Shown here in pieces: positions 1 to 64,000 of a DNA stretch of 64,000 nt. A model generated the notes under the pieces. It was not told where the DNA came from and did not search any database. It worked only from the letters and a program-made list of their open reading frames with translations. Position numbers and translations under genes: made by a program. Each line of letters starts with the position of its first letter. Positions within the stretch are counted from its first letter, which is position 1. The stretch lies in IMG/VR virus record IMGVR_UViG_3300005841_000939; one strand, given 5' to 3'. The stretch comes from a virus. Taxonomy: Duplodnaviria; Caudoviricetes.

Positions 1-22
1 CGCTGCCGAGCAGGGCTGGAAG

Positions 23-367
23 GTGAGGACGGATTCCGATGCCATGCGGGTACATGAAATCATCTACACCAAACCCATCGAAGGAAATTCACATTACGAG
101 TTCCAAATTTGGACGGGTGTGCATCGCCCCTCAGCACCACGTCCTGGCAAGCATCCCTTCCGAATCTTCGGATACAACAATGTCCTGAAGCAGAATCGCA
201 CACACGAAGAAGTCGTCCTGCATCGCCCGGGATGGCGCATCAATGTCCCGATGACGATGGCACGCATGGAGGCGAAGCTGCGTGAACGCTGGATGAATCC
301 GAAGCGTCCCCGGATGCTTGCTGCAGGTTACGTGGTGACCGAGTTCGGACAGCAGGTCCGATACTGA
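23..367 (+). CDS. hypothetical protein
   Basis: 114 aa ORF, GTG start, followed by GC hairpin plus T-run at about 378-404. Confidence 0.6.
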   Translation: MRTDSDAMRVHEIIYTKPIEGNSHYEFQIWTGVHRPSAPRPGKHPFRIFGYNNVLKQNRTHEEVVLHRPGWRINVPMTMARMEAKLRERWMNPKRPRMLAAGYVVTEFGQQVRY

Positions 368-404
368 ATCAAAGAAGGGGTGCCAGCAATGGCGCCCTTT
401 CTTA

Positions 405-617
405 TTGCATCTTAGTAAGGATACATACACTCACAATATGTATCCTGAATTTCATGAATTAGTTCCTTTGTTCAATAAGGCCAATCAGGGAGGGTTTATG
501 CGTTTAGGTCAATGGTTCCTAAACACATATGATCCTTTGGCCGATAATATGGAACTTTTCTATTGTACTGATCAAAAGCATGCTATGGACCTCATCAGGT
601 TGACCTATTACAAATAG
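405..617 (+). CDS. hypothetical protein
   Basis: 70 aa ORF; true start may be the ATG at 438 after TAAGGA. Confidence 0.5.
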   Translation: MHLSKDTYTHNMYPEFHELVPLFNKANQGGFMRLGQWFLNTYDPLADNMELFYCTDQKHAMDLIRLTYYK

Positions 618-633
618 TCCTCATAATTAATCC

Positions 634-660
634 TTGCAGTCAGGCCTTTCCGTATACGAT
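634..660 (+). promoter_or_regulatory. sigma70-like promoter, 15 bp spacer
   Basis: TTGCAG-N15-TACGAT. Confidence 0.6.
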
Positions 661-1000
661 CAATCCAACGAACCAGCCAACACGCTAAGATGCGTGAGAA
701 AATAACGGGGAAGGACAATGAACACTTGAGAACGTCACTCCATCCCCAACAGCATCTGTGCTGACGGGTGGGAGCTAAATTACGCAGATGTAGGCATGGG
801 GTAGTTAGTCGAATCTCACCCATGTTGAAACTGAAATATAATCGGCAAACGATTGCTTGATTAGTCCATGCTTGCGATCCCGCTGCACTGTGGCCACTCT
901 GCAGGTCTGCCCGCACTCCGATTTATCATTCAAATTCGTACTAGAACACCCCTGGGCAGACGTGCTCAAGGGTGTCTTGTTTTTCAGGCTTCCTTTTTCT
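661..1000 (+). ncRNA. candidate structured ncRNA (about 330 nt)
   Basis: own promoter, no convincing + strand ORF, several helices (CATGGG..CCCATG, GCATCTG..CAGATGT, AATCG..CGATT), ends in ACACCC..GGGTGT hairpin plus T-run. Confidence 0.35.
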
Positions 1001-1027
1001 ACCTTCCTAGAACTAGGAAAATAATCC

Positions 1028-1054
1028 TTGCAAGTAAGGTCAGTTACTTACGAT
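1028..1054 (+). promoter_or_regulatory. sigma70-like promoter, 15 bp spacer
   Basis: TTGCAA-N15-TACGAT. Confidence 0.6.
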
Positions 1055-1114
1055 GTGAGTATCAAAGCAAGCAACCAAACCAATCAACCCACTCGCTTGC
1101 AAAGGATAAAAATC

Positions 1115-1456
1115 ATGGCTCACGGCATCAAGTACTGCAATAATGGTGTGCATAAGTTCATCGGCCTCGGCACTGTCCTGATCAAAAAGGATGTGCTCGC
1201 ATTCATGACGGAAGATGATCTTCCGAAGGGCTGGATGCACTACAAGGAGTTCGCTCGCAAGGCTGATATTTCGCTCCAGCGGATCTCCGAACTGGTCAAG
1301 ACGGGAGTCCTGGCGCATCGGCGACATCAGCGTGAAGGTCAGCGTGGTCGTCCGCTGCTGATGATCGCTGTAACCGAAGTCAAGCGGGTCCAGGAGTTCA
1401 AGGATCTGGTGAAGCGTGCTGCCGAACTTGGCTATAAGGCTGTTCCCAAGAAGTAA
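1115..1456 (+). CDS. helix-turn-helix DNA-binding protein
   Basis: YKEFARKADISLQRISELVKTG HTH-like segment, QRGRP motif; AAGGA RBS before ATG 1115. Confidence 0.65.
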   Translation: MAHGIKYCNNGVHKFIGLGTVLIKKDVLAFMTEDDLPKGWMHYKEFARKADISLQRISELVKTGVLAHRRHQREGQRGRPLLMIAVTEVKRVQEFKDLVKRAAELGYKAVPKK

Positions 1457-1463
1457 GCAGAAA

Positions 1464-1495
1464 GATCCCAGGCAACCATGCTTGGGATTTTTTAT
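1464..1495 (+). terminator. intrinsic terminator
   Basis: ATCCCAGG..CTTGGGAT stem then TTTTTT. Confidence 0.8.
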
Positions 1496-1513
1496 TGCCT
1501 AATATATCTGCGA

Positions 1514-1538
1514 CTATCATGCTTAGGTAATGTGTCAA
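1514..1538 (-). promoter_or_regulatory. conserved counter-oriented TTGACA-N11-CATGATAG element
   Basis: minus strand TTGACAcattacctAAGCATGATAG; related copies at 2192, 4878, 8085, 9224, 11580, 12110, 13105, 14520 (-) and 7040, 30582 (+). Confidence 0.7.
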
Positions 1539-1553
1539 ATATAAAAATGAGGC

Positions 1554-1581
1554 TTGACACCATCCTAATACCCTGTAAAGT
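1554..1581 (+). promoter_or_regulatory. sigma70-like promoter, 16 bp spacer
   Basis: TTGACA-N16-TAAAGT, ATG 6 nt downstream (probably leaderless). Confidence 0.75.
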
Positions 1582-1587
1582 GCAATT

Positions 1588-1809
1588 ATGAACGCAACCA
1601 CCATCAACAATGCGGTTTCCATCATCAGTGCAGGCATCCTTCCGAATGGTGTGAAGGTCCTGGAAATCGGCTACGATGGTACGCATGATGGATATATCAA
1701 TGCGCCCGTTGCTCTGAATTTTGATGGTGTCCAATACGGCCGTTCCTCACACAATTCCGATTCCATGCGTATCACTTATCGGTCTGATAAGAAGTTCGCA
1801 ACCAAATAA
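1588..1809 (+). CDS. hypothetical phage protein
   Basis: 73 aa ORF directly after promoter. Confidence 0.7.
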   Translation: MNATTINNAVSIISAGILPNGVKVLEIGYDGTHDGYINAPVALNFDGVQYGRSSHNSDSMRITYRSDKKFATK

Positions 1810-1823
1810 ACAGGAGAAAAATC

Positions 1824-2135
1824 ATGACCGAAGCCATCGCCAACGTTTTCGCCGAAGCCATCAAGGGGAACCAGGACTATCGCATCGAGGAAAAGCGAAG
1901 CGCAAAACCCGACCCGCAATTCGGCAGCACTTCGGAATTGGTGTGCTACATCGCACATCATAAGAATGGCACGAAGGCCTTGGTGTCATGGAGTGATCGG
2001 TGTCCTGCTTGGTTGAAGGATACAGCAATTCCGTTCAACCCTGCATATCACGGATGGCCCGAAATCAAGCGCCCAGCCCCTAAGAAGGTCCCAAATCGCG
2101 CAAGCAATGGGCGCTTCCTTCCCAAGTCCAAGTAA
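1824..2135 (+). CDS. hypothetical protein with C-terminal RxxNGRF tail
   Basis: GGAG RBS; ends NRASNGRFLPKSK. Confidence 0.7.
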   Translation: MTEAIANVFAEAIKGNQDYRIEEKRSAKPDPQFGSTSELVCYIAHHKNGTKALVSWSDRCPAWLKDTAIPFNPAYHGWPEIKRPAPKKVPNRASNGRFLPKSK

Positions 2136-2140
2136 TAGAA

Positions 2141-2170
2141 AAAGGACAAGTAATGAGCTTGTCCTTTTCT
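2141..2170 (+). terminator. intrinsic terminator
   Basis: AAAGGACAAG..CTTGTCCTTT then T-run. Confidence 0.8.
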
Positions 2171-2227
2171 TACCTTAATTGATTGTGTTTGCTATCATGC
2201 TTTGATGATAGTCAAATGAAAAAACTA

Positions 2228-2458
2228 TCAGGGAGCACAGTTCCTGGTAGCATAAGCCATATTGACCCGACCGCTATAGAGCATGGCGGAGAGCAAAATT
2301 CCAGCAACACCCATGAAAAGAAGAACAATTCGCCAGTTTTCAAGACCATGAATTGGCGTTCCGAACTTCAACATCAGCCAGATGATAATACCAACCAATC
2401 CCATGATCCGAGTGATCAGGATATTGTCATTTCTCAGGTGATTTACTTTGGTATCCAT
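2228..2458 (-). CDS. small membrane protein
   Basis: two hydrophobic segments; own promoter at 2465-2491. Confidence 0.65.
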   Translation of the reverse strand: MDTKVNHLRNDNILITRIMGLVGIIIWLMLKFGTPIHGLENWRIVLLFMGVAGILLSAMLYSGRVNMAYATRNCAP

Positions 2459-2464
2459 GTGATT

Positions 2465-2533
2465 ATATTACTCCTTATATGGTAAAGTCAATAATAAAAA
2501 CAAGGGTTGACTCCATTCTAAGTGCTGTATAGT
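2465..2533. promoter_or_regulatory. divergent promoter pair
   Basis: minus TTGACT-N15-TAATAT (2491-2465); plus TTGACT-N15-TATAGT (2507-2533). Confidence 0.7.
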
Positions 2534-2540
2534 AAGGAAT

Positions 2541-2840
2541 ATGAACGCCAACGACACGCTTTTTATGACGATGGCCACCCCTGAGCGTGATCCTATGCTC
2601 TACATCAATGATGCTGCAAACGCATCGGTCAAGGAGTGCGTGCGACTCCTGAGTGACAATCCGACCAGCAGCATTAAAAAGGTCATCACCATTCAGGATC
2701 ATGGCGTCCATACGTTCACTGGTTACCCGTATTCGCGTGATACGAATATTTTCCATGTGATGGATCGTCTGGATCGGAACATGAATGTTAAGGAAATCGA
2801 ATACAACGTTGATACGAATGCATATGAAGAATCAATGTAA
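2541..2840 (+). CDS. hypothetical protein
   Basis: 99 aa ORF after promoter, AAGGA RBS. Confidence 0.7.
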   Translation: MNANDTLFMTMATPERDPMLYINDAANASVKECVRLLSDNPTSSIKKVITIQDHGVHTFTGYPYSRDTNIFHVMDRLDRNMNVKEIEYNVDTNAYEESM

Positions 2841-3087
2841 GACGGGTGGTCCCGTAGTTGCGCGCTACAAATTCAACGGGCGCACCCGAATCATTTATGG
2901 AAAGCTCCATTCAGTTGATGGAACTTCCTGGGTTACTGTTGAAGTCCAAACATGGAATGATGGAAAAAAGGGTTTTGACTTTTTAGCCTGTAGGAAGTAC
3001 AACGTTAAAGACTGCACGCAAGAGGAAGTAGACTTCTACAACAAACAAGTTGAGGGGTGGGCTAAAGAACCCGCTGCAATAAAATGA
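2824..3087 (+). CDS. hypothetical protein
   Basis: ORF overlapping upstream stop; beta-rich. Confidence 0.6.
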   Translation: MKNQCKTGGPVVARYKFNGRTRIIYGKLHSVDGTSWVTVEVQTWNDGKKGFDFLACRKYNVKDCTQEEVDFYNKQVEGWAKEPAAIK

Positions 3088-3296
3088 GCAAAGCTACTGA
3101 ATTAGTTGAAGAACTGAACAAAAAGCAAAAGGAGTTTTGGGAAGTTGAACGCAAAGAAAACGAAGCATATGCCGAAGCTGAAAAACAATACAATATCAGA
3201 TATGGCATATATAAAGAAATGGAAAAATTGAAGAGAGAACTTGACGAACTTCCTGAGGAAGAAAAAGAAGGGGTTGAGTTCCATAAGCTGCCGTAA
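3084..3296 (+). CDS. coiled-coil hypothetical protein
   Basis: ATGA overlap; E/K-rich. Confidence 0.65.
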   Translation: MSKATELVEELNKKQKEFWEVERKENEAYAEAEKQYNIRYGIYKEMEKLKRELDELPEEEKEGVEFHKLP

Positions 3297-3339
3297 AATA
3301 ATACCTTGCAATAGGTATGAGGACCATATAGTTAAGCCC

Positions 3340-3420
3340 ATGAGCAAAGAAACCAAAAAACTGATCATCGCTTCCATCGGGCTTATCGCCTGCATCCTCC
3401 TGGCTGGCATCGCCAAGTAA
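3340..3420 (+). CDS. 26 aa single-TM peptide
   Basis: MSKETKKLIIASIGLIACILLAGIAK after TTGCAA-N15-TATAGT promoter (3306-3332). Confidence 0.55.
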   Translation: MSKETKKLIIASIGLIACILLAGIAK

Positions 3421-3430
3421 GGGATTCATC

Positions 3431-3643
3431 ATGGTCTCCTTCACAACTGATGTTGTCACTCACACTTTCCATGCTGAATTTTCGGAAGAAGAGGTGAAGG
3501 CTATCCTTCTTGATCATATCCGAAAGAACGATCCCAAGGCGAAGCTGGTGAAGCATGGTTCCGATGAAAAGTTCGATGTAACGTTTCACATCGGGCATGA
3601 CATTCTTCGGAACGTCACTGTCGAATGCAAGGTGATCAAGTAA
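3431..3643 (+). CDS. hypothetical protein
   Basis: 70 aa ORF, AGGGA RBS. Confidence 0.65.
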   Translation: MVSFTTDVVTHTFHAEFSEEEVKAILLDHIRKNDPKAKLVKHGSDEKFDVTFHIGHDILRNVTVECKVIK

Positions 3644-3647
3644 ACAC

Positions 3648-3863
3648 ATGCATCTCCCTCTTGCGTCATTGCGCGAAAAGTTAGGAGTAACTCAGACAGA
3701 GCTTGCCAAGAGGTTGAACATTTCCCAGCCCTCAGTTTCACATATCGAAAGCAGCCAAAACCTGCACGTCAGTACATTGAAAAAATATGTAGAGGCTCTC
3801 GGTTGTACGTTGGAAATCGTTGCAAAATCCCCTGGCAAAAAATCCATCATCCTTTTTAATTAG
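3648..3863 (+). CDS. XRE-family HTH protein (antitoxin-like)
   Basis: LREKLGVTQTELAKRLNISQPSVSHIE..STLKKYVEALG signature. Confidence 0.9.
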   Translation: MHLPLASLREKLGVTQTELAKRLNISQPSVSHIESSQNLHVSTLKKYVEALGCTLEIVAKSPGKKSIILFN

Positions 3864-3872
3864 AAATTAATC

Positions 3873-4103
3873 ATGGAATATTCCTTCACTATCCCCAATC
3901 CATCCTTCATCGGAAATGTTCCTGTCAAGAAGGGTGATGTAATTTCCTGGGGTGGATCAGATAATGAAGGTAAGTCCTCAGTGACATACGCTTTCTATAT
4001 CAATGATAAAACCCGTGTTGAGAATAAAGGGGATATGCTGCATAAGTATCTCACTCGCACCAGGAATCGTGCTGACGCTGAGAAGCTCCTTAATAAGAAA
4101 TAA
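3873..4103 (+). CDS. hypothetical protein
   Basis: 76 aa ORF in operon. Confidence 0.6.
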   Translation: MEYSFTIPNPSFIGNVPVKKGDVISWGGSDNEGKSSVTYAFYINDKTRVENKGDMLHKYLTRTRNRADAEKLLNKK

Positions 4104-4158
4104 GGCTTGCATTCTCCTAATCCCTTGTACAGTAGAGTTATCACAAGGGATAACAATT

Positions 4159-4638
4159 ATGACGCAGGTCAATTTTTTCTATCGCAATGATCAGTTGATC
4201 CTCGAATACTATATGATCTATTTCGAGATTCCTTTCTCAATGGATCCTACGGGTGAGGATGACATGGTTGCCTACGATGATTTGGTGCATGTTGCTACCC
4301 GAACTTTTGAGAGGCATTTTTCCCCGATTCATTCGGAACGTACGCACATGCCGGAAGAGCATCCCATCCTTGCTGAAAGTGAGGACTTCATTCTCTTCCT
4401 GGCAAACAATGGCCAGACCTGGGCAATCGTGCTGGGCATCAAAGTAAACAGCACCATTCCGAATACATATGAAACGGGTGCAAAGATTCAGGCCTTTTTC
4501 CGTGGCATGATGATCGTCTATCCGAACTCCTGGCGATACAGGACCTGCGATTTGAGCACATCACCAATCAAAGTTGGTGAACAAATTCCGGCATATGTGA
4601 CTTCGTGTGCATGGTGCAGAGAAACTGTTCCTGCATAA
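4159..4638 (+). CDS. hypothetical protein
   Basis: AAGGGA RBS; promoter TTGCAT-N15-TACAGT at 4107-4133. Confidence 0.65.
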   Translation: MTQVNFFYRNDQLILEYYMIYFEIPFSMDPTGEDDMVAYDDLVHVATRTFERHFSPIHSERTHMPEEHPILAESEDFILFLANNGQTWAIVLGIKVNSTIPNTYETGAKIQAFFRGMMIVYPNSWRYRTCDLSTSPIKVGEQIPAYVTSCAWCRETVPA

Positions 4639-4647
4639 AAACGTTGA

Positions 4648-4865
4648 TACCCTGGGGGGCTTTTAAGGCCTCACCCCAGGGTATCCCCTTTATTGGCGGA
4701 CCAAGTTGCGATCTTGGTCGGATAGTGATCAAACTTCCTTGCCAACAGGATTGATTTGTATACCGCTCTCCATCGAAGCGGGGCATTTAAGCTAGTTGTA
4801 ATCAACGAGTGATCAAACACGGGGGATTGGTTACCTCCATCGTCCTATTACAAGCAGGACTGCTT
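4648..4865 (+). ncRNA. candidate structured RNA (about 220 nt)
   Basis: run of hairpins CCTGGGG/CCCCAGG, GACCAAG/CTTGGTC, CCGCT/AGCGG, GTCCT/AGGAC in an intergenic gap. Confidence 0.35.
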
Positions 4866-4964
4866 TGCCCTTACGTTGTATCATGTCATTAGATACTGTC
4901 AAGGTTATATTTAATAAGGTATTTGAGGTATTGACTTGCCTTATATGTGATGTAGTATGACGGT

Positions 4965-5219
4965 ATGAAAACGATTTTTGATGCATTCATGCTTGAAGTT
5001 GAACATCAGGTCATCTTCATGTGGTCGCAAATTCAGGAAAGCGAAACACATCAATTTTACGTTCATGTATGGGAAGACAAGAACGGGATTCAATATCGGG
5101 TCACCATTGAGGAACCAAATGGTCCGTGCATGATTATCAAGTATTCGGATCGTCTTGATGAAGTCCTAGATGCTCTGGCAGAATACATCAACAATTGCAA
5201 GGAGTGTGCTGTTGCATAA
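4965..5219 (+). CDS. hypothetical protein
   Basis: follows TTGACT-N16-TAGTAT promoter (4931-4958). Confidence 0.7.
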   Translation: MKTIFDAFMLEVEHQVIFMWSQIQESETHQFYVHVWEDKNGIQYRVTIEEPNGPCMIIKYSDRLDEVLDALAEYINNCKECAVA

Positions 5220-5269
5220 GTGAAAATTGTTGATATTATTTGAATCAACAATTTAAAAAGGACAATCTT

Positions 5270-5887
5270 ATGTGTACAGACACAGATAAATTTTACAAGG
5301 GCAATATTTACAGAGCCCGTGACGGAAAAACCACATTGGTCAGCACACAAAAGACTGGCCTCAATGATCAAAATGTGTGGGTAATTCACAGTACCACTAA
5401 CCCAAAATACAGCAAGGGTCAATGGTTCCGTGGTTCAATGGGTCATGCACTCCCATGCAAGAATCCTCGTGGTTTCACTGAATCGGAACGTGAATGTCGT
5501 TTGCATCAACTTGATGCAGTTTCATATTCAGGTGATGATTTGTCATGGAATGATGTTGATAAGCTGGTCCTCAGCGATGCAGACAAGCTAGTCCCTAATC
5601 TCGCAATTGATGACATGGTTTCATTGAATGCGCCAGTCAAGGCAGTTGAAGTCAAAAAGCCTGTAGCATCAGTTGCAGCTCCTACAGCTAAAAAGCTGTC
5701 TGTTGCTGTTGTTCGTGATCCACAAGCCAAACCAAGCACTTCAAACGCCAAGGTCAGTGCAAAGGTAAAGAAGGTTGTTGCAAGCACTGGTTGGAAATCA
5801 CAGAAGCGCGATAGCTCAGGGCGTTTCCTCAGCAAATCAAAGGTTGTTGCAGGTCAGAAGCGTGATCGTAACGGACGTTTCGTCTAA
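5270..5887 (+). CDS. hypothetical protein with basic A/K/V/P-rich tail and two RDxxGRF motifs
   Basis: AAGGA RBS; KRDSSGRFLSKSK and KRDRNGRFV at C-terminus. Confidence 0.75.
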   Translation: MCTDTDKFYKGNIYRARDGKTTLVSTQKTGLNDQNVWVIHSTTNPKYSKGQWFRGSMGHALPCKNPRGFTESERECRLHQLDAVSYSGDDLSWNDVDKLVLSDADKLVPNLAIDDMVSLNAPVKAVEVKKPVASVAAPTAKKLSVAVVRDPQAKPSTSNAKVSAKVKKVVASTGWKSQKRDSSGRFLSKSKVVAGQKRDRNGRFV

Positions 5888-5895
5888 GAGCACGC

Positions 5896-5922
5896 TTGAC
5901 AGCAGGCCTTAAGGCGTAGACT
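5896..5922 (+). promoter_or_regulatory. sigma70-like promoter, 15 bp spacer
   Basis: TTGACA-N15-TAGACT. Confidence 0.7.
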
Positions 5923-5926
5923 TCAC

Positions 5927-6610
5927 ACATCGAAGACGATGATTCGCTAATAAGCTCGAAAGAGTAAAAAGGTGGTCATCTGACATCGGGCTCTTTGATG
6001 CATAGGGTGCAGACAGAACGGATGAGTCTAAACCAGTAATGCCGGGTACGGTTGATCTAACGGTAACTCCATTTAACGTGTGGAAGCCCAAAGATACAAA
6101 GGCCATGCATGAACGGTGTTCAAAGCCGAACATAAGATAAGCCGGAAACTTCTGCAACACCGATTCCTGGGATAGCAAAAAAACATTTGCCACCCATATA
6201 CCCAGGAAAGAAATGGGTTCACATATCTAGGAAGGGGCGGATAGACCTTCATCCCTGGCTCTATGTGAAACATTAACATTGTGGTGGCAGCAGGCGCAGT
6301 TGGTGAAAGCCTATTGCGATTGAAAACCGAGACTCTGATTGATGCGTGGAGGGTAAAGGGCCGTAGATCCGCATCAATAAATTGACTAGTGGCATCTAGT
6401 CAGCATCTTATCCCATGCCAGGGATGTTGCTCCACGTTTGAAAATTCCTGTGGAGGACGATATAGCGGGTGTTAATAACACTCAAAATGTGCAGCGGAAT
6501 GCTGCATATATGCGTATCGGTGCAAGAGTAAGTCAATGCGCGTTATAGCAACGTCGCCTAGGTTTTGAGACAGGATCAGCCCAATAAAGGGGTTGGTCCT
6601 GTTAGTTTTT
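5927..6610 (+). ncRNA. candidate large structured ncRNA (about 680 nt)
   Basis: promoter upstream, no credible ORF, many local and long-range helices and GAAA loops, 3' terminator-like ACAGGATCAGCCC..GGGTTGGTCCTGT plus T-run. Confidence 0.6.
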
Positions 6611-6647
6611 CCTTGCGGCCTTACCTGTTCTGGATACATTAAGGCAT

Positions 6648-6815
6648 ATGGCTGTGAGCATCAGGAAAATATCTGATTTTCATATGTTCCTGGAGATTCC
6701 AGGGCATAAGCTCATGCTTGTCACTGTCTTCGGACGCATGAGCATTTCCAATAAGCCAATGCCTCCAACCCATTCATATCAGATTATGCGAAGGAATAAT
6801 CATAATAGATCCTAA
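6648..6815 (+). CDS. 55 aa hypothetical protein
   Basis: after TTGCGG-N16-TACATT promoter (6613-6640); below ORF-track cutoff. Confidence 0.45.
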   Translation: MAVSIRKISDFHMFLEIPGHKLMLVTVFGRMSISNKPMPPTHSYQIMRRNNHNRS

Positions 6816-7032
6816 TTACATCTATACATTTATTTCTGAGGCTGGCAATCGTGGCGCAGGAAATAGTGTTGATGCAGCAATCAGGTCGGCACTTGGTGTT
6901 GACGCTCCTAAAAACCTGAAATATGGAAAATATGAATTGAGCAAGCCTCCAAGTACATATTTTAGGTCTTGTGATATTTTCCAGGTGCTTCACTCTGAAG
7001 AAGAAGTCCTCATGGGGAAATTATACGTCTGA
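6802..7032 (+). CDS. 76 aa hypothetical protein, possible ATA start
   Basis: open frame IIDPNYIYTFISEAGNRGAG..GKLYV with AAGGA 6 nt upstream but no ATG/GTG/TTG. Confidence 0.4.
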   Translation: MIDPNYIYTFISEAGNRGAGNSVDAAIRSALGVDAPKNLKYGKYELSKPPSTYFRSCDIFQVLHSEEEVLMGKLYV

Positions 7033-7144
7033 ATTTTTGTTGCATTGTCTAGAAGCATGATATAGGATCCTGACAGTCCTGTTATCTTCTTGACTCAAAG
7101 ATGTCTAGGGTATATGAATAGTATTAAGCCCTAAAAGCATCCAT

Positions 7145-7384
7145 ATGTTTACTACTGCAACACATTATTACATTGTCTTCAAAGCAAGTAATGGAGAAGT
7201 CCTTTTCTTGCATGAGGATGATGATGGTTACAAGTTGCGTTTAAAGGCTGATAATGATGATTCAATTTGCTGTTTTGAATTAGGATCGGAAGCACATTAC
7301 GAAATGGGTCGGGCTGAATTGACCTTTCCGAAAATAAGGCTTGAAATCCTTCCTGAGGCGTGTACAGTGTGCGTAAGAAAGTGA
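7145..7384 (+). CDS. hypothetical protein
   Basis: 79 aa ORF downstream of TTGACT at 7090. Confidence 0.6.
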   Translation: MFTTATHYYIVFKASNGEVLFLHEDDDGYKLRLKADNDDSICCFELGSEAHYEMGRAELTFPKIRLEILPEACTVCVRK

Positions 7385-7392
7385 ATCATACC

Positions 7393-7953
7393 ATGAAGAA
7401 CATCCTCAACATTCTCTCACTGCTGGTCATCTGCATCGCGCCGATCCTGGCTGCTGATAGCAAGCCCACGCTCCCCGGAAAGGTGGCGTACGAAAAGGCC
7501 TTGGATGATGCAACCAAGGTGTTCACCCAGGCCAAGCTGAAGGCACTCGACAAGTTCAAGAAGGACCTCAAGAAGGCCCTCGCTGATGAAGTGAAGGCTG
7601 GCAATCTCGACAGTGCCAACGCCATTAACCTCGAAGTCAAGGCCCTCGATGACGAACAGGCCAAGCTGACGGGAATGGACGATGTCAATCCCAAGGTGGC
7701 CCTGCTCGGCAAATGGCTGGTCACCCGAACGGATGGCCATGTCGGTGTCTGGATCTTCAAGGAAGATCAGACAGTAGTGATGGATGGAAAGAACTTCAAT
7801 GGCAAATGGGCCATCGAAGGGACTGTCGCAAAAATCGTCTGGATGAACGATCCGACGAAGTGGGACACGTTCACGCTTCCGGTTAGTGACAAGACTTCGG
7901 GTGATGGCTGGAATATCCCGAAGGGTGGGTTGTCAGCAACGCGCCAGAAGTAA
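7393..7953 (+). CDS. secreted protein (signal peptide, coiled coil, beta domain)
   Basis: MKNILNILSLLVICIAPILA signal peptide; GC-rich biased codons. Confidence 0.8.
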   Translation: MKNILNILSLLVICIAPILAADSKPTLPGKVAYEKALDDATKVFTQAKLKALDKFKKDLKKALADEVKAGNLDSANAINLEVKALDDEQAKLTGMDDVNPKVALLGKWLVTRTDGHVGVWIFKEDQTVVMDGKNFNGKWAIEGTVAKIVWMNDPTKWDTFTLPVSDKTSGDGWNIPKGGLSATRQK

Positions 7954-7959
7954 ACCAGA

Positions 7960-7991
7960 AAAGATGGATCGTAATTGATCCATCTTTTTTT
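7960..7991 (+). terminator. intrinsic terminator (probably bidirectional)
   Basis: AAAAGATGGATC..GATCCATCTTTTTTT. Confidence 0.85.
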
Positions 7992-8182
7992 ACCTTTATA
8001 CTCGGACCATGAACTATTGGGATTTTGTCAAAGAGTTTTTTACCTCAGAAGCTGGGCAATGGTTCAGTATGTGCCTTTTCCTTTCTATCATGCTTATTCT
8101 TTCAATCAAGGGGTATCATTGGATTAGGGATCATATCTAAAATAAGGTTTGACTTAGGAATTTGGGCCTTATACTCAATATT

Positions 8183-8413
8183 ATGAGCGAGCAACAACCC
8201 ATCAAAAATGCTCCCCGTGATGGTTCGGTAATCCTTACCAATGACGGCCCTGCTCGTTATGTGGATACCGGAAGTTGGGGTGAGCCTACTCCAATCGGTT
8301 GGTATCTCTGTTCACCCAACGGCATTATTCCAACATGTTCAAAAGAAGGAATCGCAATCGCATTCCTCATTCCCAAGCTCTGGATCCCTCTTCCAAAATG
8401 GATGCAACCATGA
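8183..8413 (+). CDS. hypothetical protein (QPIxxAPRDG N-terminus, DUF551-like)
   Basis: QPIKNAPRDGSVIL..W.PLP motif; promoter TTGACT-N15-TATACT at 8149-8175. Confidence 0.6.
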   Translation: MSEQQPIKNAPRDGSVILTNDGPARYVDTGSWGEPTPIGWYLCSPNGIIPTCSKEGIAIAFLIPKLWIPLPKWMQP

Positions 8414-8751
8414 CTACTCCCATCCCTTTCGCCGAAGCTCTGGCAGGTTACGTCAAGACCGTGCAGGCCATCAATGATGAATACTACGCCAAGAACTTCC
8501 CCAATTCAACGGCAGTCAAATCGCCGCTGATCGTGACCGAAGAAGGTCCGAAGAGGGTGCGCATCATCAAGCAGGACCGAATCGGTGATAATCGTTCGGT
8601 GCATACGTTCATCGACAAGGCAACTGGTGACATCCTGAAGGCTGCTGGATGGAAAGCCCCTGCGCCCAATGGCAAGCGTGGCAATATCTACGATGTCAAC
8701 TATCCGAAGTGCATCAACTGGCATGGCGCCGAATATCTGAGGGGTGGCTGA
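8410..8751 (+). CDS. conserved phage protein (GDILKAAGWKAPA motif)
   Basis: SVHTFIDKATGDILKAAGWKAPAPNGKRGNI resembles a widespread phage hypothetical family. Confidence 0.75.
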   Translation: MTTPIPFAEALAGYVKTVQAINDEYYAKNFPNSTAVKSPLIVTEEGPKRVRIIKQDRIGDNRSVHTFIDKATGDILKAAGWKAPAPNGKRGNIYDVNYPKCINWHGAEYLRGG

Positions 8752-8753
8752 TT

Positions 8754-8906
8754 ATGTCAATCATCCACATCCTGCAAGATAACCAGCGCATACCTCCGGT
8801 GAAGCCACCAACGAAAATGCCTTGGAAGGAAGCTTGCAGGCGTTGCAAGCAGTTCAATATCCAATATCCGAAAGGGTCAAATGTTAAGGCCAAAGTAGGA
8901 CAATAA
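8754..8906 (+). CDS. small hypothetical protein
   Basis: GAGGGG RBS, 50 aa. Confidence 0.5.
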   Translation: MSIIHILQDNQRIPPVKPPTKMPWKEACRRCKQFNIQYPKGSNVKAKVGQ

Positions 8907-8908
8907 TC

Positions 8909-9187
8909 ATGGACATCGGAATTATCTGCCCAAGAACGCATGTTGCCTATTATCGTGGATGGCTTGCTGAACCATCAAAGCACAAAGCCATTAGCTTGAA
9001 ATATTTCGGAAAGGCACCAGTGCATCCTAACATCAAGCCTGAAGCTCAGGGCGTTTGGATGGAAAGTGAAATCTGGATCCTTGGTGTGTTCAATGTGAAA
9101 GAAGCAGAACGGCAACTTGATCTCCTGATAAATTTATGGTCAGGAAAGAATCCTGCTGATTGGCAATACAGAAGGACGAAGGACTAG
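8909..9187 (+). CDS. hypothetical protein
   Basis: AGGA RBS; followed by terminator 9181-9203. Confidence 0.65.
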   Translation: MDIGIICPRTHVAYYRGWLAEPSKHKAISLKYFGKAPVHPNIKPEAQGVWMESEIWILGVFNVKEAERQLDLLINLWSGKNPADWQYRRTKD

Positions 9188-9299
9188 AAATAGTCCTTTT
9201 TTTATTTGAACACCTAATCCCCTTTATCATGCTTTAAAGAATATCAAGGTATATTCCTATAAGGATTTTAAATGCCTTGACTTTATTAATTAAAGGTAT

Positions 9300-9557
9300 A
9301 TGTTACAAGTTACTATGCGTATTCGTACAAGTGTTTGGCTTCTAATTGCTGCTTTATTTTTGATTGGTGGATTATTTTTAGAATGGTCAACAATAAGTTA
9401 TGAAAAGGGGGTCATTAGTGAAAAATATAATGTTCCTGTTGATAAGTTAGAATTATGTTTTTTTGATCATAGACTTGGAAAGTATAAGCATTCAAGGACC
9501 TATGAATATGATGGAAAATATTATACGATTGATTGGTTTAATATTTCCGTAGAATAA
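9300..9557 (+). CDS. membrane-anchored hypothetical protein
   Basis: N-terminal hydrophobic helix. Confidence 0.6.
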   Translation: MLQVTMRIRTSVWLLIAALFLIGGLFLEWSTISYEKGVISEKYNVPVDKLELCFFDHRLGKYKHSRTYEYDGKYYTIDWFNISVE

Positions 9558-9597
9558 TCATTGACTTAAGGTAATAACCTTTTATATTGAACGCATC

Positions 9598-10341
9598 ATG
9601 GAAAATATTGATCGCGAAGCTATTATCCGTCGTGCTGCCAAGCTGGCCGCATTCAATGATAAGAATGCATCTCCTGAGGAAGCCATGCTCGCGGCAGAGC
9701 GTTTGGCGGCAATGCTCAAAGAAAACAATATGTCCATGCGGGATATTGATGTTGACCGAATCAAGAAGGGAATTCGTCAGGAAGCAGTACATGACCTGGA
9801 AAATCGTAGGAAGTGGGTTAGTTGGCTTTCATACGCAATTGCCACTGCCTGTGATTGCAAGGTCATTGTTGTTGAATATCCAACGTGCATTTATTATTTC
9901 GTTGGTTATGAGGAAGATGCAATTGTCGCTTCGTGGTTTTTCGAGCGTATGCGCGATATTCTTCCTGGTATCTGTGCAAAACACATGAAGGCATGGAAGA
10001 AAATTCCCCGTGCTGGATATTCAAGGGAATATCTCAGAGAAAAGCAGAAAGCTGAAAAGAACGGCTTCATGTCTGGTTTTTCCACCCGAATTGGTACGAA
10101 AATCCGTGATGTGATCAAGCCCAAGGAAGAAACGACAGAAAATCATAACGAATTTGCATTAATAGATTTGAAAAAGCAAGCTGTTGATGAAAAATACAAA
10201 GAATGGTTTCCTAAGGCATATCTATTAAAAAATAAAGAAAGATTTTCGGAAGAAGGAAAGAAAGCTGGCGCCGAAGCTGCTGAAAAGGTCAGCGTCAATA
10301 TCCCTCTTCCAGAAACCATGGAACACAAGAGGTTGACATAA
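9598..10341 (+). CDS. DUF2786 domain protein
   Basis: IIRRAAKLAAFNDKNASPEEAMLAAERLAAMLKENN N-terminal motif. Confidence 0.8.
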   Translation: MENIDREAIIRRAAKLAAFNDKNASPEEAMLAAERLAAMLKENNMSMRDIDVDRIKKGIRQEAVHDLENRRKWVSWLSYAIATACDCKVIVVEYPTCIYYFVGYEEDAIVASWFFERMRDILPGICAKHMKAWKKIPRAGYSREYLREKQKAEKNGFMSGFSTRIGTKIRDVIKPKEETTENHNEFALIDLKKQAVDEKYKEWFPKAYLLKNKERFSEEGKKAGAEAAEKVSVNIPLPETMEHKRLT

Positions 10342-10383
10342 AAAATGTGTTGACCTTTTAAATCAAGGTCTTACACTTTAATT

Positions 10384-10659
10384 ATGAACAAGGGAACCAT
10401 CATCAATCAAGAAGGTGTTCGTGTTGGTCACTGGACCGATTCCACCCTCTCCCCTGGTGCAAAAACTTTTGAAATTATGGTGAATGGTCAATGGTATTCG
10501 GCACGCAGCAAGTCGGATCCCAATGAAACGTTTTCAAGTGCAATTCACAACGAATCATGGTTGCTGGTGTCATCGGATAAGAGCACCCCGCCATTCACTA
10601 CCCGCAACATCATCTGTCATTTTCTGAACAAAAACCAACTTTATCTGATGGACAACTGA
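10384..10659 (+). CDS. hypothetical protein
   Basis: follows TTGACC-N16-TACACT promoter (10350-10377). Confidence 0.7.
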   Translation: MNKGTIINQEGVRVGHWTDSTLSPGAKTFEIMVNGQWYSARSKSDPNETFSSAIHNESWLLVSSDKSTPPFTTRNIICHFLNKNQLYLMDN

Positions 10660-10661
10660 TC

Positions 10662-11108
10662 ATGGCAAAATACTACGTCCAGGCCTTCTATGCTGATGGT
10701 CGCCCCATCTTGGGAAATGGCGATGGTCAGACTGTCATCAAAGCCAAGAAGCCTCTCCTGACTGATGCATGGAAGCGGATCGAAAAACTTCCCCTCAGCA
10801 TGCTGACGATGCACAAAGGAGACATCAAATATCAACTGGTCACCGAATATGGTACGGTCCTGCGAACTGTCATCCGTTCGGCAACTGCTGTGGAAACCGA
10901 ATGGTCAAAGCTGGCCCCGCTTCGTCAGCAATGGCATGATGTGAAAAAGCAGGGAAAGCGTTTGATGGTGCAGATTGATGGTGGCCACATGAGGCTTCCC
11001 GTCACTGGATTCCGTGAGCATCCGCAGTATGGAACTGCACAATTCCAAGTCTCAGGCCGGCAGTGGAACTATCTGAATGCTGCTTTATTCACCTTCTTCG
11101 GAGAATGA
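10662..11108 (+). CDS. hypothetical protein
   Basis: 148 aa ORF in operon. Confidence 0.7.
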   Translation: MAKYYVQAFYADGRPILGNGDGQTVIKAKKPLLTDAWKRIEKLPLSMLTMHKGDIKYQLVTEYGTVLRTVIRSATAVETEWSKLAPLRQQWHDVKKQGKRLMVQIDGGHMRLPVTGFREHPQYGTAQFQVSGRQWNYLNAALFTFFGE

Positions 11109-11110
11109 TC

Positions 11111-11374
11111 ATGAGTGAGTCCTTTTCGGTTCGTCTCAATCTGAACTATGAAAATGTTGGCGATTCCGCTAACAACTTAGTCAGTGATACCAAGGACGTT
11201 AATGTGAATGCACTCCCTTCCCAAGGAGTGACTATTTACATGGAAACGAAAACTCATCAGATTGAGGGAGTTGTTACTCGCCCTCCCCATTTGATGATCA
11301 TCGGCCCGTTTACTGGCACGTACCTCATTCATGTTCAGGTCACCAGTTACAAAGCCAGGCAGACCAAGGCCTAA
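11111..11374 (+). CDS. hypothetical protein
   Basis: GGAG RBS. Confidence 0.6.
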   Translation: MSESFSVRLNLNYENVGDSANNLVSDTKDVNVNALPSQGVTIYMETKTHQIEGVVTRPPHLMIIGPFTGTYLIHVQVTSYKARQTKA

Positions 11375-11544
11375 GCAGCGTCAAACGATTCCTCAATCCG
11401 TTCAATCTGAGATAAGGACAAGTGGATTCCCCATTTGTCCTTTATCTTTTTTTGCAGTTCCACACCATTATTGTCAAGGATGAGGGTTTCAAGCTCCTTC
11501 TGGCTGATTGAATGCTTTTCGGAGATGCGTTGCCAGTAAATCAT
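11371..11544 (-). CDS. 57 aa hypothetical protein
   Basis: MIYWQRISEKH..; preceded by minus-strand TTGACA-N16-TAGCAC element (11604-11577). Confidence 0.45.
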   Translation of the reverse strand: MIYWQRISEKHSISQKELETLILDNNGVELQKKIKDKWGIHLSLSQIERIEESFDAA

Positions 11545-11653
11545 AAGGGTAGCCTGAAAGGGGTGGTGTTCCCAATGTGCTAATATGCTTATTGCATCTG
11601 TCAACAACCAAAAAATAGTTTGTGTCCTTGAATATAAGGTGTAGTATGCATAT

Positions 11654-11866
11654 ATGACAACCAAGGTTACGAAAATAAACAACCCAGGTTGTGCTGCTCC
11701 CTGCTTCAAAGCAGAATCCTCAGAGGAACTTACAGACACTATCTGTGAGGATCTACAGCATAAAGCAGGATATCCTCCTGCTGGCTATGGAATGAGCCGA
11801 GTCAAGTACGAAAAAGAAGGTGATACTTTCATCGCCACATGGTCCTGTCTCCCTTCAAGTGACTGA
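11654..11866 (+). CDS. hypothetical protein
   Basis: 70 aa ORF. Confidence 0.65.
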   Translation: MTTKVTKINNPGCAAPCFKAESSEELTDTICEDLQHKAGYPPAGYGMSRVKYEKEGDTFIATWSCLPSSD

Positions 11867-11876
11867 AAGGTCATAC

Positions 11877-12080
11877 ATGCTGCTCATGTCATCCAATGCG
11901 TTCCTCCCTCATCACCTTTCAGTCCTGAATGAACGTGGTGAAATCAACCGAGTTCAAAAAGGAGTGTTCATCAATGTCACCAAGGTTAATAAATCGTTGG
12001 TGCAAGTGAATTTCTCAAAGATTCAGGATGCTGAATTCATCGTGCAGCCCTCTCAGGAGGTGGTGGCTGGTGGGGTCTAA
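11877..12080 (+). CDS. hypothetical protein
   Basis: AAGGT RBS. Confidence 0.5.
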   Translation: MLLMSSNAFLPHHLSVLNERGEINRVQKGVFINVTKVNKSLVQVNFSKIQDAEFIVQPSQEVVAGGV

Positions 12081-12235
12081 CCCTGCCTTCACCTCGCGGC
12101 TGCCGTTAGTTATCATGCTTGAGGGTAGATGCAAGGATGAAGGTGAGAAGGAATGTCTACGGAAAACATCCTTGACTCCTAGAAAGAGTGTGCATGATGC
12201 GAGGTATCACCCATACCCATACAAGGGAAACGACC

Positions 12236-13021
12236 ATGACTGCTACTCTCATCGCCCACGCCGGATCGTATGTCGCCACCAAGGACCAGGTCTACGGCAG
12301 CAAGCCGGTGATGGATGCGTCCAAGACCTACGATCCCATCGGCCACGGACGCTTCGTGGACCTCATCGAGGAGGGCCTGGAGCGCAATAAGTGGAACGTC
12401 GCCAAGCGTTCCTACGCCCTCGGGAAGGAAGGCAATGGTCAGCTCTTCGGAGCGTATGACCTGGTCGCATCGGGCAACGCTGGCCACACGCTGTGTCTCG
12501 GCTTCCGCAACAGCACGGACAAGTCGCTGCAGGCTGGTCTGGCGTGCGGATCGCGTGTCTTCGTGTGCGATAATCTCGCATTCTCCTCGGACATCGTCAT
12601 CCAGACCAAGCATCGCGCCCACGTCCAGGAGAATCTGCCCAACCTGATCGACAAGGGCCTGGAAAAGTTCCTGATCGATGGCGCCGAACAGGAGAAGGAG
12701 TTCGCTTTCTGGAAGCAATTCCGGATCGATGTCGCTTCGGCCAGCAATCTCATCTGTCAGGCTGCTGAGGAGAAGGTGATCCATTCCGAACGTCTCATCA
12801 TCCCCGTGCGTGCTGAATTCATCAAGCCCCGTTTCAACGAATTCAATGACGGTGGGACGGCCTGGAGCCTGTACAACGCTTTCACCACGATTCATCGCCA
12901 TGTCCGTACTGATGTCGAGCCGGTGAACCAGTTCGGTGCGTTGAAGCTGACGCATGCGTTCATGCGCAAGGTGGCCCCGATGCCCAAGGAAACCACCCCG
13001 GCGGATGCGCTGGCCAACTGA
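12236..13021 (+). CDS. DUF932/DUF945-family protein
   Basis: LCLGFRNSTDKSLQAGLACGSRVFVCDNLAF and KH motifs. Confidence 0.85.
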   Translation: MTATLIAHAGSYVATKDQVYGSKPVMDASKTYDPIGHGRFVDLIEEGLERNKWNVAKRSYALGKEGNGQLFGAYDLVASGNAGHTLCLGFRNSTDKSLQAGLACGSRVFVCDNLAFSSDIVIQTKHRAHVQENLPNLIDKGLEKFLIDGAEQEKEFAFWKQFRIDVASASNLICQAAEEKVIHSERLIIPVRAEFIKPRFNEFNDGGTAWSLYNAFTTIHRHVRTDVEPVNQFGALKLTHAFMRKVAPMPKETTPADALAN

Positions 13022-13032
13022 GGCCAAACGAA

Positions 13033-13064
13033 AGATCCCTGGACTAACCACCCAGGGATTTTTT
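13033..13064 (+). terminator. intrinsic terminator
   Basis: ATCCCTGG..CCAGGGAT then TTTTTT. Confidence 0.85.
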
Positions 13065-13314
13065 ACCTGCAAAATTCCTGCGTTTTTTCAAGAATTTATG
13101 GCGGCTATCATGTTTTCTCTAGTTGTCAAGGAATCCTTTAAAAGTGGTTGCCTTATATAAGAAGAAAGGGGTCGTTCCGAACTGATTAGGAAGACCTACG
13201 AAATATTCCTTGACCTTGAAATAGAGGCATTAGATTGAACACATAACCCAAGCATGGGAAATGTAGCAAAGCTACCAAACCCCATGCGCAACTTCCCAAG
13301 AAAGGGAATGCATC

Positions 13315-13944
13315 ATGCGTAAGCTCATCTCTGTCCTCGTCGGTTCGGACACCAAGTACATCGGTGATCGCAACGGCTCCACCCTCGTCGCTCGCATGTC
13401 GGATGCCCATCGCTTCAACAGCGGTTCGGCCGAGCAGCGCGCCAAGGACTTCAAGTCCAGCGACTTCATCAAGCAGGCCGGTGGCACCACCCTGGTGGTG
13501 ATCGATGACGAGGGCAAGGCCAAGTCGGCCAGCGCCAAGGACGCGAAGGCCCCCAAGGCGAAGCGTGGTCGCCCGGCCAAGGCCACGACCGAGAAGGTCA
13601 AGGGCAAGCCGGGTCGCAAGCCCAAGGCCGAGAAGGTCGAGAAGGTGGCCAGCGGCAAGCGTGGTCGCCCGGCTGGTGCGGTCAGCGCCCTGATCGGCAA
13701 GCGCCAGATGGGCATGCTGATCGAGGACCTGAAGGCGGGGCTGCTCCCCTCGCTGCTGGAAGCGATCAAGGCCATCGTGATCCCCGCCCCGGCGGTGCCC
13801 GCGGTCGCCACCCCGTCGGCTCGTCGCGCCCCCGCCAAGGAAAAGGCCCAGGTCGCGGCCCCCGCGACGAATGCCCAGGGTGACCAGGCGAACGCCAGCG
13901 CCCAGGTCCAGACCCCGGCGACCAGCGGTACCCCGGCGGCCTGA
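13315..13944 (+). CDS. histone-like / AT-hook DNA-binding protein
   Basis: K/A/P-rich with KRGRP, KPGRKP, KRGRP; promoter TTGACC-N15-TAGATT at 13210-13236; most GC-rich gene in window. Confidence 0.75.
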   Translation: MRKLISVLVGSDTKYIGDRNGSTLVARMSDAHRFNSGSAEQRAKDFKSSDFIKQAGGTTLVVIDDEGKAKSASAKDAKAPKAKRGRPAKATTEKVKGKPGRKPKAEKVEKVASGKRGRPAGAVSALIGKRQMGMLIEDLKAGLLPSLLEAIKAIVIPAPAVPAVATPSARRAPAKEKAQVAAPATNAQGDQANASAQVQTPATSGTPAA

Positions 13945-13961
13945 TACAGCGAACTCGGCAA

Positions 13962-14004
13962 AGAGAAGCCCTGGGGTGTAAAAACCCTGGGGCTTCTCTT
14001 TTTT
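13962..14004 (+). terminator. intrinsic terminator
   Basis: GAGAAGCCCTGGGG..CCCTGGGGCTTCTC then T-run. Confidence 0.8.
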
Positions 14005-14042
14005 CGTTGACATTTGACCTTACCTGTTAAACTGGCGGTAGC

Positions 14043-14495
14043 ATGAGTAGAAAAAATGTTAAATGGAGGAATGGGAGTATTCTCCCCGAACATGCTAGGG
14101 CGCTAGAAACTTTTCACCTGCCCAAAGAGATAGCAACCTTTATTCCGCCAACTGTTGGAACTCATCAGATTAACCATCGCTTTACCGTCACCATCCAGGG
14201 AAGTATGGCAATCAGACAATCATATGAAGAAATGGTCCCTATTGGTTTGGATATGCGTTTAGCTTTTGCTACAGCCATGAACCATATCCCTAAAGAGCAA
14301 TGGGAAACGGTATGGAATGCAATTGCAAACGCCATGGAAAACCCCTTAGCGTTCAATCAAATTGCTGATCGTATCATTGATGAAGCAGAAACACACATCC
14401 CGAATGCTCAAGTAAAGATTCCCCAATCAAAAAGAGGGCCGACATTGTGGGCAAAAGATACAAAAATAAATGTTGAAGTTGAAGAACTTGAATAA
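14043..14495 (+). CDS. hypothetical protein
   Basis: follows TTGACA-N15-TAAACT promoter (14007-14033). Confidence 0.7.
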   Translation: MSRKNVKWRNGSILPEHARALETFHLPKEIATFIPPTVGTHQINHRFTVTIQGSMAIRQSYEEMVPIGLDMRLAFATAMNHIPKEQWETVWNAIANAMENPLAFNQIADRIIDEAETHIPNAQVKIPQSKRGPTLWAKDTKINVEVEELE

Positions 14496-14624
14496 TTTTT
14501 TAATTTCCTCCAATGTCATCTATCATGCTTATATGAAATGTCCATAGGAATTTGAACATAAAAATATTGTTGACATAGGTTTATATTCTCCACAATGGAC
14601 GTATCACCACATAGGAACGCAATC

Positions 14625-15353
14625 ATGGGCGATGAAGCTGATGCACTTTGGGAAATCTACACTGATGTCGGTCCCGACGTTACGTGCAAATTCTGTGGCA
14701 AGGGAAACCTGCTGTGGGATCAAGCCTCCAACGGGAAGTTTTTCCTGACAGATGAAGACGGCACCATGCATACGTGCTTGCGCAAGCGTCTTCCGAAGTT
14801 CCGGCCCAGCATGATCCAACCCCCTCCTGGCCAAGCTGAACACTCCCAGGAAACTCTTGACATCCTCAATAGCCCACAAGTCAGCAAGCTCCTGCGCTAC
14901 AAAGGTCAAGCTGTCAAGCTCAAAAAGATCAAGGAGTGCAAGCTGCTGGCGGCCCATCGCGGTAAGGTGATCGTCACCAAGGAAAGCGAATACGTCACCC
15001 GCATCGGCATCAGCTACAACAACATGCAGGACGTTATTCGCAAACGGCAAACTGGTGAATTGCCTGCGACTCCCCAGCCGATGGCATGGGGTGAATGGGT
15101 TCCTGGTCTGGAAAACTACGTCAAGCGCCATACCAAGGATGGTGTTGTCCACCTGTACTTCCGCTGCTATACTGTCAAGGGAGACTTGAAGCACAGCAAG
15201 GCCCGGTACTACGTGAATGGTAAGGAAGTTACCAAGGAAGAAGCGCAGGTGTACTGCACCAAGTTCGCTGATGAATTCACTGACAACCAGGACTGTTTTG
15301 ACATCCACATCAAGGACATGGTTGAAGTCAACGGCGAAAACATCCAGGCCTGA
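14625..15353 (+). CDS. hypothetical protein with N-terminal Zn-binding motif
   Basis: CKFC..HTC motif; AGGA RBS. Confidence 0.75.
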   Translation: MGDEADALWEIYTDVGPDVTCKFCGKGNLLWDQASNGKFFLTDEDGTMHTCLRKRLPKFRPSMIQPPPGQAEHSQETLDILNSPQVSKLLRYKGQAVKLKKIKECKLLAAHRGKVIVTKESEYVTRIGISYNNMQDVIRKRQTGELPATPQPMAWGEWVPGLENYVKRHTKDGVVHLYFRCYTVKGDLKHSKARYYVNGKEVTKEEAQVYCTKFADEFTDNQDCFDIHIKDMVEVNGENIQA

Positions 15354-15368
15354 ACTGGAGGATAAATC

Positions 15369-15668
15369 ATGTGGCCATTCCATACACATAAGATGACGAA
15401 GGCCAACTCGCTTTTTATTGGTGATTATGTCATCACTAATAAAACTCCTGTGTATGTGAATGTTGAACAATGCGATTATCCTGTGTTAAGTCATGTTGAA
15501 GAAAAAGAAGTAACCTATAAGGATTGTTCATTAATAATCAATGAATGTAAAAAGTGTGGCAAGCGTGAAGCTCACATTGTCGCACCAACCGAAAAATTTC
15601 CAGTGCAAGTTGATTGGGCTGATTGTTTCATTTACAATTTTTATCAAAAGAATCAAACTGGAGGATAA
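15369..15668 (+). CDS. hypothetical protein
   Basis: GGAGG RBS; CKKC motif. Confidence 0.65.
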   Translation: MWPFHTHKMTKANSLFIGDYVITNKTPVYVNVEQCDYPVLSHVEEKEVTYKDCSLIINECKKCGKREAHIVAPTEKFPVQVDWADCFIYNFYQKNQTGG

Positions 15669-15671
15669 ATC

Positions 15672-16037
15672 ATGGCTATTTGCATCACTCCAAAACCTGA
15701 TCATCCAATTGATAAGTCCCGTCTTAAATTGAAAGTTAAGACTCAGAAGATCATCAATGTGATGCACAACGACCTTGATCATTTCATCAATCTGATGCTT
15801 GATATTCCAAAGGAAAGCCAATTTTGTTTGGAGGATCATTTACGAGAAGGACGTGATGCCAAATACAATTTCATGGCCAAGAAGGAATATGACCGTGACA
15901 TCACAATGAAAATTCAAAACTGGATTTTCGCAAAGTATCCTGTCAACAACAAACCTACTGTCCGAGAAATGATCAAGTATCTGGCAGACTCAAAGCGCAT
16001 TATGCATGGAATGTATATTGTGCGGGTTACTGGATAA
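15672..16037 (+). CDS. hypothetical protein
   Basis: GGAGG RBS. Confidence 0.7.
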   Translation: MAICITPKPDHPIDKSRLKLKVKTQKIINVMHNDLDHFINLMLDIPKESQFCLEDHLREGRDAKYNFMAKKEYDRDITMKIQNWIFAKYPVNNKPTVREMIKYLADSKRIMHGMYIVRVTG

Positions 16038-16048
16038 AAACCAACTGG

Positions 16049-16303
16049 ATGATAATAATGAAAATAATTAAATACATTGAACAGATGCCCGTCAAAGGAA
16101 AAGAACATATTCCTGTCAAACCAGATTTAGGCATTGGAACTATTGTTGAATACATGGGAACTGTTTGCACTGTGCAACATAGAAGGCAAACAGAATTAAA
16201 TTCAGGTTGGTTATATACCCTTTTGACACCTGATGGAAAATTTTTACCTGTCTATGGTACAGAAGCTATCATGCATTATAATAAGGTCAATAATAAAAAA
16301 TAG
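16049..16303 (+). CDS. hypothetical protein
   Basis: 84 aa ORF. Confidence 0.6.
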   Translation: MIIMKIIKYIEQMPVKGKEHIPVKPDLGIGTIVEYMGTVCTVQHRRQTELNSGWLYTLLTPDGKFLPVYGTEAIMHYNKVNNKK

Positions 16304-16343
16304 GTCTTGACCTTAACTCATTTATATGTAAGCTATAAACATC

Positions 16344-16700
16344 ATGGCACAGATCACTTACTACCACGTAACCGAATCTCAGAACGTGGAATCCATTATG
16401 CAAAAGGGTCTTGTGCCGCAGGTTGGCAATCAGACTCGCGATCGGGATGCTGATATTTTCAATCGTGTTGATGCGGTATATGTGTTCATCTATAAGGATG
16501 ACATGCAGAAGTTTTTGGACAAAGGTGTGTATGGTGATTTTTACTATATGCAGAACACCTTTGTGTCTGTCTTTGAAGTGACATGCGATGACAGCATATT
16601 CCCAATCAAAACGAATTGGTATGCATCAACGAACAAAGTTATTCCGCCATCGTGCTTGAAGGTGATCGTTTCAGAATTCCCCGTCAACAGCATTTTCTAA
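16344..16700 (+). CDS. ADP-ribosyltransferase-fold protein (Tpt1/DarT-like N-terminus)
   Basis: YYHVTESQNVESIMQKGLVP..VYVF motif. Confidence 0.6.
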   Translation: MAQITYYHVTESQNVESIMQKGLVPQVGNQTRDRDADIFNRVDAVYVFIYKDDMQKFLDKGVYGDFYYMQNTFVSVFEVTCDDSIFPIKTNWYASTNKVIPPSCLKVIVSEFPVNSIF

Positions 16701-16711
16701 AGGAAAATATC

Positions 16712-17233
16712 ATGAGCCAGATTCACACTGCGGGCGCTATCACTGTCTGCAAATTAGTTAAAGGTGATTCCGATAACAAGTGGAATGAAAATATCATCCT
16801 GATCATCAGTGGACACAAGGCCGTTACGGTGACTCTGGAATCAGTCATTGTTAATGGTGTGAATTATCATGCTCGCATCACATACTATCGTGACAATCAA
16901 GATTTAAGTAAGTGGCATCGCGATGGCGAAAATACATTCGTTCATCGGAATGATCAACCGAGAAAGAAGCCCATCCCTGCTGATAAGGATGTCATCTATA
17001 TCCTGACAGACAAAATCATGGAAGAATCTCATAACGCCTTTCCGAATTTGTTCATGATGGCAGATAAAACATATTATCTGGATCAAGTTAATATTAATAC
17101 CGCAAAGGCAATTGAGCTTGAAAAACAGGCTGCTGGTTTGCGTGGGTTCAGCAAAACCTTGGAACATAATCTGATGGAGCGAAACAAATTCTATAATCAA
17201 ATCATCGCGGATAGGAATGCGGCGAAGACTTGA
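16712..17233 (+). CDS. hypothetical protein
   Basis: AAGGA RBS; C-terminal coiled coil. Confidence 0.7.
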   Translation: MSQIHTAGAITVCKLVKGDSDNKWNENIILIISGHKAVTVTLESVIVNGVNYHARITYYRDNQDLSKWHRDGENTFVHRNDQPRKKPIPADKDVIYILTDKIMEESHNAFPNLFMMADKTYYLDQVNINTAKAIELEKQAAGLRGFSKTLEHNLMERNKFYNQIIADRNAAKT

Positions 17234-17287
17234 CAAACCTTAATCATCGTTAGTTATATCCCATTCAGCAATGAGTGGGATTTTCCT

Positions 17288-17692
17288 TTGAATAAAAGAA
17301 TACTTGAGGAAGCTGTAAAGATTGCCCTCAAAAAATTAAGTTCCCATCCTCAATATTCTTGTTATCCTCATTACTCATTTCTTGTGCAGGGAAACAAAAT
17401 CCTTGCTACGGGAATGAATAATACCGGCAACTCAATGCCAAGGCATTATGGCCATTACTCTAGGATAACTGATGGTTTACCCAAAACCCATGCAGAAGTG
17501 GTTGCATGGAAGAAGGGAAGAGGTCTGATGGACAAATCAAAGCCTTGGGAAATGATTAATATCAGGCTCAATCGTCAATCAAAGATCATGAATTCAGCAC
17601 CTTGCCCTGATTGTTTTACATTAATGAAGTCCTTGGGCTGTACGAATATTCATTATTCTACGGATTTAGGTTTCGTTAAATTGCCGACTTGA
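17288..17692 (+). CDS. cytidine/deoxycytidylate deaminase-family protein
   Basis: HAE and PCPDC zinc motifs. Confidence 0.85.
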   Translation: MNKRILEEAVKIALKKLSSHPQYSCYPHYSFLVQGNKILATGMNNTGNSMPRHYGHYSRITDGLPKTHAEVVAWKKGRGLMDKSKPWEMINIRLNRQSKIMNSAPCPDCFTLMKSLGCTNIHYSTDLGFVKLPT

Positions 17693-17736
17693 CTCTCACC
17701 TTAAGTATGTTAGTCCATTAATCCCCAGGAAACACC

Positions 17737-18042
17737 ATGGCCAAGATCAAGACCAACGACATGAGCATCAACCCTGATGCAATGCCCAAGAGCAACACCC
17801 AGGAATCGTCTGCCAACGGAAAGGCAAAGCGTGTTCGTGAACGCAAGGTCCTGCCCAAGAATCTGCGTTCGCATCGTCGTGGCCACCGGGCGCGTGCCAA
17901 TCGCATCTACGTCCAGACCAACAAGGCCGCCATCGTCTACATCCCTGCTGCCGAAGCTGATAAGCTGGTAGCTGAAGGTTCGGGCAAGTACATTGCTCGC
18001 CAGAAGGCCAAGGCTATCCTCGCCAAGAAGAAGGCTGCGTAA
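17737..18042 (+). CDS. small basic protein
   Basis: R/K-rich, AGGA RBS. Confidence 0.7.
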   Translation: MAKIKTNDMSINPDAMPKSNTQESSANGKAKRVRERKVLPKNLRSHRRGHRARANRIYVQTNKAAIVYIPAAEADKLVAEGSGKYIARQKAKAILAKKKAA

Positions 18043-18351
18043 ATGCGCAAAGCATATACTCTTTCTGAATTGATTGGGTGCCTTTCAATTATCATCTTTG
18101 TGGTCGTATTGATCGCAGTGATGATCAACTGGATGTTTCATACCCAATGGTTCGCTCGGCATTGGGGCGGCTCGTATACCATGGAACTGCCAGCCAATGA
18201 AAAGGTTGTGACAGTTTCATGGAAGGATTCCAATCTCTGGATCCTGACTCGTCCCATGAAAAAGGATGAGGTTGCTGAAACCTTTACACTGCATGAGAGT
18301 TCCAACTTCGGAGTTCTCCAGGGTACTGTTGTTATCACAGAGAAAAAATAA
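18043..18351 (+). CDS. membrane-anchored conserved phage protein
   Basis: N-terminal TM; ARHWGG..VSWKDSNLWILTRPM..ESSNFG motif. Confidence 0.75.
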   Translation: MRKAYTLSELIGCLSIIIFVVVLIAVMINWMFHTQWFARHWGGSYTMELPANEKVVTVSWKDSNLWILTRPMKKDEVAETFTLHESSNFGVLQGTVVITEKK

Positions 18352-18393
18352 GAATTGACATGTAAAGGATATCTATATACTCTTTACATATAT

Positions 18394-18469
<76 letters not shown>

Positions 18470-18542
18470 TATTCAAATGCTCTTTAGAGACAACGGATCA
18501 TACATTTGCAAGTAATTTAGGAGAGCAAATTCTCCTCAGCTC

Positions 18543-18631
18543 GGGCGAGTACCGGACTGTTCTTATAAAGCAGATTACCGTAATCGGTGGCGATAGTATC
18601 AATGTGGGTTCGAGTCCCACCTTGCCCACCA
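18543..18631 (+). tRNA. atypical tRNA-like element (UAU loop, no D-arm in normal position)
   Basis: 7 bp acceptor GGGCGAG/CTTGCCC, T-arm GTGGG-TTCGAGT-CCCAC, ACCA end; CTGTT-CTTATAA-AGCAG arm starts only 7 nt after the acceptor strand. Confidence 0.6.
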
Positions 18632-18665
18632 AAAAGGCGTTGATTTACTTCACTTGTATGATAAA

Positions 18666-18752
18666 CGGCTTGTGGCGGAATTGGCAGACGCGGGGGACTT
18701 AAAATCCCCTCCCAGCAATGGGGTGCGGGTTCGAGTCCCGCCGGGCCGACCA
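18666..18752 (+). tRNA. tRNA-Leu(UAA)
   Basis: cloverleaf with long variable arm, loop CT-TAA-AA, encoded CCA. Confidence 0.95.
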
Positions 18753-18761
18753 AATTAATAG

Positions 18762-18793
18762 AACCCATGTCAATGACAGGCATGGGTATTTTT
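18762..18793 (+). terminator. intrinsic terminator after tRNA cluster
   Basis: ACCCATG..CATGGGT then T-run. Confidence 0.75.
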
Positions 18794-18832
18794 ACCTTGT
18801 ATCTGAACCTTATTTGCTATTATAAAGTCATC

Positions 18833-19300
18833 ATGAACGAACCAATCACCCTGACCAATCCTCACGATGGCGAAAAATGGACTTCGGGCAAGCGTGGTCG
18901 CAAGCCGAAGTGGGTGACCGAAATGTTGGAAGGCAAAGTGCCAACCAAAATCGAAGAAGTGGTGAAGGTGGCAAAGGAACCATCTGAGAAGAAGGTGGCT
19001 GCTGAAAAGCCGGTTGAAGTGAAAGTGGAGCCGACTTCCTTCTGCTGGTGGTACAAAGGTGAGGATGATGACAGTGGCGTGAACTATGGCGCCAAGGTTC
19101 GCTGCTTCGTCCATGCGAAAAACTTCAAGGATGCTCTCGCTCTGCTCTCCGCAACGTTCAGCACTCCCGTTACGCAATATGAATTGCAAACGAAGTGGAA
19201 GGTTGGTAGTGATGCCGCTCTGACCCATAACGGGAGGTTTGGCGTCTGGAACTACATCAACGGCCAGTGGGTTGAACGCGAAGCCAAGAAACGCGCTTGA
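18833..19300 (+). CDS. protein with N-terminal H-NS-like DNA-binding motif
   Basis: TNPHDGEKWTSGKRGRKPKWV resembles the H-NS family TW(S/T)GxGRxPxW motif. Confidence 0.7.
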   Translation: MNEPITLTNPHDGEKWTSGKRGRKPKWVTEMLEGKVPTKIEEVVKVAKEPSEKKVAAEKPVEVKVEPTSFCWWYKGEDDDSGVNYGAKVRCFVHAKNFKDALALLSATFSTPVTQYELQTKWKVGSDAALTHNGRFGVWNYINGQWVEREAKKRA

Positions 19301-19332
19301 CATCGCAGTATCAATGACTTATCAATGAGGCC

Positions 19333-19581
19333 ATGAAGACATCTGCACTCGCTTTGACCCTTATCGCAAATAATGTGAAAGAGGACGAAGCGAATGCGAT
19401 GCTTTATGTGCTTGGTCATGATGGACATAAGGCATTGATGTCGCGGATCCCATTTTCCGTAATAGAAGATGGTAAGATTATCCGCAAGTGGAAGGTACAA
19501 GCGTATCTTCCTCAACATAAAGCACAGAAAATAAAGAAGGCAGTGAGGAACGCATGTTTGCCAGCATTAAGCGTTTCGTAA
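19333..19581 (+). CDS. hypothetical protein
   Basis: GAGG RBS. Confidence 0.6.
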   Translation: MKTSALALTLIANNVKEDEANAMLYVLGHDGHKALMSRIPFSVIEDGKIIRKWKVQAYLPQHKAQKIKKAVRNACLPALSVS

Positions 19582-19817
19582 AATACCTGCTGCATTGCAT
19601 TGATCAACTGGCGGATCAAGGAGAGTTTTGTAAGAAATTACCTTTGAAGAGTCAGGTATATTTCTATTCAGGCAAGCAAATTTATATTGGTGTCATCATG
19701 CATTATGATCCTGATGACAAACATGATATTCATTTCATGTATGAGAATAAACCGTGGCATATTATTTTGTCACACAATGCTGTAATTCCTTGCTGTATGG
19801 AATTGCAAAGCACTTAG
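19554..19817 (+). CDS. hypothetical protein
   Basis: GAGGA RBS. Confidence 0.55.
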   Translation: MFASIKRFVKYLLHCIDQLADQGEFCKKLPLKSQVYFYSGKQIYIGVIMHYDPDDKHDIHFMYENKPWHIILSHNAVIPCCMELQST

Positions 19818-19923
19818 TAACAAAAAGTGCTACTAGGAACAGCAAACAGACTATTGACGCTGAAATCTGTTTGCATACAGTGCTGAGTAATCCAATCAAT
19901 TAACCTTAAAGAAAGGGCATACC

Positions 19924-20535
19924 ATGCTCGAAGAAACCTCCCAAACGGTGGCTGAAGAAATTATTGCCGAAACTCCTGCCTTATCTGATGTGTCTGAAAC
20001 TGTTGAAAGTAATGAGGAGATGCAGGCGCGTATCATGCGTCGGAAAACAATCAATGCCGAAATAATACGTTCCCTCAAATCCAATCGCAAGATCAATAAA
20101 TGGATGACGGGATCCAGAGATTTTAACGAAGAAGATATTGTCCGTGATGAAGATGGAAACGAAGTAAAATCCGAATCACACAAAGAAGATAACAAATGGC
20201 CACAGCTTGAAGAAGTAGTAAACCCTGTCGGCACTCTTGAAATTCTGCTTGTGGTTGGCTGTTTGGAAGAGTTGACCCGTGTAGATCCAACGTGGGTTTA
20301 TTTGAAGAATGAACCATCATCAATAGTCAAACGTGTCAGAAAATGGTTGATCAATAATAACCAATCAATTATAGGTGCCTTTGAACATGGCTCCTTAACT
20401 TCTGCAATTGAATTCTGTAAAATCCGAGATGATAAATGGGGAATATGGGAATATCTCAGCACTCCTGAATCAACTGTTGAAGGATATTTCCCAGCAGAAA
20501 ATATTGTTGACAAGGTCCAAGATCCCGTACAGTAA
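19924..20535 (+). CDS. hypothetical acidic protein
   Basis: 203 aa; promoter TTGACG-N16-TACAGT upstream. Confidence 0.7.
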   Translation: MLEETSQTVAEEIIAETPALSDVSETVESNEEMQARIMRRKTINAEIIRSLKSNRKINKWMTGSRDFNEEDIVRDEDGNEVKSESHKEDNKWPQLEEVVNPVGTLEILLVVGCLEELTRVDPTWVYLKNEPSSIVKRVRKWLINNNQSIIGAFEHGSLTSAIEFCKIRDDKWGIWEYLSTPESTVEGYFPAENIVDKVQDPVQ

Positions 20536-20556
20536 AGGGATACAAGGGTTTATATC

Positions 20557-20976
20557 ATGGCTGAAACCATTCATCGTGTTCAGGAACTCGCTCATGCATT
20601 AGGGTTCACAAATGCCTTTGAGATGGTTCAGGCCCTGTATGAAAATGAAAAAGCGATTCGTGAATGCGGTGTGGAATTGATTTTGTATTATTCGCACAAC
20701 ATCACTTTTAGTTCACGGAATAATTGCGCACAACAACATCTTCCTAATGATAAACATCCATCACTTTCCTGGAGTGTTCCGATCCGAGAATATACTTGGT
20801 ATGCTCCTGGTAATCCTGATTCATTTATCTTTAAATCAATCAATGCTGATGGGGAAGAAGTATATACCGAACAATTCATCTTCGGATTTTCAAACTGCAA
20901 CAAAGAAGAAATAGAAAAAGCATTAGACACCTTAGACGATACAGTCTACCTCTCCAACAAAGAAACCACCAAATGA
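20557..20976 (+). CDS. hypothetical protein
   Basis: promoter TTGACA-N15-TACAGT at 20507-20533. Confidence 0.7.
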   Translation: MAETIHRVQELAHALGFTNAFEMVQALYENEKAIRECGVELILYYSHNITFSSRNNCAQQHLPNDKHPSLSWSVPIREYTWYAPGNPDSFIFKSINADGEEVYTEQFIFGFSNCNKEEIEKALDTLDDTVYLSNKETTK

Positions 20977-21410
20977 AAAAACTCCTCATTCTCATCGGCC
21001 CACCTGGCTCAGGCAAAAGCACATTCGCCAAAGAATATACGGCGAAGCTTGAAGCTGCGGGCAACAATTTCAGCATCCGTTCAACTGATGATCAGTTCAT
21101 GAAGGATGGCAAGTATTGTTTCGACCGCACCAAGTTGGGCCAATATCATCACAACAATATGATCCTGGCTGCAAAAGACATGGATTTGAATATTGATGTG
21201 GTGATCATCGACAACACCAACGTTAATCCCAGGGATTACAAAGTGTACATTGATGCTGCCAATTCGCGCGGCTACGAAGTTGAATATCACACGATGGATA
21301 CCGATTTGGATACGTGCTTGGCTCGCAATGCCACTCGTACACCCGATCGCAAAGTTCCTGATGATGTGGTCAAGCGCATGTGGGAAACTGTCAATAAACA
21401 AAACAAGTGA
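20973..21410 (+). CDS. P-loop kinase (AAA_33 / polynucleotide-kinase-like)
   Basis: GPPGSGKST Walker A, STDD, VIIDNTN, CLARN motifs. Confidence 0.9.
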   Translation: MKKLLILIGPPGSGKSTFAKEYTAKLEAAGNNFSIRSTDDQFMKDGKYCFDRTKLGQYHHNNMILAAKDMDLNIDVVIIDNTNVNPRDYKVYIDAANSRGYEVEYHTMDTDLDTCLARNATRTPDRKVPDDVVKRMWETVNKQNK

Positions 21411-21416
21411 TAGAAT

Positions 21417-21674
21417 TTGCTGATGAAGTTTTATCAGCCTATTCAAGACATCACTCAGGTTATCAAGGAGCCCTTCTTTAAAAAGAATGTGGCTCCGACA
21501 TTGCTTTCTGGTGGCGTCTTCATTTTCAATAAATTTGAAGATTCCTCAGAATATTTTGTAGTGATGGTGCGACAACACGACGAAATCAGCCAAATACCTC
21601 CCTCAAGACCTAGCAATTGGTTCTTGACTGAGGAAGATATACCGATAAATAATGATCATCATGAAGAAGACTAA
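21417..21674 (+). CDS. hypothetical protein
   Basis: 85 aa ORF. Confidence 0.55.
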   Translation: MLMKFYQPIQDITQVIKEPFFKKNVAPTLLSGGVFIFNKFEDSSEYFVVMVRQHDEISQIPPSRPSNWFLTEEDIPINNDHHEED

Positions 21675-21810
21675 GGAAATAAAGGGAGCTAATAGAGAAG
21701 TTCGCCAAGAAATGATCCGTAAGCACGGTGATTCTTGGAAAGTTCCTGCTCCCAAAGTCTTCAGAGATAAGAAGCGTGAAGCTAGCCGACGCTGGAATTC
21801 TGACGATTAA
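21661..21810 (+). CDS. 49 aa basic peptide
   Basis: MKKTKEIKGANREVRQEMIRKHG..; below track cutoff. Confidence 0.5.
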   Translation: MKKTKEIKGANREVRQEMIRKHGDSWKVPAPKVFRDKKREASRRWNSDD

Positions 21811-21970
21811 TCCAGAGTTCCTTGGCTGTCTCAGCCATAAACTTTGTTCGAGTAAGCTTTTCTAATGCATCTGTGAAGTGTTCACAGTCAAAGCTTTCCT
21901 CCATGATGCCAGTAATCATTTCCTCTGATAGGCCAGTTTCGGATGATAGCTGGGTTAAATGAGAACTCAT
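21782..21970 (-). CDS. small hypothetical protein
   Basis: own minus-strand promoter TTGACA-N15-TAGAAT (22006-21980) and GGAG RBS. Confidence 0.7.
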   Translation of the reverse strand: MSSHLTQLSSETGLSEEMITGIMEESFDCEHFTDALEKLTRTKFMAETAKELWINRQNSSVG

Positions 21971-22142
21971 CAGGTCTCCATTCTAAGAACGCTTGGCATG
22001 TGTCAACAATACCTTCTTAACATGCATTTAAGCCTAGTCAAGAATTACCTTAGTATCTGATTAGACCTAAAAATGTTTATTGCTTTTTCACCTTAAGTCT
22101 TTACAGTCATCAACATACCAATCATACAGAAAGCGAATAATC

Positions 22143-24488
22143 ATGCTTGTAGCAACCAAGTCGGAACAAGTCGGTCGCCATGGGGAAATGAAAGTTTCCA
22201 CTCTGACCATCGATAATCCTGGCATGATGCTTGCGCACATGTTTGATACGATCTATACCAACAAGGCAAAAATCGTTGTTCAGGAGATCGCTTGCAATTG
22301 TCGCGATGCTCACAGAGAAGTAGGAAAGGCTGATGTTCCGATTACCATCAAGCTGCCGAACAAGCTTGACACTTCTTTGCAGTTCATTGATGAGGGTCCA
22401 GGCCTTTCTCCCCAACGAATCGATGCGATATACAACAGTGTCGGTGCATCTACCAAGCGCGGCAGCAACGATCAAACTGGCGGGTTTGGTATCGGATCAA
22501 AAACTCCTTGGTCCCTGACCAACATGTTCCTGGTCAAGACAACTGCCTGGGAAGGAGAAGGTGAAAATCGCGAATTGGTATATCGCGAATACACCATGCT
22601 CCGTGAAGGATTATTTTTCACTTGCAATCAAACTGGTGATCCTGAAGTGAAGGACCCTGCTCTGAATAAGAGCGGCACCATTATTGAAATGCAACTGGAG
22701 GAAAAGGAATGGCAGAATATTGAATCAGAAATTCAGAAAATCTTTATCTCATGGGATCCCAAGCCAAATATCCTTGGTTATTCTAGCGGTGAATGGGTTT
22801 GGAAAACCAGACTTGATCCGCTGTTTGAGGGAAAAGGTTGGAAAGTTTACAATGGTCAGGCTTATTACAATCACACGCATGTCTTCATGGACAATATTCC
22901 ATATCCGTTGGATTGGAGCGCAATGGAAACTGCGTTTGTCAGCTTGATGACTGATGTTTCAATTCCTGGAACTGCCACGGAAGAAATGAATGACATCGTC
23001 ATCAATAAGAACAATGATCCGATGACAAGTGCAAGAATTCGCACGTTGTGGCATCAGGCAGCAATCCTGCAAAATGTAACTTGCGGATTGTTCTTCAAGA
23101 CGGGTGAACTGGATCCCGCATTGAATCGTGAATCGTTGCAGTATACCCCTCAGACTGTTCGGCGCATTGTGGCTCGCATGTTGGCTGCAACTCAAATCAT
23201 CCTCACCACATATCAGAAAAAGGTTGAAGCTGCACCAACGTATGTTGCTGCATTGACCATGTGGAAGGAGTTGGCCAGCAACGTTATCAGAAATCTTATT
23301 TCAGGTTCGCGTGCCAACTGGCGGGGACTGCCTCTGAATACTGCCATGACGATTCACTTCCCTGAATCAGTCATTGTAAACAAAGTGATGCTCCGCAGTA
23401 ATTATAGCCGTCGCGCCAAGTTTTCAATGCGGCAAGAGGAAAGCATCAAACTGGAGGGAATTGATCAAAAGAAGCAAATTTTCGTCAACACTGGCTACAA
23501 CGAACGCAATGTACGCCATTACATGGAGCAAAATAACTTTGGTGGAAATAGCTATGACAGGGAATGCTTATATTTCCTGAGCTTCAAGCCAGGGTTCTCT
23601 GATCGTACTCTTCCACTCCCTGACATTGATGCTAAGGTCATGGAAGAAAGGTTCTTCAAGTCTGATCTATGGGTCGGTTTGGAACATGGTGGCAACAGTG
23701 ATCAGTTCCCGAAAAGGCCGATTATCAGAAATTCAGCAACGGGAAGTCGCGGACCGAAGAAGGATCCCCTCGCTGCCAATATATGGAATTCTGGTTTGAA
23801 GAAATTCCATGCATCTGATGTGATGCTGTCAGTTGACGAGGAAGATGAATCTGAGGATGCCGATCAAAAGGACATCGTCTATGTCTTGACTTTCCGAAAG
23901 GACTGCAACGAATTCAATGGCGACCAATTGAATACGTTGGAACATGCATTGAACATTTCCATCTATGGCGTTTCGGAACGCTTGAAGCATCGCATCCCTG
24001 ATCATTGGGTATCACTTGGGGAAAAGGCACGTGAATGGTTGTCTCAACAGCCTTTGGATTCAACTATCGCCGAATACATTCGCAAGCGCAATATCAATTC
24101 GGTGATGATCAATGCTTGCAAGGATATTTCTGCATCATTTGCAAGCATCATGGCAGATCCGGATTTGGAACAACTTGTCACTGCACCCGATTGGATTGAA
24201 ATGGCCCGTCTCTTCAAGACGACATTCAATTCAGAAACTCAATTGGATACGACTCCTGAATCCAATATCCTCAAGAAAATCAAGGACGTCAACAAAGTCC
24301 TGAGCAATCCACTGACGATTCCCGATATGCCTGAAGCAGAAGAAACCTCTCCTGAAGCAGAAGCTTTGAAAGCTCTGGTTGAAAAGTATTACTTGGTGAG
24401 GCAGGCTGCTGCAAGCTATACGCTTGATGCAACAGTGCTCAATCGCATCATTCCAGACCTGGCTATCTTCATTAATGCCAAAGGATAA
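22143..24488 (+). CDS. rIIA: rIIA-like protein (GHKL ATPase N-terminus)
   Basis: IYTNKAKIVVQEIACNCRDAH, DEGPGLS, STKRGSNDQTGGFGIGSK motifs; upstream of rIIB. Confidence 0.9.
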   Translation: MLVATKSEQVGRHGEMKVSTLTIDNPGMMLAHMFDTIYTNKAKIVVQEIACNCRDAHREVGKADVPITIKLPNKLDTSLQFIDEGPGLSPQRIDAIYNSVGASTKRGSNDQTGGFGIGSKTPWSLTNMFLVKTTAWEGEGENRELVYREYTMLREGLFFTCNQTGDPEVKDPALNKSGTIIEMQLEEKEWQNIESEIQKIFISWDPKPNILGYSSGEWVWKTRLDPLFEGKGWKVYNGQAYYNHTHVFMDNIPYPLDWSAMETAFVSLMTDVSIPGTATEEMNDIVINKNNDPMTSARIRTLWHQAAILQNVTCGLFFKTGELDPALNRESLQYTPQTVRRIVARMLAATQIILTTYQKKVEAAPTYVAALTMWKELASNVIRNLISGSRANWRGLPLNTAMTIHFPESVIVNKVMLRSNYSRRAKFSMRQEESIKLEGIDQKKQIFVNTGYNERNVRHYMEQNNFGGNSYDRECLYFLSFKPGFSDRTLPLPDIDAKVMEERFFKSDLWVGLEHGGNSDQFPKRPIIRNSATGSRGPKKDPLAANIWNSGLKKFHASDVMLSVDEEDESEDADQKDIVYVLTFRKDCNEFNGDQLNTLEHALNISIYGVSERLKHRIPDHWVSLGEKAREWLSQQPLDSTIAEYIRKRNINSVMINACKDISASFASIMADPDLEQLVTAPDWIEMARLFKTTFNSETQLDTTPESNILKKIKDVNKVLSNPLTIPDMPEAEETSPEAEALKALVEKYYLVRQAAASYTLDATVLNRIIPDLAIFINAKG

Positions 24489-24555
24489 GGTTTGACATTG
24501 CTGTCCCCTTATGTAGAATCAACCCATACAACCAACCCAACCTTGGATCACAGTC

Positions 24556-25488
24556 ATGTCAAAGAACAAGCGCAAAATCATCCTCACTGAGAACCAGGTG
24601 GCACTGACCATCAAGGGGCAGACGAGAACCATCAACAAGAAACATCCTGCATTCAAAAAGGTGCTGGACCTCATTCACGTCGGTGGCAGTGATGAAGACC
24701 TGTTGAAGGCCATCGAACCCGTCAAAGCCATCAACACCAGCAAGAAGGCTGCGAATTGGGGCATCAAGGTGGTGGATGGTTCCATCAAAATGCAGGAAGA
24801 GGTGCTGCCCGCTGATATTGCGGATACCATTCTCGAATTCAAAGCTGCAAACGAACCGTTCGAACCGCTGGTGAAGTTCTACGAGAACTGCAAGCTGAAT
24901 CCTGATGTGCGTGTCAAGGAAGGTCTCTTCCGGTTCTTGAAGGCTCATCGCTTCCCTCTGACGGAAGATGGTTGCTTCATCGGCTATCGCAAAGTCGCAA
25001 ACGACTTCAAGGACTTCTATACTGGCAAGCTCGACTTCTCCCCCGGCCAGACTGTGACCTTGGATCGCAGTCTTTGCGATTCGGACAATAACAATACGTG
25101 CTCCCGTGGTTTGCACGTCGCCAACTTCCGCTATGCGAAGGAAGTCTATCATCCTGGCTCCGGCAAGATGATCAACGTCAAGATCAATCCCCGTGATGTG
25201 GTCGCATTCCCAACGGACTATCATTTCGAGAAAATGCGCGTGTGCGCAATGTACGTCATCGGCGAGAATGGTACCAGCGAAGCTGATGCCCAAGAATATC
25301 AGGAGCTGTTCAAGCAGCAGAATCCTGATTGGAAAAAGAATGACAAGGACGTTGACGAAGCTGAGGAAGAAGACATCGAAACTGGTGCTGTCAGTGTCAA
25401 GGGCAATCCCCAGGATGCTGTCGAAATTCCGGTCTGGATGTCACAGAAGCGTGACGCTCGCGGTCGCTTCGGCAAGGTCAAGAAGTAA
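24556..25488 (+). CDS. rIIB: rIIB-like protein
   Basis: LTEDGCFIGYRKV, CSRGLHV, VKINPRDVVAFPTDY..KMRVC motifs; own promoter TTGACA-N16-TAGAAT (24492-24519). Confidence 0.92.
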   Translation: MSKNKRKIILTENQVALTIKGQTRTINKKHPAFKKVLDLIHVGGSDEDLLKAIEPVKAINTSKKAANWGIKVVDGSIKMQEEVLPADIADTILEFKAANEPFEPLVKFYENCKLNPDVRVKEGLFRFLKAHRFPLTEDGCFIGYRKVANDFKDFYTGKLDFSPGQTVTLDRSLCDSDNNNTCSRGLHVANFRYAKEVYHPGSGKMINVKINPRDVVAFPTDYHFEKMRVCAMYVIGENGTSEADAQEYQELFKQQNPDWKKNDKDVDEAEEEDIETGAVSVKGNPQDAVEIPVWMSQKRDARGRFGKVKK

Positions 25489-25545
25489 GAAATTGACTGG
25501 CAAAGTATTTCACATATAAGTGTGAAGCTTTGCCAGTCCCCACAA

Positions 25546-25621
25546 GTACCTGTAGCTCAGTCGGAAGAGCGACAACCTTCTAAGTTGTTGGTCGTAGGTT
25601 CGAGTCCTACCAGGTATACCA
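25546..25621 (+). tRNA. tRNA-Arg(UCU)
   Basis: full cloverleaf, loop CT-TCT-AA, encoded CCA. Confidence 0.95.
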
Positions 25622-25638
25622 CCACAAGGAATCACATC

Positions 25639-26076
25639 ATGGCTATCGCCATTTCCCGTCTCTCAACCAATACCGCATTCTTCTATCTGCGTCATCAATT
25701 GATGCATAAGGGAGTGTTGAGCAAACATCGCATCGGTGCAATTGCCATCGCTCCAAGTACCGATCCGAATAAAATCATCGTCAGCATCTTCATCGCAAAT
25801 CCCAACAAGAAGGTTCAGCCATCGTACATGAAGACCGCTGCGATCGGTCGCCTCAACTCGACAAAAAAGTTCGTTGAGGTTGACATTAGCAGGGGCAATG
25901 ATGGTGAACTGGATGCTGAAGCAACGATGAGTTCGATCATCTCGTTGGTTGGTATCAGCGAATGGCTTGACACCAAATATGGTGTTACTGATGAAAATCA
26001 GTTCGCTGATCTGTGGACTTCTGGCCTTGCTGGAGCGTATAAAAATATGCTCAAGAGTGAAAAAGCTACTGCTTAA
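25639..26076 (+). CDS. hypothetical protein
   Basis: AAGGA RBS directly after tRNA. Confidence 0.75.
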   Translation: MAIAISRLSTNTAFFYLRHQLMHKGVLSKHRIGAIAIAPSTDPNKIIVSIFIANPNKKVQPSYMKTAAIGRLNSTKKFVEVDISRGNDGELDAEATMSSIISLVGISEWLDTKYGVTDENQFADLWTSGLAGAYKNMLKSEKATA

Positions 26077-26102
26077 TTCACGCGTCAATCGGCTTTGACT
26101 CT

Positions 26103-26132
26103 GACCCACTGGAGGGCTTCCAGTGGGTTTTT
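26103..26132 (+). terminator. intrinsic terminator
   Basis: ACCCACTGGA..TCCAGTGGGT then TTTTT. Confidence 0.85.
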
Positions 26133-26258
26133 TGCCGTGCAATGTGAATGATTCTTACCACAACTTAATGAATAGTCCGCATTACCAAATTTAAGTTTGA
26201 CTATTTGATCATATTGGTGTATATTAATCACTGAAATACGTAACTAGAACACTTCATA

Positions 26259-26528
26259 ATGACTTACACCAACTTAGATAAAGCTGCACTCACCAATCTT
26301 TATGCTTTGGCTGGCATTTGGCACATGCTCCAAGAATCAACCAGGGAGGACTTTCAAGAAAACCTCAGTCTACATCATGATGTTTTAAAAGACATCATTA
26401 AGGAATTAGTCTCTTATCAAGGTGATAACCAGGAGATTAAGAATGGCATCAGAATCAACCTAAGTCATGTATCAGAGCTTGAAGCATTTTGCTCAGGCAT
26501 TTCAAGTCTCATTCCAGCATCCACATAA
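26259..26528 (+). CDS. hypothetical protein
   Basis: 89 aa ORF after TTGACT-N17-TATATT. Confidence 0.65.
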   Translation: MTYTNLDKAALTNLYALAGIWHMLQESTREDFQENLSLHHDVLKDIIKELVSYQGDNQEIKNGIRINLSHVSELEAFCSGISSLIPAST

Positions 26529-26551
26529 CATATTACCTAAAAGGTACTATC

Positions 26552-27013
26552 ATGTCATTGAACGACCGCAACCCTTCTTCAAATATCCATCCCCTTCTGC
26601 ACGCCAAGCGCCAGAGAGTCATGCAGAAGGAATATTACTTAGTCAATCTTCGTACAGGTGAACGGCTTATCGTGAAAGCTCCTCGTGGGCCTGGAATTAA
26701 TGAAGATTGGCAGAATCCGATGAATGAGAAAGGAGAGTATATTCGCATCTTTAGAATAATCAATTTCAACAATATTAAAGTGTTTACTCGGCCAGCAATT
26801 GCTATGTTCCATATGCCGGGAACTCTCCCGAGAACCACTGATTCCGTCAATGGTGATATTTGGGCTGTGCAAGAGATTCCTGGAATCCGTGCTCCAAAAC
26901 CAAGAACCAAAATCAGTTTGATTCCCGCAGAACAAGTCAGCTTTGCAACTGCTACTCGTTCAGAATCATCTGTAAAGAAGACGGGCGATACTGGAATATT
27001 TACAGTATCGTAA
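26552..27013 (+). CDS. hypothetical protein
   Basis: AAGGT RBS; terminator follows. Confidence 0.7.
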   Translation: MSLNDRNPSSNIHPLLHAKRQRVMQKEYYLVNLRTGERLIVKAPRGPGINEDWQNPMNEKGEYIRIFRIINFNNIKVFTRPAIAMFHMPGTLPRTTDSVNGDIWAVQEIPGIRAPKPRTKISLIPAEQVSFATATRSESSVKKTGDTGIFTVS

Positions 27014-27035
27014 TCAACAATTCATATGTTGAGGG

Positions 27036-27066
27036 AAATGGGGTCTTAACTAGGCCCCATTTTTTT
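27036..27066 (+). terminator. intrinsic terminator
   Basis: AATGGGGTCT..AGGCCCCATT then T-run. Confidence 0.8.
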
Positions 27067-27173
27067 ACCTCTAGATCACTGTTGACAGGGGTTAGCATCT
27101 GAGTATAAATCAGGAATCATCAATAGCGAAGCAACCCTACTTCGTAAACACACCACTGACAAGGAAATCCTCC

Positions 27174-27803
27174 ATGGCCAAAATTCTGAGAATCCTGAAC
27201 AAGGACTACAAACTGGTAAACCAGGCTGATCCGTCCCAACACATCATCGTTCATCGCGTCTCTCAGGAGATGGGTGAGAATCGCCTCAAGCCCAAGAACG
27301 CTACGGACACCTGGAAGAAGATGTATAACGTGGTGGACAACTGCGGCATCACCAAGTGGCCCAACGGCACCAAGATCCAGCTTCAAAACAAGCCTGGCGC
27401 TGCCGGTGCTGTCGCTGAATGGCCCTGGATCATCGATTCGGACAACGCCAAGTGGATCATGGAGGAAATCCCCGAGGTCGCAGAAGTCAAGGTCAGCACT
27501 GGCACTGGCAAGCGTGGTCGCCCCCCTGGCTCGAAGAACAAAGCCAAGGTCGCTGCTCCCGTCGCTCAGGTCAATGCCCCTGTCGCTGATACCACCCCTG
27601 CTGACACTACGCCAGCCGCTGCTGATGCGATTCCCGCAGATACCAAGATCGAGGAACCCATCGCCACGGCGACTGATGAGGCAACTGCTGCCACGGATGC
27701 AGTTCAGCCGGTCGCTGAGGTTGAAGTTCCCAAGACCGAGACTGCCATCATGAATGGCGATGGAACTCCTGCTGTTGAAGATGCTTCCGCTGCCCAGGCG
27801 TAA
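27174..27803 (+). CDS. AT-hook protein with acidic A/T/P-rich tail
   Basis: GKRGRPPGSKNK canonical AT-hook. Confidence 0.75.
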   Translation: MAKILRILNKDYKLVNQADPSQHIIVHRVSQEMGENRLKPKNATDTWKKMYNVVDNCGITKWPNGTKIQLQNKPGAAGAVAEWPWIIDSDNAKWIMEEIPEVAEVKVSTGTGKRGRPPGSKNKAKVAAPVAQVNAPVADTTPADTTPAAADAIPADTKIEEPIATATDEATAATDAVQPVAEVEVPKTETAIMNGDGTPAVEDASAAQA

Positions 27804-27894
27804 ATATCCCAACAACTTAAGGTCTTGACTGGACCCTTGGTGATGCTATATTTAGCAAAGCCAAGGGTCTAACTTTTTAAGGTCTGCCGCCATC

Positions 27895-28485
27895 ATGCGC
27901 TTCATCACTCTCAAAGAATGCCAAGATGTTTTGAATGAAGCTGCACGTGCCTTTCAGAATTCAAATACATCTGATAAAGCAAAAAGGGCTGTGGCAAATA
28001 CCCAATACACATTGTTGCTAGAATACAAAAACAAGAGGAATAACTTCGGCCAATGTCAGTGGGACCGAGAAACTAATACTCATGGAATCCTCATTAATGG
28101 TTCGTTAATGAGCAATATGAGTAAAGAGGACTTCCAAGATACATGCAGGCACGAATTCGCCCATTTCATCGTTCATGCATTGTGTTCGGCAAATCTTTTG
28201 AAAAAGAATGTCCGTTCACATGGTGCTGAATGGAAAGCAGTATGCCTGCTTGTTGGTGCTCGGCCTCGTACTCATACCAAATCTGCCAAAGCAGGTGTAT
28301 GCGGTCTTGCAGGGTATCTCATTGATAACAAGAAGAACAAGATACATGCTATCTCCCTCAAGACACTGAATAAATGGAAAAAGAAAGGGGCATTCAAATC
28401 TGGAAGATGGACTATCAAAGCCGCAGACCGTTCTGAAATCATGGATCCAAAAATCTTCAAAGACCTTGAGAAATTCAAGCTCTAA
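27895..28485 (+). CDS. SprT-like zinc metalloprotease
   Basis: HEFAH zincin motif, HGAEWK motif. Confidence 0.88.
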   Translation: MRFITLKECQDVLNEAARAFQNSNTSDKAKRAVANTQYTLLLEYKNKRNNFGQCQWDRETNTHGILINGSLMSNMSKEDFQDTCRHEFAHFIVHALCSANLLKKNVRSHGAEWKAVCLLVGARPRTHTKSAKAGVCGLAGYLIDNKKNKIHAISLKTLNKWKKKGAFKSGRWTIKAADRSEIMDPKIFKDLEKFKL

Positions 28486-28495
28486 AGGACACATC

Positions 28496-28735
28496 ATGGC
28501 CACCAATATCTTCATGTGCAAAAACGGAGCGTACTGCTGCGTGGTTGCTGCCAGAACTGAGGGTTCTGCACTCCGTCAGGCTCGAAACATCATGGATGCT
28601 CATCATGTTCAGGTCTGTCCAGCAACCGTTGAGGATGTTAATCATGTGATTGGCATGGGAAGTCATATTCACAACATGACCGAAAAACAGGTCAATAAAT
28701 GGCTCAAAAAGAATGAGGTGGAACATGCAGGATGA
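28496..28735 (+). CDS. hypothetical protein
   Basis: AAGGA RBS. Confidence 0.65.
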   Translation: MATNIFMCKNGAYCCVVAARTEGSALRQARNIMDAHHVQVCPATVEDVNHVIGMGSHIHNMTEKQVNKWLKKNEVEHAG

Positions 28736-28973
28736 AACTGGCATCCTCATCAAACCAACTGATGTGCCAGCCGATGCAAAGGAACAAGACCTTCGCAAAA
28801 TTGAATCCCTCATTGAGGCTGATTTAGAAAAGAAATACGGAAAGGGAATCTGGAATACACTTGAATCCCTCCAACTCATCGAAGAAGCCTTGAAGAAGAT
28901 TCGTATCCAGAAGGATCAGAAGATCATGAAAGAACTTAACAAACAAGGAATATCGTTTATCAAACCCCGATAA
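28725..28973 (+). CDS. hypothetical protein
   Basis: GAGGTGG RBS. Confidence 0.6.
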   Translation: MQDETGILIKPTDVPADAKEQDLRKIESLIEADLEKKYGKGIWNTLESLQLIEEALKKIRIQKDQKIMKELNKQGISFIKPR

Positions 28974-29092
28974 ACAGATAGAATGGAGTCATATGCCGTC
29001 AGAAACCTCTGTAGTGAATGACTCTAGCAATAATCAACCCTTGACCCTATGTCCTTGTGATGTATTCTGGTGGGAGCAAGAGGGATGGGACC

Positions 29093-29332
29093 ATGAAGCA
29101 GATAAAGCTGATCAAGAGCCCCTCTCCAGAATCTACTTGCACGGATAATCCCCGCAAAGAAGAATGGCAGGCTTATAGAGCCATACCATCCGATGATAGA
29201 GTTGAATACCCCAAGGTCTATAATCCTCTCACTTGGACATCCAGAATCTGGAACCAAGTCCTCATCATCGTTATCATCCTGTCAGCTTTCTTCTATCTCT
29301 GGTGCTTCAACACCATTCCCCAAGGATTCTGA
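29093..29332 (+). CDS. membrane protein (C-terminal TM)
   Basis: promoter TTGACC-N16-TATTCT at 29041-29068. Confidence 0.6.
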   Translation: MKQIKLIKSPSPESTCTDNPRKEEWQAYRAIPSDDRVEYPKVYNPLTWTSRIWNQVLIIVIILSAFFYLWCFNTIPQGF

Positions 29333-29334
29333 TC

Positions 29335-29616
29335 ATGTGGAAAGAAATCAAAGAGAAGGTTGATAGCTCCTGCTACTTCTTCGCAATCGTTGGGGCAACC
29401 CTGACCTTTTGCGTATGCTTCTTTTTGGCACTCAAGTCTGGTGCGCTATTCAGCATCATCGGATTGGGCTTGGTAATTCTCTCACCCATCATCGGCGCGT
29501 TCATTGGTGGCATGATCTTTGGGGTGTTCTTGGCATTCCCCCTCATTGTGGTTTGGGAAGTGCTGATCCTCCCCATCGTTCGCATCCTCAATTCTCACAA
29601 CAGCCGTCATCACTGA
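29335..29616 (+). CDS. integral membrane protein
   Basis: three hydrophobic segments, AAGGA RBS. Confidence 0.7.
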   Translation: MWKEIKEKVDSSCYFFAIVGATLTFCVCFFLALKSGALFSIIGLGLVILSPIIGAFIGGMIFGVFLAFPLIVVWEVLILPIVRILNSHNSRHH

Positions 29617-29618
29617 TC

Positions 29619-29933
29619 ATGCCCTGGCCAGGTAAATGTCCCTATTGCAATGAGGTCATGACTACTCGGCGTGGACCGTCAGAAGTCACTAATGACCATA
29701 TCATCCCTTTAAACAAAGGTGGTGATACGAACGATGCCAATACCATCTACGTGTGCCAAAAGTGCAACAACGTCAAAAGCAACCATCTCCCATGCGATCC
29801 TGAATGGGGCAATGATCCTAGAAGAGTCATCATCACTAATCGTGTATTGAAAATTATCTTTGATAGGAAATTGGCGTACCCTTGGGAAAAACACGTCAAA
29901 GACCTTAAAATAGATAAACAAGATGCCTCATAA
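29619..29933 (+). CDS. HNH endonuclease
   Basis: CPYC..DHIIPLNKGG..N..CQKCNNVK. Confidence 0.9.
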   Translation: MPWPGKCPYCNEVMTTRRGPSEVTNDHIIPLNKGGDTNDANTIYVCQKCNNVKSNHLPCDPEWGNDPRRVIITNRVLKIIFDRKLAYPWEKHVKDLKIDKQDAS

Positions 29934-30038
29934 TAGAGAAAAATTTGGTCCTTGCGAATATGCACTGATCATTGTATTCTCTCTCGCAAGCCACTTATTT
30001 TACAGTATCTTAGAATACCTTTTCACGAAATTCTGGTA

Positions 30039-30194
30039 ATGCCCACGTCCTCCATCAGCGAACGCCTCAAACTCCACACTTCATTAGCCATGGAGCTTGT
30101 AGACGTAATTGATCAACTCAAACAAGATCCAGCTAATGAAGAGTTGAAAGCTCGGCGTCTTGAACTCCAAGCCCGCATTGATGAGTCAGCTTAA
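30039..30194 (+). CDS. small coiled-coil protein
   Basis: 51 aa; last + strand gene before the strand switch. Confidence 0.55.
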   Translation: MPTSSISERLKLHTSLAMELVDVIDQLKQDPANEELKARRLELQARIDESA

Positions 30195-30356
30195 AATATC
30201 CTTTCGGAATTGAAAGAATGAAGATTTTAAATTATTGATTTGCTCTGCATAAATTTTTAGATGATCATATCTACTATTGCGATGATATAAGAATCCAACG
30301 AAGGCTACATTTTGTCCCTCTACATTACTTAAATCTGGTTCAAAAATATATTTCAT

Positions 30357-30563
30357 TCAATATCCTGACAGCATGTTGAATCGTTTTCGGTCATCTAAGA
30401 AATCCCGAACAATATCTGATATAGATTTTGGTTCAATCAATGGATGATCATACCTATTGTTTTGTTGTTCTAATATAAAAGGAAACATAACATCAATACC
30501 ATATATTGATTCAAAATCTTGTATGGCTTCTTGAGTGTATTTTATTTTCATGATTCTATTCAT
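30357..30563 (-). CDS. KxxR-family protein (divergent)
   Basis: QNNRYDH. Confidence 0.5.
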   Translation of the reverse strand: MNRIMKIKYTQEAIQDFESIYGIDVMFPFILEQQNNRYDHPLIEPKSISDIVRDFLDDRKRFNMLSGY

Positions 30564-30606
30564 AGGATTCTAAGTTTCTTATTGACTTCCGTCTCAAGCA
30601 TGATAG

Positions 30607-31119
30607 CTAGGCCAGTATCATGTCTTTACTGATTTGCAACCACATTTTATGGGTCGCATAGTTCTGACGGTCCATTTTCAATCTTTCTATTGCATCTGTA
30701 GTTTCAATAAAATCTACATGTTCATATTCAAAGGGCAATAAAGCCGGATCTACTTTTTCACCTTTCCGCAAAATAAACAATATAGCAAAAAACTTTATAT
30801 TGACATGACCATTTGAATTTGAAAGACCTTTTCTATCAAGAACTTCTAATTGATATTGATTGTGCGTGACAGATGTTATCTCCATATCTTTTGCACATAA
30901 TTCTAATACTTCTAATGAAAAGGCACTTTCCGCATTACTAATAATAGAATTGACATGATCGTTGTAATGAATAGCAGGTCTTCCCATTCTAGAAACAAAC
31001 CATGCTAAATTATAATGTTTTAAATAATCTACCGGTAAATATTTCCTAAGCGTTATAGCTTCAGGTGTATTTGCTAAGTGGAGGTCCTTAGCAAACATAT
31101 TTTGAACTGGAGGAATCAT
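30607..31119 (-). CDS. 170 aa protein with C-terminal KxxR module
   Basis: KMDRQNY..WLQI at C-terminus. Confidence 0.7.
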   Translation of the reverse strand: MIPPVQNMFAKDLHLANTPEAITLRKYLPVDYLKHYNLAWFVSRMGRPAIHYNDHVNSIISNAESAFSLEVLELCAKDMEITSVTHNQYQLEVLDRKGLSNSNGHVNIKFFAILFILRKGEKVDPALLPFEYEHVDFIETTDAIERLKMDRQNYATHKMWLQISKDMILA

Positions 31120-31291
31120 TAATATGTATACCGCAAATGAACAAAGCCAATCACTAGAGAATCATAGGTGTTTTCTATTGCAACTCTTTCATAACTATAA
31201 TAGGTATAACGATTCATCTTTTCCTGTAGATTAATTTGGATGCTACTATTACCAAATGCTACACCATAATTTTTTCCACCAGTAAATCTAA

Positions 31292-31492
31292 TCATATATA
31301 TTTCTTTAGTATAAAACTTTCCCAGGTATAAACCATATCACTAATATCATAAGTAATTATGGAATGTCTGGATTCTTTTGGTAAGGCTAATAAGTTTTGA
31401 GTAAAAAAGAAAAAATTATCCCATTCAGGACTGTCCCGTTCAAATACTAACGGAACTCTAATAAATTCATTTATTTGAATCCTATTTGCCAT
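31292..31492 (-). CDS. KxxR-family protein
   Basis: KESRHS..TWESF. Confidence 0.65.
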   Translation of the reverse strand: MANRIQINEFIRVPLVFERDSPEWDNFFFFTQNLLALPKESRHSIITYDISDMVYTWESFILKKYI

Positions 31493-31847
31493 ATACGTAA
31501 TTCAAATGGTAAATATCACCAGCACTGGTACCACGTCTAGGATATACTTTCTTTCTACCATTCATGAAACAATCAACAACTTCTTTCCATGTTGATTTAA
31601 TTAATCTCTTCTTGTATTCCTTTGTGTAATCATATCGGTTATCTGTAGCATCCAAATCCATTACAGGATCACCACCCATAGGCTGAACACTTATTAAATC
31701 TTCTATAACTAAAGAAGGGAATGACTGCATAATAGTCGGAAATGCCATGCTATCAAACCCACCAATAGTAGTATTAGGCTTTTTTAAATCATCAGCCCAT
31801 TGTTGTGTATTCTTTAATAATTCGTCTATGTTACTCATTATCTCCAA
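31482..31847 (-). CDS. chimera: T4-type major capsid fragment plus KxxR module
   Basis: GFDSMAFPTIMQSFPSLVIEDLISVQPM and GDIYHLNYVYG flank TDNRYDY..KSTW. Confidence 0.8.
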   Translation of the reverse strand: MEIMSNIDELLKNTQQWADDLKKPNTTIGGFDSMAFPTIMQSFPSLVIEDLISVQPMGGDPVMDLDATDNRYDYTKEYKKRLIKSTWKEVVDCFMNGRKKVYPRRGTSAGDIYHLNYVYGK

Positions 31848-32001
31848 TTATACTGTTTAACTTATCAGACTTCAAGCTATCCCATAAATCATTAAATACT
31901 TGTTTACCATAAACCTTTATAAAATTTTCATTATAAAAACAACTGTTCCTATCATCACGGTAATCTATAAACAAACTGAACCATAAATCTCTATTTGTCA
32001 T
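31831..32001 (-). CDS. KxxR-family protein (56 aa, not in track)
   Basis: RDDRNS..LWDSLKSD. Confidence 0.55.
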   Translation of the reverse strand: MTNRDLWFSLFIDYRDDRNSCFYNENFIKVYGKQVFNDLWDSLKSDKLNSIIGDNE

Positions 32002-32251
32002 TTGGAATTTTTACCATATCATCCCAACGATAACCTTCTAATATATGCTTCTTTTCTATTTCTGAATAAAATACATGATTAGGTACATCCTTACCATACC
32101 GCTTAATAAAGAATGCACATAAAATATGATGCAATGTGTCTTGAACATCTTCTATGGATATACATGGAGGACCTTGATCATATCTCTCACACTTTTCCAA
32201 TAACTGCCGTATTGTTATTATCCTATATCCAATGTCTAATCTAATTCTCAT
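31991..32251 (-). CDS. KxxR-family protein
   Basis: KCERYD. Confidence 0.6.
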   Translation of the reverse strand: MRIRLDIGYRIITIRQLLEKCERYDQGPPCISIEDVQDTLHHILCAFFIKRYGKDVPNHVFYSEIEKKHILEGYRWDDMVKIPNDK

Positions 32252-32384
32252 CTAAGTATTTGTCTTTTATATCTTTAAGTATTATTTCAACATAATCTGA
32301 ATCTTCACAGAGAAAATAATGACATTGTCTATTTTCTTTAGCAATAAATACACTAATTCTAAAATCTTTATGATAAAACGCCAC
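32241..32384 (-). CDS. KxxR-family protein (47 aa, not in track)
   Basis: GTG start; KENRQC..IKDKYL. Confidence 0.55.
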   Translation of the reverse strand: MAFYHKDFRISVFIAKENRQCHYFLCEDSDYVEIILKDIKDKYLDEN

Positions 32385-32389
32385 ACTAA

Positions 32390-32734
32390 TTAACCTAAAT
32401 TAATTTTATAGGACTGAGTATTATCAAACAATATCTCCATAAGCTTTGCAGTACTATTACGCTTTATATGTCTTTCTGCATATCTTTCAACTAGTGATTC
32501 CCATGTAATCTCTATGTTATCCTTTCTATATGTTTTTAAGAAAGGTGAATATCCATACCGTGTTTCTTTATGACTATAAACTAATTCACCATATTTCCTA
32601 GCAACAGCTTTTGGAATAGGTCTATCACAGGAAACTAATTCAGATGGAATAAAATTTGGAAAAGGGGCATTAACTGTCGGGAAATGTATATCATCAAAAC
32701 TCATTTTAAATTTCCTTTTGCAGCATATTTCCAT
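32390..32734 (-). CDS. chimera: degenerate capsid fragment plus KxxR module
   Basis: FDDIHFPTVNAPFPNFIPSELVS then KETRYGY..ITWESLVERY. Confidence 0.7.
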   Translation of the reverse strand: MEICCKRKFKMSFDDIHFPTVNAPFPNFIPSELVSCDRPIPKAVARKYGELVYSHKETRYGYSPFLKTYRKDNIEITWESLVERYAERHIKRNSTAKLMEILFDNTQSYKINLG

Positions 32735-32898
32735 CTAGATTCGGATATTAAATTATCCCATGTTGCTTTAACATTACCAGAATCATAATTATATCCTTTG
32801 TAATTGTTTCGGGTTTCTTTAAGAAATAAATCAATAAATTTGTAAGAAACATCAAATTCTCTTAAATAAATTCCTGGTTTTATATAATTTGTACTCAT
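32701..32898 (-). CDS. chimera: tail-sheath-like N-terminus plus KxxR module
   Basis: YIKPGIYLREFDVS then KETRNNY..ATWDNL. Confidence 0.72.
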   Translation of the reverse strand: MSTNYIKPGIYLREFDVSYKFIDLFLKETRNNYKGYNYDSGNVKATWDNLISESRWKYAAKGNLK

Positions 32899-33143
32899 TC
32901 GTTAACTTTCGTTTAGCTTTTAAAAACTTCTTGACTTGCGGCATTTCTGTGGTAAGATAAATTTTTAGGCTCGGCAAGGAAGGCAACCAAGTTTACAGAC
33001 CCATTTGCTTACTAGAATACCGCTAAGCCGTTTATTGTTATGTTCCTTTATCAATACCTTATTCATATTCATTTTCTTACTCATTTCCCTTTTACTCGTA
33101 TTGGTAATATCTTATTAGCATGTGGCATTGGATTACCGATATA

Positions 33144-33512
33144 TCATGCAACTTTATTAATTCTTTTAATACAAAGCTCTTTCATATAGATTGTTTTATT
33201 TTGGCCTTCAGTAACTAGAGTGTAGAAACATTTTGATTCTATATCTATACCTGCATGCATATTCCATAAGACAGAATCAAGGGATTCCATTTCAGAATCA
33301 CTTGTAGTGTCTATTGAAGCCTTTCTCCATAGAAATACATTTTTAATATGAAGAAAGGCTTGACTAGCTTCTATTGGTTTAGATACTAAATGTCTATCTT
33401 CTTTAGGAAAACAGAATATCACATGGAATCGTTTTCCATGAATAGTTTTATTAAAGCCTTCAATTGGTAATGAAGCATTGCGTTCAGTTGAATAGAATTG
33501 CCAATTACTCAT
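33144..33512 (-). CDS. KxxR-family protein (paralog of 34456)
   Basis: MSNWQFY..FPKEDRH..IKNVFLW. Confidence 0.7.
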   Translation of the reverse strand: MSNWQFYSTERNASLPIEGFNKTIHGKRFHVIFCFPKEDRHLVSKPIEASQAFLHIKNVFLWRKASIDTTSDSEMESLDSVLWNMHAGIDIESKCFYTLVTEGQNKTIYMKELCIKRINKVA

Positions 33513-33712
33513 AGTCTATCCTTGTCTATGCGGGATTGGATTACTGACCTATTATGTAATGAAATAGCTCTATCATTATATGCCCATATTCCTCTTGGAT
33601 CTGATTTCATCCATGACATCTGTAAGAAATCACTTTTTAATTGAGTAAGGCCTGCCAGACCGGTATGATTTAGTCTAAAATGTCTAGTTTCTTTAATTGA
33701 ATTCCTATTCAT
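33509..33712 (-). CDS. KxxR-family protein
   Basis: KETRHF..LKSDFL. Confidence 0.7.
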   Translation of the reverse strand: MNRNSIKETRHFRLNHTGLAGLTQLKSDFLQMSWMKSDPRGIWAYNDRAISLHNRSVIQSRIDKDRL

Positions 33713-34139
33713 AATACCAATCAGGATCCATGAGCGTTAACAGTTTAAATGAGAATATTCCTAAGTCCAAGAAAGAGAAGAATTTAACTAGTCGGAATAG
33801 GAGAGACTTCTTTGGTTTTGGTTGTTCAATGACACGTATACCTGTATCTCTACATGCAGCTACAAACATTGGATACGTAATGAGTGTTTTATCTATTTTA
33901 ATTCGGAATAGTTTGACAAGTACTGGATTCTCTTCTATGAGGACCTCTGTACTTGTAACTTTAGAGAGGAATTTTCTTACGAGACCGTGTACCACCCATT
34001 GTTGCAAAGCACTGGAAACATAGACATCCCTATGGGTTTGATCATGGCAATATGTTTGGCGGGTTATCATGACATCATCAAAATCATGCTGACCAGCAAT
34101 AAGAACAATTTTACCTGCAGAAGTTAATTGAGCTATCAT
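33705..34139 (-). CDS. KxxR-family protein, extended
   Basis: MITRQTY..LVRKFL. Confidence 0.65.
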   Translation of the reverse strand: MIAQLTSAGKIVLIAGQHDFDDVMITRQTYCHDQTHRDVYVSSALQQWVVHGLVRKFLSKVTSTEVLIEENPVLVKLFRIKIDKTLITYPMFVAACRDTGIRVIEQPKPKKSLLFRLVKFFSFLDLGIFSFKLLTLMDPDWYYE

Positions 34140-34456
34140 ATTGTTGATTTACTTACTTGTATACCGTTATCTTCATAGAGAAGTGCTTGTGGATTTCTAC
34201 CTTTCTTTATTTTATGGATTTGGATAGGTGTGAGGTCTTTTATTCTAAATCCATTGTCAATAATATTTTTAACAACCATAAGTTCATGGACCGAATTTTC
34301 TCTTGTAAACATATTCGTAATTCTTTGAACCTGACAGTTGTGTGTAAGATATATGCTCTTGAGATGAGGAAATATGTTATGGATTCTGTGATTGATAGGA
34401 AAAATCCTATCTTGTCTACTAAATTTATGATCTGTATTGAACCAATCAATCTGCAT
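34136..34456 (-). CDS. KxxR-family protein
   Basis: KFSRQD..LKSIYL. Confidence 0.7.
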   Translation of the reverse strand: MQIDWFNTDHKFSRQDRIFPINHRIHNIFPHLKSIYLTHNCQVQRITNMFTRENSVHELMVVKNIIDNGFRIKDLTPIQIHKIKKGRNPQALLYEDNGIQVSKSTI

Positions 34457-34752
34457 TATTTTCTTCTTGTCCTAAAGCTTTTTATGGGATCTTCTGTACC
34501 CATTTTCATATACCATAAAGTAGCATCAAGAGTAGTCATATCATCAATGATGTCTATGTTTAACTTTAGGAATTTCCATAAGAACATTTCTTTTATATTC
34601 ATGAGAGAACCTGAGCTTTCAAGCTCACGAAAGATCGTATGTCTATCTTCTTTAGGGAAGTACGCTAACTCGCGGAAGACCTTTCCTTGAAAATTACATG
34701 TTCTTCTAAACATATACGCATGCGTACCCTCATAAAATTTCCAATTACTCAT
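34456..34752 (-). CDS. KxxR-family protein (paralog of 33144)
   Basis: MSNWKFY..FPKEDRH..IKEMFLW. Confidence 0.7.
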   Translation of the reverse strand: MSNWKFYEGTHAYMFRRTCNFQGKVFRELAYFPKEDRHTIFRELESSGSLMNIKEMFLWKFLKLNIDIIDDMTTLDATLWYMKMGTEDPIKSFRTRRK

Positions 34753-34979
34753 ATGTCATCTATTCCTGTTATGGTCGCATACTTATTAGACATAACTCCA
34801 ACATCATCACCGTAATATTCTAAGAAATCGCTATTAAACACAAGAGCTTGTTCCTCAAGAGTCCATTCAATCCCTTTACCTTTAAAGAAATGTCTTTTGC
34901 GTAATTCCAATTCATGAATAGGGTCGTAGGTAAATCTTCGTTGGCGACATTCTTTACAAAAAATTAATCGTTTATGCAT
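34749..34979 (-). CDS. KxxR-family protein
   Basis: KECRQ..LRKRHFF..IEWTLEEQA. Confidence 0.6.
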   Translation of the reverse strand: MHKRLIFCKECRQRRFTYDPIHELELRKRHFFKGKGIEWTLEEQALVFNSDFLEYYGDDVGVMSNKYATITGIDDI

Positions 34980-35089
34980 CGGAAATAATAGTGATTAAAA
35001 AGATAGAAAGGGGGTAAGTGGCATTCTGCATCGCAAATATGTATAAATACTGATTATCCGTTCATAAATTCATCTTTGCGGTCATAGAC

Positions 35090-35242
35090 TTACAACTTTG
35101 TTGGCTTTAATAATGCTGGAATGAGTGATTTATCGGCATCCCTCGTCCATAATCTGACGCAATATGAGTGTCTAAATTTTCTCCATTTTTCCATATCTGG
35201 CGGCTGAGGTTCTGTATACCTATTAATTATTAAACGTGTCAT
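35090..35242 (-). CDS. KxxR-family protein (50 aa, not in track)
   Basis: IINRYT..WRKFRHSY. Confidence 0.55.
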   Translation of the reverse strand: MTRLIINRYTEPQPPDMEKWRKFRHSYCVRLWTRDADKSLIPALLKPTKL

Positions 35243-35421
35243 GAGTCTTGAAATAGACCTTCAGGGATCATGGCATCACAATAAACTTTTGCTTGTTCTC
35301 GGATAGACCATTCAATGTTTCTTATGACGAAGAATTCTACTTTTAACATGTCAACATAGGCCTCAGAATAAAACATACACCTATAGTATCTTGTTTCCTT
35401 TATGAAGAGTGATCCGTTCAT
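35239..35421 (-). CDS. KxxR-family protein
   Basis: KETRYY..LKVEFF..IEWSIREQA. Confidence 0.7.
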   Translation of the reverse strand: MNGSLFIKETRYYRCMFYSEAYVDMLKVEFFVIRNIEWSIREQAKVYCDAMIPEGLFQDS

Positions 35422-35642
35422 ATATTAACTGGAGGTTGTGGGCAGAGAATGGTATTGATTCTATGTTGGTTATCAAGTAATGACTCACGCATACCTTCTT
35501 CATGTATGAACTCTTCTATAAGAATTGCTACGTCATACTCTATCCAATAAATTAGCAATTTTTTATCCGTCAATCGGTTTATTTTTTTGTCATCATATAT
35601 CATGCGTTGTGTATTCATGAATAAGACGAATTCCGTGTACAT
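35418..35642 (-). CDS. KxxR-family protein
   Basis: KINRLT. Confidence 0.6.
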   Translation of the reverse strand: MYTEFVLFMNTQRMIYDDKKINRLTDKKLLIYWIEYDVAILIEEFIHEEGMRESLLDNQHRINTILCPQPPVNI

Positions 35643-35883
35643 CTAGGAAATTTTGGACATCAAGATTATCATACATAGTTTTTTCGGTTAATTTTAATGC
35701 TTTCACAACAAATTCTATTCCATATATAAAAAACAGAAATTCATCAGCCCTATATGTACAGTTGTATAAGCTTTTAGGATGATGATATTCAAGAGATAGA
35801 TCAGGTGATAAAAACTTACTTTTAAGTGCATTAAATCCATAGGTAACGGAATGATAGCAATATGTATGTCTATTTTCTTTCAT
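35593..35883 (-). CDS. KxxR-family protein (paralog of 37257)
   Basis: KENRHTY..LKSKFL..ADEFLFF. Confidence 0.75.
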   Translation of the reverse strand: MKENRHTYCYHSVTYGFNALKSKFLSPDLSLEYHHPKSLYNCTYRADEFLFFIYGIEFVVKALKLTEKTMYDNLDVQNFLDVHGIRLIHEYTTHDI

Positions 35884-36152
35884 TATTTGAATAGACCCTG
35901 AATACCATATTGATCAAGTATGCACTTTTGTTTTATATCTTTAATTCGGTATTCATTGGCTATGAATGAATTAGGGTTTAAGTTAGATGAAGGATTATCC
36001 GAGGTAATTATTAAACTATCATCTCGTTTCCAACCAAATACATATTCCTTTAATTCAACTAAAGCCATAATTTTTGACTTAAAATTGAAGGGATTTTTAT
36101 ATTGATTTTGCCTATTTATTGGAGTATTGATAAGGGTCAAAATATCTGTCAT
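35883..36152 (-). CDS. KxxR-family protein (paralog of 36973)
   Basis: PINRQN..LKEYVFGWKR..ANEYRIKDI. Confidence 0.75.
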   Translation of the reverse strand: MTDILTLINTPINRQNQYKNPFNFKSKIMALVELKEYVFGWKRDDSLIITSDNPSSNLNPNSFIANEYRIKDIKQKCILDQYGIQGLFK

Positions 36153-36297
36153 ATGTTTCCATTAAAATACTTTGAATTCGCAGGTCATTTGTTCTTATAT
36201 AAATAGAAGGTTTTATTTTTAAGAAGCTTTCTCGTATTTTGCAAGTATACAATAAAAGATCCCCAGCGAAAGGATATGTATTTCTATTGACCTTAAT
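36112..36297 (-). CDS. KxxR-family protein with possible ATT start
   Basis: KVNRNTY..IRESFL..NDLRIQSI; TAAGGA 7 nt upstream of ATT; no ATG. Confidence 0.6.
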   Translation of the reverse strand: MKVNRNTYPFAGDLLLYTCKIRESFLKIKPSIYIRTNDLRIQSILMETYDRYFDPYQYSNK

Positions 36298-36310
36298 ACG
36301 ATATTCCTTA

Positions 36311-36562
36311 TTATTTTATTATACTATCTTTATAGTTATAAGAAGAGAATGAATTACCTAGCCAGTCAGGTTGATGGCATTCTGGTTTAAATCCCCAAAA
36401 TTCTATAAGTTGTTTATGTGTTACAACTTTGTCCCATAATGTTCTTTTGCGGCTTTTTAAATATTCTAGAACAACACGACTTTGCCAATCTTCAAAATAA
36501 TACTTCACTACTGAAGAATCGTAGGTATATCTAGTAGCTTTCATAGTGAAGCGAATCAACAT
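36311..36562 (-). CDS. KxxR-family protein
   Basis: KATRYTY. Confidence 0.7.
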   Translation of the reverse strand: MLIRFTMKATRYTYDSSVVKYYFEDWQSRVVLEYLKSRKRTLWDKVVTHKQLIEFWGFKPECHQPDWLGNSFSSYNYKDSIIK

Positions 36563-36566
36563 AATT

Positions 36567-36971
36567 TTATTTTTTAGACTGGAGGCTGATATTGAAAAAC
36601 TTTTGTATATTTTCCATGTTATGATCTGAATTGTTCATGAAATTATTTAAGTCTAGCAATAAATAAGGGTCTTCTTTAATAACACTAGGACATAATTTTA
36701 TTCCGTATCCAGCCGCAACTATTGGAAAATCACGATGATTATATATGAAGTTTTCATTTACTTTTAAAATTATGCGTAATTGTTTTAGATGATTAGAAAA
36801 TTTAAGAAAAGTATTTGCCCTCTCATCACATGCATATAAAGTTTTTTCTTGTGAATAATGTATATAAAAATCTAGATCATATTTTTCAAAAAATCTTCTT
36901 TTTAATGCTGTTATAGACACTACCATATCATAAATTGAAGGAAGTTCTTCTGAATGTCTATTTATTTTCAT
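36567..36971 (-). CDS. KxxR-family protein
   Basis: KINRHS..LKRRFF. Confidence 0.75.
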   Translation of the reverse strand: MKINRHSEELPSIYDMVVSITALKRRFFEKYDLDFYIHYSQEKTLYACDERANTFLKFSNHLKQLRIILKVNENFIYNHRDFPIVAAGYGIKLCPSVIKEDPYLLLDLNNFMNNSDHNMENIQKFFNISLQSKK

Positions 36972-36972
36972 T

Positions 36973-37260
36973 TTAGGTCAAGTATCTAAATTTAGTTGGT
37001 GCTGACATATATTTTTCAAAATCTTCTGATTTAATAAGTTCTCTAATTCGGAATTCGTTAGAGATAAAAGATTCTGGCTTATGTGTCCTTGTTTTTGTAA
37101 TCTCATTGTAGATAAATGAATCTTTCCGTTTCCATCCAAAGTAAGATTCCTTAAGAATAATAATGCAAGTAATGCGATCCCTTGGAGCATATCTCTCTAT
37201 ATACGTGTGTCTATTCATCTTTTCTTGAATAGATTGTAGTGTGTGCATGGTTTCAATCAT
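36973..37260 (-). CDS. KxxR-family protein
   Basis: KMNRHTY..LKESYFGWKR..SNEFRIREL. Confidence 0.75.
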   Translation of the reverse strand: MIETMHTLQSIQEKMNRHTYIERYAPRDRITCIIILKESYFGWKRKDSFIYNEITKTRTHKPESFISNEFRIRELIKSEDFEKYMSAPTKFRYLT

Positions 37261-37529
37261 GAAATTAGTTTAATATCATAACTGTTAAGACAATTAATAA
37301 CACGCTGATTAGTAAATATATCCTTATCTTTTATTCCTAGGTCTTTTTTAGCAGCATCAACCCAACGTGAGAAAAAATAGAATTCATCTGCTTTGACAGA
37401 ATACCATTGCAGACCTTTAAATACATTTAAAGATAATGGAAGGAGATTTGGTCTAAACTCCGATTTTAATGTAGTAAATCCGGTATAAACACTTAGCTTG
37501 CCTTTATATGTTTGTCTATTTTCTTTCAT
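37257..37529 (-). CDS. KxxR-family protein
   Basis: KENRQTY..LKSEF..ADEFYFF. Confidence 0.75.
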   Translation of the reverse strand: MKENRQTYKGKLSVYTGFTTLKSEFRPNLLPLSLNVFKGLQWYSVKADEFYFFSRWVDAAKKDLGIKDKDIFTNQRVINCLNSYDIKLIS

Positions 37530-37536
37530 TTAATTA

Positions 37537-37779
37537 TCAGTCTTGCGCTGCATCCAAAGAATCTTTAAGGTATTGGTCTTTTCTTATTTCTAATATTCTT
37601 TTTTCATTTGCTGTAATTGATCTATCATTTGAATATATATTAGGCTCATCATAAGTTTTTGTTATGCCAAAAAATGTGTATTTAATATCTCTAAGAAAAA
37701 TAATAGGTGATCTTGGAAAATTATTTTTATATGTCTGTCTATTAAATTTTATTTTTAAAATTTTTATTGCAGGTAACAT
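37537..37779 (-). CDS. KxxR-family protein
   Basis: KFNRQTY..IKYTFF..ANEKRILEI. Confidence 0.75.
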   Translation of the reverse strand: MLPAIKILKIKFNRQTYKNNFPRSPIIFLRDIKYTFFGITKTYDEPNIYSNDRSITANEKRILEIRKDQYLKDSLDAAQD

Positions 37780-37780
37780 G

Positions 37781-37975
37781 TTAATATAATACTATACTAA
37801 TATTTTCAATACGAAATCTAGGTGGAAATAAAAGTTCTCTTACTCTATCTTCATATTCAAACATCATTTTCATATTTTTATCATCTGTGTAATTTAAAAA
37901 ACGATATTTCAACATGACTATTCCAGCAAATGGAGGATTTTTAATATATGTATTCCTATTTTGTTTTATTGGCAT
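37781..37975 (-). CDS. KxxR-family protein
   Basis: KQNRNTY..LKYRFL..YEDRVREL. Confidence 0.75.
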   Translation of the reverse strand: MPIKQNRNTYIKNPPFAGIVMLKYRFLNYTDDKNMKMMFEYEDRVRELLFPPRFRIENISIVLY

Positions 37976-37977
37976 AG

Positions 37978-38136
37978 TTATCTAATAACATCATTTTTTG
38001 ATAATGGGGGTTGTTTATAACTTTTCATTTTTCGGCTAGCACAATAATTAATTCTCCATGCACACCACGTATCCTTGATTAGTTTTTCATCATTATTCAT
38101 CAATTTGTATCTATTTAATTTAAAACTATTCTTCAT
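37978..38136 (-). CDS. KxxR-family protein (52 aa, not in track)
   Basis: KLNRYK..IKDTW. Confidence 0.55.
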   Translation of the reverse strand: MKNSFKLNRYKLMNNDEKLIKDTWCAWRINYCASRKMKSYKQPPLSKNDVIR

Positions 38137-38344
38137 ATTTAATATCTTTTATTCTTTTTTCATTAGCCATTATGGAATCTTTTTTGAGATAATATCCTTC
38201 GTCAATAATATCAAAACTATCCTCTTGCGTCATTTTAAGAAATGATTCTTTTACAGTGCAAGTATACAATTGATAATTTGTTATAAAAGGAGTTTTATAG
38301 GTATTTCTAAAAATTTTATTTTTAATATTATTAATGACTAACAT
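38126..38344 (-). CDS. KxxR-family protein
   Basis: KIFRNTY..VKESFL..ANEKRIKDI. Confidence 0.75.
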   Translation of the reverse strand: MLVINNIKNKIFRNTYKTPFITNYQLYTCTVKESFLKMTQEDSFDIIDEGYYLKKDSIMANEKRIKDIKYEE

Positions 38345-38561
38345 GTTTATTTTTCCAAACTATTTTATAAATTGCATAATAAATAACAACATTTTCAAGT
38401 TTCTTATCAGCTATGAATCTAAAAGCAGAAGCTTCATAGTTATAGGTAGTTCTTTTCGTAACATACTTAGAATACTCATTTGCCTTAGGAAAACTTTGTT
38501 TAATAATGACCCATTCTCTTACATCAAATTCTCTTATATATGATTGTCGTGTTTGCATCAT
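38331..38561 (-). CDS. KxxR-family protein
   Basis: MQTRQSY..WVIIKQSF. Confidence 0.7.
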   Translation of the reverse strand: MMQTRQSYIREFDVREWVIIKQSFPKANEYSKYVTKRTTYNYEASAFRFIADKKLENVVIYYAIYKIVWKNKHVSH

Positions 38562-38731
38562 TATTTAAAAGTACCTGCCCAGCGTGTTATTTCAAATATA
38601 TCGTAAGGATCATGATTTGGATCAGCATAATAAGGACATAAATGTTTCGTGTAGACAAATCTAACATCTTTCCATAAGATTTCTACAAAATATGATTGCT
38701 GTCCTGAATATGTTTGTCTATTCTCTTTCAT
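38561..38731 (-). CDS. KxxR-family protein (56 aa, not in track)
   Basis: MKENRQTY..LWKDVRF. Confidence 0.65.
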   Translation of the reverse strand: MKENRQTYSGQQSYFVEILWKDVRFVYTKHLCPYYADPNHDPYDIFEITRWAGTFK

Positions 38732-38862
38732 TTTAATACTTCTATTATTTCGCTTTTCTTTCCTTGTTTATTCAATATACCTACACAAAATAAACGTCGT
38801 AGTACTTTCCACTGATGTTCGTTAAAAAATTTATAATATTCAAATCTATTGATTCTAGTCAT
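38728..38862 (-). CDS. KxxR-family protein (44 aa, not in track)
   Basis: RINRFEY..WKVLRRLF. Confidence 0.55.
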   Translation of the reverse strand: MTRINRFEYYKFFNEHQWKVLRRLFCVGILNKQGKKSEIIEVLK

Positions 38863-39061
38863 ATGCAAATCCCATTCTTACATCTCTAAATTCAGCTAGA
38901 ATATAAAAAATTTGTAAATCTCTATTCTGTAATTGTTTAGAAATTGTTAAATAACTTTCATCATCTTCAGCAATAAAATTGCTGAGTAAAGAAACAACAG
39001 AATAACCAATTTTCAAAGGGGTATATGAAAATGGATCATATGTTTGACGATTTATTTTCAT
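38855..39061 (-). CDS. KxxR-family protein
   Basis: MKINRQTY. Confidence 0.75.
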   Translation of the reverse strand: MKINRQTYDPFSYTPLKIGYSVVSLLSNFIAEDDESYLTISKQLQNRDLQIFYILAEFRDVRMGFAYD

Positions 39062-39288
39062 AAAGAAAAATTAGCAAATCCCACAGATGATTGCCCAATA
39101 TCTAATATTCTACGTTCAATCATGTAAATTGATAGTGGACCTTGAGTCATTGGATCCTCATCAAGTATATTACCTTTTAAAAGAAGAATATCATGAAATA
39201 CATGATAAGTATGATATTTTGATAACTGTCGGTTACATTTTCCTAAAGCTAAAAATAGAGGCATGCCATGTTTAAGTGATTGAATCAT
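39058..39288 (-). CDS. KxxR-family protein (paralog of 39932)
   Basis: KCNRQL..LKGNILDEDP..IERRILDI. Confidence 0.7.
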   Translation of the reverse strand: MIQSLKHGMPLFLALGKCNRQLSKYHTYHVFHDILLLKGNILDEDPMTQGPLSIYMIERRILDIGQSSVGFANFSL

Positions 39289-39545
39289 TTTTTATATATA
39301 AACACATCATATTGCATGTTGTAGAACCTTTTGTCATTTGTTTCAATAAGAATTTTTCTTAATCTTACGTCACTGTTGTAGATAACATTATAGTTATCAT
39401 GGATAAGTCTAGCAGTCAAAAAATCTGAAACAACCTTAGTTGTTAATCCCAAGGTGGAAATAGTTTTTTTAACTGGAGGTCTATCTTGTCTAGTTATTTT
39501 ATCTTGCATAGGATTGTATTTAAATAATTGATTGAATGCGATCAT
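39285..39545 (-). CDS. KxxR-family protein
   Basis: KITRQD. Confidence 0.7.
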   Translation of the reverse strand: MIAFNQLFKYNPMQDKITRQDRPPVKKTISTLGLTTKVVSDFLTARLIHDNYNVIYNSDVRLRKILIETNDKRFYNMQYDVFIYKK

Positions 39546-39678
39546 CGTTGAATTTCATCAAATCCCAATCTACAAATAAATTTTTATTATTTTTAAGAAA
39601 ACTATAATTCACTCCTATAATACCCATTAATTTAAAAATTGTTAATTTAGGATTATATGTATTTCTACTTATCTTCAT
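39520..39678 (-). CDS. KxxR-family protein (52 aa, not in track)
   Basis: MKISRNTY..NDDRIQSI. Confidence 0.6.
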   Translation of the reverse strand: MKISRNTYNPKLTIFKLMGIIGVNYSFLKNNKNLFVDWDLMKFNDDRIQSII

Positions 39679-39935
39679 GATATTATTTTAATTTTTAAAT
39701 AATCCATGTATTCAATAATATGTTGTAATTTATAGACAAAGTTTTCTGATAAACCTTGATTATCATAATAACCTTCTATAACATTTTTTAGACTAACTAA
39801 ATCTTCTAAAACGTGTTCTATCCTTACAACATCATGATATTCTACATCACTTAAATCTAGATAACATTCTTTTAAAGGAATTATGTCTGCTGGTTGTCCA
39901 ACATAAAAATTTGAATACCTAGAAATTTTATTCAT
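39675..39935 (-). CDS. KxxR-family protein
   Basis: KISRYS..LKECYL. Confidence 0.7.
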   Translation of the reverse strand: MNKISRYSNFYVGQPADIIPLKECYLDLSDVEYHDVVRIEHVLEDLVSLKNVIEGYYDNQGLSENFVYKLQHIIEYMDYLKIKIIS

Positions 39936-40156
39936 TTAAATGAATTATAGTAGGATTTATAATAGAGGTTTCCACTGATATTTGATATTCTACATTCAAT
40001 TTGATAAATTGATAGCATCCCTTGTTTATTAGGATCCTCTTTTATAAAATATCCCTTTAATACGCATATATCATTAAACAGACATGCATAGTTATATGTA
40101 TGTTCTTGTCTATTAGACTTAAACAAAAATAAAGGATTTCCATGTATGAACTGCAT
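39932..40156 (-). CDS. KxxR-family protein (paralog of 39058)
   Basis: KSNRQE..LKGYFIKEDP..IECRISNI. Confidence 0.7.
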   Translation of the reverse strand: MQFIHGNPLFLFKSNRQEHTYNYACLFNDICVLKGYFIKEDPNKQGMLSIYQIECRISNISGNLYYKSYYNSFK

Positions 40157-40383
40157 TAAACTAAACCTTTAAACTCTATTCCATTATCGGAATCTTTATA
40201 CATAAAAAAGGATTTAGAATTATTCAGGAAAAGAAATTTAGTTAATATATATTTCCACTTGTTGTTTATTTGTTTAAACGAATCGGATTTATAGTTTTCT
40301 CTATATTCTTTTGTTAAAAATGCTGAAATAGATATAGATACAGGATCTATCGGGAAGTTTTCCATAATTATTTTTCTAAACAA
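40156..40383 (-). CDS. KxxR-family protein
   Basis: KEYRENY..KWKYILTKF. Confidence 0.65.
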   Translation of the reverse strand: MFRKIIMENFPIDPVSISISAFLTKEYRENYKSDSFKQINNKWKYILTKFLFLNNSKSFFMYKDSDNGIEFKGLV

Positions 40384-40735
40384 AATTTAATAATTTATAA
40401 TTGTGATTTTTTAAGATTGAATATCGTGATCGTAAACCTATATTTGGTTTTATGTCTTCTTTCTTAAAAAAATTAATAATTAAATTTTGCCAGGACTCTT
40501 TGATAGTGTTTAATGCATATTCTGATTTAAAATTATTTCTATTTTCTTTATTTAATTCAATTTCATAAACAGAATTATTGAAATTAATTGGCACATATGG
40601 AGCATAAACATAACCAACATCCCAAGTATCATCAAACCTTTTTGTATATTTTAAAACATCATCTTTTAAAATATTTAATATTTCATCTTCTATTTCTTTT
40701 TTATATTTTTCAACAAGCTCATCAATATTTTTCAT
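40376..40735 (-). CDS. chimera: telescoped T4-type capsid C-terminal motifs plus KxxR module
   Basis: EIEDEILNIL, DVGYVYAPYVPI and KPNIGLRSRY around KENRNNF..ESWQNL. Confidence 0.8.
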   Translation of the reverse strand: MKNIDELVEKYKKEIEDEILNILKDDVLKYTKRFDDTWDVGYVYAPYVPINFNNSVYEIELNKENRNNFKSEYALNTIKESWQNLIINFFKKEDIKPNIGLRSRYSILKNHNYKLLNFV

Positions 40736-41117
40736 TCCACCATTTTACAGGAATTTTGTTTATTTCGTTAATAAACTTTGGAGAATTCTTAAAAGTTTTG
40801 CTAATAAGATCAATATCACTCTGAACATATCTAACAAAGTGATCATATCTAAAATTATAAGTTGTAATAGGCCCAATAATCGTATCTTTTTTACCTTCTG
40901 ACCATAAACCAAAAATGTCCCATTCAATTTGTTTTGCTACCTGCATATGTTCGCTAGTCGTTTTACGATTGTATTTAATCCGTGTTGTATATTTTGCATT
41001 GCAAACATCTGCCATAACAAGTTCTTTAATATCCATCCAATAATCTACATCAAAATCGTTTTTTGAATACCTACCAATTTTTCTTCTATGTTGTAAAGTT
41101 ATAAGCGCCATTGTCAT
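40722..41117 (-). CDS. KxxR-family protein, extended
   Basis: KIGRYS..WMDIKEL. Confidence 0.7.
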   Translation of the reverse strand: MTMALITLQHRRKIGRYSKNDFDVDYWMDIKELVMADVCNAKYTTRIKYNRKTTSEHMQVAKQIEWDIFGLWSEGKKDTIIGPITTYNFRYDHFVRYVQSDIDLISKTFKNSPKFINEINKIPVKWWNEKY

Positions 41118-41337
41118 ATCCTAAAAGCCATAGTTCATTGATTCTAGTATCATTTTCAACAATTGCCACAATTTGTTCTCCATTCATATCAGGATCAATA
41201 AACTCACGTTTAACATACATTAGATCCTCTAAAAATAAATGTCCGTTATAAACTGGCTTATACCTATGATTTTTAAACATGAATGTTTCTGATGGAGAAA
41301 AATCAGGAACACCAACATATTTTATGCTCAATGTCAT
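41086..41337 (-). CDS. KxxR-family protein
   Basis: KNHRYK..VKREFI..ENDTRINEL. Confidence 0.65.
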   Translation of the reverse strand: MTLSIKYVGVPDFSPSETFMFKNHRYKPVYNGHLFLEDLMYVKREFIDPDMNGEQIVAIVENDTRINELWLLGYDNGAYNFTT

Positions 41338-41349
41338 ATGTTACCTATT

Positions 41350-41589
41350 TTATACATGCCAATATCTTTCATCAATTAAATCATTAAATAAACCGTACAA
41401 TCTTCTTTCATTATCATACATATCACAGAAGAGTTTACAATCCTCCAGGCCCCTTGAAATAAGAAATTTATTATTATGGTATGCCAATGTATCAATATCA
41501 TGAATACATTTAATTATTAATTGATAATCATGTCTTCCAATTTTTTCAGTCACGATGATTCCCCCATTGATCAAATAAGGCATTCTCAA
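41350..41589 (-). CDS. KxxR-family protein
   Basis: KIGRHDY. Confidence 0.65.
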   Translation of the reverse strand: MRMPYLINGGIIVTEKIGRHDYQLIIKCIHDIDTLAYHNNKFLISRGLEDCKLFCDMYDNERRLYGLFNDLIDERYWHV

Positions 41590-41782
41590 TTCTTGAAATA
41601 ATATTATATGGATATGGATGTGGATTAATACCTTTTTCTATTAAGAAAAAATTTCTCAATTCACGAAAATATGGTCCGTGAATGAAACGATCAATACGAT
41701 CTCCTCTATACTCTTTTGATTTAATGATAGTTCTTAAAGAGATATGAATATTTTTAGTTCTATTACCATATTGAATATTCAT
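41546..41782 (-). CDS. KxxR-family protein
   Basis: RIDRF..LRNFFL. Confidence 0.6.
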   Translation of the reverse strand: MNIQYGNRTKNIHISLRTIIKSKEYRGDRIDRFIHGPYFRELRNFFLIEKGINPHPYPYNIISRIENALFDQWGNHRD

Positions 41783-41784
41783 GT

Positions 41785-41976
41785 TTAATCACGTTTAGAG
41801 AACTTTTCTACAACCTTTATTTCAAACACTCTATTTTCATAATTTCTAATAGAACGTCCTTTGATAAGAGAGTCAAAAATAGGGTGTATATTTAGGAATT
41901 CTTCTCTCAATTTACATAAATCTAGACTGAAATTGACGTTTGTGGCTAATTTATGATGTCTTGATTCTTTTTTCAT
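41785..41976 (-). CDS. KxxR-family protein
   Basis: KESRHH..LREEFL..YENRVFEI. Confidence 0.75.
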   Translation of the reverse strand: MKKESRHHKLATNVNFSLDLCKLREEFLNIHPIFDSLIKGRSIRNYENRVFEIKVVEKFSKRD

Positions 41977-42293
41977 CCTGAATCCCCTAGGAGAACATAA
42001 CAGTCTTCGCCCTTCATTTCTCTTATATCTATACCGTAAAATTTAATAAGTCTTAAACGACTTGTTTCCTTATATTCAAAAAACTCAATAGAATCTAGTT
42101 TTCTTATTAAAAATAATTTGACACCAATATCAATCATGACAATGCATTCTTCTCTAATATAAGGACGACTTAGACGGTTCAATTTATCGTTCATAATTAA
42201 TATGCAAAGATGTTGTATGATACATTTATTATCTTCTAAACCTATAAAAATCATACATGCGTTTATCATGTGCATGAATATATTCAGCAACAT
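41973..42293 (-). CDS. KxxR-family protein (true start probably internal)
   Basis: KLNRLS..VKLFL. Confidence 0.6.
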   Translation of the reverse strand: MLLNIFMHMINACMIFIGLEDNKCIIQHLCILIMNDKLNRLSRPYIREECIVMIDIGVKLFLIRKLDSIEFFEYKETSRLRLIKFYGIDIREMKGEDCYVLLGDSG

Positions 42294-42414
42294 GAATTGA
42301 TAAATTTTTATTATTTATCATTAAAAATCCAATTTTTAAATCTGAATAGACATGAAGTGAAAAATATATTGTTTCTCTTGATACATTCAGTGAATTTCTA
42401 TTAATTTTATTCAT
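42229..42414 (-). CDS. KxxR-family protein
   Basis: KINRNS..LKIGFL..AHDKRM. Confidence 0.7.
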   Translation of the reverse strand: MNKINRNSLNVSRETIYFSLHVYSDLKIGFLMINNKNLSIHVAEYIHAHDKRMYDFYRFRR

Positions 42415-42925
42415 TTTTACTTCTAAACCATTGATAATCTAGGTCATAATTTGTATTAGTTGGTCCGTAAAGATCAACTGATGGTACTTCCCCCTCGTTA
42501 AATGGTTTTGTCCAAATTGGCCAAATAAATCTTTCTATATGCTCCATGTGGATTCTATCAACAAGATGCGCTGAATGCCAAACGTACTTGTCAATAAACC
42601 TCATTCTTATATCCGACCAAGTTGATGCACTAAAATAGTCAACTCTTCTAGGATTATCTGAATGTCTATCTGAAAAAGTAAACCAATAAGGTCTAATATC
42701 AAAATCGTTGTAATGTATATTGTCTATCCAGGAAGCATTATCTCTATTCTCTAATATGAATTCAATATGATGATGTCTTTTATTTCTAAAACTTTCTGAA
42801 ATAAATGTATCATAACCTATAAAAGGTTTAATACAATTCCTTAATTCATTCTCATCAATGTCTAATGTAGGTATTCCATTAATTCGGATTATACTTTCTA
42901 TTTCGTTGATCTTGTCATAAACCAT
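42407..42925 (-). CDS. 172 aa hypothetical protein, possible divergent member
   Basis: STWSDIRMRFI resembles the WxxLxxxF motif. Confidence 0.6.
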   Translation of the reverse strand: MVYDKINEIESIIRINGIPTLDIDENELRNCIKPFIGYDTFISESFRNKRHHHIEFILENRDNASWIDNIHYNDFDIRPYWFTFSDRHSDNPRRVDYFSASTWSDIRMRFIDKYVWHSAHLVDRIHMEHIERFIWPIWTKPFNEGEVPSVDLYGPTNTNYDLDYQWFRSKNE

Positions 42926-42983
42926 TAGGATACAATTTTACTAAGTTGATTATATTTTGAAAGAGTATTCATGTTGGTTCTAT

Positions 42984-43142
42984 TCACAACAAATAAGGAG
43001 CATGCCATCCATCAAGATGCCTAAATTCATATGAACTTTTAGAAACGTAAAGCTCATTTAGATAAGAACTTCGGCATTGGCGCCAATCACTACTAAAAGA
43101 TCCTCTAGTTTCTGTTGTATATCTGTCTATTTTAAAAAACAT
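42984..43142 (-). CDS. KxxR-family protein (52 aa, not in track)
   Basis: KIDRYT..WRQCRSSY. Confidence 0.6.
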   Translation of the reverse strand: MFFKIDRYTTETRGSFSSDWRQCRSSYLNELYVSKSSYEFRHLDGWHAPYLL

Positions 43143-43362
43143 ATTCTTTATTAGCTAATAAGTTATTATATTTGTGTACGAATGGTCCATATCTTATATC
43201 AATAACATCTATGTCCGCATATGTTATGTGATTTATTTCCTTTCCAGGATTCTCAATACTAAAAATAAAAAGTGTACGAATAATTCTCAATCCTGAACTA
43301 ATTACAATTGCATACTCATATTCTTTATATTGCCTAGTATCTTTTTTAATTTTTTTAATCAT
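43132..43362 (-). CDS. KxxR-family protein
   Basis: KDTRQY..IRTLF. Confidence 0.65.
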   Translation of the reverse strand: MIKKIKKDTRQYKEYEYAIVISSGLRIIRTLFIFSIENPGKEINHITYADIDVIDIRYGPFVHKYNNLLANKEYVF

Positions 43363-43561
43363 TTATTGTCTTGAAACCATCTTTTTCTAGGATCCGTATT
43401 ATTCTATCTTCACTATATCGTATGTTTGTTGGGCAATCAAGTTTTATCTCTTCTTGAGGTATTTTTAAAAATGTTTCTTTCAAATGACAATAATCAAAAG
43501 AAAACCAGGAGCGCATTTCTGTGAGAGAGGTATATCTATCAACCTTCTCATCATACATCAT
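43355..43561 (-). CDS. KxxR-family protein
   Basis: KVDRYT..LKETFL..SEDRIIRI. Confidence 0.75.
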   Translation of the reverse strand: MMYDEKVDRYTSLTEMRSWFSFDYCHLKETFLKIPQEEIKLDCPTNIRYSEDRIIRILEKDGFKTIND

Positions 43562-43832
43562 AAGATGATTTTATGGTTTTGATATTATAATCAAGGTATA
43601 TTTGTTTTGACCTATAATCAAAATCATCAAATAGATTTATAGGTATTTTTAGTTCAGTGCTCAAAAATCGTATACGTTCTTTAATAAACAAAAAGTCTAA
43701 TGATCGTATTTCTATGTCTTCTATATCTCTTGAATTTCCATCTTTGATAAATTGTTTTTTGATAATTTTCATATTTTCAAATATAAGAATATCTTTTGAG
43801 AAAATTACTTTTGAAAATCTATCTAATTTCAT
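43551..43832 (-). CDS. KxxR-family protein
   Basis: KLDRFS..IKKQFI..IKERI. Confidence 0.7.
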   Translation of the reverse strand: MKLDRFSKVIFSKDILIFENMKIIKKQFIKDGNSRDIEDIEIRSLDFLFIKERIRFLSTELKIPINLFDDFDYRSKQIYLDYNIKTIKSSYDV

Positions 43833-44047
43833 ACTAAAAGACTTTCAAAAAACTTTTCCATGTATCCATTAGATTTGTTGTGGAGATTAAAGAAGTTTAT
43901 TAAAAAATTGATTCTCAAAATTCTAAATTCACCTAATTCACCTAGAGGATCAATAATTATAGAAGAATACGCAGGATTCTTTTCCATACTCCAGATAATA
44001 TAACTATGACGTGTAATTTTCATTATTTTAAAAATGTCCTCATCCAT
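43829..44047 (-). CDS. KxxR-family protein
   Basis: KITRHSY..LRINFL. Confidence 0.7.
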   Translation of the reverse strand: MDEDIFKIMKITRHSYIIWSMEKNPAYSSIIIDPLGELGEFRILRINFLINFFNLHNKSNGYMEKFFESLLV

Positions 44048-44238
44048 TTTGCCATAGGAATCATGTTTATATATTGCTGCATTTGATTATTAGTTTTGGG
44101 ATAAAGTGGGTAACGATTTACACAAAATGATGAGCGAACTATAAACCATTCATCCTGAGTACTAAAAGATCCCACTGAAACAAACTTTATAAATCCATCA
44201 GATAGTTTATGTTTGTTTAGTCTAGTTATTTTTTTCAA
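44023..44238 (-). CDS. KxxR-family protein
   Basis: KITRLN..WFIVRSSF. Confidence 0.7.
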   Translation of the reverse strand: MKKITRLNKHKLSDGFIKFVSVGSFSTQDEWFIVRSSFCVNRYPLYPKTNNQMQQYINMIPMAKWMRTFLK

Positions 44239-44411
44239 TTTTTATCTCTTAAATTAAAACCAGAGCATTCAATTCTGAGAATGAGCTGTCTATCTCTTTC
44301 AGTGTATAATCTCAGAAAATTACATTTTATATCACGCATCACCCAAGCCAATGAATTGTTCATAAAACGACAACTATAACCCTGAAAGTTATAACGATTA
44401 ATAATTTTCAT
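44235..44411 (-). CDS. KxxR-family protein (58 aa, not in track)
   Basis: IINRYN..IKCNFL. Confidence 0.6.
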   Translation of the reverse strand: MKIINRYNFQGYSCRFMNNSLAWVMRDIKCNFLRLYTERDRQLILRIECSGFNLRDKN

Positions 44412-44661
44412 TTTTACCCAACACTTTGAATTTATGCTTCATTTCTAGTTCAAATAGAACTACATCAGGGAAATTATCATATGGATAACGTTCTGAAAAT
44501 TCTCTTAAAAAATATGTTCTACGCTCATATCCATGAATTGATACATCTTCAGACGAATATAATTTTATTTTAAAAAAATTAATCTTTATTTTGTATAAAG
44601 GCTCTGATAGTTCCCTAAAAATATCTAGTAGAGGTAAAATATTATGACGATTAATTTTCAT
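44398..44661 (-). CDS. KxxR-family protein
   Basis: KINRHN..IKINFF..YERRT. Confidence 0.75.
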   Translation of the reverse strand: MKINRHNILPLLDIFRELSEPLYKIKINFFKIKLYSSEDVSIHGYERRTYFLREFSERYPYDNFPDVVLFELEMKHKFKVLGKNENY

Positions 44662-44845
44662 GGATTAATGTATCCTCATACCACAAAGTTATTATTTTAA
44701 TTTCATAGTTAACAAGCTCAGTTCTATATCCAATAAATTTTTTACTAAACAAAAAATCGCTTTTTATTGAGATATAAACTTCAGAGGCATCATCATAATA
44801 AATTTTTGATGTCATCGTTTCATAATCATACCGATCAGTCTTCAT
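44651..44845 (-). CDS. KxxR-family protein
   Basis: KTDRYDY..IKSDFL..YEIKI. Confidence 0.75.
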   Translation of the reverse strand: MKTDRYDYETMTSKIYYDDASEVYISIKSDFLFSKKFIGYRTELVNYEIKIITLWYEDTLIHEN

Positions 44846-45047
44846 TAACTAATTCTATGATTCTTCTATCTTTAACTAAAAAATCACGATTTAATTCTGA
44901 ATATCTTTTTCTATTAAAAGTCCTATTCATAATATAACATACCCTTATATCTGATATGGTATGAGTATGATGATTTATAAACCACATAGTGTTTAAATAA
45001 TTTAGATTTTCTAAATCTTGCCTAGTTATTTTTTTATGTATTACCAT
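44835..45047 (-). CDS. KxxR-family protein
   Basis: KITRQD..IRVCY..KDRRIIEL. Confidence 0.7.
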   Translation of the reverse strand: MVIHKKITRQDLENLNYLNTMWFINHHTHTISDIRVCYIMNRTFNRKRYSELNRDFLVKDRRIIELVNED

Positions 45048-45333
45048 AGAAGGAAAACTGTATCATTTTCAGTTAAGGTATGTCCAATGTCTTCCAATAG
45101 CAAGTTTACAATACGTTCCTCATATTTCAATAGGATTCTTTTACCTTCATCTTCATCTGTTCCATAATGCGCCAACAAATAATCATTTCCGTAAGGATCA
45201 ACATCCCACTCATAAAAATATTTTTTATTTAATTTACGTGATGAAAATATTACTTTGATAATAACCCATAGTTCTACGTCAAAGGTATTTTTATATAGCT
45301 TACTATGATGCCTATTTGTTTTTTGTTTATCAT
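45041..45333 (-). pseudogene. frameshifted KxxR-family member
   Basis: ATG 45333 (MINKK) is out of frame with KTNRHHS..WVIIKVIF..YEERIVNL; joined by a -1 shift in an A6 run. Confidence 0.6.
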
Positions 45334-45548
45334 ATAAGTTTTAACAAAGATACATCTACTTCAATTTGATTTTTTCTTGAAATTCTACGTCCCTCAACCA
45401 ATATTGAATCAATTTTCTGATGATTCAATTCCTCCTCCATAGATATATTATATTTAATAATTCTCAAAGCAGAAAGAAACGTGACTAAATTCTCCATGTT
45501 AAATGTTTTATCAGTGTTTCTATTTATTTTATAAGGACTTGCAAACAT
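45330..45548 (-). CDS. KxxR-family protein
   Basis: KINRNT..IKYNI..EGRRI. Confidence 0.7.
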   Translation of the reverse strand: MFASPYKINRNTDKTFNMENLVTFLSALRIIKYNISMEEELNHQKIDSILVEGRRISRKNQIEVDVSLLKLI

Positions 45549-45772
45549 TATGCATTATCTTTAAGCATTAATTGTATTCTTCTATCGTTTTCTAATATTT
45601 CATATTTTATTTTTATATAAAAATCTGAGGAATCTAATGCCATACGCTTTTTATCAATCTTAGTGACTTTATATATGAAATCAATCCTCTTAAAAATCCA
45701 AAAAGGTTCATATTTTTGAGTTAAATATGTGTTCCTATTTATTTTATCAACAATATTGCCAGTAGGTTTCAT
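45548..45772 (-). CDS. KxxR-family protein
   Basis: KINRNTY..WIFKRIDF..ENDRRIQL. Confidence 0.75.
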   Translation of the reverse strand: MKPTGNIVDKINRNTYLTQKYEPFWIFKRIDFIYKVTKIDKKRMALDSSDFYIKIKYEILENDRRIQLMLKDNA

Positions 45773-46005
45773 CAGTAGCCTAAGTAATAATATTTTCTTA
45801 TAATGCTAGGTTTTTCAAGTTCTTTTAATTCAAACGTTCGCTGTTCAATGATGTCTAAATTTTCAAAAGAGGTCTTAGTCCATTTAAGTTTTATCTGAAC
45901 AAGCCATTTGGCATATCGCACTTTTCTTCTATGTGACATTCCATAGTTTTGTCTATGTAATCTGGTATCAACCTCATAAAGTGGCTTCATAAATTTTCTT
46001 CGCAA
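45772..46005 (-). CDS. KxxR-family protein
   Basis: RLHRQNY..WLVQIKLKW..IEQRTFEL. Confidence 0.7.
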   Translation of the reverse strand: MRRKFMKPLYEVDTRLHRQNYGMSHRRKVRYAKWLVQIKLKWTKTSFENLDIIEQRTFELKELEKPSIIRKYYYLGY

Positions 46006-46306
46006 TTAAACTTTTTAGGGCAAAATCATTGCGATTTATATTGTAAATGTAATCTGAAAATTTAATAGCTTGTTCCTTGTTGCTTATTATAGTAATGTCA
46101 CAGTGAGGATCAAGTATCCTCAGTTTTAAATGTGTCCAGTCTTCTTGAAAATCCCTTATATCATAGAGAAATTTGTTATATCTAGTTTGAGGCCAAAAAT
46201 AACGCATACCTTGTACCATTTTAACAGAATAAGCTTCAAAAGGATAATAAATGCAAATCCTAACACTTTCGCACCAGTGTTCTAAAGTAAGTTCATCACT
46301 ATACAT
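45974..46306 (-). CDS. KxxR-family protein
   Basis: PQTRYN..WTHLKLRI. Confidence 0.65.
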   Translation of the reverse strand: MYSDELTLEHWCESVRICIYYPFEAYSVKMVQGMRYFWPQTRYNKFLYDIRDFQEDWTHLKLRILDPHCDITIISNKEQAIKFSDYIYNINRNDFALKSLIAKKIYEATL

Positions 46307-46619
46307 CTAAACTCTCAACGATGAATCTTATGGATATTTCTTTTATGCGAATTGCATAATTGAGAAAATCATTGTAATCATTTTCATCTTTAATTTTTAT
46401 TGGTTCTATTACATCATCTAATTTTATTTGTAAAATAGTTATGTCTTTTAAATTAAAATATTCTTTAAATTTGTAAAGTTTTAATGCATTGAGATATTCA
46501 GCATAATCTCCACTATCATAGTTTTGATGATTTGAATGTCTTGTAAATTTATCTACTATTGGATGATATGAATTAACCATTATAAAACTCCCTATAACGC
46601 ATTTTTTCCAATACATCAT
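46299..46619 (-). CDS. KxxR-family protein
   Basis: KFTRHS..LKLYKF. Confidence 0.7.
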   Translation of the reverse strand: MMYWKKCVIGSFIMVNSYHPIVDKFTRHSNHQNYDSGDYAEYLNALKLYKFKEYFNLKDITILQIKLDDVIEPIKIKDENDYNDFLNYAIRIKEISIRFIVESLDV

Positions 46620-46833
46620 TTATGATTATTTCAGAAATATAATCATTGTAATTTTCTATATCAACTCCTTTGCTAGAAAAATATGGCAACTTTATTTCTG
46701 CTATGAGAAAATTATGAAAATTATTACCAAAATCAAATTTTAGAAACTTTATTTTTAAAGTCACATAGTCATATAAGATGTCAATCCCAGCATCATCCCC
46801 TTTTGTCTGACGATATATTTTATTCATAAACAT
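46573..46833 (-). CDS. KxxR-family protein
   Basis: KIYRQT..LKIKFL. Confidence 0.7.
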   Translation of the reverse strand: MFMNKIYRQTKGDDAGIDILYDYVTLKIKFLKFDFGNNFHNFLIAEIKLPYFSSKGVDIENYNDYISEIIINDVLEKMRYREFYNG

Positions 46834-47008
46834 CTATAGCATAATTTTCATAATTAGGATATTTTTCAATAACGAAATCATACCCTCTATATTCAATATT
46901 AAATATTGGATCAATTGGTTTTATACATAGAAAAGCACATTTATGAAATATCCATTTATGTAAATTCATATATTTAAGTTTTTTGTAACTGTTTCTGGTT
47001 TCTTTCAT
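46820..47008 (-). CDS. KxxR-family protein
   Basis: KETRNSY..WIFHKCAFL. Confidence 0.75.
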   Translation of the reverse strand: MKETRNSYKKLKYMNLHKWIFHKCAFLCIKPIDPIFNIEYRGYDFVIEKYPNYENYAIDVYE

Positions 47009-47232
47009 ATGTAAAGACGATGTTTTCCAGTTCTACGCAAATAATGAACATTCAATGCATATAGTGCTTTACTATGCCAACTTCTATCGTAATGAGTTAA
47101 ATAGACGAAATATTCCTCCATTATTAAAGAGAATTGTTCATGAAATTTTTTAGCTTTAAGTACATTGAAATCGTCTCTTACTTCAACTGCACTATATACA
47201 GGAATATGGTTTTGACGGTCTATTTTTTCCAT
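47005..47232 (-). CDS. KxxR-family protein
   Basis: KIDRQN..FNVLKAKKF. Confidence 0.75.
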   Translation of the reverse strand: MEKIDRQNHIPVYSAVEVRDDFNVLKAKKFHEQFSLIMEEYFVYLTHYDRSWHSKALYALNVHYLRRTGKHRLYI

Positions 47233-47510
47233 AGGTAGACCTTATTTCGTATATAGGATCTTTTCCTTTTGTTTCTTTTTATTCTTTTATCATTTATCCT
47301 ATTATTATAAAATATATTTGCAACTCTAATGTCACCTGAATCACATTTATTTAAATAATAAACACAATCTTCAAGGTTTATTTTATAATCCTTGTAAAAT
47401 AACTTTGCTTTTATCCGATTAAAGCTAATTTTAATATAATCTAGGGGATAATCTATACGACTATACCTATTAACTTTTTTATTGAGGCTTTTATTTATGT
47501 TAAGCATCAA
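47220..47510 (-). CDS. KxxR-family protein
   Basis: KVNRYS..FNRIKAKLF. Confidence 0.7.
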   Translation of the reverse strand: MMLNINKSLNKKVNRYSRIDYPLDYIKISFNRIKAKLFYKDYKINLEDCVYYLNKCDSGDIRVANIFYNNRINDKRIKRNKRKRSYIRNKVYLWKK

Positions 47511-47539
47511 TACGGTATTTTATTGATGCATATAAAAAA

Positions 47540-47773
47540 TCAATCAATAACACTATGTGGAATTGATAATAGTGTTTTAGGGTCATCAATTGATATAAGA
47601 AATAAATAAAGTTTAGTCTCAGGATCATACACTCCTTGAGGATTTTTTGTAAACGAGATGAACGAATATTTATTACTTGACCAATGCTGGCTAAAAAATC
47701 TATATGATTTTAATTCGTTAATGCATGTTAATCTATTAATTTTCATATTTTTTTGTAAATTCAATGACACCAA
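47540..47773 (-). CDS. KxxR-family protein
   Basis: KINRLT..WSSNKYSF. Confidence 0.7.
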   Translation of the reverse strand: MVSLNLQKNMKINRLTCINELKSYRFFSQHWSSNKYSFISFTKNPQGVYDPETKLYLFLISIDDPKTLLSIPHSVID

Positions 47774-48059
47774 CTAAATTTAAATGCCATGTATAAGAAT
47801 TCATACCATGCACGTATGTATTTTCTTTCTCTGGAATAAATCTGTAAATCATTTCTTGTGTTGAACTATCATTTATGTTACTTATGTAATGTTTACAATC
47901 TGTATAGTAATTATATAACAAGAAGGCTGCACAATTATCTGCCCACTCAAAAGAATCTAATCCATAACTATTTGAATATTTTCCATTTTTATGCCATACC
48001 ATAACTAATGCATAATCTTGTCTATCTATTTTTCTATCATCATATGTTATTGGATTCAT
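47736..48059 (-). CDS. KxxR-family protein
   Basis: KIDRQDY. Confidence 0.7.
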   Translation of the reverse strand: MNPITYDDRKIDRQDYALVMVWHKNGKYSNSYGLDSFEWADNCAAFLLYNYYTDCKHYISNINDSSTQEMIYRFIPEKENTYVHGMNSYTWHLNLVGVIEFTKKYEN

Positions 48060-48412
48060 TTGAAATTATAAACTCCCTCAATATATTCTGTTGGGTCAAA
48101 TTCACTGAAATCCCAACCAGTTATTTCATCATGTTCATTTCTATATATAATTGCATATGTTTGCGGAAAAGAGAGCGTAACTTTCATATCTTCTGCAGGC
48201 AACATAAGTTTCCTATCAAATAACCAACGAATTCTATAAAAAGCCCATCCTTTCCAATAATGAGCTATATTCCAATCCCACATGAAAAAATACATCTTTT
48301 TAAGAGATGATGGATCATATTGACGATTGAATTTAATATCTATAAACTCATGTGAAAATATTTCACCTGGTAAAAGATTATCCTCATAAAATGACAGCGG
48401 CATATTTGCCAT
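48056..48412 (-). CDS. KxxR-family protein
   Basis: KFNRQY. Confidence 0.7.
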   Translation of the reverse strand: MANMPLSFYEDNLLPGEIFSHEFIDIKFNRQYDPSSLKKMYFFMWDWNIAHYWKGWAFYRIRWLFDRKLMLPAEDMKVTLSFPQTYAIIYRNEHDEITGWDFSEFDPTEYIEGVYNFK

Positions 48413-48702
48413 TACGTGTAATCCTCATAAGATAAACAATTATAGAGAGGTTGAGCAATTATATCTTTAAATCGTGAATGATGATCCAATAACTTTTCAT
48501 CCATCAAGAACGTTAATTTATAAAATTGCAGGTCTCTAAATGACTCTTTCCACTTTACATTATTATTTTGATTGTGTCTAGTAATTTTTGCATACAGGTC
48601 TTCAAACTCCATAACCGTATAAAGATTATGTCCTGAAATACCACTTTTATCAGGAATCAAGTCAAAACGTAAATTCCTGATTCTTATTTTTGCCGCAGCC
48701 AT
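48412..48702 (-). CDS. KxxR-family protein (module C-terminal)
   Basis: KITRHN..FRDLQFYKLTFL. Confidence 0.7.
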   Translation of the reverse strand: MAAAKIRIRNLRFDLIPDKSGISGHNLYTVMEFEDLYAKITRHNQNNNVKWKESFRDLQFYKLTFLMDEKLLDHHSRFKDIIAQPLYNCLSYEDYT

Positions 48703-48911
48703 TCTATTTTATCCCTTGGATCATTTATGCCTAGTAGAGAGATTAATTCAGATTTAGATAATTCATTATTCCAAATTCTATTTCTATGTTGTTCTATAAA
48801 ATTGGCAACCAATATGCTTCGCCAACCATTGAGAATTTCATATCTAGGATTATCTAATGCGGTATAATTATACCTATCCTCATAATCATGCCTTGTCTTT
48901 AAAATACTCAT
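48684..48911 (-). CDS. KxxR-family protein
   Basis: LKTRHDY..WRSILVANF. Confidence 0.7.
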   Translation of the reverse strand: MSILKTRHDYEDRYNYTALDNPRYEILNGWRSILVANFIEQHRNRIWNNELSKSELISLLGINDPRDKIEWLRQK

Positions 48912-48929
48912 AAGTTTCGCAAATTAATC

Positions 48930-49130
48930 TTATAATTTTGTTTTGTTAGTTTTAAACTTTCTTTCCTCTACAACCTTCCACAATCCAGTTTCTAAATTAA
49001 TGTGAATTTCAAAAATTCTATTTGGGAATTTTTTGTTTAAAAAGTTTTTAGAACAAAATCCAAAATAATCCTCAGAACAAGCTGTTGTATCAGGATAATT
49101 ATATCTATGAATTTTATCTTGAATGCACAT
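48930..49130 (-). CDS. KxxR-family protein
   Basis: KIHRYNY..SKNFL..NRIFEI. Confidence 0.7.
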   Translation of the reverse strand: MCIQDKIHRYNYPDTTACSEDYFGFCSKNFLNKKFPNRIFEIHINLETGLWKVVEERKFKTNKTKL

Positions 49131-49305
49131 AATTTTTCTTCAAAACATTAAACAATGAAAATCTGTAATCAGATGACATATTTAAACTTTTTTTATATCT
49201 TGTGTCTTTTTTATTTATCAATTCATCATAATTTAATTTATCTGCATTAGTTTTCATCATATATAACTGAAAATCAATATTTTCTTCAAAAAAATCTTGA
49301 TTCAT
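49114..49305 (-). CDS. KxxR-family protein
   Basis: KDTRYK..FNVLKKNY. Confidence 0.7.
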   Translation of the reverse strand: MNQDFFEENIDFQLYMMKTNADKLNYDELINKKDTRYKKSLNMSSDYRFSLFNVLKKNYVHSR

Positions 49306-49529
49306 AATGGTATCTCAAATAAATTATATCTAAAAATAGTTGTTGGTATTGAACTTATAAATCTTTCTCTTAAACTTCTCCATGTAATATCAAGTCTATC
49401 ATATGGTTGATCGTTATTGATAGGGCGGATTGATCCCAGACGATGCATAATTAATTCAGAAGGATATGTAATTGACCATTCAGGTGTTTGCCTCCAATGT
49501 TTATATGTTTCACGACTAACTTTTTTCAT
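49302..49529 (-). CDS. KxxR-family protein
   Basis: KVSRETY..ITWRSLRERF. Confidence 0.75.
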   Translation of the reverse strand: MKKVSRETYKHWRQTPEWSITYPSELIMHRLGSIRPINNDQPYDRLDITWRSLRERFISSIPTTIFRYNLFEIPL

Positions 49530-49734
49530 TAAAAATCCAATGTTTTTTATGAGTCTCTATTATTTCTTCTATTGTATACCCCAAAGATTGTATATGCAAA
49601 TAACCATTTGGTAATACCGAATAATTAGGTATAGTATCTGGAAAATTCTTTAAAAACAATTCAGGATATGCTTTCCAAGAAGCGTACTGATGTCTGTTGA
49701 TTTTATTTTGGAGAATAAGATTTGTTAATATCAT
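49516..49734 (-). CDS. KxxR-family protein
   Basis: KINRHQY. Confidence 0.7.
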   Translation of the reverse strand: MILTNLILQNKINRHQYASWKAYPELFLKNFPDTIPNYSVLPNGYLHIQSLGYTIEEIIETHKKHWIFNEKS

Positions 49735-50180
49735 AAATCATATTGCCATTCTTTTCCTGCTTTAAATCCATATTTAAGATATGCTGCTTGAGCTTTCATG
49801 TTGGTATCTTCAACAAACAACGTCAGTTTATCACACCCTTCAGCTATGGCTATCTTTTTGCAAGCATCTAGCAGTCTCATTAAGTGACCTCTTCGTCTAA
49901 ATTCTTGTGCAATAATGACACCGTCAATATATAAATTTTTGGCGTTTCTCCAATCACTAAATTTAAATGATGCTCTCAGACATCCAACATAATTTTCTTC
50001 ATCTTCAGCGATCAGATAAAATCCATGTTCAGCAGTTTTTGCATTAAGAATTGTTGTTATTCCATCAACTAACTTTGGAGGAATTTCATTATATTCTTCC
50101 ATTGCCAAATTATATTGGAGGAAGATTAATGGGGTTAAATGTTCTATTGTAGCTCTGCGTATTGTCATAATATTATTCAA
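49731..50180 (-). CDS. GNAT acetyltransferase
   Basis: LYIDGVIIAQEFRRRGH motif A; LFVEDTNMKAQAAYLKYGF motif B. Confidence 0.9.
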   Translation of the reverse strand: MNNIMTIRRATIEHLTPLIFLQYNLAMEEYNEIPPKLVDGITTILNAKTAEHGFYLIAEDEENYVGCLRASFKFSDWRNAKNLYIDGVIIAQEFRRRGHLMRLLDACKKIAIAEGCDKLTLFVEDTNMKAQAAYLKYGFKAGKEWQYDL

Positions 50181-50478
50181 AGGATGATGGTTTACTTTCC
50201 ATCACATAAACTGTTGTTTGATGTGACGATGGAAATACTACTAAATGCTTTTTAATTAAAAAATCCAATCTTATGTACGCTATTGGATACAGATGCAATT
50301 TATAGAAAAGTAAACCTTGGAAAGAATTTCTTGTAATCTTATGTGAAAGAACATGATCTGTTGTAGTTGTATATACTCTTTCTCTAAAATCTTTTGCAGT
50401 TGCAACATATTCACTGCCCAAAAAACTATAATTTACTATGTCCACACGTACTTTCAATGGTTCAAAATGCAATTGCAT
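50173..50478 (-). CDS. KxxR-family protein (module C-terminal)
   Basis: KITRNSF..IRLDFL. Confidence 0.7.
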   Translation of the reverse strand: MQLHFEPLKVRVDIVNYSFLGSEYVATAKDFRERVYTTTTDHVLSHKITRNSFQGLLFYKLHLYPIAYIRLDFLIKKHLVVFPSSHQTTVYVMESKPSSFE

Positions 50479-50480
50479 AA

Positions 50481-50747
50481 TTAATATTTGTAAATTTCTA
50501 ATAAACGTGGCGTGGAATCATCATGTATTTTAACAAAATAAAATCTTGTTGCTAACCAATATTTAACAAAATCATTTGATAATTTTATTTCTATTGAATA
50601 TCTATTAAATTTTGAAAATCTCCTACGATTATAGGTTTTAAGAACCCAGTCTATTTGTATATGATCAGTATCATCGCTTACAAGCAACTCCTCAAAATAA
50701 GGATTTTGTTTAGGCTTAGGCACGAAATATTTAAAAAAAGAATTCAT
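50481..50747 (-). CDS. KxxR-family protein (module C-terminal)
   Basis: KFNRYS..WLATRFYF. Confidence 0.7.
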   Translation of the reverse strand: MNSFFKYFVPKPKQNPYFEELLVSDDTDHIQIDWVLKTYNRRRFSKFNRYSIEIKLSNDFVKYWLATRFYFVKIHDDSTPRLLEIYKY

Positions 50748-50995
50748 ACCACATATCCTTTTGGCTCAATAACTCCTTTTGTTTTAAGAAAATAAAATCG
50801 CATATAATGCAAGAAGTACCATTGAAAATTTTGTTTGATTACATGTCTATGAACAACACTATTAACTTCTGAATAAAATACCAGAATATCAGACCTTTGC
50901 AAAAATCCGTCAGTGTTTACTACAGCTAAACTATATCTAGGAATTTCAAACTTGCAAAATGCAGCATTATGATAATTAAAACTAATAGACATCAA
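50744..50995 (-). CDS. possible divergent KxxR-family protein
   Basis: VVHRHV..MRFYFL. Confidence 0.55.
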   Translation of the reverse strand: MMSISFNYHNAAFCKFEIPRYSLAVVNTDGFLQRSDILVFYSEVNSVVHRHVIKQNFQWYFLHYMRFYFLKTKGVIEPKGYVV

Positions 50996-51690
50996 AAAAT
51001 TTCAGCTTTAACAATATCAAGAACCTGTTTACATTTTTCTAAATCAAATAAATCGTTAGTTCTTAGTTTTGATTCCATATCAATCCAAGTTGGAATTGTT
51101 TCTGTTTTACTCAGAATATCTAATAGGTTTTCTTTGACATTTTCTGGACCCATTCCACCTGCATATCCACAATACCTACCAGGAAGTGGTTCCTGCCATT
51201 TGGTTGCTTCAATTCCACGGCCACCCGATGCATCAAATAGGAATGCGTGGTTCGTATAATGAACCATATGATGCCATATATGCCCATTACTGACATTATG
51301 CTGCGTTAAAAACGTTTTGTCTGGTGTTAGTACAAACAAATTTTCTAAGTCGCTTAAATCAAATGGATTTTTATGTATGTTGAAATTTAGCTGAATCCGT
51401 TGAAATGGTTTAATCAAGGTAAGCATTTCATGATCACCATTTAATATTCTAGGAACTGCATCTCCGCACAAATGAATAGCAAAATTGCCTGTATGTCGTT
51501 TATATATTTCTTCTGAAAGTTCTTTAATCCATTTTTCACTTGGGTATCGCCCACCACCTCCACACCTTTTTGGTGAAAATAATATACCCCATTCAACAAA
51601 GTTGTATTGATCACTCAATTCAAATAACTTATTGATAGGAGTTGAATCATCAGCACCAGTCAAGGTACAAATAAATTTAGGACGATACAT
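50992..51690 (-). CDS. TrpF (phosphoribosylanthranilate isomerase)-like TIM-barrel protein
   Basis: LFDASGGRG, GYAGGMGPENV, WIDMESKLR motifs. Confidence 0.75.
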   Translation of the reverse strand: MYRPKFICTLTGADDSTPINKLFELSDQYNFVEWGILFSPKRCGGGGRYPSEKWIKELSEEIYKRHTGNFAIHLCGDAVPRILNGDHEMLTLIKPFQRIQLNFNIHKNPFDLSDLENLFVLTPDKTFLTQHNVSNGHIWHHMVHYTNHAFLFDASGGRGIEATKWQEPLPGRYCGYAGGMGPENVKENLLDILSKTETIPTWIDMESKLRTNDLFDLEKCKQVLDIVKAEIF

Positions 51691-51743
51691 AAGAGCTTTC
51701 TAATTGTTGTTGACAACTAACATTTTTATTTGAAAATCGTAAT

Positions 51744-51932
51744 ATGTCAAGAGCACAATTACTAGAAGAAATCAAAAAATTAGAGGATCAAGAATCACAA
51801 TTGATGATTCAATGGTCTGAGGCTACAGATCCTTTAATTATTGAATTACTTTCTGCAACATTGGAATTGACAAGAGCAGGTATAAAATTATCTAAAGTTG
51901 GACTTAAAATTGAAGACGCTAATAGATTTTAG
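51744..51932 (+). CDS. small coiled-coil protein on the opposite strand
   Basis: heptad pattern; TTGACA at 51711 upstream; fills a gap between - strand genes. Confidence 0.6.
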   Translation: MSRAQLLEEIKKLEDQESQLMIQWSEATDPLIIELLSATLELTRAGIKLSKVGLKIEDANRF

Positions 51933-52219
51933 AAAAACAATCTAGTAAACTTCTCGCGAGTTTTTATTTTATATTTATTTGATAAGAATAACAAACATAA
52001 GACTACAAAATTTTCATTCTCAATTTTTTCATATGTTTCAATATTAGTATTACGTGTAAACTTATAAGTTTTATCACTTATAATCATATAACATATCCAC
52101 TCATTACGATGATATATTATCTCACATGGCGAATGACTTATTAATGTTATTGATGCTGTACGAAAATTTGTAGAGCCAATTAACTTTGCAGGCTTTAATG
52201 TAGTATTCTCCAAGTTCAT
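51929..52219 (-). CDS. KxxR-family protein (module C-terminal)
   Basis: KFTRNT..FVVLCLLFL. Confidence 0.65.
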   Translation of the reverse strand: MNLENTTLKPAKLIGSTNFRTASITLISHSPCEIIYHRNEWICYMIISDKTYKFTRNTNIETYEKIENENFVVLCLLFLSNKYKIKTREKFTRLFF

Positions 52220-52328
52220 ATAAGTACTTTTGATTATTTCGCGTTACTTTTCTATTAAGTTCATATAAAGCTAATTGCAATTGAATTAATTCAGAATCAC
52301 TAAAATCAGAATAGTAATCTTTCATCAA
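52122..52328 (-). CDS. KxxR-family protein
   Basis: KVTRNN..YYIKACKVNWL. Confidence 0.65.
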   Translation of the reverse strand: MMKDYYSDFSDSELIQLQLALYELNRKVTRNNQKYLYELGEYYIKACKVNWLYKFSYSINNINKSFAM

Positions 52329-52530
52329 CAGACATTATAACACCTTTATCAATTAACCATTTTGTGCGCCAATATATAAACCCATCAGACGTATTATAAA
52401 TGTCAAAAATATATTTACTTGTTTGACGATTTACATTACACTTTAGATCATTCCATTCCTCTTCATAATATATGTCGCTTGAATCCTTGACATTAATTTT
52501 GAATACTCTCTCAAACATAGTATATCGCAA
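52306..52530 (-). CDS. KxxR-family protein
   Basis: NVNRQT..YWRTKWL. Confidence 0.65.
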   Translation of the reverse strand: MRYTMFERVFKINVKDSSDIYYEEEWNDLKCNVNRQTSKYIFDIYNTSDGFIYWRTKWLIDKGVIMSVDERLLF

Positions 52531-52556
52531 GTTTACAGTGTTCTTTTGTTAAGCAA
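52530..52556 (-). promoter_or_regulatory. sigma70-like promoter, 15 bp spacer
   Basis: TTGCTT-N15-TAAACT pointing into the array. Confidence 0.55.
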
Positions 52557-52585
52557 TCAAGAAGTGTTTCCTAAACATAAAGGAT

Positions 52586-52879
52586 TTAAGAGATAGCATG
52601 CGCCACCATTTCCTCATCCTCACATGTATTTTTTGCAAGCCATAAATGCGAAACTATTTCAAACCCTACGCCAAAGAATTCATGATCATAATCCATCAAA
52701 TCTTCTTTAATGGCATAAGTTCCATATCTAGATTCTGGCATCATAAGCATATATACAAAACATAATAACATTTCGCTATCAGTTTCATTAAATCCACCAT
52801 ATATTTCAGAAATTTCTTCATAATATTTTTCAGAAATACAATATGAATCCACTTCTCTATCACGTATGTCTAGCGCCAT
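52586..52879 (-). CDS. acidic protein, possible divergent KxxR member
   Basis: PESRYGTY..IKEDL. Confidence 0.6.
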   Translation of the reverse strand: MALDIRDREVDSYCISEKYYEEISEIYGGFNETDSEMLLCFVYMLMMPESRYGTYAIKEDLMDYDHEFFGVGFEIVSHLWLAKNTCEDEEMVAHAIS

Positions 52880-53238
52880 TGATTTTTGTCCGATAAAAAT
52901 TCTAAAAATTGGTTTTCATGTTTAATATCATTTAAAAATAATATAGACAATGCAATAAGTTTAATTTCAGCATCTATTGCGTCTTTAAAAAATAAATTAT
53001 TTTCTTCTTCATACCTACCTATTTTTTCAGCATCTTTATCTATTTTCAATGCCATTTTAAGATATTTTTTATTTCTAGGAACTTCAAAAACAAATCCCCT
53101 ACCATGTTCAAGCGTTGAATAATTTGAAATTATATTTATGGTATCATTGAAATACCGACGAAAACTAGTATTATCTTCATCCTTAAAAGTAAAATACAAA
53201 GAATGACCTTCGCTATCTTTTCTCATGAAGATTATCAT
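52870..53238 (-). CDS. KxxR-family protein (module C-terminal)
   Basis: KIGRYE. Confidence 0.7.
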   Translation of the reverse strand: MIIFMRKDSEGHSLYFTFKDEDNTSFRRYFNDTINIISNYSTLEHGRGFVFEVPRNKKYLKMALKIDKDAEKIGRYEEENNLFFKDAIDAEIKLIALSILFLNDIKHENQFLEFLSDKNQWR

Positions 53239-53558
53239 TCAATGTCCCTAAACACCATTTTCTTCCATTCTATATCTTTTTCATTAAACCACAACCATTT
53301 TAGTTCAACAAGAGAACAAGGTCTGTTTGAATCGCAAAAATCTTTATCTTCTGATTGTGTTAATCTATTATTAAATCTACTTACTTGTTCATTAATATAT
53401 TTAAGAATAGATGATTTTGACATTACCCAATGACAAGAATTATCTTCTAAGTCAGTGACATATAACCATATGTGTTTATTATGTTTTTCACGAAGGATTC
53501 TTCCTACTTGAAAAAACTTAGATTGTGAGGAATCATACACTTGTAAAAAGCTATCCAT
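53235..53558 (-). CDS. KxxR-family protein (module C-terminal)
   Basis: QVSRFN..LVELKWLWF. Confidence 0.6.
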   Translation of the reverse strand: MDSFLQVYDSSQSKFFQVGRILREKHNKHIWLYVTDLEDNSCHWVMSKSSILKYINEQVSRFNNRLTQSEDKDFCDSNRPCSLVELKWLWFNEKDIEWKKMVFRDIE

Positions 53559-53622
53559 AACGTAAATTCCTTATGGTAAAATGATTTCAAAACTTAATAT
53601 CTATAACTATCTATACTCTCTT

Positions 53623-53892
53623 TCAATTGAAAAACCCAAAATGTGCATAAAAATATTCACCGCTTGCCTCTACATCAGAATATTTTCTTTGTAAAAAATG
53701 CGTAACTAACATCGCTAAATTACAATTTTTAAATGTATTACCACCGTTGTCATGCCTGTTTATTTTAATTGATAATGATATATTGATCTCTTTGTATGAA
53801 GGAAAAACTATAGAACCTTCTTTAACACGAAGATAAAACAAATCTTCACAGCAAATGGATATTACTTTATCATAAATAAAGTCCATTACCAT
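53623..53892 (-). CDS. KxxR-family protein (module C-terminal)
   Basis: KINRHD..LVTHFL. Confidence 0.7.
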   Translation of the reverse strand: MVMDFIYDKVISICCEDLFYLRVKEGSIVFPSYKEINISLSIKINRHDNGGNTFKNCNLAMLVTHFLQRKYSDVEASGEYFYAHFGFFN

Positions 53893-54200
53893 TTTATCTC
53901 ATATTCTGTTGTGATAAATACTTCTGTACAATTCATATCCGTCTTATCATCAGTGTTTAAAAACTTTTTAATAAGTATAGGCATTGGAATAGTTACAATC
54001 ATGAATGTATTTGTTATATCTTGTCTTCCAATTTTTATCTGAAGAAGTTGATCAACATATGATATTCTTAATCTTACTGTTTGTATAGTGTCATCTTTAG
54101 TATTAATTACATATTGGTCATTTTCAACATGAACTGTTCCTCTTTTTATTAAAGATACATATGTAATTACTGGATCAAAACTAGGCAGTTGGTATTGCAT
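53886..54200 (-). CDS. KxxR-family protein (module C-terminal)
   Basis: KIGRQD..LIKKFL. Confidence 0.7.
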   Translation of the reverse strand: MQYQLPSFDPVITYVSLIKRGTVHVENDQYVINTKDDTIQTVRLRISYVDQLLQIKIGRQDITNTFMIVTIPMPILIKKFLNTDDKTDMNCTEVFITTEYEIKW

Positions 54201-54486
54201 GTTTTTTATTCCAATCGCGCTGATGGACTTCCCACATGACAGCCAATGTTAAAGTATAATCCTCATAGGTTTTCTTAATGCGCAAATATTTTAATGGATC
54301 AAACATCTTTTCTGGATTGATGTTTATCCAATCTTTAACAGTTTCGCGCTGCATGTCCTTCAATAGTTCACGTTGAAACGCAAGCTCATGGGCATATTCT
54401 TTAATAAAAAATTCTTCAAATTTTTTATCTGTATACCGAAATACAAATCCGGATTCATCATCCCATGATTCAGGCTTTAAGATCAT
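54181..54486 (-). CDS. hypothetical protein
   Basis: 101 aa ORF; only weak motif similarity (DMQRET). Confidence 0.6.
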   Translation of the reverse strand: MILKPESWDDESGFVFRYTDKKFEEFFIKEYAHELAFQRELLKDMQRETVKDWININPEKMFDPLKYLRIKKTYEDYTLTLAVMWEVHQRDWNKKHAIPTA

Positions 54487-54911
54487 GATTCTTTAGATTT
54501 TGATTCTGCGTCATGCACTTGTTTAACAAGATGGCTAATTTCACGAACCAATTCTAATCCAACGGAAACACTTTCTCCAGGACGTAAGCAATCAACTAAA
54601 TCTCCCAATCTATTAATTACTCTATTCATATAATATTTTCTAGCACTTAAAGATAATGCATGATCTTTAGTTATACCTGGAAACGCATTTATTGATTGTA
54701 ATTCTTCAACAGTAGTTGGTAATTTTATTTGCTTTTTAAATAACTTATTCCAAAAAGATTGATTGTGTTTAACACAAGCGTCTTGCACTTCTTTAAGAAA
54801 AAGATTATTTAATTCAATAATGTGCTCATCTCTTTCTTTAATAAGAAGTTCTCTTACTTTTGCCAACACATTACCAGAAATTACAACATGAGTAGTAGTA
54901 CATTCAGACAT
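54483..54911 (-). CDS. hypothetical protein
   Basis: 142 aa ORF. Confidence 0.7.
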   Translation of the reverse strand: MSECTTTHVVISGNVLAKVRELLIKERDEHIIELNNLFLKEVQDACVKHNQSFWNKLFKKQIKLPTTVEELQSINAFPGITKDHALSLSARKYYMNRVINRLGDLVDCLRPGESVSVGLELVREISHLVKQVHDAESKSKES

Positions 54912-54915
54912 TTTA

Positions 54916-55134
54916 TTAGATGAATGGGTCTAAACCTTTTTCCCAAAGGAAGAGAACAACCAAACCTTTCACTTGCCATTCTACTTCGTCATTTACTATA
55001 CGCAAATAGCAACCTTTACACCAAATTTTGTTCTCTAGGTCTAAAAATTCAGTTGAATCCTCTTCTGTAGGTACCCATCCATCACGAACTTGAAGCAAAT
55101 AGGATATAACAAATGCTTTTTCTTTTTGCTTCAT
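54916..55134 (-). CDS. hypothetical protein
   Basis: GGAG RBS. Confidence 0.6.
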   Translation of the reverse strand: MKQKEKAFVISYLLQVRDGWVPTEEDSTEFLDLENKIWCKGCYLRIVNDEVEWQVKGLVVLFLWEKGLDPFI

Positions 55135-55213
55135 AGTGGCATTTTCTCCACCATCTATTTAGCAAAATAAGGATCCTATTATACCACCATTTAAAATAAT
55201 TTAAATTAGGTTT

Positions 55214-56866
55214 TTAGAGACTGACCTGCTTCCATCCGCTATCATTCCACGATCCGGTTCCATTTGGATGTGAAAAGATGTTATCAGGGAATTGATGGTC
55301 AATTAATTTTGATTTGGTGGGGGTTTTCTGTGCGAATGCCAAAGTTTTATCACTAATTGGTACCACGACAACACCCACAGGAGTTAATGAGAAAATTGGG
55401 CTATGAAACGTGTGGCTTGAATCTAGGATAGTATGCGTACCTTCCGAATTCCAGTAATGCATTTCATACAAGCCTTGCTTCTCAGTAACTAGAATGAGGT
55501 TTCCATATTCTGAATGCCAGGCTGCTATCTTCTTGCCCTTTATTTCTTTCAACGCAACATCTACAAATTTATTTTGTCCGAGATACGCTTTCCAATATGG
55601 CATACCGAGTAAGTAATGAATGAAATTACCAGCAACTCCATTTTTAATTCCAGGAGTTGTTTCACCAACAGCCTTGCTGGTAAGAACCCAATTGATACCA
55701 ACCTTGGTAAATGAATAGTGGAAAATCTTACCATCCTGATTTACTACAAAGAAAGTATTATCGTTTGACAGATACCAATGCTTTGCATTAGGATGAGTCA
55801 TATATTGATTATGATTTGAATCTAGGATCTTATCATCCTTACGATAAAACCATTGCTGCTTATTCTCAGGATGGGTAATGATCCACGTTGAATTATCCAA
55901 TGCAACGTTTGCAGGATAAATGTTTTGATTGATATAGACGTTGCTTGCTGACCATGCAACTACAGTTCCATTTGCCATGCCATAACAGCCCAGCAAATCA
56001 TTTGCGTGTTGCTCATTACTGATTTTCCAACCAACAATTTGTGCAATCTTCTGAACCATCTGAATAACAGCGCCGCGAACAAATCCTGGAGGAGCTGAAC
56101 GCTTACCATTTTGGAAAACATCTTTGTACCAATCCAACATTGGACCAGGTATTGCGCTCCAATCTCTCACAACTGGAGAAACTTTCACACTTGAATCAAA
56201 CACAGAAAGATTCAAACGCATTCTTTCTGTGAATGAAAGTCCCTTTGGTTCTTTGCCTTTGAATGGATGAATGCCCGTCCACAATTGAAATGTGACAATC
56301 CCCCAACCATACCAATCAGATTCTTTATTGAACTTATTATTTTTCTCAGTCAATGGATCACGGACAGATGCCATGATTGCTGTTGCATGATGCGATGGTG
56401 TTTGCCATGCATCGGTATCAATAATCGTAGTTGACCAATTGACTTCATCAAGAAGCCAATTCATTTCATTTGCATCAACTATCAAACAATTTGCATCATG
56501 GACAGATTGCATAATCTCTGCCATTTCTTTACAAATGTTGTTGATGTTTTTACCTTTGAGATTTGCCCGAGTTTGTGCAGGAGTTGTAATATAAGTACAC
56601 AACGGTTTGCCACCCATGACAGCAGGCATCCAATATCCGATACGCTTGCCATTGGTATCGTAAATACTTCCTTCTGATTTTATAACACGTTTGTCTTTGA
56701 TCAAACTAAGTTCTTGCAACTTTGATTCAGGAATACCATTCGCAGGATCATGCCAAATTTTGTAGGCACGATCACCTTTCACATAAACTGTACCTTCACC
56801 ACCATCACCGACTTTCTCTTTGTCAGCAAGAGTGTAGAGCATTCCATTGTTGTCTTTAATTTTCAT
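55214..56866 (-). CDS. Ser/Thr protein kinase (TerY-P triad type)
   Basis: GDGGEGTVY glycine loop, AYKIW, IVDANEMNWL, IIDTD, DWYGWGIVTFQLWTGIHPF. Confidence 0.9.
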   Translation of the reverse strand: MKIKDNNGMLYTLADKEKVGDGGEGTVYVKGDRAYKIWHDPANGIPESKLQELSLIKDKRVIKSEGSIYDTNGKRIGYWMPAVMGGKPLCTYITTPAQTRANLKGKNINNICKEMAEIMQSVHDANCLIVDANEMNWLLDEVNWSTTIIDTDAWQTPSHHATAIMASVRDPLTEKNNKFNKESDWYGWGIVTFQLWTGIHPFKGKEPKGLSFTERMRLNLSVFDSSVKVSPVVRDWSAIPGPMLDWYKDVFQNGKRSAPPGFVRGAVIQMVQKIAQIVGWKISNEQHANDLLGCYGMANGTVVAWSASNVYINQNIYPANVALDNSTWIITHPENKQQWFYRKDDKILDSNHNQYMTHPNAKHWYLSNDNTFFVVNQDGKIFHYSFTKVGINWVLTSKAVGETTPGIKNGVAGNFIHYLLGMPYWKAYLGQNKFVDVALKEIKGKKIAAWHSEYGNLILVTEKQGLYEMHYWNSEGTHTILDSSHTFHSPIFSLTPVGVVVVPISDKTLAFAQKTPTKSKLIDHQFPDNIFSHPNGTGSWNDSGWKQVSL

Positions 56867-57699
56867 GACACGACAGTCCTGATGAGAGCAGCACATGAAA
56901 AGTCATCATGATGATAGATGGAATTCTTTCCCATCGTCTGACGCATCTTTCCCCAACACCGCTTTAAAAAGTTTCCATTGGTGTTTGGAATGTGAATCAA
57001 CTCGCGGATGATTTTATCAAATGGATAATTATCAACTACTGGAATACCATTTGAATTGGTAACTTTTTGTTTGAATGATGTAATACCATCAGTCATGATA
57101 AAAACTTTTAATGGACTGATGAAAGTAAATGCTTCAAAATCAGTTTTACTTTCAACGACATCAACATCAATGCCATTTCCTTGCGCATCATAATGAAATG
57201 TGCGAATAGTTTTTGTCATATCAACAGTTTTCAATGCTTCTCTTCTTTTATCGCTTAACAAATATGAAAGATAAAGCGGAGTATTCTCTTTGTAATCAAC
57301 AATGATGACATCATAAGAACCATCTGATTTGACGACACAAATTGTGCCATCGCCCCACATAGTTGCTTTGACATTATCTCCTTCAGTTGTTGCAAAAATG
57401 AGTGTTGCATCCAATGATTGCTGAACGATACCAGGAATATTTATTTGCTGGCAATGCGTAAAGTGAAGAATTGCATGCGCCATATCTTCCCACTTCGTGT
57501 AGTTGGCAGCATATGACGCAAAATTTGAAATGGCGAATGAAACTAAAAGTCTTGAACCCCAATCACTATCGGGTGAACTGCTGCAACCATCCGAAACACA
57601 CAAAAAAACATCAGTTGCTGATTTTGAAGTTCCAGCAAAATCCTGACAAACTTCATGATCGTGGCCGATACGATAAAAAGAATCTTTGACCCAACTCAT
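56863..57699 (-). CDS. PP2C-like protein phosphatase
   Basis: GHDHEVCQD, VSDGCSSS, GDG, IMTDG, HHDD motifs; ATGA overlap with kinase. Confidence 0.9.
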   Translation of the reverse strand: MSWVKDSFYRIGHDHEVCQDFAGTSKSATDVFLCVSDGCSSSPDSDWGSRLLVSFAISNFASYAANYTKWEDMAHAILHFTHCQQINIPGIVQQSLDATLIFATTEGDNVKATMWGDGTICVVKSDGSYDVIIVDYKENTPLYLSYLLSDKRREALKTVDMTKTIRTFHYDAQGNGIDVDVVESKTDFEAFTFISPLKVFIMTDGITSFKQKVTNSNGIPVVDNYPFDKIIRELIHIPNTNGNFLKRCWGKMRQTMGKNSIYHHDDFSCAALIRTVVS

Positions 57700-57929
57700 A
57701 CATCATCCTTGTCTTCAGGAAAGGTATAATACACAGGCTTTTGACATACCGGGCAAATTGGACCTTTAGATTCACTTTTTATATACATATTTGAAACATG
57801 GCCTTTTGTGCAGCGCCATGTAGGTTTATCAAGCCAACGCTCAGGAATGTCCAAGAATTTTGGACCTTTTTCCTTTTTATAGGCTTCTACTATAATTTTT
57901 GGTCTATTAGGATCAAATGGTAATGACAT
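57696..57929 (-). CDS. small Zn-ribbon protein
   Basis: CTKGH..CPVC. Confidence 0.7.
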   Translation of the reverse strand: MSLPFDPNRPKIIVEAYKKEKGPKFLDIPERWLDKPTWRCTKGHVSNMYIKSESKGPICPVCQKPVYYTFPEDKDDV

Positions 57930-57938
57930 GTAACCTAC

Positions 57939-57966
57939 AACATACCATCTAAACCATTGATGTCAA
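57939..57966 (-). promoter_or_regulatory. sigma70-like promoter, 16 bp spacer
   Basis: TTGACA-N16-TATGTT upstream of Zn-ribbon/PP2C/kinase. Confidence 0.7.
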
Positions 57967-57973
57967 CTACTTA

Positions 57974-58399
57974 TCAATTTTTTCTAGGATTAAACGGAAC
58001 TTTTAAACCAATAAGCGAAGCGATTTCTTGATCTTTTTGAGGCAGCTTACTGATCACATATTTGTAAAAATCATCTGCGTTGTAATAAGGATAATGAAGC
58101 CATGTGAAGTCATATTCACCATGCTGCACTAATACCCTCTTATAAAATCCTTTTTCAGTGACAATGACATCAAAGTCACCATCCTCAATTGGATTTTCAG
58201 CATTGGCGAAACACCATTTTTCGCCAGAAACATCAAAAATTTCTTTGCTTTTTATTGCTCTATTGATCGCAATGATTACTAGTTCTTGTATTGTCATAAA
58301 AGAGAAAGAAGATAGTGGCAGGATGCTCGTTCCGACTCTAAATAAAAAGCACAGATTAAGAGTTTTGACAATTGATTTTTGATGGTTGACTGTTGACAA
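57974..58399 (-). CDS. hypothetical protein (true start probably internal, MTIQEL)
   Basis: ORF. Confidence 0.6.
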   Translation of the reverse strand: MSTVNHQKSIVKTLNLCFLFRVGTSILPLSSFSFMTIQELVIIAINRAIKSKEIFDVSGEKWCFANAENPIEDGDFDVIVTEKGFYKRVLVQHGEYDFTWLHYPYYNADDFYKYVISKLPQKDQEIASLIGLKVPFNPRKN

Positions 58400-58507
58400 G
58401 TTGAGTCTTGAGTCTTCGCATCGCGTTCATTGTCGTTATCGGTGCCGTATATTATATGGCCTGTACTCTTTACCCAAAGGCAGAAAGAGCAGAGCCTGCC
58501 ACCATCC

Positions 58508-58978
58508 TCAGATTTCAAAAGGGATCTTGATCTTGGTCAATGCATTGTGAGCATCAACCTCTTCTTGAAGGGTACCGATTTGTTCTTCCAGGTCATTGAC
58601 AGTCTTGTCAATACCAGCAGCATCAAAAACCTGATTGATCTTGATCTTGGTGATGTCCTGAGTTCCGTAAACACGCTCCGTCGTATACTCGCGGTTATCC
58701 GTTGGAACCGTGCGCCAGAATTGCACCAACGACTTCAACTCAGCCATCTGCGCCATCTTCCCATAGATAGGAACATTGGCTTCTTGGATGAGAGTCTTGA
58801 GCGAAATAAGGTTGTTGATCAGTTGGCCGAGAACATCAGACTCAACCTTGGCATCAAAAGAAGACTTATTGTTTTCCTGTGAAACGTTGGATGTCCGAAC
58901 CTTGTTTTGCGTTTCGGAAACCTTCTTGGCGAGGATGTTCTTGAGAGCCAGAGCTTTGCGGAGAGTTATTTCTTTCAT
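58508..58978 (-). CDS. coiled-coil protein (DIP1984-like N-terminus)
   Basis: MKEITLRKALALKNIL..LQEEVDAHNALT pattern. Confidence 0.6.
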   Translation of the reverse strand: MKEITLRKALALKNILAKKVSETQNKVRTSNVSQENNKSSFDAKVESDVLGQLINNLISLKTLIQEANVPIYGKMAQMAELKSLVQFWRTVPTDNREYTTERVYGTQDITKIKINQVFDAAGIDKTVNDLEEQIGTLQEEVDAHNALTKIKIPFEI

Positions 58979-58995
58979 GGTAATGTATTTCTACA

Positions 58996-59349
58996 TTAAT
59001 CATTTGAAGAGTCCAGGATTAAATTTTTAATCTGTGGGGTCAGCATATATAAAGTTCTAGGTACATCCTCTTCTTTTATTGCAAAATCATTGTGCAATGC
59101 TTGCTGAATTAATTCAAGGGATTTGATCATATCCTTTTCAAATCGCTTAGAATCCTTTGGATCCTTTAATAAATTCTTATCCTTCAATTTATGCATGAAG
59201 TGATACAATTCCAAATATGTAATACGCCATTCATTTTTATGGCACTCTTGATATACAGAATTGTGATCAACAATTTCTTTACCCATTTTTAGGATAATGG
59301 AGCACAATTTCTTTTGACGAACCGTCAATTTACGCATCGCGGTCATCAC
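58996..59349 (-). CDS. hypothetical protein
   Basis: 117 aa ORF. Confidence 0.65.
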   Translation of the reverse strand: MMTAMRKLTVRQKKLCSIILKMGKEIVDHNSVYQECHKNEWRITYLELYHFMHKLKDKNLLKDPKDSKRFEKDMIKSLELIQQALHNDFAIKEEDVPRTLYMLTPQIKNLILDSSND

Positions 59350-59821
59350 GCACCATCATTTTATAGGTATGAATATCACGCACACAAATATTGGTCAAAA
59401 TGTCAATTCTATCTTTAACTATTTTCTTAAATCTCTCGTTAAATACCTGATGAAACAAATCATTGTGTTTGTCAATTTCATTAATCATGAAATTGGTGTA
59501 TGCTTCTTTAATTCGGTTTATGTATCCAATTTCATTTCCAGCAGCATAAGCTCGGCGCAAATCCGCTTTGACTTGATCATAAAGAGTTTTGTAATGAATG
59601 ACTAAAGTTTTGCTTTCCAACTTATACAGATTCCAGGAGAACATAAATCCATCATGATACTTACCGAAGTACAGGATTTCTGTTAAATCACTCTGGCGCT
59701 TATTTGCTGCGTGCAAAATGGTTGGCGGATATTGATTAAACTTGACGAGATTAACCGTCAATGCTGGATCCATATCCTCATAAAATTCAAGCTCGCTATA
59801 GATGGTCATAAGACCTACCAT
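59330..59821 (-). CDS. hypothetical protein
   Basis: 163 aa ORF; TTGATT-N16-TATGGT upstream. Confidence 0.65.
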   Translation of the reverse strand: MVGLMTIYSELEFYEDMDPALTVNLVKFNQYPPTILHAANKRQSDLTEILYFGKYHDGFMFSWNLYKLESKTLVIHYKTLYDQVKADLRRAYAAGNEIGYINRIKEAYTNFMINEIDKHNDLFHQVFNERFKKIVKDRIDILTNICVRDIHTYKMMVRDDRDA

Positions 59822-59850
59822 AGCGAGCTTTTATTAGAAATCAAGAGGTT

Positions 59851-60795
59851 TTATACTGGCGTTGTATGACCTTGAGCTAGGGCTGTCTCAAGGGTAGTAC
59901 AATCAAAGCGATCAATGTATGCAATCGTATCGTCTTTAACGATGACAATCAAAGGATCTTTTGGCTTAATTTCACTGGTGGCTCCTACAGTCTTCCAATC
60001 AGCTTCAACAATCAATTTAACTTCGCCACCTACAGAGTCTGCAATTTCTTTAGCCTCAATTATTGTTTTCTTTGCATTTTCAGGTATTAATCCTGGTACA
60101 TGCGTGACAAACTTCATACGAACATCTTCACTATCTTTGAAACTATTGTAATGTTTTATGCCAAAATTTGCCCAAGCTAAACATAGACAAGGGAGTAATA
60201 AAACCAAACCAAAAAATACTAATGGTCCAAGGCCACCAGCACCAGTTGTTATTCCAGAATATAGCATTATTCCTGCAATAATGCAACCAATTATACCAAG
60301 TATGAAATTTGATGTAGCACTTATATCGTTTAAGCTAAACCAGGATTTTGTGTAATTTATTGAAACATTAAACCATGATTGAACATTGGTTCTTAAACGC
60401 AATTCGCCAGACATTGAAATATCAGCGTGAACGCTCAATCCACCACGATCAATTGCATCAGAACCTAACTCAGGCCAATTTTTCAAATCAGTGATTGGCT
60501 GTTTAAAAGGATTTATCATTGCATAAACTGGTAAATCAACAATCAATGAAGGACGAGTTTCAAATGAAACTGTTTTCTTTTTCATTTTCTTCAAAATAGC
60601 AGGTTCAATATATTTTATTTTAGTATCATATCTATCTTGAACTGTTTGAAGCCACATATTGGCAACATCAAATTCTTTCTTTGAGTTTGTGAAACATTCT
60701 TCACATGGAAGTAGATTTTTAAGCTCAACTTGAGGCTTACTAACCTTAATATATTTAGTTTTGGAAACAACATCATCAAGAACATTAGTAGTCAT
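59851..60795 (-). CDS. two-TM membrane protein, paralog 1 of 3
   Basis: LLPCEE, PGLIP, LIVEADWK, DPLIV, DRFDCTT..QGHTTP. Confidence 0.85.
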   Translation of the reverse strand: MTTNVLDDVVSKTKYIKVSKPQVELKNLLPCEECFTNSKKEFDVANMWLQTVQDRYDTKIKYIEPAILKKMKKKTVSFETRPSLIVDLPVYAMINPFKQPITDLKNWPELGSDAIDRGGLSVHADISMSGELRLRTNVQSWFNVSINYTKSWFSLNDISATSNFILGIIGCIIAGIMLYSGITTGAGGLGPLVFFGLVLLLPCLCLAWANFGIKHYNSFKDSEDVRMKFVTHVPGLIPENAKKTIIEAKEIADSVGGEVKLIVEADWKTVGATSEIKPKDPLIVIVKDDTIAYIDRFDCTTLETALAQGHTTPV

Positions 60796-60837
60796 AATTG
60801 TATTTCTTTCAGAATTTTCTTGTATATCAAGAAAAAA

Positions 60838-61755
60838 TTATAGAGGAGTTGTGTAGCCTTGGGCCAAAGAAGTTTCAAGGGTTGTGCAATCAAAACGATC
60901 AACGTAGAAAATCATATTATCTTTAATGAGAACAATAACAGGATCTTTTGGAAGTATTTCGCTTTGTTGAAGTTTCCAATCAGCTTCAACTATCAAGCGA
61001 AGTTTGCAACTTTCTCTTCTATCATAATCACTCTGATCAGCAAAATCTCTTAATTCTTTTAACTTATTTTTAACATCTTTTGGAATTAGACCTGGAATTC
61101 TAGTTATAAACTCAAATTTTGCATAAACATCTTTATATAAAGTATTTTGAGTCAATCTGTAAACATTTGACAAAATATTTATTAGACCAACACTTCCTAC
61201 TGAAATTCCAACAAGTAAAGAAGTAAACGAATAGCTTAAAAAGAACATGAACAATACAGAAGCCAAAACAATAATTGAACCTACTATAATATTACTTTTA
61301 ATGCTCAAATCATCAAACAAATTAAAGAATGGTGTATAATTTTTGAAAGATGGTTGAAAGAAATGGCTTAAATTTGTCTCAAATTCTACTGACGTGTTTG
61401 CTTTTAATGACAACCTTCCAGTTAATTTACCAGTATCAGTACCGTTATGAATATACGTACCTTCTTCTACTCTTTTAAATGGATCAATGAACGCATAAAC
61501 TGGCAAACCAATCTTTAAAGAAGGATTGTCAGGAAATGTTACTGTATATTCTTTATTTTTCTTAAGGATTTCTGGATGCAAATATTTCAACTTGTGACCA
61601 AACTTATCTTCAAATCGTTTCAACCACTTAAAATCTATGTTGTTTGGTACATCAACCAAACCTTCTTCACATGGAAGAATATCTTCAGTACTCTTCACAT
61701 CCTGAACTGGAATAACTGAAACAATAACATCTTCAAGGGTTGGTGCAATATTCAT
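60838..61755 (-). CDS. two-TM membrane protein, paralog 2 of 3
   Basis: ILPCEE, PGLIP, LIVEADWK, DRFDCTT..QGYTTP. Confidence 0.85.
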   Translation of the reverse strand: MNIAPTLEDVIVSVIPVQDVKSTEDILPCEEGLVDVPNNIDFKWLKRFEDKFGHKLKYLHPEILKKNKEYTVTFPDNPSLKIGLPVYAFIDPFKRVEEGTYIHNGTDTGKLTGRLSLKANTSVEFETNLSHFFQPSFKNYTPFFNLFDDLSIKSNIIVGSIIVLASVLFMFFLSYSFTSLLVGISVGSVGLINILSNVYRLTQNTLYKDVYAKFEFITRIPGLIPKDVKNKLKELRDFADQSDYDRRESCKLRLIVEADWKLQQSEILPKDPVIVLIKDNMIFYVDRFDCTTLETSLAQGYTTPL

Positions 61756-61796
61756 ATGGGTATTCTCTCACGAAATAGTTATTTACCAAATTGTTT

Positions 61797-62729
61797 TTAA
61801 ACAGGGGTGGTGTGGCCTTGAGCAATCAAATTCTCTTTGGTGGTGCAATCAAAACGATCAATATAAGCAATCGTATCACCTTTGACGATAACAATGATTG
61901 GATCTTTATTTTCAGGTATGATAGTTCTTTCAACACGGCTAACTTTCCAATCAGCTTCAACAATCAAATAAAGTTCACCACCAACATTTTTTGCAACTTT
62001 TGTTGCCTTTTCAATTTTCTTTTTAGCATCTGGTGGAATTAACCCTGGAAGCATAGTGGAAAAATGTAACTTACATCTTTCATTTTTGACAAATGTATTT
62101 TTATGTAAGTTAACAACAGAAGGAATTGCAAATAAACCACCAAAAATAGATGCAATGCCAGCAATACAAGAAACCAAAACTCTAAGTGGAGTTTCATCAC
62201 AAAATTTAAAAATGGAAAATACAGCTATTGCTGAAACAGCTAGTATAATTGTTCCTGTTATAAAGTTTGCAACAGTTGACATGTCGTCATTTAATAACCA
62301 ATTTTCTTTAACTTTCACATCAACAGTATTTAATGGATGATGTGAAGTATCAACTTTGGATTCTCTATCTCTATCACTAGTAATTTCAACGGTTATTCCG
62401 CCTCGCCGTTGTAAATCATTTCCATAATATTCATCAGTTGGATTTATTGAAGGTAAATGTGGATCAATCAACGCAAATTCAGGTAAACCAATTTTAAGTG
62501 CTTGACGACCTTTTATTTTTATTGAATGATTTTTTGTCCCTTTCAATACTTCTGGATGAAATTTTCTGATTGGGGCGCCATATTCTTTTTGAACAAGTTT
62601 TAACCATTCATTGCTATTCTTCTTGTGATTTTCGCTGAAATGTCTTTCACATGGAAGAAGATTTTCAACAATATGATCTTCAACTAATTCAGAGGAAGTT
62701 TCAATAAGATTTGCGAGAGTAGAAACCAT
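61797..62729 (-). CDS. two-TM membrane protein, paralog 3 of 3
   Basis: LLPCER, PGLIP, LIVEADWK, DRFDCTT..QGHTTP. Confidence 0.85.
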   Translation of the reverse strand: MVSTLANLIETSSELVEDHIVENLLPCERHFSENHKKNSNEWLKLVQKEYGAPIRKFHPEVLKGTKNHSIKIKGRQALKIGLPEFALIDPHLPSINPTDEYYGNDLQRRGGITVEITSDRDRESKVDTSHHPLNTVDVKVKENWLLNDDMSTVANFITGTIILAVSAIAVFSIFKFCDETPLRVLVSCIAGIASIFGGLFAIPSVVNLHKNTFVKNERCKLHFSTMLPGLIPPDAKKKIEKATKVAKNVGGELYLIVEADWKVSRVERTIIPENKDPIIVIVKGDTIAYIDRFDCTTKENLIAQGHTTPV

Positions 62730-62743
62730 GATATATCCTTGCG

Positions 62744-63133
62744 TTATTTGGTGAGACTTTTGCGAGCCATTTTGTAATCAATCAACTTTGGAACTTTTAG
62801 AATTTTCGTATATTCGTTAATGAATTTATTATTTTTAAATACATCTTGTATATCCATCACTGATGTTGATTGATCAATTGCTTCATTAATTTGAGCCATT
62901 AATTCTTCCAGTTTTCTCAAACTAGGGAGCTTCTTATATGAGTGACCTTTTGGAATTGTTGATTTTTTATTTTTAATTCTTGCCCAAGCATAAATATCAA
63001 ACTGTACTCTGTGTTTTAAAACTAATAACGCTACAAGCCTGTCAGATATTTCCAATGTATTATCTTTTGAATATGCATTCAAAATCGTTTCAGAAATATC
63101 ATAAAACGTAGCTTTAGAAGGCATAGTTTTCAT
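62744..63133 (-). CDS. hypothetical protein
   Basis: own promoter TTGACA-N16-TAAGAT (63167-63140). Confidence 0.7.
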   Translation of the reverse strand: MKTMPSKATFYDISETILNAYSKDNTLEISDRLVALLVLKHRVQFDIYAWARIKNKKSTIPKGHSYKKLPSLRKLEELMAQINEAIDQSTSVMDIQDVFKNNKFINEYTKILKVPKLIDYKMARKSLTK

Positions 63134-63183
63134 GGCTTGATCTTATCGTTGGAAGTTTGGATGTCAAAATACTTACCTAAAAC

Positions 63184-63218
63184 AAAAAAGCCACCAGTTG
63201 TTACACTGATGGCTTTCC
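63184..63218 (-). terminator. intrinsic terminator after vWA gene
   Basis: minus strand AAGCCATCAG..CTGGTGGCTT then T-run. Confidence 0.8.
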
Positions 63219-63235
63219 TAAATGAACTAGAAAGT

Positions 63236-63979
63236 TCAGATAGAGATTGACTGAGAAGGACCACCGGTCCCAAGAGCCTGAGACTGAGCCGAAATGCTCT
63301 TGCTCACGAACTGCGCCAGCTTGGCGATTGAGCTTTTCGTTGCATCCTTGATTTCAACGAATTGCGTGAACCCAGCATCCTGTTGGAGAGTGCGAAGTTC
63401 ATTGGCAACCTGAGAATCGCTCATGTTGACACCGACGAGAATTGAGACGATGCTTTCCAGCGATTCTTCCTTCATCATGGAAACCAGAGCTTCCTTGATG
63501 CGATCCTTGCCGTAGTTGCTGGAATTGTTCATGCCATCGGTGATCACGATGACGATGCCGTTTGCCGAGAAGTGCTGAGCATTCAGCGATTTGCCGTAAG
63601 CTGCCGTTGCTTCCACAGCATTGACGCATGCATCGTAGAGGGCAGTCATACCACCGTCACCGAGCAGGTTGGCATAGTCGCCAGCATTGATCGTCATCAG
63701 GGGCTTGAATCCGTGGAATTCTTTCAGCGCACTGCTGAAAGTGGTGACACGAATCAACAGGTTGTCTGCACGGGGACTGTAGCGACAGGCCTTGACGATT
63801 TCCTCCATGCAGTTGATCATGTCAGAACGGAAACTGTTGATGCTTCCCGAATCATCAACAGCGACAGTGATGAGGGTATATTCATCAGCGCCGAGGGATT
63901 CGATTTTCGTGGCCGAGAAGGTGAATGCACCAGGAAGCTTGAATTGTTCCAGGTCATCCGCTGCGTTGAGTTTGGGCAT
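63236..63979 (-). CDS. von Willebrand factor A domain protein (TerY-like)
   Basis: VDDSGS MIDAS, GMTALYDA, VITDG motifs; GGAG RBS. Confidence 0.9.
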   Translation of the reverse strand: MPKLNAADDLEQFKLPGAFTFSATKIESLGADEYTLITVAVDDSGSINSFRSDMINCMEEIVKACRYSPRADNLLIRVTTFSSALKEFHGFKPLMTINAGDYANLLGDGGMTALYDACVNAVEATAAYGKSLNAQHFSANGIVIVITDGMNNSSNYGKDRIKEALVSMMKEESLESIVSILVGVNMSDSQVANELRTLQQDAGFTQFVEIKDATKSSIAKLAQFVSKSISAQSQALGTGGPSQSISI

Positions 63980-64000
63980 TTGGAGGTTCCTTACTTGAGG

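Follow-up and report, generated by a model that had tools for sequence, protein, structure and literature searches.

A repeated, oriented, promoter-like motif in the early-gene array of an uncultured T4-like phage

The locus raises the question of what a short element, repeated many times and mostly pointing backwards, does between the small genes of a large phage. The window analysed is a 64,000-nucleotide stretch of DNA, IMG/VR record IMGVR_UViG_3300005841_000939. Its source is an uncultured giant T4-like soil phage, and the copies of the element lie between small early genes. The wider question is how giant uncultured phages time the expression of large arrays of small early genes.

The region is hyperplastic, lies next to rIIA/rIIB and carries arrays of small ORFan genes. 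From 1 to 16.3 kb, most of the small genes were flanked by terminator hairpins and TTGACw promoters. Eight small flanking ORFs were searched against PHROGs and gave no match, and an Rfam search of positions 1-31000 detected three tRNAs and nothing else.

Motif and enrichment

The motif in the window was bipartite, oriented and promoter-like, with the form TTGAyw-N7/8-AAGCATGATAG and a length of 25 bases. Fourteen copies were found, 9 canonical and 5 variant, with fewer than one predicted by chance. The 11-mer CTATCATGCTT, with at most one mismatch, occurred 10 times in the window against 1.84 expected, and none of 100 shuffles reached 10. Scanning the window with a position weight matrix (PWM) trained on 9 core sites gave at least 16 bits at 14 sites (0.5 expected), 5 of which had been held out of the training set. 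A copy was present at each of the sites where a first-pass annotation of this DNA had reported one, and the enrichment over background agreed with its account of a repeated element.

In every copy, the TTGAyw hexamer stood 7-8 bases from the box. When the copies were aligned, conservation ended abruptly beyond the TAG of the box, and similarity between copies was limited to 17 positions. The N8 spacer and the flanks were unconserved, indicating that the copies are not recent duplicates and that selection acts on the motif itself. Thirteen of the 14 copies lay outside ORFs, though the region is 83% coding.

Copies opposing the local genes

Ten of the 14 copies in the window opposed the local genes, aiming into the terminator or the 3' end of the preceding cassette; the orientation bias proposed earlier was thus upheld. 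Nine of these were on the minus strand. The canonical element at 1514..1538 (TTGACA-N8-AAGCATGATAG) aims into the terminator after the gene at 1028-1456, with its hexamer 15 nt from the -35 of the plus-strand promoter at 1554. The canonical element at 2192..2215 has an N7 spacer, aims into the bidirectional terminator at 2139-2169 and lies 12 nt past the stop of a 76-aa minus-strand ORF (2458 to 2228). The antisense variant at 4878..4902 combines a perfect TTGACA with the box TGACATGATAC, upstream of the plus-strand promoter at 4931. Two further canonical antisense elements were at 8085..8109 (TTGATT), past the gene at 7360-7953 and its terminators, and at 9224..9247 (TTGATA, N7, box ending in TAA), aiming into the terminator at 9178-9199. 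Those at 12110..12134 (TTGCAT, box ending in TAA) and 14520..14544 (TGGACA), also canonical and antisense, lie 29 nt past the gene at 11820-12080 and 24 nt past the gene at 14043-14495, respectively. Between them, the canonical antisense element at 13105..13129 (box AAACATGATAG) aims into the bidirectional terminator at 13035-13080. A further canonical antisense copy was added at 16266..16290 (TTGACC, box ATGCATGATAG); it overlaps the final 13 codons of the ORF at 16049-16303, and 16 nt separate its hexamer from the -35 of the plus-strand promoter at 16307.

The tenth, a canonical element on the plus strand at 30582..30606, abuts the stop codon of the minus-strand gene 31119 to 30607 and is 18 nt from the start of the minus-strand ORF 30563 to 30357. 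It is antisense to both, as had been suggested for the local genes, because the strand switch lies near 30190 and not 30600. The earlier view that each copy follows a gene end or terminator and stands back-to-back with a plus-strand promoter held in its first part; the second failed at 2192, where the copy sits past the minus-strand 76-aa ORF.

Copies facing genes

Four variants faced genes, three of them with the box form yAT(G/A)TT. The first-pass annotation had recognized one sense copy, the weak variant on the plus strand at 7040..7063 (TTGCAT, box ending in TAT), which lies 26 nt upstream of the ordinary promoter at 7090 and the gene at 7145-7384; the copies at 11580, 17689 and 22017 proved to face genes as well. 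Two of these came from the held-out PWM. That at 17689..17713 (plus strand, TTGACT-N8-AAGTATGTTAG, with TATGTT at N11) is in sense orientation 23 nt before the gene at 17737-18042, and that at 22017..22041 (minus strand, TTGACT-N8-ATGCATGTTAA) forms a tandem with the minus-strand ordinary promoter at 22006, which begins 10 nt further downstream and is followed by a 62-aa ORF (21970 to 21782).

The variant at 11580..11604 (minus strand, box AAGCATATTAG) lies 35 nt upstream of a 57-aa minus-strand ORF (11544 to 11374). That this copy precedes such an ORF had been noted before and was confirmed. A homolog of the same length, 57 aa, was found, with 77% identity and 91% positives, so the ORF is probably a real gene; this would support promoter activity running from hexamer to box at 11580.

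Terminators and spacing

A hairpin with a T-rich tail was found within about 135 nt in the direction of the element at 4 of 12 sites examined, or at 5 by eye if the imperfect stem at 1514 is included. The terminators at 2139-2169 and 13035-13059 scored as terminators on the minus strand too. Most of the 12 copies had no clear terminator ahead, which counts against an antisense promoter. Counter-transcripts of 40-110 nt that stop at bidirectional terminators, as first proposed, fit only these 4-5 of the 12 copies. Copies lay anywhere between about 15 and 80 nt from the next plus-strand promoter, and this variation speaks against an effect on that promoter that depends on fixed geometry.

Promoter-like features

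The hexamer shares both the consensus and the degeneracy pattern of the phage's ordinary promoters (TTGAyw). It agreed with TTGACA at no fewer than 4 of 6 positions in 12 of the 14 copies, the two TTGCAT copies agreeing at 3 of 6. TTG was nearly fixed and positions 4-6 were variable, a pattern that fits recognition by sigma region 4. A T-tract lay upstream of the hexamer, also at copies with no divergent partner promoter. Since the hexamer is -35-like, a second promoter class or an RNA polymerase docking site is the best reading of the element.

Two spacing peaks were observed in the window. The ordinary promoter pattern, TTGACw-TAnnnT, peaked at 15-16 bp on the sense strand (16 sites), and TTGACw-yATGwT gave a separate peak at 11 bp on the antisense strand (6 plus 1). 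In all 14 copies the yAnnnT hexamer kept A-11 and T-7, and in 9 of them G followed two bases later. An 11-bp spacer does not suit ordinary sigma-70 holoenzyme and counts against this promoter reading.

Three overlapping promoter readings of the box are compatible with its sequence. At the phage's ordinary -35 spacing, it offers TG-n-TA and lacks the T at -7: 15-16 bp past the hexamer the sequence is TAGTCG, TAGCAA and the like, with the final T of TAnnnT in 1 of 14 copies. This matches the earlier remark that TA falls where the -10 of the short-spacer promoters starts and that the last T of the box is missing. The second reading takes CATGAT as a -10 after an 11-bp spacer, and the third takes TATCAT on the opposite strand as a -10 with no -35. 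The opposite strand in fact carries the better -10, with TAnnnT in all 14 copies (TATCAT, TAATAT or TAACAT), so that a promoter in the sense direction, or a bidirectional one, stays a live rival. The -10 hexamers of the two strands overlap with A-11 and T-7 paired in all 14 copies, as TATCAT/CATGAT, TAATAT/CATATT or TAACAT/yATGTT. The idea of a second promoter class or polymerase dock is thus favoured by the hexamer and the T-tract and weakened by the better -10 opposite, a feature that the first-pass annotation had overlooked.

Several known classes were rejected. For a MotA-dependent middle promoter, the opposite-strand TGCTT was present, and TAnnnT at about 15 nt (plus or minus 1) was seen by eye in 1 of 9 copies checked (9224). 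The T4-type late promoter box TATAAATA occurred twice in the window against 6.2 expected and at none of these sites, where the box is AAGCATGATAG. Inspection by eye against sigma-54 (TGGCAC-N5-TTGCW) revealed no GG and 14 positions, not 10-11, from the G of TTGAC to the GC of AAGCA; against sigma-28/FliA (TAAA-N15-GCCGATAA), the upstream box was TTGAC, GCATGATA had one base extra and the spacing was 2 bp shorter. For a sporulation-sigma promoter (CATnnTA), the upstream half or the spacing did not fit, and similarity to a DnaA box or an IHF site extended no further than 5 bases.

Favoured explanation

Tentatively, and with somewhat less than even confidence, we favour the reading that the element is a second, lineage-specific promoter class, running from hexamer to box and mostly antisense, which would insulate or silence early cassettes. 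Its three parts would be a hexamer identical to the -35 of the ordinary early promoters, 7-8 unconserved bases, and the 11-base box AAGCATGATAG lying over the contacts of sigma domains 3, 2 and 1.2, where it would take in an extended -10 and the -10 as well as the start of the discriminator. Host RNA polymerase would bind and initiate in the direction from hexamer to box. Because CATGAT is only 10-11 bp from the -35-like box, the polymerase is probably re-targeted by a phage factor. The ten backward copies would then yield short antisense RNAs and send polymerases head-on into the preceding cassette, by which early cassettes may be sealed from one another or early genes helped to shut off; the four gene-facing variants would act as promoters of their genes. 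Binding, firing direction, dependence on a factor and function are all proposed here from the DNA sequence.

A more specific version is distinctly doubtful. Here, sigma re-targeting of the phage's own kind, through a phage factor, would let polymerase use a -35-type hexamer only 11 bp from an extended -10, mainly backwards into each early cassette. The outcome would be antisense transcription and collision throughout the genome, timed so that dozens of early genes are first insulated and later shut off. When 65 ORFs of the window were scanned, no sigma, MotA or AsiA gene was among the best 25 of 47 families listed. If the box were a factor-dependent promoter directed backwards at each cassette, antisense transcription or polymerase collision would be a recurring, integral feature of phage early-gene control and no longer a curiosity known from a handful of model phages, and the box would hint at an undiscovered factor that re-targets polymerase.

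Comparison with known systems

In lambda, the oop RNA lowers expression of the gene that it opposes. The oop unit (pO-oop-tO) and the CII-dependent paQ resemble the arrangement proposed here in sending a short counter-transcript from just past the 3' end of a gene back into it (PMC5869508). An oop-type unit fits the orientation and position of the 10 backward copies, with a terminator ahead in the 4-5 of 12 noted above. The lambda units are single and use ordinary or CII-dependent promoters, whereas the early-gene array here carries about 10 copies of a single non-canonical box.

Phage LUZ19 has a phage-specific antisense promoter, P001, for which a role in keeping transcription from running on into early genes has been proposed (PMC10914365). 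Like the favoured promoter class, P001 is distinct from host sigma-70 promoters and opposes coding, and it is conserved in phiKMV-like relatives; however, it depends on a single-subunit phage polymerase and is present in one copy per genome (PMC10914365), whereas the present element looks related to sigma-70 promoters and is repeated at many cassette borders. The MotA/AsiA middle promoters of T4 require a phage factor, have a box centred at -30, 11-13 bp from TAnnnT, and also occur in tandem with early promoters (PMC2988021). They share an upstream box far nearer the -10 than a normal -35, but here the -35 consensus stands in place of TGCTT, the spacer is shorter by about 2 bp and most copies are antisense. 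A preprint has examined whether head-on collisions drive bidirectional termination (bioRxiv 10.1101/2022.10.23.513370).

The surroundings resemble the promoter-early stem-loop (PeSL) cassettes of T4-type phages, in which the small ORFan genes arrayed near rIIA/rIIB are each bordered by a stem-loop and by a sigma-70 early promoter close to consensus (PMC2839356, PMC4122927). Here, too, stem-loops stand immediately ahead of early promoters between ORFans, the element being an addition to this unit. Published units lack a conserved backward box between stem-loop and promoter (PMC4122927); in the window this extra element is the conserved part, and the stem-loops and spacers differ.

Alternative explanations

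A promoter on the other strand is rather unlikely, yet survives best. The element would be a -35-less (C)TATCAT(GCTT) that fires along the local genes as a tandem partner of the ordinary early promoter, much as some T4 genes combine an early promoter with a middle or late one, or it would be an overlapping divergent -10 pair. The TAnnnT of the opposite strand is kept in the variants too, and 12 of the 14 copies would then run with the local genes, upstream of the next gene. Symmetric bidirectional promoters with overlapping divergent -10s and A-11 paired with T-7 have reportedly been described (Warman et al. 2021), and the TATCAT/CATGAT overlap has the same pairing of top-strand A-11 with bottom-strand T-7; it differs in the C at -12 on one side and in a -35-type hexamer that accompanies one side only, at a non-standard distance. 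By eye, however, nothing was conserved 14-18 bp upstream of TATCAT, and the sole other conserved block, about +7 to +12 downstream, is an inverted -35 consensus left unexplained. Several downstream genes are leaderless, with ATG 6-7 nt past the ordinary -10 and no Shine-Dalgarno sequence, and a leadered transcript would bury their start codons; moreover, no plus-strand gene follows 2192. If the box were merely a sense-strand -10, the arrangement would be one of ordinary tandem promoters.

Also unlikely is a non-productive polymerase dock or insulator, in which a parked holoenzyme blocks read-through from the upstream cassette or makes more polymerase available locally to the neighbouring early promoter. 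It would contact the -35 hexamer, TG at -15/-14 and T-12/A-11 at 15-16 bp spacing, with escape rare in the absence of T-7. The TA of the box lies exactly at the ordinary -10 start with TG one base upstream, placement directly past terminators fits, and T-7 is rare; nevertheless, the depletion of T-7 is weak (about p = 0.08 by our binomial estimate), a dock does not account for the conserved AAGCA in the spacer, and four copies resemble working gene promoters. Elongating polymerase, in addition, usually dislodges parked open complexes, as in the 'sitting duck' interference of phage 186.

Less probable still is that a sequence-specific DNA-binding protein of the phage or its host, independent of polymerase recognition, uses the element as an operator and so times or silences neighbouring early promoters. 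The sharp 11-base box with a second half-site at fixed distance and the HTH_3 and AT-hook proteins encoded in the window would suit it. On the other hand, the two halves form neither a repeat nor a palindrome, the neighbouring promoters lie at variable distance, both orientations occur, and one of the halves matches the -35 consensus exactly.

PeSL units are about 70 bp in length, and the 17 similar positions here, with unconserved spacer and flanks, are far shorter. A recombination or cassette-shuffling scar of a PeSL-type repeated cassette, its similarity kept by recombination and not by function, is therefore very improbable, although stem-loop, AT-rich stretch, early promoter and small ORFan genes are all present, and published PeSLs contain no such box (PMC4122927).

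Distribution outside the window

The motif is lineage-specific, with no multi-copy occurrence in IMG/VR, in the part of the metagenomes scanned or in 83 relatives. A pattern scan of IMG/VR returned 52 matches, all single and at about chance level by our estimate, and the metagenome scan gave single occurrences only, among the matches listed. Three distant huge phages contained one match in 1.5 Mb. The rIIB protein itself and a 56%-identical relative, P0002, were absent from IMG/VR and GTDB genomes. A literal search of paper texts for the 10- and 11-mers found primers and unrelated sequences only. Eighty IMG/VR loci with rIIB relatives (31-42% identity) included no multi-copy locus; their 26 weak PWM matches in 1.35 Mb were background-like. 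The 83 relatives did carry other repeated motifs of their own.

A repeated bipartite element in the early region

The first-pass annotation had described a repeated element in this DNA, and the repetition is real: CTATCATGCTT, with at most one mismatch, is present in 10 places where 1.84 would be expected, a count that none of 100 shuffled sequences reached. When the copies were aligned on their 11-base box, a TTGAyw hexamer was found 7–8 bases off in every copy, with a T-tract beyond the hexamer. The spacer and both flanks were not conserved, and conservation stopped abruptly past the TAG of the box. A position weight matrix was trained on nine core copies, with a cut-off of 16 bits and the expectation taken from composition-matched simulations. 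At this cut-off the window yielded 14 sites (0.5 expected), of which five were outside the training set: 22017, 7040, 11580 and 17689, plus one inside a gene near 20037. The variant at 4878 was weaker.

Fourteen copies, named by start coordinate, are considered below, 13 of them located outside ORFs in a region that is 83% coding. The ten antisense copies (1514, 2192, 4878, 8085, 9224, 12110, 13105, 14520, 16266, and 30582) all oppose the local genes, which bears out the counter-orientation noted earlier; this includes 30582, which sits between two of the minus-strand genes to which it had been called antisense. The other four (7040, 11580, 17689, and 22017) face a gene.

The phage is an uncultured giant of the T4-like type, and the window is its early region, with rIIA at 22080–24488 and rIIB at 24556–25488. 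Its closest database relatives are metagenomic huge phages, with approximately 30% protein identity; the rIIB protein, listed on a 379,560-bp contig, is 56% identical to that of the closest relative. Small genes lie mainly on the plus strand from 1 to 30190 (approximately 45% GC), followed by minus-strand genes from about 30190 onward. The switch was placed near 30190, not 30600, because two small minus-strand ORFs of 56 and 68 aa occur within 30186–30563 (-). Hairpin terminators stand between most small genes from 1 to 16.3 kb, the same layout as the promoter-early stem-loop (PeSL) cassettes known from T4-type phages (PMC4122927). The element sits within such a PeSL-like unit, whereas the published PeSL description has no such box (PMC4122927).

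Promoter-like readings of the box

Within the 8-mer CATGATAG, three overlapping promoter-like readings are possible, and the choice among them is based on anatomy. With a spacer of 10–11 bp, CATGAT (variants CATATT, TATGTT, and CATGTT) would be the -10 hexamer; A-11 and T-7 are kept in all 14 copies, and a G stands two bases past the hexamer in nine. This spacing places the whole box at -15 to -5, the stretch of a promoter touched by sigma domains 3, 2 and 1.2. On the opposite strand, TATCAT (variants TAATAT and TAACAT) conforms to TAnnnT in every one of the 14 copies; no -35 is conserved for it, and the hexamer, inverted, would fall at about +7 to +12. At the ordinary spacing of 15–16 bp, TG would occupy -15/-14 and TA -12/-11, and the final T of the -10 box is indeed missing, as first remarked, being found at the last position of the hexamer in only one of 14 copies. 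For lack of T-7, the element was rejected as an ordinary promoter, that is, one of the phage's own sigma-70-type early promoters. Spacer histograms gave two separate peaks, at 15–16 bp for sense TTGACw-TAnnnT and at 11 bp for antisense TTGACw-yATGwT.

Comparison with other promoter families was negative: the element failed the tests for T4 middle, T4 late and sigma-28 promoters, and the sigma-54 pattern does not match.

Possible direction of firing

Four points favour transcription running from hexamer to box. The hexamer equals the ordinary -35 consensus and varies at the same positions; its distance to the box is fixed, whereas that to the next plus-strand promoter varies (about 15–80 nt); the T-tract precedes the hexamer also at copies that lack a partner promoter (2192, 30582, 11580, and 7040); and in that direction a gene follows four of the copies. 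Among the latter, 17689 lies ahead of the gene at 17737, 22017 and 7040 are each in tandem with an ordinary promoter, and 11580 precedes a 57-aa minus-strand ORF, in agreement with the first-pass annotation, at a distance of 35 nt. For these four copies the 10–11 bp spacer is the more suitable, because the ordinary spacing gives T-7 in none of them. Three points count against the hexamer-to-box direction, namely that an 11-bp spacer is beyond the range of unmodified sigma-70 holoenzyme, that the opposite strand offers a better -10, and that no sigma, MotA or AsiA gene is among the families listed for the 65 window ORFs (best 25 of 47).

The 57-aa ORF is probably a real gene, since it has a homolog of 57 aa (77% identity, 91% positives) on a 2.5-kb NCBI contig. 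It occupies 11371–11544 (-) and converges on a plus-strand ORF (11063–11374); a plus-strand terminator call (11414–11442) falls inside it.

Terminators and possible function

Ten copies are situated 0–131 nt past a gene end, five of them with a terminator T-run 14–39 nt away. Read in reverse, two of these terminators score as terminators as well. The proposal that the products end at terminators held in part: a hairpin with a T-rich tail was found within approximately 135 nt for 4 of 12 copies examined, and a stem at 1514 was added by eye as a fifth, but not for the others. Firing from hexamer to box would yield short RNAs that are complementary to the preceding mRNA at its 3' end and, where no terminator stands ahead of a copy, antisense RNAs of greater length.

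Two plausible mechanisms, not mutually exclusive, present themselves. The oop RNA of phage lambda acts by antisense pairing. The element's RNAs might pair in the same manner, on the model of oop (PMC5869508). Head-on collisions (bioRxiv 10.1101/2022.10.23.513370) might also enforce termination and insulate the cassettes; insulation has likewise been suggested as the role of P001, a phage-specific promoter of LUZ19 that lies antisense (PMC10914365). We infer the RNA products and both mechanisms throughout; were a phage factor needed, antisense transcription would follow a timed programme.

Distribution of the element

Judged by sequence comparison, the element is lineage-specific. The exact pattern gave single matches only, at about the estimated chance level, in IMG/VR and, among the matches listed, in the metagenome collection. 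Three huge phages contained one match in all, and 80 rIIB-bearing relatives scattered weak matches only. Such relatives, which are distant, show very abundant motifs of their own in this region: as examples, 31 copies of GTCATACAAA were counted over the 20.8 kb of IMGVR_UViG_3300044716_000732, many of them arranged as divergent pairs behind terminators and one placed immediately ahead of an ATG, and 19 copies of GTGTAATACA in IMGVR_UViG_3300032223_001557. These are probably lineage-specific promoters. Since relatives carry repeated motifs of their own, it seems common in this phage group for rII to be surrounded by repeated transcription signals peculiar to a lineage; the window element would be a new form among them.

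Ordinary promoters and terminator tails

Ordinary promoters of the phage follow the pattern TTGACw-N15/16-TAnnnT. Leaderless mRNAs are indicated at several of them, since an ATG lies only 6–7 nt past the -10. One on the minus strand (TTGACT at 2491, TAATAT/TATAAT), back-to-back with the plus-strand promoter at 2507, drives a leaderless 76-aa ORF (2458 to 2228, -) with two hydrophobic segments amid plus-strand genes. Divergent from rIIA, the segment 21782–22006 (-) carries an ordinary promoter, TTGACA-N15-TAGAAT, and a 62-aa ORF. Neither the 76-aa nor the 62-aa ORF had a PHROG match. The sequence TTGATT-N11-TATGAT at 18640–18666 (+), ending 3 nt short of the predicted tRNA-Leu 5' end (18666), may be a short-spacer promoter with a start nearly coinciding with the mature tRNA-Leu 5' end. 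The T4-type late promoter core TATAAATA was found twice in the whole window (6.2 expected), a scarcity that fits an early region avoiding late promoters.

ACCT follows the T-run of plus-strand terminators at 7987, 8037, 13060, 16241, 18789, and 27062 (+), with related tail forms at 2169, 4830, and 6620. TTTTTACCT occurs eight times (0.97 expected), six of them at terminators in the plus-strand gene region, and on the opposite strand it becomes AGGTAAAAA, similar to a Shine-Dalgarno sequence. Terminators without the element also carry TTTTTACCT.

Follow-up and report, generated by a model that had tools for sequence, protein, structure and literature searches.

The window, a 64,000-nt stretch of phage DNA, most probably carries at ~5929–6610 on the plus strand a stand-alone gene for a predicted structured non-coding RNA of ~680 nt, which would belong to a T4-like jumbo phage and to a family outside Rfam 15 (estimated probability about 0.7). 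Host RNA polymerase would start at a sigma-70-type promoter (TTGACA-N15-TAGACT) and end at a strong intrinsic terminator, as sequence and conservation suggest. The transcript would fold into a 5' hairpin domain, a fast-evolving middle, two hairpin domains, a constrained 3' core junction (6332–6529) and a last hairpin (6530–6565). The 3' core would be the working part, which most likely acts in trans to bind or scaffold a partner of phage or host origin, and a trans-acting scaffold or decoy is the best guess for the role of the RNA. Two loops in the core, UGGCAU and AUGCCA, may contact each other, within one molecule or between molecules.

The phage encodes rIIA (22080–24488), rIIB (24556–25488) and several tRNAs, and is therefore taken to be a T4-like jumbo phage (~380 kb, rhizosphere soil). 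Neither rIIA nor the two flanking proteins have close relatives in IMG/VR. Structured RNAs longer than 500 nt are rare outside the ribosome, RNase P and introns, and to our knowledge every such class to date (GOLLD, ROOL, OLE, raiA, HEARO) has held unusual biology or architecture. The present RNA would be a compact, well-bounded and strongly constrained case from an uncultured jumbo soil phage. It offers a defined construct, either the full RNA of ~680 nt or the ~235-nt 3' core, and a model for metagenome mining.

Boundaries, distribution and non-coding character of the RNA unit

A homolog search, proposed in the first-pass annotation of the window, recovered two relatives. L001, a 3.8-kb soil contig reached via the upstream 205-aa protein (52% protein identity), aligns over its positions 1945–2619 to 5894–6614 of the window with ~70% identity; the aligned block starts at the -35 box (TTGACA) and stops at the terminator T-run. 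L027 (JGI) and L059 (Logan) are identical to L001. L058 is a partial third lineage, whose contig begins inside the RNA and spans its last ~190 nt. Among sequencing runs, X3 and X4 contain the same phage at 100% identity, X5 (soil DNA) contains two 151-nt pieces ~90% alike to the RNA, and X6, a small leaf-litter metatranscriptome, contains one 151-nt contig ~92% like 6345–6495. The runs were found with this RNA as query, their contigs come without strand information, and DNA can contaminate RNA libraries; the X6 fragment is at most a hint of transcription, and run hits are proof of neither transcription nor habitat. The unit and its signals are as follows.

5896..5922, plus strand: promoter, with -35 TTGACA at 5896–5901, a 15-nt spacer and the likely -10 TAGACT at 5917–5922
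5929..6610, plus strand: RNA gene, ~680 nt (~637 nt in L001), a conserved block with no ORF and a consensus fold
6569..6610, plus strand: intrinsic terminator from a terminator scan, a 14-bp stem (6569–6603) followed by GTTTTT, with the U-run at 6605–6609

The promoter that the first-pass annotation had placed at 5896 and the terminator-like hairpin that it had placed at about 6568–6610 are thus both present, the latter as the 14-bp stem with its T-run. Both promoter hexamers are invariant in L001 and the spacer positions vary; from these signals we infer a transcription start at ~5929. The standard promoter scan (16–18 nt spacer) did not list this promoter, whose spacer is 15 nt. The layout TTGACA-N15/16-TAnnnT recurs at 14007 and 24492, just upstream of genes starting at 14043 and 24556, and is also found at 1554 and 20507; it looks like the usual early-promoter form of the phage. 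In the terminator stem, L001 and L058 have G-C in place of a C-G pair, and loop length and sequence vary across L001, L058 and X5. The unit is single-copy within the 64-kb window, where a covariance model of the core (R1) found no paralog. No antisense targets of ~15 nt or longer turned up in the rest of the window, and no flanking repeats, tandem repeats, iterons or AT-rich unwinding region were found at the unit.

The RNA family is rare, with three lineages, all from soil or rhizosphere. Its members were reached through protein neighbors: the downstream gene g83 led to L058 and L059, g185 led to L057, which has no RNA, and the 205-aa gene pointed to L001 and to L002–L005, in which the RNA is missing; for g79, the 1.84 billion representatives contained no further relative. 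Searches with the nucleic acid itself added little. The full unit had no match in a blastn search ('distant' mode) of 50,697 phage records (INPHARED), IMG/VR exact-pattern scans with four conserved blocks gave chance matches only, all four matches in a GTDB genome scan were due to chance, and of 33 loci from a JGI metagenome scan with an 18-mer only L027 was real. The R1 model found no distant copy among the 52 loci searched and had 0 matches at E <= 1 in the whole RaK2 genome. When ten spurious ORF translations of the RNA region were looked up by exact match, the sole return was the 55-aa call of the window itself. The L001 contig has two unrelated genes (g156 and g134) separating the 205-aa gene from the RNA unit, which therefore travels with its own promoter and not with its upstream neighbor. 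The more distant L002–L005 and L057 have the 205-aa gene or g185 and lack the RNA unit at the same site, so the unit is an accessory cassette of two or three related lineages. The collection amounts to 2.3 independent sequences; because only two are full-length and one is partial, with two 151-nt fragments besides, statistics of R-scape grade are out of reach.

Several observations indicate that the unit does not encode a protein. First, as the first-pass annotation had noted, there is no credible ORF: all six frames of 5888–6740 are interrupted repeatedly, with TAA, TAG and TGA throughout every one, so that no recoding opens a frame. Second, substitutions between the window and L001 are distributed 71/62/70 by codon phase, without periodicity, and together with the stops this rules out a hidden ORF or an alternative genetic code. 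Third, indel lengths between the two phages (5, 2, 4, 2, 1, 1 and 2, 10, 3, 1, 1, 40, 3) are mostly not multiples of three. Finally, gene callers find no gene on the L001 copy, and a protein ORF conserved in homologs, the finding that the annotation had named as speaking against an RNA, is not there. Identity between the window and L001 varies strongly along the unit.

Third-codon positions of three flanking genes: 46–66%
5' domain: 69%
Middle, 6051–6218: ~40%
Core, 6332–6462: 85% (93% in a core-only alignment)
6463–6518: replaced by unrelated hairpins in L001 and L058
6519–6566: 85%

Judged by these identities, the RNA unit is under selection as nucleic acid, its 3' core lying above the third-codon identity of the flanks. 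The changes in L001, L058 and X5 sit in loops, bulges and a swappable expansion segment. A constrained core, a free linker and swappable peripheral hairpins are the pattern of structured RNAs.

Predicted fold and its covariation support

The plus strand of 5927–6610 has a minimum free energy of -228.3 kcal/mol (z = -4.4 against dinucleotide shuffles, with 0 of 20 as good), and the minus strand has z = -1.9; by the shuffled-control comparison that the first-pass annotation had named, the RNA strand folds better than its shuffles. RNAalifold, which with two sequences is free to choose covarying pairs, gave the following consensus values.

Two full-length copies, plus strand: -131.6 kcal/mol, SCI 0.59, 152 pairs, 25 compensated
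Same RNA alignment, minus strand: -87.7 kcal/mol, SCI 0.47, 28 compensated pairs
60 class-preserving column shuffles: -66.3 +/- 6.0 kcal/mol, SCI 0.37 +/- 0.03 (max 0.44), 13.2 +/- 4.0 compensated (max 21)
Coding flanks at 58–66% identity: SCI 0.32–0.38
Coding flank at 75% identity: SCI 0.50

The coding flanks are fair or conservative controls, since just 60% of the columns in the RNA alignment are identical. By their number, compensated pairs do not distinguish the strands (25 on the plus strand and 28 on the minus strand). Six helices of 5 bp or more with two or more compensations emerged when all column pairs were scanned blindly, against 1.5 +/- 1.2 in shuffles. When the fold of one sequence alone is carried over to the other, the well-aligned parts contain seven doubly compensated pairs, against 0–3 in slid controls. 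In the same carried-over minimum-free-energy fold, ~52% of changed pairs stay paired in the well-aligned parts, a value that some slid controls equal, and 45% stay paired over the whole length; any single drawing of the fold is therefore in good part wrong or unsupported. The predicted domain outline and about ten helices are supported, because of their compensatory changes, and any full drawing is provisional.

The helices listed in the first-pass annotation are each present in the sequence, and they fall within the domains given below from 5' to 3'.

Listed helices
6218–6225 / 6262–6269: TTCACATA / TATGTGAA
6339–6346 / 6370–6377: TTGATGCG / CGCATCAA
6384–6389 / 6396–6401: GACTAG / CTAGTC
6430–6435 / 6450–6455: CTCCAC / GTGGAG
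6468–6474 / 6479–6485: GGGTGTT / AACACTC
6490–6495 / 6501–6506: TGCAGC / GCTGCA
5955–5964 and 6302–6311: GAAA-capped stems

Domains, all on the plus strand
5930..5998: 5' domain, a long irregular hairpin (5930–5937/5990–5998, 5938–5941/5977–5980 and 5954–5957/5962–5965, GAAA-capped in the window)
6008..6156: variable middle domain, closed by the invariant UGCAGA (6008–6013) / UCUGCA (6151–6156)
6219..6268: hairpin domain, UCACAUA (6219–6225) / UAUGUGA (6262–6268) with inner pairs
6283..6328: hairpin domain with the stem CGCAGU (6295–6300) / AUUGCG (6313–6318)
6332..6529: 3' core, a multi-helix junction closed by ACUCU (6332–6336) / AGAGU (6525–6529)
6338..6378: core hairpin a, whose internal loop holds the invariant GUGGAGGGUAA.GGGCCGU
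6383..6402: core hairpin b, with the invariant loop UGGCAU (6390–6395)
6403–6407 / 6519–6523: inner closing helix of the 3' core, GCAUC / GGUGC
6409..6426: core hairpin c, with the invariant loop AUGCCA (6415–6420)
6430..6455: core hairpin d, CUCCAC / GUGGAG, the same in the window and in L001
6463..6516: variable expansion segment, with two window-specific hairpins (6468–6485 and 6490–6506)
6530..6565: 3' hairpin domain, GCGCGUU (6538–6544) / AACGUCGC (6550–6557) inside AAGUC/GGUUU

Comparison with the other lineages provides support for individual helices. In the 5' domain, the apical stem CUC/GAG is CGU/ACG in L001, a change of two compensatory pairs, and a G-U pair of the basal stem is A-U. 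The closing helix of the middle domain is identical in both phages, and the interior is only ~40% identical, with indels. A linker separates the middle domain (6008–6156) from the two hairpin domains. In the first of these, the helix 6219–6225/6262–6268 exhibits in L001 one compensatory change (C-G to G-C) and one change to wobble (A-U to G-U). The stem 6295–6300/6313–6318 of the second, which reads UAUGGU/AUCAUG in L001, has three compensatory pairs and one wobble change and is the best-supported single helix of the predicted fold.

Within the 3' core, two neighboring pairs of the core-closing helix are compensatory (ACUUC/GAAGU in L001), hairpin a has two compensatory pairs in L001, and an A-U pair in the stem of hairpin b is G-C in L001. 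The X5 variant positions in hairpin a (6351, 6356, 6363, 6365, 6368 and 6369) are all in loops or bulges. The window, L001 and X5 share the same loop in hairpin b, and X6, the fragment from an RNA library, departs from them at the closing position 6396. The 3' strand of hairpin d differs in L058 (CCCAGG), where the contig starts inside the loop and the 5' strand is missing. The expansion segment is represented in L001 by one unrelated hairpin (GCUUGC/GCAAGC) and in L058 by two other unrelated hairpins. The 3' hairpin domain exhibits a C-G to A-U change in L001 and L058, and this block is nearly invariant across the three lineages.

The loops of the adjacent hairpins b (UGGCAU) and c (AUGCCA) are exact complements and are invariant in the window, L001 and X5, which suggests a loop-loop contact. 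By a rough estimate, the chance of such a complementary pair among ~15 loops is of the order of 0.1, and the complementarity is thus a lead and no result. The linker between b and c appears, by a steric estimate, too short for easy intramolecular contact, and pairing might then be intermolecular. It is conceivable, if doubtful, that the two loops pair between molecules, head to tail, to give dimers, rings or a cage of the kind that ROOL and GOLLD form, and that the RNA would represent a third, unrelated class of self-assembling phage RNA. Assembly through these loops, if real, would add that third class to the RNAs with RNA-only quaternary structure.

The core may also have alternative pairings. 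GUGGAGG occurs twice (6346–6352 and 6450–6456), and the single CUCCAC (6430–6435) is complementary to either copy and might pair with one or the other. Changes at 6345 are matched by changes at both candidate partners, 6371 and 6436. As a possible conformational switch, the segment GCGUGGAG (6344–6351) could pair either with 6370–6372 and the inner portion of the hairpin to which it belongs, or with CUCCACGU (6430–6437). The double covariation of 6345 could reflect alternative conformations or chance.

Alternative explanations for the locus

The most serious rival is a giant cis-acting leader or attenuator, in which the RNA would be the 5' untranslated part of a g83-g79-g185 transcript and the terminator a regulated stop; we regard this as unlikely. 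The arrangement of the locus is what gives it weight. In the window, L001 and L058 alike, the g83 start region comes directly after the terminator (15–40 nt), the gap of ~15 nt in L001 holds only a ribosome-binding site with no room for another promoter, and the RNA and g83 co-occur and are missing together in L002–L005 and L057. The conserved AGGGCCG (6357–6363) could moreover pair with the 3' half of the terminator stem, but this candidate anti-terminator pairing shows no covariation, and the terminator itself is a long uninterrupted stem of 14 bp. At ~680 nt, the RNA would far exceed any known riboswitch or attenuator leader, and its most constrained part, 40–280 nt upstream of the terminator, is a multi-helix core and no expression platform. 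In the window, furthermore, the g83 homolog is cut off by ~190 extra bases and has no ATG, GTG or TTG start, yet the RNA is intact.

A decaying remnant without present function, whether a dead gene, an intron or a mobile-element relic whose hairpins are incidental, is distinctly improbable. Such a relic would be consistent with an accessory insertion that is absent at the same site in related phages, with a middle third that at ~40% identity is indistinguishable from neutral, and with a family so rare that IMG/VR, INPHARED and GTDB hold none and JGI one contig. The same comparison, however, places the core at 85–93% identity against ~50% at neutral sites, and the promoter hexamers and the terminator are kept, the terminator stem with a compensatory change. 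Compensatory changes occur in about ten helices, neither a trace of a former reading frame nor a group I/II or other ribozyme match at E <= 10 was found, and no repeats, whether in tandem or at its flanks, accompany the unit.

It is highly improbable that the locus acts as DNA, for instance as an origin of replication, a site for packaging or a group of palindromes bound by proteins: inverted repeats that keep their complementarity would mimic covariation, and doubly changed pairs are indeed similar in number on both strands (25 and 28), but the consensus fold is strand-asymmetric (-131.6 against -87.7 kcal/mol; SCI 0.59 against 0.47), an asymmetry that requires G-U pairs, which are meaningless in duplex DNA, and the unit has long-range nested helices such as 6332–6336/6525–6529, lies between a promoter and a rho-independent terminator of the same strand, and contains no iterons, tandem repeats or AT-rich unwinding region.

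Comparison with known RNA families

The preferred reading, a stand-alone gene for a structured RNA, leaves the question of its class. The first-pass annotation had offered a ROOL/GOLLD-type member or a new class. The second option is supported, as the unit is conserved, non-coding in every lineage and marked by a strand-specific fold with compensatory changes, and the first is not, as cmscan against Rfam 15 at gathering score matched neither GOLLD nor ROOL nor any other large-RNA family in the window. Rfam 15 covers, among others, GOLLD, ROOL, OLE, HEARO, raiA, introns, RNase P, tmRNA and 6S, and at E <= 10 it gave no match in window 5700–6900, L001 or L058. What the RNA does share with structured non-coding RNA genes in general is the possession of relatives, the lack of an ORF, a strand-specific compensated fold and predicted transcription signals.

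Specific candidates were rejected on several grounds. The covariance models of GOLLD (RF01998) and ROOL (RF03087) are unmatched in the window, L001 and L058. Group I and II introns (RF00028, RF00029 and group II D1–D4) have no match at E <= 10, and the unit is intergenic with its own promoter and terminator. RNase P RNA, tmRNA, 6S and SRP RNA likewise have no cmscan match, and ARAGORN finds neither tRNA nor tmRNA, in agreement with the earlier remark that RNase P, tmRNA and intron hallmarks are lacking. HEARO/omega RNA and the IS200/605 guide RNAs have no cmscan match, and the neighbors of the unit are small proteins of no recognized family. An rRNA domain mimic was rejected after blastn-short against rrsB, rrlB and rrfB, with E. 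coli rRNA standing in for that of a phage host that may differ, gave matches of 8–15 nt, no better than the reverse-strand control; SSU and LSU models had no cmscan match in window 5700–6900.

OLE (RF01071) is likewise a large (~600 nt) ornate RNA. It dimerizes, and its protein partners are encoded beside it. OLE is chromosomal in extremophilic Firmicutes, whereas the present RNA is phage-borne and has no cmscan match to it. The small genes that travel with the RNA, g83 and g79, have no recognizable RNA-binding domain, and g83, g79 and g185 gave no informative match against Pfam, PHROG and the ESM Atlas.

ROOL forms an RNA-only octameric cage through kissing loops and A-minor contacts, and both GOLLD and ROOL assemble via conserved kissing loops (bioRxiv 10.1101/2024.12.08.627333). 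Like ROOL (~580 nt), the present RNA is of this size class, phage- or prophage-borne, highly structured and without a known protein partner; unlike ROOL, its domains look serial, with the 3' core closed by its own helix. The likeness to GOLLD extends to large size (600–800+ nt), a phage or prophage location, multiple domains and the lack of an ORF. In GOLLD, the 3' region is conserved universally and the 5' region less so, and the linker is variable (bioRxiv 10.1101/2024.12.08.627333); the present RNA combines a constrained 3' core with a near-neutral middle, a layout that represents resemblance, not homology. Kissing loops form between GOLLD copies, and the present RNA has two invariant complementary loops, known from sequence alone. 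GOLLD and ROOL are both often found in or beside tRNA arrays, whereas the present RNA is not beside tRNAs: ARAGORN finds none in 5800–7200, and the nearest, at 18394–18749 and 25546, are ~12 kb off. GOLLD and ROOL are closest in kind to the present RNA, and the resemblance is one of kind, not of membership.

Region downstream of the proposed RNA gene

The proposed ~680-nt RNA gene is followed, at window 6808–7032, by a homolog of g83, the 83-aa gene directly downstream of the RNA in the soil phage contig L001 (51% identity over 76 aa). The frame of this homolog is open from 6742, and a search for ATG, GTG or TTG starts finds none before 6937; a Shine-Dalgarno-like GAAGGA lies at 6790–6795, followed by ATA codons at 6802 and 6805. 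Relative to L001 and L058, a partial third lineage, the window contains ~150–190 additional bases (~6615–6805) between the RNA terminator and the g83 homolog. This extra stretch is hairpin-rich (folding z = -2.8).

Features of the region (window coordinates)
6642–6652 with 6754–6764: 10-bp helix, within the extra stretch, burying the ATG at 6648
6648–6815: 55-aa ORF, starting at that buried ATG
6689–6703: hairpin CCUGGA/UCCAGG, within the extra stretch
6710–6745: hairpin GCUCAUGC/GCAUGAGC, within the extra stretch

The arrangement across 6615–7032 could reflect insertion of an element, breakage of a gene, or use of an unusual start codon.

Alternative pairing and an RNA-library match in the core

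An alternative 8-bp helix, GCGUGGAG/CUCCACGU (6344–6351/6430–6437), would exclude hairpins a (6338–6378) and d (6430–6455) of the 3' core. Position 6345 is C in the window and U in L001; it covaries with 6371 and also with 6436, each of which goes from G to A. A 151-nt contig in X6, a leaf-litter metatranscriptome, is ~92% like the RNA core at 6345–6495, and the 2 kb of flanking sequence has no coverage in this run.

Promoter-like sites and base composition

Sites of the form TTGACA-N15/16-TAnnnT occur on the + strand at window 1554, 5896, 14007, 20507 and 24492; they recur just upstream of genes where the window has 44% GC, and their spacers are shorter than the usual 17 nt. Near 30000, G+C falls abruptly from ~44–48% (1–30 kb) to 26–33% (30–55 kb); genes are mostly on the + strand at 1–30 kb, and small - strand ORFs predominate at 30–55 kb.

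Genes upstream of the proposed RNA

In the window, the 205-aa gene upstream of the RNA encodes a duplicated C-terminal peptide motif, QKRD..GRF(L/V) (5801–5830 and 5855–5884), which is retained by its L001 homolog. In the more distant loci L002, L005 and L057, a TTGACA promoter directly follows the 205-aa gene, and a hairpin, AAACCCCTGAGAG...CTTTCAGGGGTTT, overlaps this promoter. In L001 the RNA is immediately preceded by g134 (L001 1546–1950), of which the window contains no homolog. A segment of g134 resembles ribosomal protein L7/L12 in its C-terminal domain, scoring 29.2 bits against Pfam PF00542 (cut-off 25.9; E = 1.2e-6), and a 145-aa relative in L057 gives a faint match.

Follow-up and report, generated by a model that had tools for sequence, protein, structure and literature searches.

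A tandem array of about 61-67 divergent small-protein genes of one lineage-specific family in an uncultured huge phage

Early host-takeover clusters of small genes are known from Bacillus phage SPO1 (genes 37-60) and from the terminal repeats of Twort-like phages, and the T4 internal-protein locus encodes variable small proteins that share an N-terminal capsid-targeting sequence and have a counter-defence role (IPI*). In African swine fever virus (MGF110/360) and in the gene 'accordions' of poxviruses, tandem paralogs are tied to host range and immune evasion. The jumbo phages G and 121Q carry tandem arrays of >30 similar genes, which were explained by tandem duplication (Hua et al. 2017, mBio, PMC5646251). 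Here we analysed an array in a 64,000-nucleotide stretch of viral DNA (the window). Like the G and 121Q arrays, it lies in a very large phage, and its dozens of co-oriented paralogs stand side by side and belong to a single uncharacterised family of small proteins; its 61-67 members, which all lie between 30186 and 54200 on the minus strand, exceed the >30 adjacent co-oriented genes of that type and amount to about twice as many copies. However, the family is unrelated to those of G and 121Q, a profile search found nothing outside this phage, and its module occurs in fusion with other segments, capsid fragments among them. Unlike the 'very similar' members of the G and 121Q arrays, the copies are at most 55% identical to one another and do not qualify as recent duplicates. 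The locus also resembles the SPO1 and Twort-like clusters, in which tiny genes are densely packed on one strand behind host-type promoters and are thought to redirect the host; those genes are mostly unrelated to each other, whereas a single family, presumed to be early, is repeated here. With the African swine fever virus and poxvirus multigene families it shares the layout of a tandem paralog family in a large virus, but proteins and hosts are unrelated and we saw no sign of recent copy-number change.

The array is tiled by 96 non-nested minus-strand ORFs of at least 40 aa (median 76 aa) between 30186 and 55134, where ORF coverage is 96% on the minus strand and 28% on the plus strand. Its junctions include 23 ATGA overlaps and only eight gaps of more than 50 nt, and GC content, 38-58% elsewhere in the window, drops to 26-33%. 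Limits of 30357-54486, given in an earlier note on this DNA, hold broadly, but the family reaches slightly past that start, to 30186 (Table 1). The array genes were also found on a 379,560-base contig, which puts the phage genome above 200 kb, and the rIIA-like, tRNA and gp23-type capsid-like content of the DNA is consistent with a phage. The source is an uncultured huge phage of rhizosphere or soil with a contig of at least ~380 kb; the runs containing the array sequence are DNA metagenomes only.

Table 1. Coordinates of the array, selected members and neighbouring features in the window.
Feature	Coordinates	Strand	Basis
Whole co-directional array	30186-55134	minus	ORF tiling, coverage, ATGA overlaps, GC
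Span containing every detected family member (about 61-67)	30186-54200	minus	HMM and PSSM against shuffled controls
Chimera: N-terminal major-capsid fragment, short form of the module inside	31482-31847	minus	Pairwise alignment
Diverged paralog of chimera 31482-31847	32390-32734	minus	31% identity over 74 aa, E 1e-5
Central block of minimal forms, most AT-rich	35090-48059	minus	Motif position in strict members
Member with all three motifs, ATT candidate start, without ATG, GTG or TTG	36112-36297	minus	Translation of 36112-36312
Representative member, 95 aa, model 1	36973-37260	minus	AlphaFold2 with paralog alignment, pLDDT 87
Closest paralog pair, block-duplication example	39058-39288 and 39932-40156 (39058-40156)	minus	Pairwise BLAST
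Chimera: telescoped C-terminal capsid pieces around the module	40376-40735	minus	Pfam Gp23 and pairwise alignment
Representative member, 68 aa, other subfamily, model 2	43355-43561	minus	AlphaFold, pLDDT 79
Embedded non-family gene: GNAT acetyltransferase	49731-50180	minus	Pfam PF00583, E 5.7e-16
Embedded non-family gene, 232 aa, without family match	50992-51690	minus	
Sigma-70-like promoter candidate, extended -10, TTTAAA-16-TGGTATAAT, array head	55178-55205	minus	Consensus match only
Upstream context: Ser/Thr kinase (560 aa) and PP2C phosphatase	55214-57699	minus (as array)	Pfam matches

The strict motif, K-x-[NTDSG]-R-[QHYN]-[STDN], occurred 43 times on the minus strand of 30-54.5 kb (13, 15 and 15 by frame), not once on the plus strand of this region, and once elsewhere in the window. 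With an iterated HMM, 61 minus-strand array ORFs outscored all 3894 controls, shuffled or reversed, of which the best reached 9.1 bits; none of the plus-strand ORFs or of those outside the array passed this mark. Of the 54 non-strict ORFs, 25 passed the 95th percentile of the shuffles with a PSSM of the motif (2.7 expected), and none of 357 control ORFs passed the 99th percentile. These results confirm the motif-bearing array of small minus-strand ORFs described in the earlier note, here by the HMM comparison with shuffled AT-rich controls that it had proposed. Its count of about 70 members plus about 10 short or non-ATG ones is of the right order of magnitude but slightly generous, as about 61-67 of the 96 ORFs are secure, with further degenerate variants visible by eye; at least one member, at 36112-36297, indeed appears to start at a non-ATG codon. 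The downstream motifs reported after the K-R arm were likewise enriched over shuffles: motif 2 ([LIVM][KR]xx[FYW]) was present in 23 of 42 strict members (6.0 +/- 2.3 in shuffles, z 7.4) and motif 3 ([NDYSEH][ED]xR[ILVMT]) in 11 (0.9 +/- 0.9, z 11). Both were enriched at fixed distances.

The invariant Arg is encoded by AGA (25), CGT (7), AGG (7), CGA (2) and CGG (1), matching background codon use, and since AGR and CGN codons serve alike, the family is conserved at the protein level. Repeats at the DNA level were limited to stretches of 24-57 nt, all encoding the motif, in agreement with the earlier impression that there is no DNA repeat unit. Mean column identity in the family alignment was 12%, with conservation falling mostly on the N-terminal K/R arm and on hydrophobic residues of the helices. 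When everything after the motif was modelled, a cross-validated HMM performed weakly and barely told members from shuffles, so that about half of the members show only weak homology past the arm. Within the central block, the motif begins in the first 16 residues of 27 of the 29 strict members, and 12 of 13 strict members at the two ends of the array carry unrelated N-terminal extensions. At least 14 strict members have the motif 22-147 residues past the start, and it begins at residue 23 or later in 14.

Structure models were obtained for two members of different subfamilies. In model 1 (36973-37260), the motif lies in a coil (residues 11-17) followed by a helix (23-38), a hairpin (46-57) and a second helix (62-83); in model 2 (43355-43561), a motif-bearing coil (6-12) is followed by a helix (13-31), a loop and a helix (47-60). 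Common to both is the order of motif-bearing coil, helix, variable connector and helix, the connector being 15-25 residues long and forming no tight turn. The module is thus predicted to be an N-terminal arm with the invariant Lys and Arg (K-x-[NT]-R-x-[ST]-Y) and two helices, of which the first bears a hydrophobic LKxxF[L] and the second NExRIxxI, with a variable connector between them and surfaces that vary from copy to copy. The layout matches the conserved scaffold with variable remainder that had been proposed, and the structure prediction suggested as a check for a shared fold gave the same arrangement in both models.

The best paralog pairs were 4, 4, 6, 4, 4 and 4 genes apart. Members are connected by chains of pairwise BLAST links. 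For the closest pair (39058-39288 and 39932-40156), identity was 52% over 59 aa, with dN 0.37 and dS 1.7. Among the closest pairs dN/dS was 0.22-0.46, dN was below dS in five of five, and dS was at least 1.5 and saturated; judged by these sequence distances, the copies are old. Moreover, the array was 100% identical across three rhizosphere metagenome assemblies, and because it is the same in all samples there is no sign of arms-race-type rapid turnover. Hypervariability, taken as ongoing variation, is therefore not supported, and the dN/dS check on close paralogs gave values of about 0.2-0.5, below 1, with saturated dS. The data strongly imply that the array expanded as single genes and blocks of about 4-6 genes were duplicated again and again, that deep divergence followed while each copy was kept open with its invariant residues intact, and that the module also acquired unrelated N-terminal segments by fusion, among them pieces of a gp23-type major capsid protein.

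Two or three members carry such major-capsid fragments around the module. In 31482-31847, residues 10-59 match a huge-phage gp23-type capsid protein (its residues 52-100, E 6e-6) and a cyanophage capsid protein (E 3e-7); the 15 tblastn matches listed were all annotated as capsid or vertex genes except one unannotated record. Its paralog at 32390-32734 has no significant capsid similarity of its own. The ORF at 40376-40735 matched Pfam Gp23 (PF07068) with E 2.5e-4 and 21 bits, below the cut-off of 24.4, with 76 residues spread over 42 profile positions (310-351 of 376), and aligned pairwise to capsid residues 432-447 (E 4e-4). We rejected the chimeras as gp23-type capsid proteins, given this sub-threshold score and partial coverage, and regard the matching parts as fragments. 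The family profile itself showed no similarity to a capsid alignment (hhalign probability 0.04%). It is conceivable, but improbable, that the module is a universal carrier for a library of displayed peptides or surfaces, including pieces of the phage's own virion, which would act as early decoys or as poisons of competitor assembly. The virion pieces would then be the C-terminus of the capsid protein and the part of it that corresponds to the T4 Gol peptide, and the decoys, a germline phage-encoded 'mimic library', would be aimed at host systems that sense capsid proteins.

A profile search against 1.84 billion protein representatives returned 24 matches at E <= 1e-3, all of them ORFs of the window. 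The 36 members scanned gave no significant profile match in Pfam, PHROGs or PADLOC (best single-member scores E 0.041, E 0.0015 and, for AbiI, E 0.0011), a PDB sequence search found no match, and no significant family or fold match was found in PDB, AFDB, BFVD or ESM Atlas. The best fold matches (Z 3.8 and 4.7) were generic helical hairpins, the latter kinase N-terminal helical hairpins. The family, which the earlier note did not recognise, hence matches no well-characterised domain in the databases searched, and on the sequences covered it is confined to one phage and absent from every other sequenced organism. The array is missing from relatives with the PP2C-kinase synteny: family members sought in LR745208, LR756511 and the syntenic loci L007 and L008 gave no match, and in L007 and L008 the PP2C-kinase pair is followed by ordinary genes. 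Both the proposed lineage-specific expansion and the comparison of copy number with related phages are answered by this, and we conclude that the array is a lineage-specific multigene family of an uncultured huge phage.

A GGAG lies after the promoter candidate at the array head, before the first ATG. The promoter scan overall did no better than shuffles in the AT-rich array DNA, with a consensus that may not be the host's. The T4-type late box TATAAATA, which may not be the phage's own box, was found 0 times on the array coding strand against 5.5 +/- 2.2 expected. Together, the head promoter candidate and the absence of TATAAATA from the coding strand hint at early timing. The explanation that we favour, tentatively and at somewhat less than even chance, is a duplicated family forming an early-read set of small binders against the host, its defences or competitors. 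In this view a host-type promoter downstream of the phage kinase and PP2C genes would drive early transcription of the array into one or a few polycistronic messages with translational coupling. Its products would be small binders in which the shared arm and hairpin may supply the fold or a common docking contact, while variable surfaces or appended segments may direct each copy to a different target, presumably for host takeover, counter-defence or exclusion of competing phages. Coding and translational coupling are supported by the ORF coverage and the ATGA overlaps.

The arm-helix-helix order of both monomer models, with a helix directly after the motif in model 2, would also suit small nucleic-acid-binding proteins, in which a basic polar arm pairs between subunits or enters a groove in ribbon-helix-helix-like fashion, the two helices form a dimer core, and the paralogs are DNA or RNA regulators or coat proteins of differing specificities. 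Members resemble ribbon-helix-helix proteins in their short polar or basic N-terminal segment, two helices and size of 45-90 aa, and their median pI is 8.5, with 54% above pI 8. However, a quarter are acidic, the inter-helix connector is long, and neither a ribbon-helix-helix nor another DNA-binding family was found in Pfam, nor a ribbon-helix-helix protein among the PDB sequence or fold matches listed for the family, so that we consider this reading unlikely. Genome filling, in which tandem duplicates are tolerated since a large head has room and most copies have little individual function, accords with the reading of the G and 121Q arrays as tandem-duplication expansion (Hua et al. 2017, PMC5646251), and the absence from relatives indicates that the array is dispensable for the clade. 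Old neutral copies would nevertheless have decayed, whereas nearly all of these, at dS >=1.5, are open over ~75 codons in DNA of 27% GC, with invariant K and R kept, dN below dS and almost complete ORF coverage; neutral duplicates are disfavoured, and we regard genome filling as quite unlikely. It is very doubtful that the motif is a targeting signal for varied small proteins packed into the capsid and ejected with the DNA, like the T4 internal proteins. Small proteins with a short shared element, variable bodies behind it and the N-terminal motif position in the central block fit that model, but the motif is often internal, the alignments show no conserved cleavage site after it, and we did not find a targeting element at the extreme N-terminus of every member together with a prohead-protease site. 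The late-promoter box expected for head proteins is missing from the coding strand, and because conserved helices come next, the motif looks like part of a domain, predicted to be helical.

We give a slender chance to the arm being a phospho-acceptor site (Ser/Thr with Arg at -2 and Lys at -5) for the upstream kinase and PP2C, which would make the array a phospho-switched set. The two genes lie directly upstream on the same strand, and of the 42 strict motifs, 27 have Ser or Thr at Arg+2 and the others Asp or Asn, a preference partly imposed by the search pattern; however, the pair is kept in relatives without the array, which indicates that it has other substrates. That there is no single family, merely a convergent short motif, a translation-start effect (AAA second codon) or chance AT-rich frames, would fit the low column identity and the weak cross-validated profile. 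This is very improbable and largely refuted, as the motif is internal as well as at starts, the Arg codons vary, motifs 2 and 3 keep their distances, BLAST links chain the members, the models share a layout, and the 96% coverage is on one strand only. Finally, ribosomal natural-product precursors on the pattern of class III/IV lanthipeptides, in which the neighbouring kinase-domain enzyme would process peptides made of a conserved leader and a variable core, are largely refuted and extremely improbable. Many small genes with an N-terminal element and a weak match of the kinase to the LanL model (E 1.3e-7) recall such systems, but the match is confined to the kinase domain and scores 30 bits where the cut-off is 650. 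Neither a lyase nor a cyclase domain turned up, hence no full lyase-kinase-cyclase enzyme, and no Cys/Ser/Thr-rich cores either, Cys making up 1.3% of residues; the members are 50-130 aa long with predicted folded helices, and the kinase is kept in array-less relatives.

Gene arrays of this kind are already known from other giant phages; the one described here occupies ~25 kb of genome. Generality and testability are limited for now, because the family is confined to one uncultured soil phage. If the copies are functional binders, the array may be the largest expansion of one family so far described from a phage, judged against the arrays of Hua et al. (2017), and a natural library on a minimal scaffold of about 50 residues. 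Such a scaffold could interest protein engineers, and the chimeras with capsid fragments provide a specific, testable connection with capsid-sensing immunity. The array is also relevant to what giant phages do with their extra coding capacity, be it takeover and counter-defence or ratchet-like genome growth.

We identified 43 occurrences of the strict motif K.[NTDSG]R[QHYN][STDN] on the minus strand of the array (the co-directional run of small ORFs at 30186-55134), distributed evenly across the three frames, while there was none on the plus strand of the array and one in the remainder of the window. The codons of the invariant Arg were AGA (25), CGT (7), AGG (7), CGA (2) and CGG (1), matching the proportions of background use; those of the motif Lys were AAA (35) and AAG (7). 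The background-like use of both Arg codon families indicates that selection on the motif acts on the protein. That the motif arose at the DNA level or as a regulatory element was ruled out by the use of both Arg codon families, its occurrence in all three frames, the position of the motif inside ORFs, and the restriction of repeats to motif-coding 24-57-mers.

An HMM search of the array and the rest of the window, which the earlier note had proposed, was conducted with a family HMM iterated four times. We found that 61 array ORFs outscored all 3894 shuffled or reversed controls, and that no plus-strand ORF and no window ORF outside the array exceeded the highest control score. With a motif PSSM, 25 of the 54 remaining ORFs scored higher than 95% of shuffles, against an expectation of 2.7, and none of 357 control ORFs was above the 99th percentile. 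The two motifs described earlier downstream of the strict motif, scored here as [LIVM][KR]xx[FYW] and [NDYSEH][ED]xR[ILVMT], were enriched over shuffles at the distances then described (23/42 vs 6.0 +/- 2.3; 11/42 vs 0.9 +/- 0.9). When the entire stretch after the motif was profiled with cross-validation, held-out members were barely separable from shuffles, and for about half of the members homology past the arm (the N-terminal segment bearing the motif) rests on the short downstream motifs, pairwise BLAST chains and structure models. The reading that these ORFs are not a family was excluded in practice, as was a precursor-peptide reading.

Structure prediction was employed to look for a shared fold. 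Model 1 (36973-37260), for which the paralog alignment served as input, reached a pLDDT of 87 and placed the motif in a coil ahead of two helices (23-38 and 62-83), with a hairpin at 46-57 between them. Model 2 (43355-43561), whose protein is 19% identical to that of model 1, reached a pLDDT of 79 and carried the motif in a coil (6-12); helix 13-31 comes next, and a loop connects it to helix 47-60. The predicted scaffold common to both is a basic, polar arm and an alpha-hairpin with a variable connector. Foldseek comparison of both models with PDB, BFVD and AFDB clusters gave only noise (all E >0.2), as did the ESM Atlas shape search (TM <=0.39), and the wide VIA-align search returned generic helical hairpins (best Z 3.8 and 4.7). 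Similarly, the ESM Atlas feature search, the PDB sequence profile search, and the Pfam, PHROGs and PADLOC scans with the family gave no match, consistent with the earlier impression of an unrecognised family.

We then built a profile from 55 domains and compared it with 1.84 billion sequences that represent about 15 billion proteins. All 24 matches at E <= 1e-3 were ORFs of the window. Neither of the two nearest phage records contained a family match, a megablast search of phage records with the array was negative, and IMG/VR scans found nothing either with the kinase encoded upstream of the array or with the family, whose conserved stretches are too short. Metagenomes contain over 160 kinase homologues. 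Identity to the kinase homologues was at most 34%, save for one on a 1.3-kb contig. Their loci retained the PP2C-kinase pair, followed by ordinary genes, and the syntenic loci held no motif match and no HMM match; the order of the pair was also kept in distant huge-phage contigs. Since only window ORFs were matched and the syntenic loci had no members, the array is an expansion private to its lineage, just downstream of a conserved gene pair, in line with the lineage-specific expansion proposed earlier.

The source of the window is an uncultured, very large phage. Sequences resembling rIIA and the gp23 capsid protein are present in the window, as are three tRNAs; the best matches of its kinase among phage records were metagenomic phages of 460-595 kb, and the same genes were found in rhizosphere metagenomes, on contigs reaching 379,560 bases. 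GC content was 26-33% between about 30 and 55 kb versus 38-58% in the flanks.

Features in and around the small-protein array
Feature	Position	Strand	Remarks
Ser/Thr kinase (560 aa) and PP2C phosphatase genes	55214-57699	-	Upstream of array, same strand
Candidate sigma-70-like promoter, extended -10 (TTTAAA-16-TGGTATAAT)	55205-55178	-	Head of array
232-aa gene	50992-51690	-	Embedded in array; no Pfam, PHROGs or NCBIfam match
GNAT acetyltransferase gene	49731-50180	-	Embedded in array
SprT-like metalloprotease gene, HNH nuclease gene	27895-28485, 29409-29933	+	Converging on array 3' end
rIIA-like gene (802 aa)	within 22080-25488	+	25-27% identity to annotated rIIA of many phages
tRNA-Lys, tRNA-Leu, tRNA-Arg	18394-18752, 25546-25621		Near rIIA-like gene

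Outside its kinase domain, the kinase has about 300 aa in which neither Pfam nor NCBIfam gave a domain match. Three adjoining ORFs of 305-314 aa without a Pfam match lie at 59851-62729 (minus strand), and in relatives this place, upstream of PP2C, is taken by two or three genes that are each about 300 aa long. By eye, the embedded 232-aa gene has Gly-rich strings recalling TIM-barrel phosphate-binding enzymes. The 310-aa gene after the rIIA-like gene (22080-25488, plus strand) had no family match and is possibly rIIB. A GC peak of 58% at 12000-14000 coincides with long overlapping ORFs at 12179-13072 (minus) and 12188-13021 (plus).

Between 55134 and 30186, 96 non-nested ORFs of at least 40 aa (median 76 aa) lie on the minus strand, and ORFs cover 96% of this strand versus 28% of the plus strand. 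Junctions mostly overlap, 23 of them as ATGA, and just eight gaps are longer than 50 nt. GGAG precedes the first ATG, and Shine-Dalgarno motifs were not enriched before internal starts (23% vs 19% at random positions), which fits translational coupling of the array genes. One member (36112-36297, minus strand) carries all three motifs with ATT as its only possible start, suggesting reinitiation or non-canonical initiation; its frame (36112-36312) opens just past the stop of the upstream gene, and the ATT at 36297 is the sole near-cognate start before the motif. On the coding strand of 30186-55213, the T4-type late box octamer TATAAATA was absent (5.5 +/- 2.2 expected from dinucleotide shuffles, P ~0.005) and TTGACA was somewhat depleted (6 vs 11.6). 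A generic promoter and terminator scan of the array performed no better than shuffles, being uninformative in AT-rich DNA, and a search for RNA runs holding array sequence found none.

The best paralog pairs shared 52%, 38%, 39% and 36% identity and lay 4, 4, 6 and 4 genes apart, a spacing that suggests that blocks of several genes were duplicated in addition to single genes. The five closest pairs gave dN of 0.37-0.76, dS of 1.5-2.9 and ratios of 0.22-0.46; because dS is saturated, these ratios show no more than that the copies are old and under some constraint. The array was 100% identical in contigs from three samples, and a fourth run with a low share (X3) was the same phage at low depth. 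No ongoing variation of the kind that the word hypervariable might imply was observed. Minimal forms, with the motif within the first 16 residues, occupy the most AT-rich centre of the array (27/29), while N-terminal extensions are found at its ends (12/13 strict members) and are mutually unrelated. The N-terminal parts of long members found nothing in two huge-phage genomes.

Two members were found to be chimeras with capsid fragments. Residues 10-59 of 31482-31847 aligned with positions 52-100 of a gp23-type capsid protein from a huge phage (E 6e-6), and this member also aligned with a cyanophage capsid protein (E 3e-7); among the 15 tblastn matches listed, all were on annotated capsid or vertex genes save one unannotated record. 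A diverged paralog of this chimera, 32390-32734, had no significant capsid similarity of its own. The other chimera, 40376-40735, matched Pfam Gp23 below the cut-off (E 2.5e-4) and aligned with capsid residues 432-447; its 76 residues are spread over 42 profile positions, indicating that the module (arm plus two helices) sits as an insert. A search for the phage's own capsid gene by way of a relative's capsid protein did not recover it, the matches listed being taken up by thousands of near-identical clade capsid proteins. A sheath profile gave no match in the relative, and the N-terminus of 32701-32898, for which a tail-sheath origin had been suggested, is too short a peptide for comparison. 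Descent of the module from a capsid protein, raised by KTRYG-like capsid strings that resemble the motif, was ruled out by profile-profile comparison, in which the family profile and the capsid alignment had no similarity. This means that capsid fragments were joined to the module and are not its source.

Several rival readings, each less favoured than the one proposed below, concern what these proteins do. The arm, basic and polar in both models, may bind nucleic acid, or the members may be substrates of the kinase encoded just upstream, a gene whose homologues stand in loci without family members. The motif may serve in capsid targeting. The array could also be mere genome filling, to be weighed against the constraint on its copies.

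Taken together, these results establish a multigene family that is new and private to this phage. Its small proteins have an arm-plus-hairpin layout; the family grew through tandem and block duplication together with module shuffling, and it is held under constraint. The array is of the same kind as the tandem arrays, each of more than 30 genes, that Hua et al. (2017) described in jumbo phages G and 121Q and explained by tandem duplication; however, the present family is different and unrelated, its copies are more numerous and much more deeply diverged, and its module is fused to other segments. We propose that the array would be expressed early and in a coupled manner, and that its proteins may form a set of small binders for host takeover, counter-defence or phage competition.
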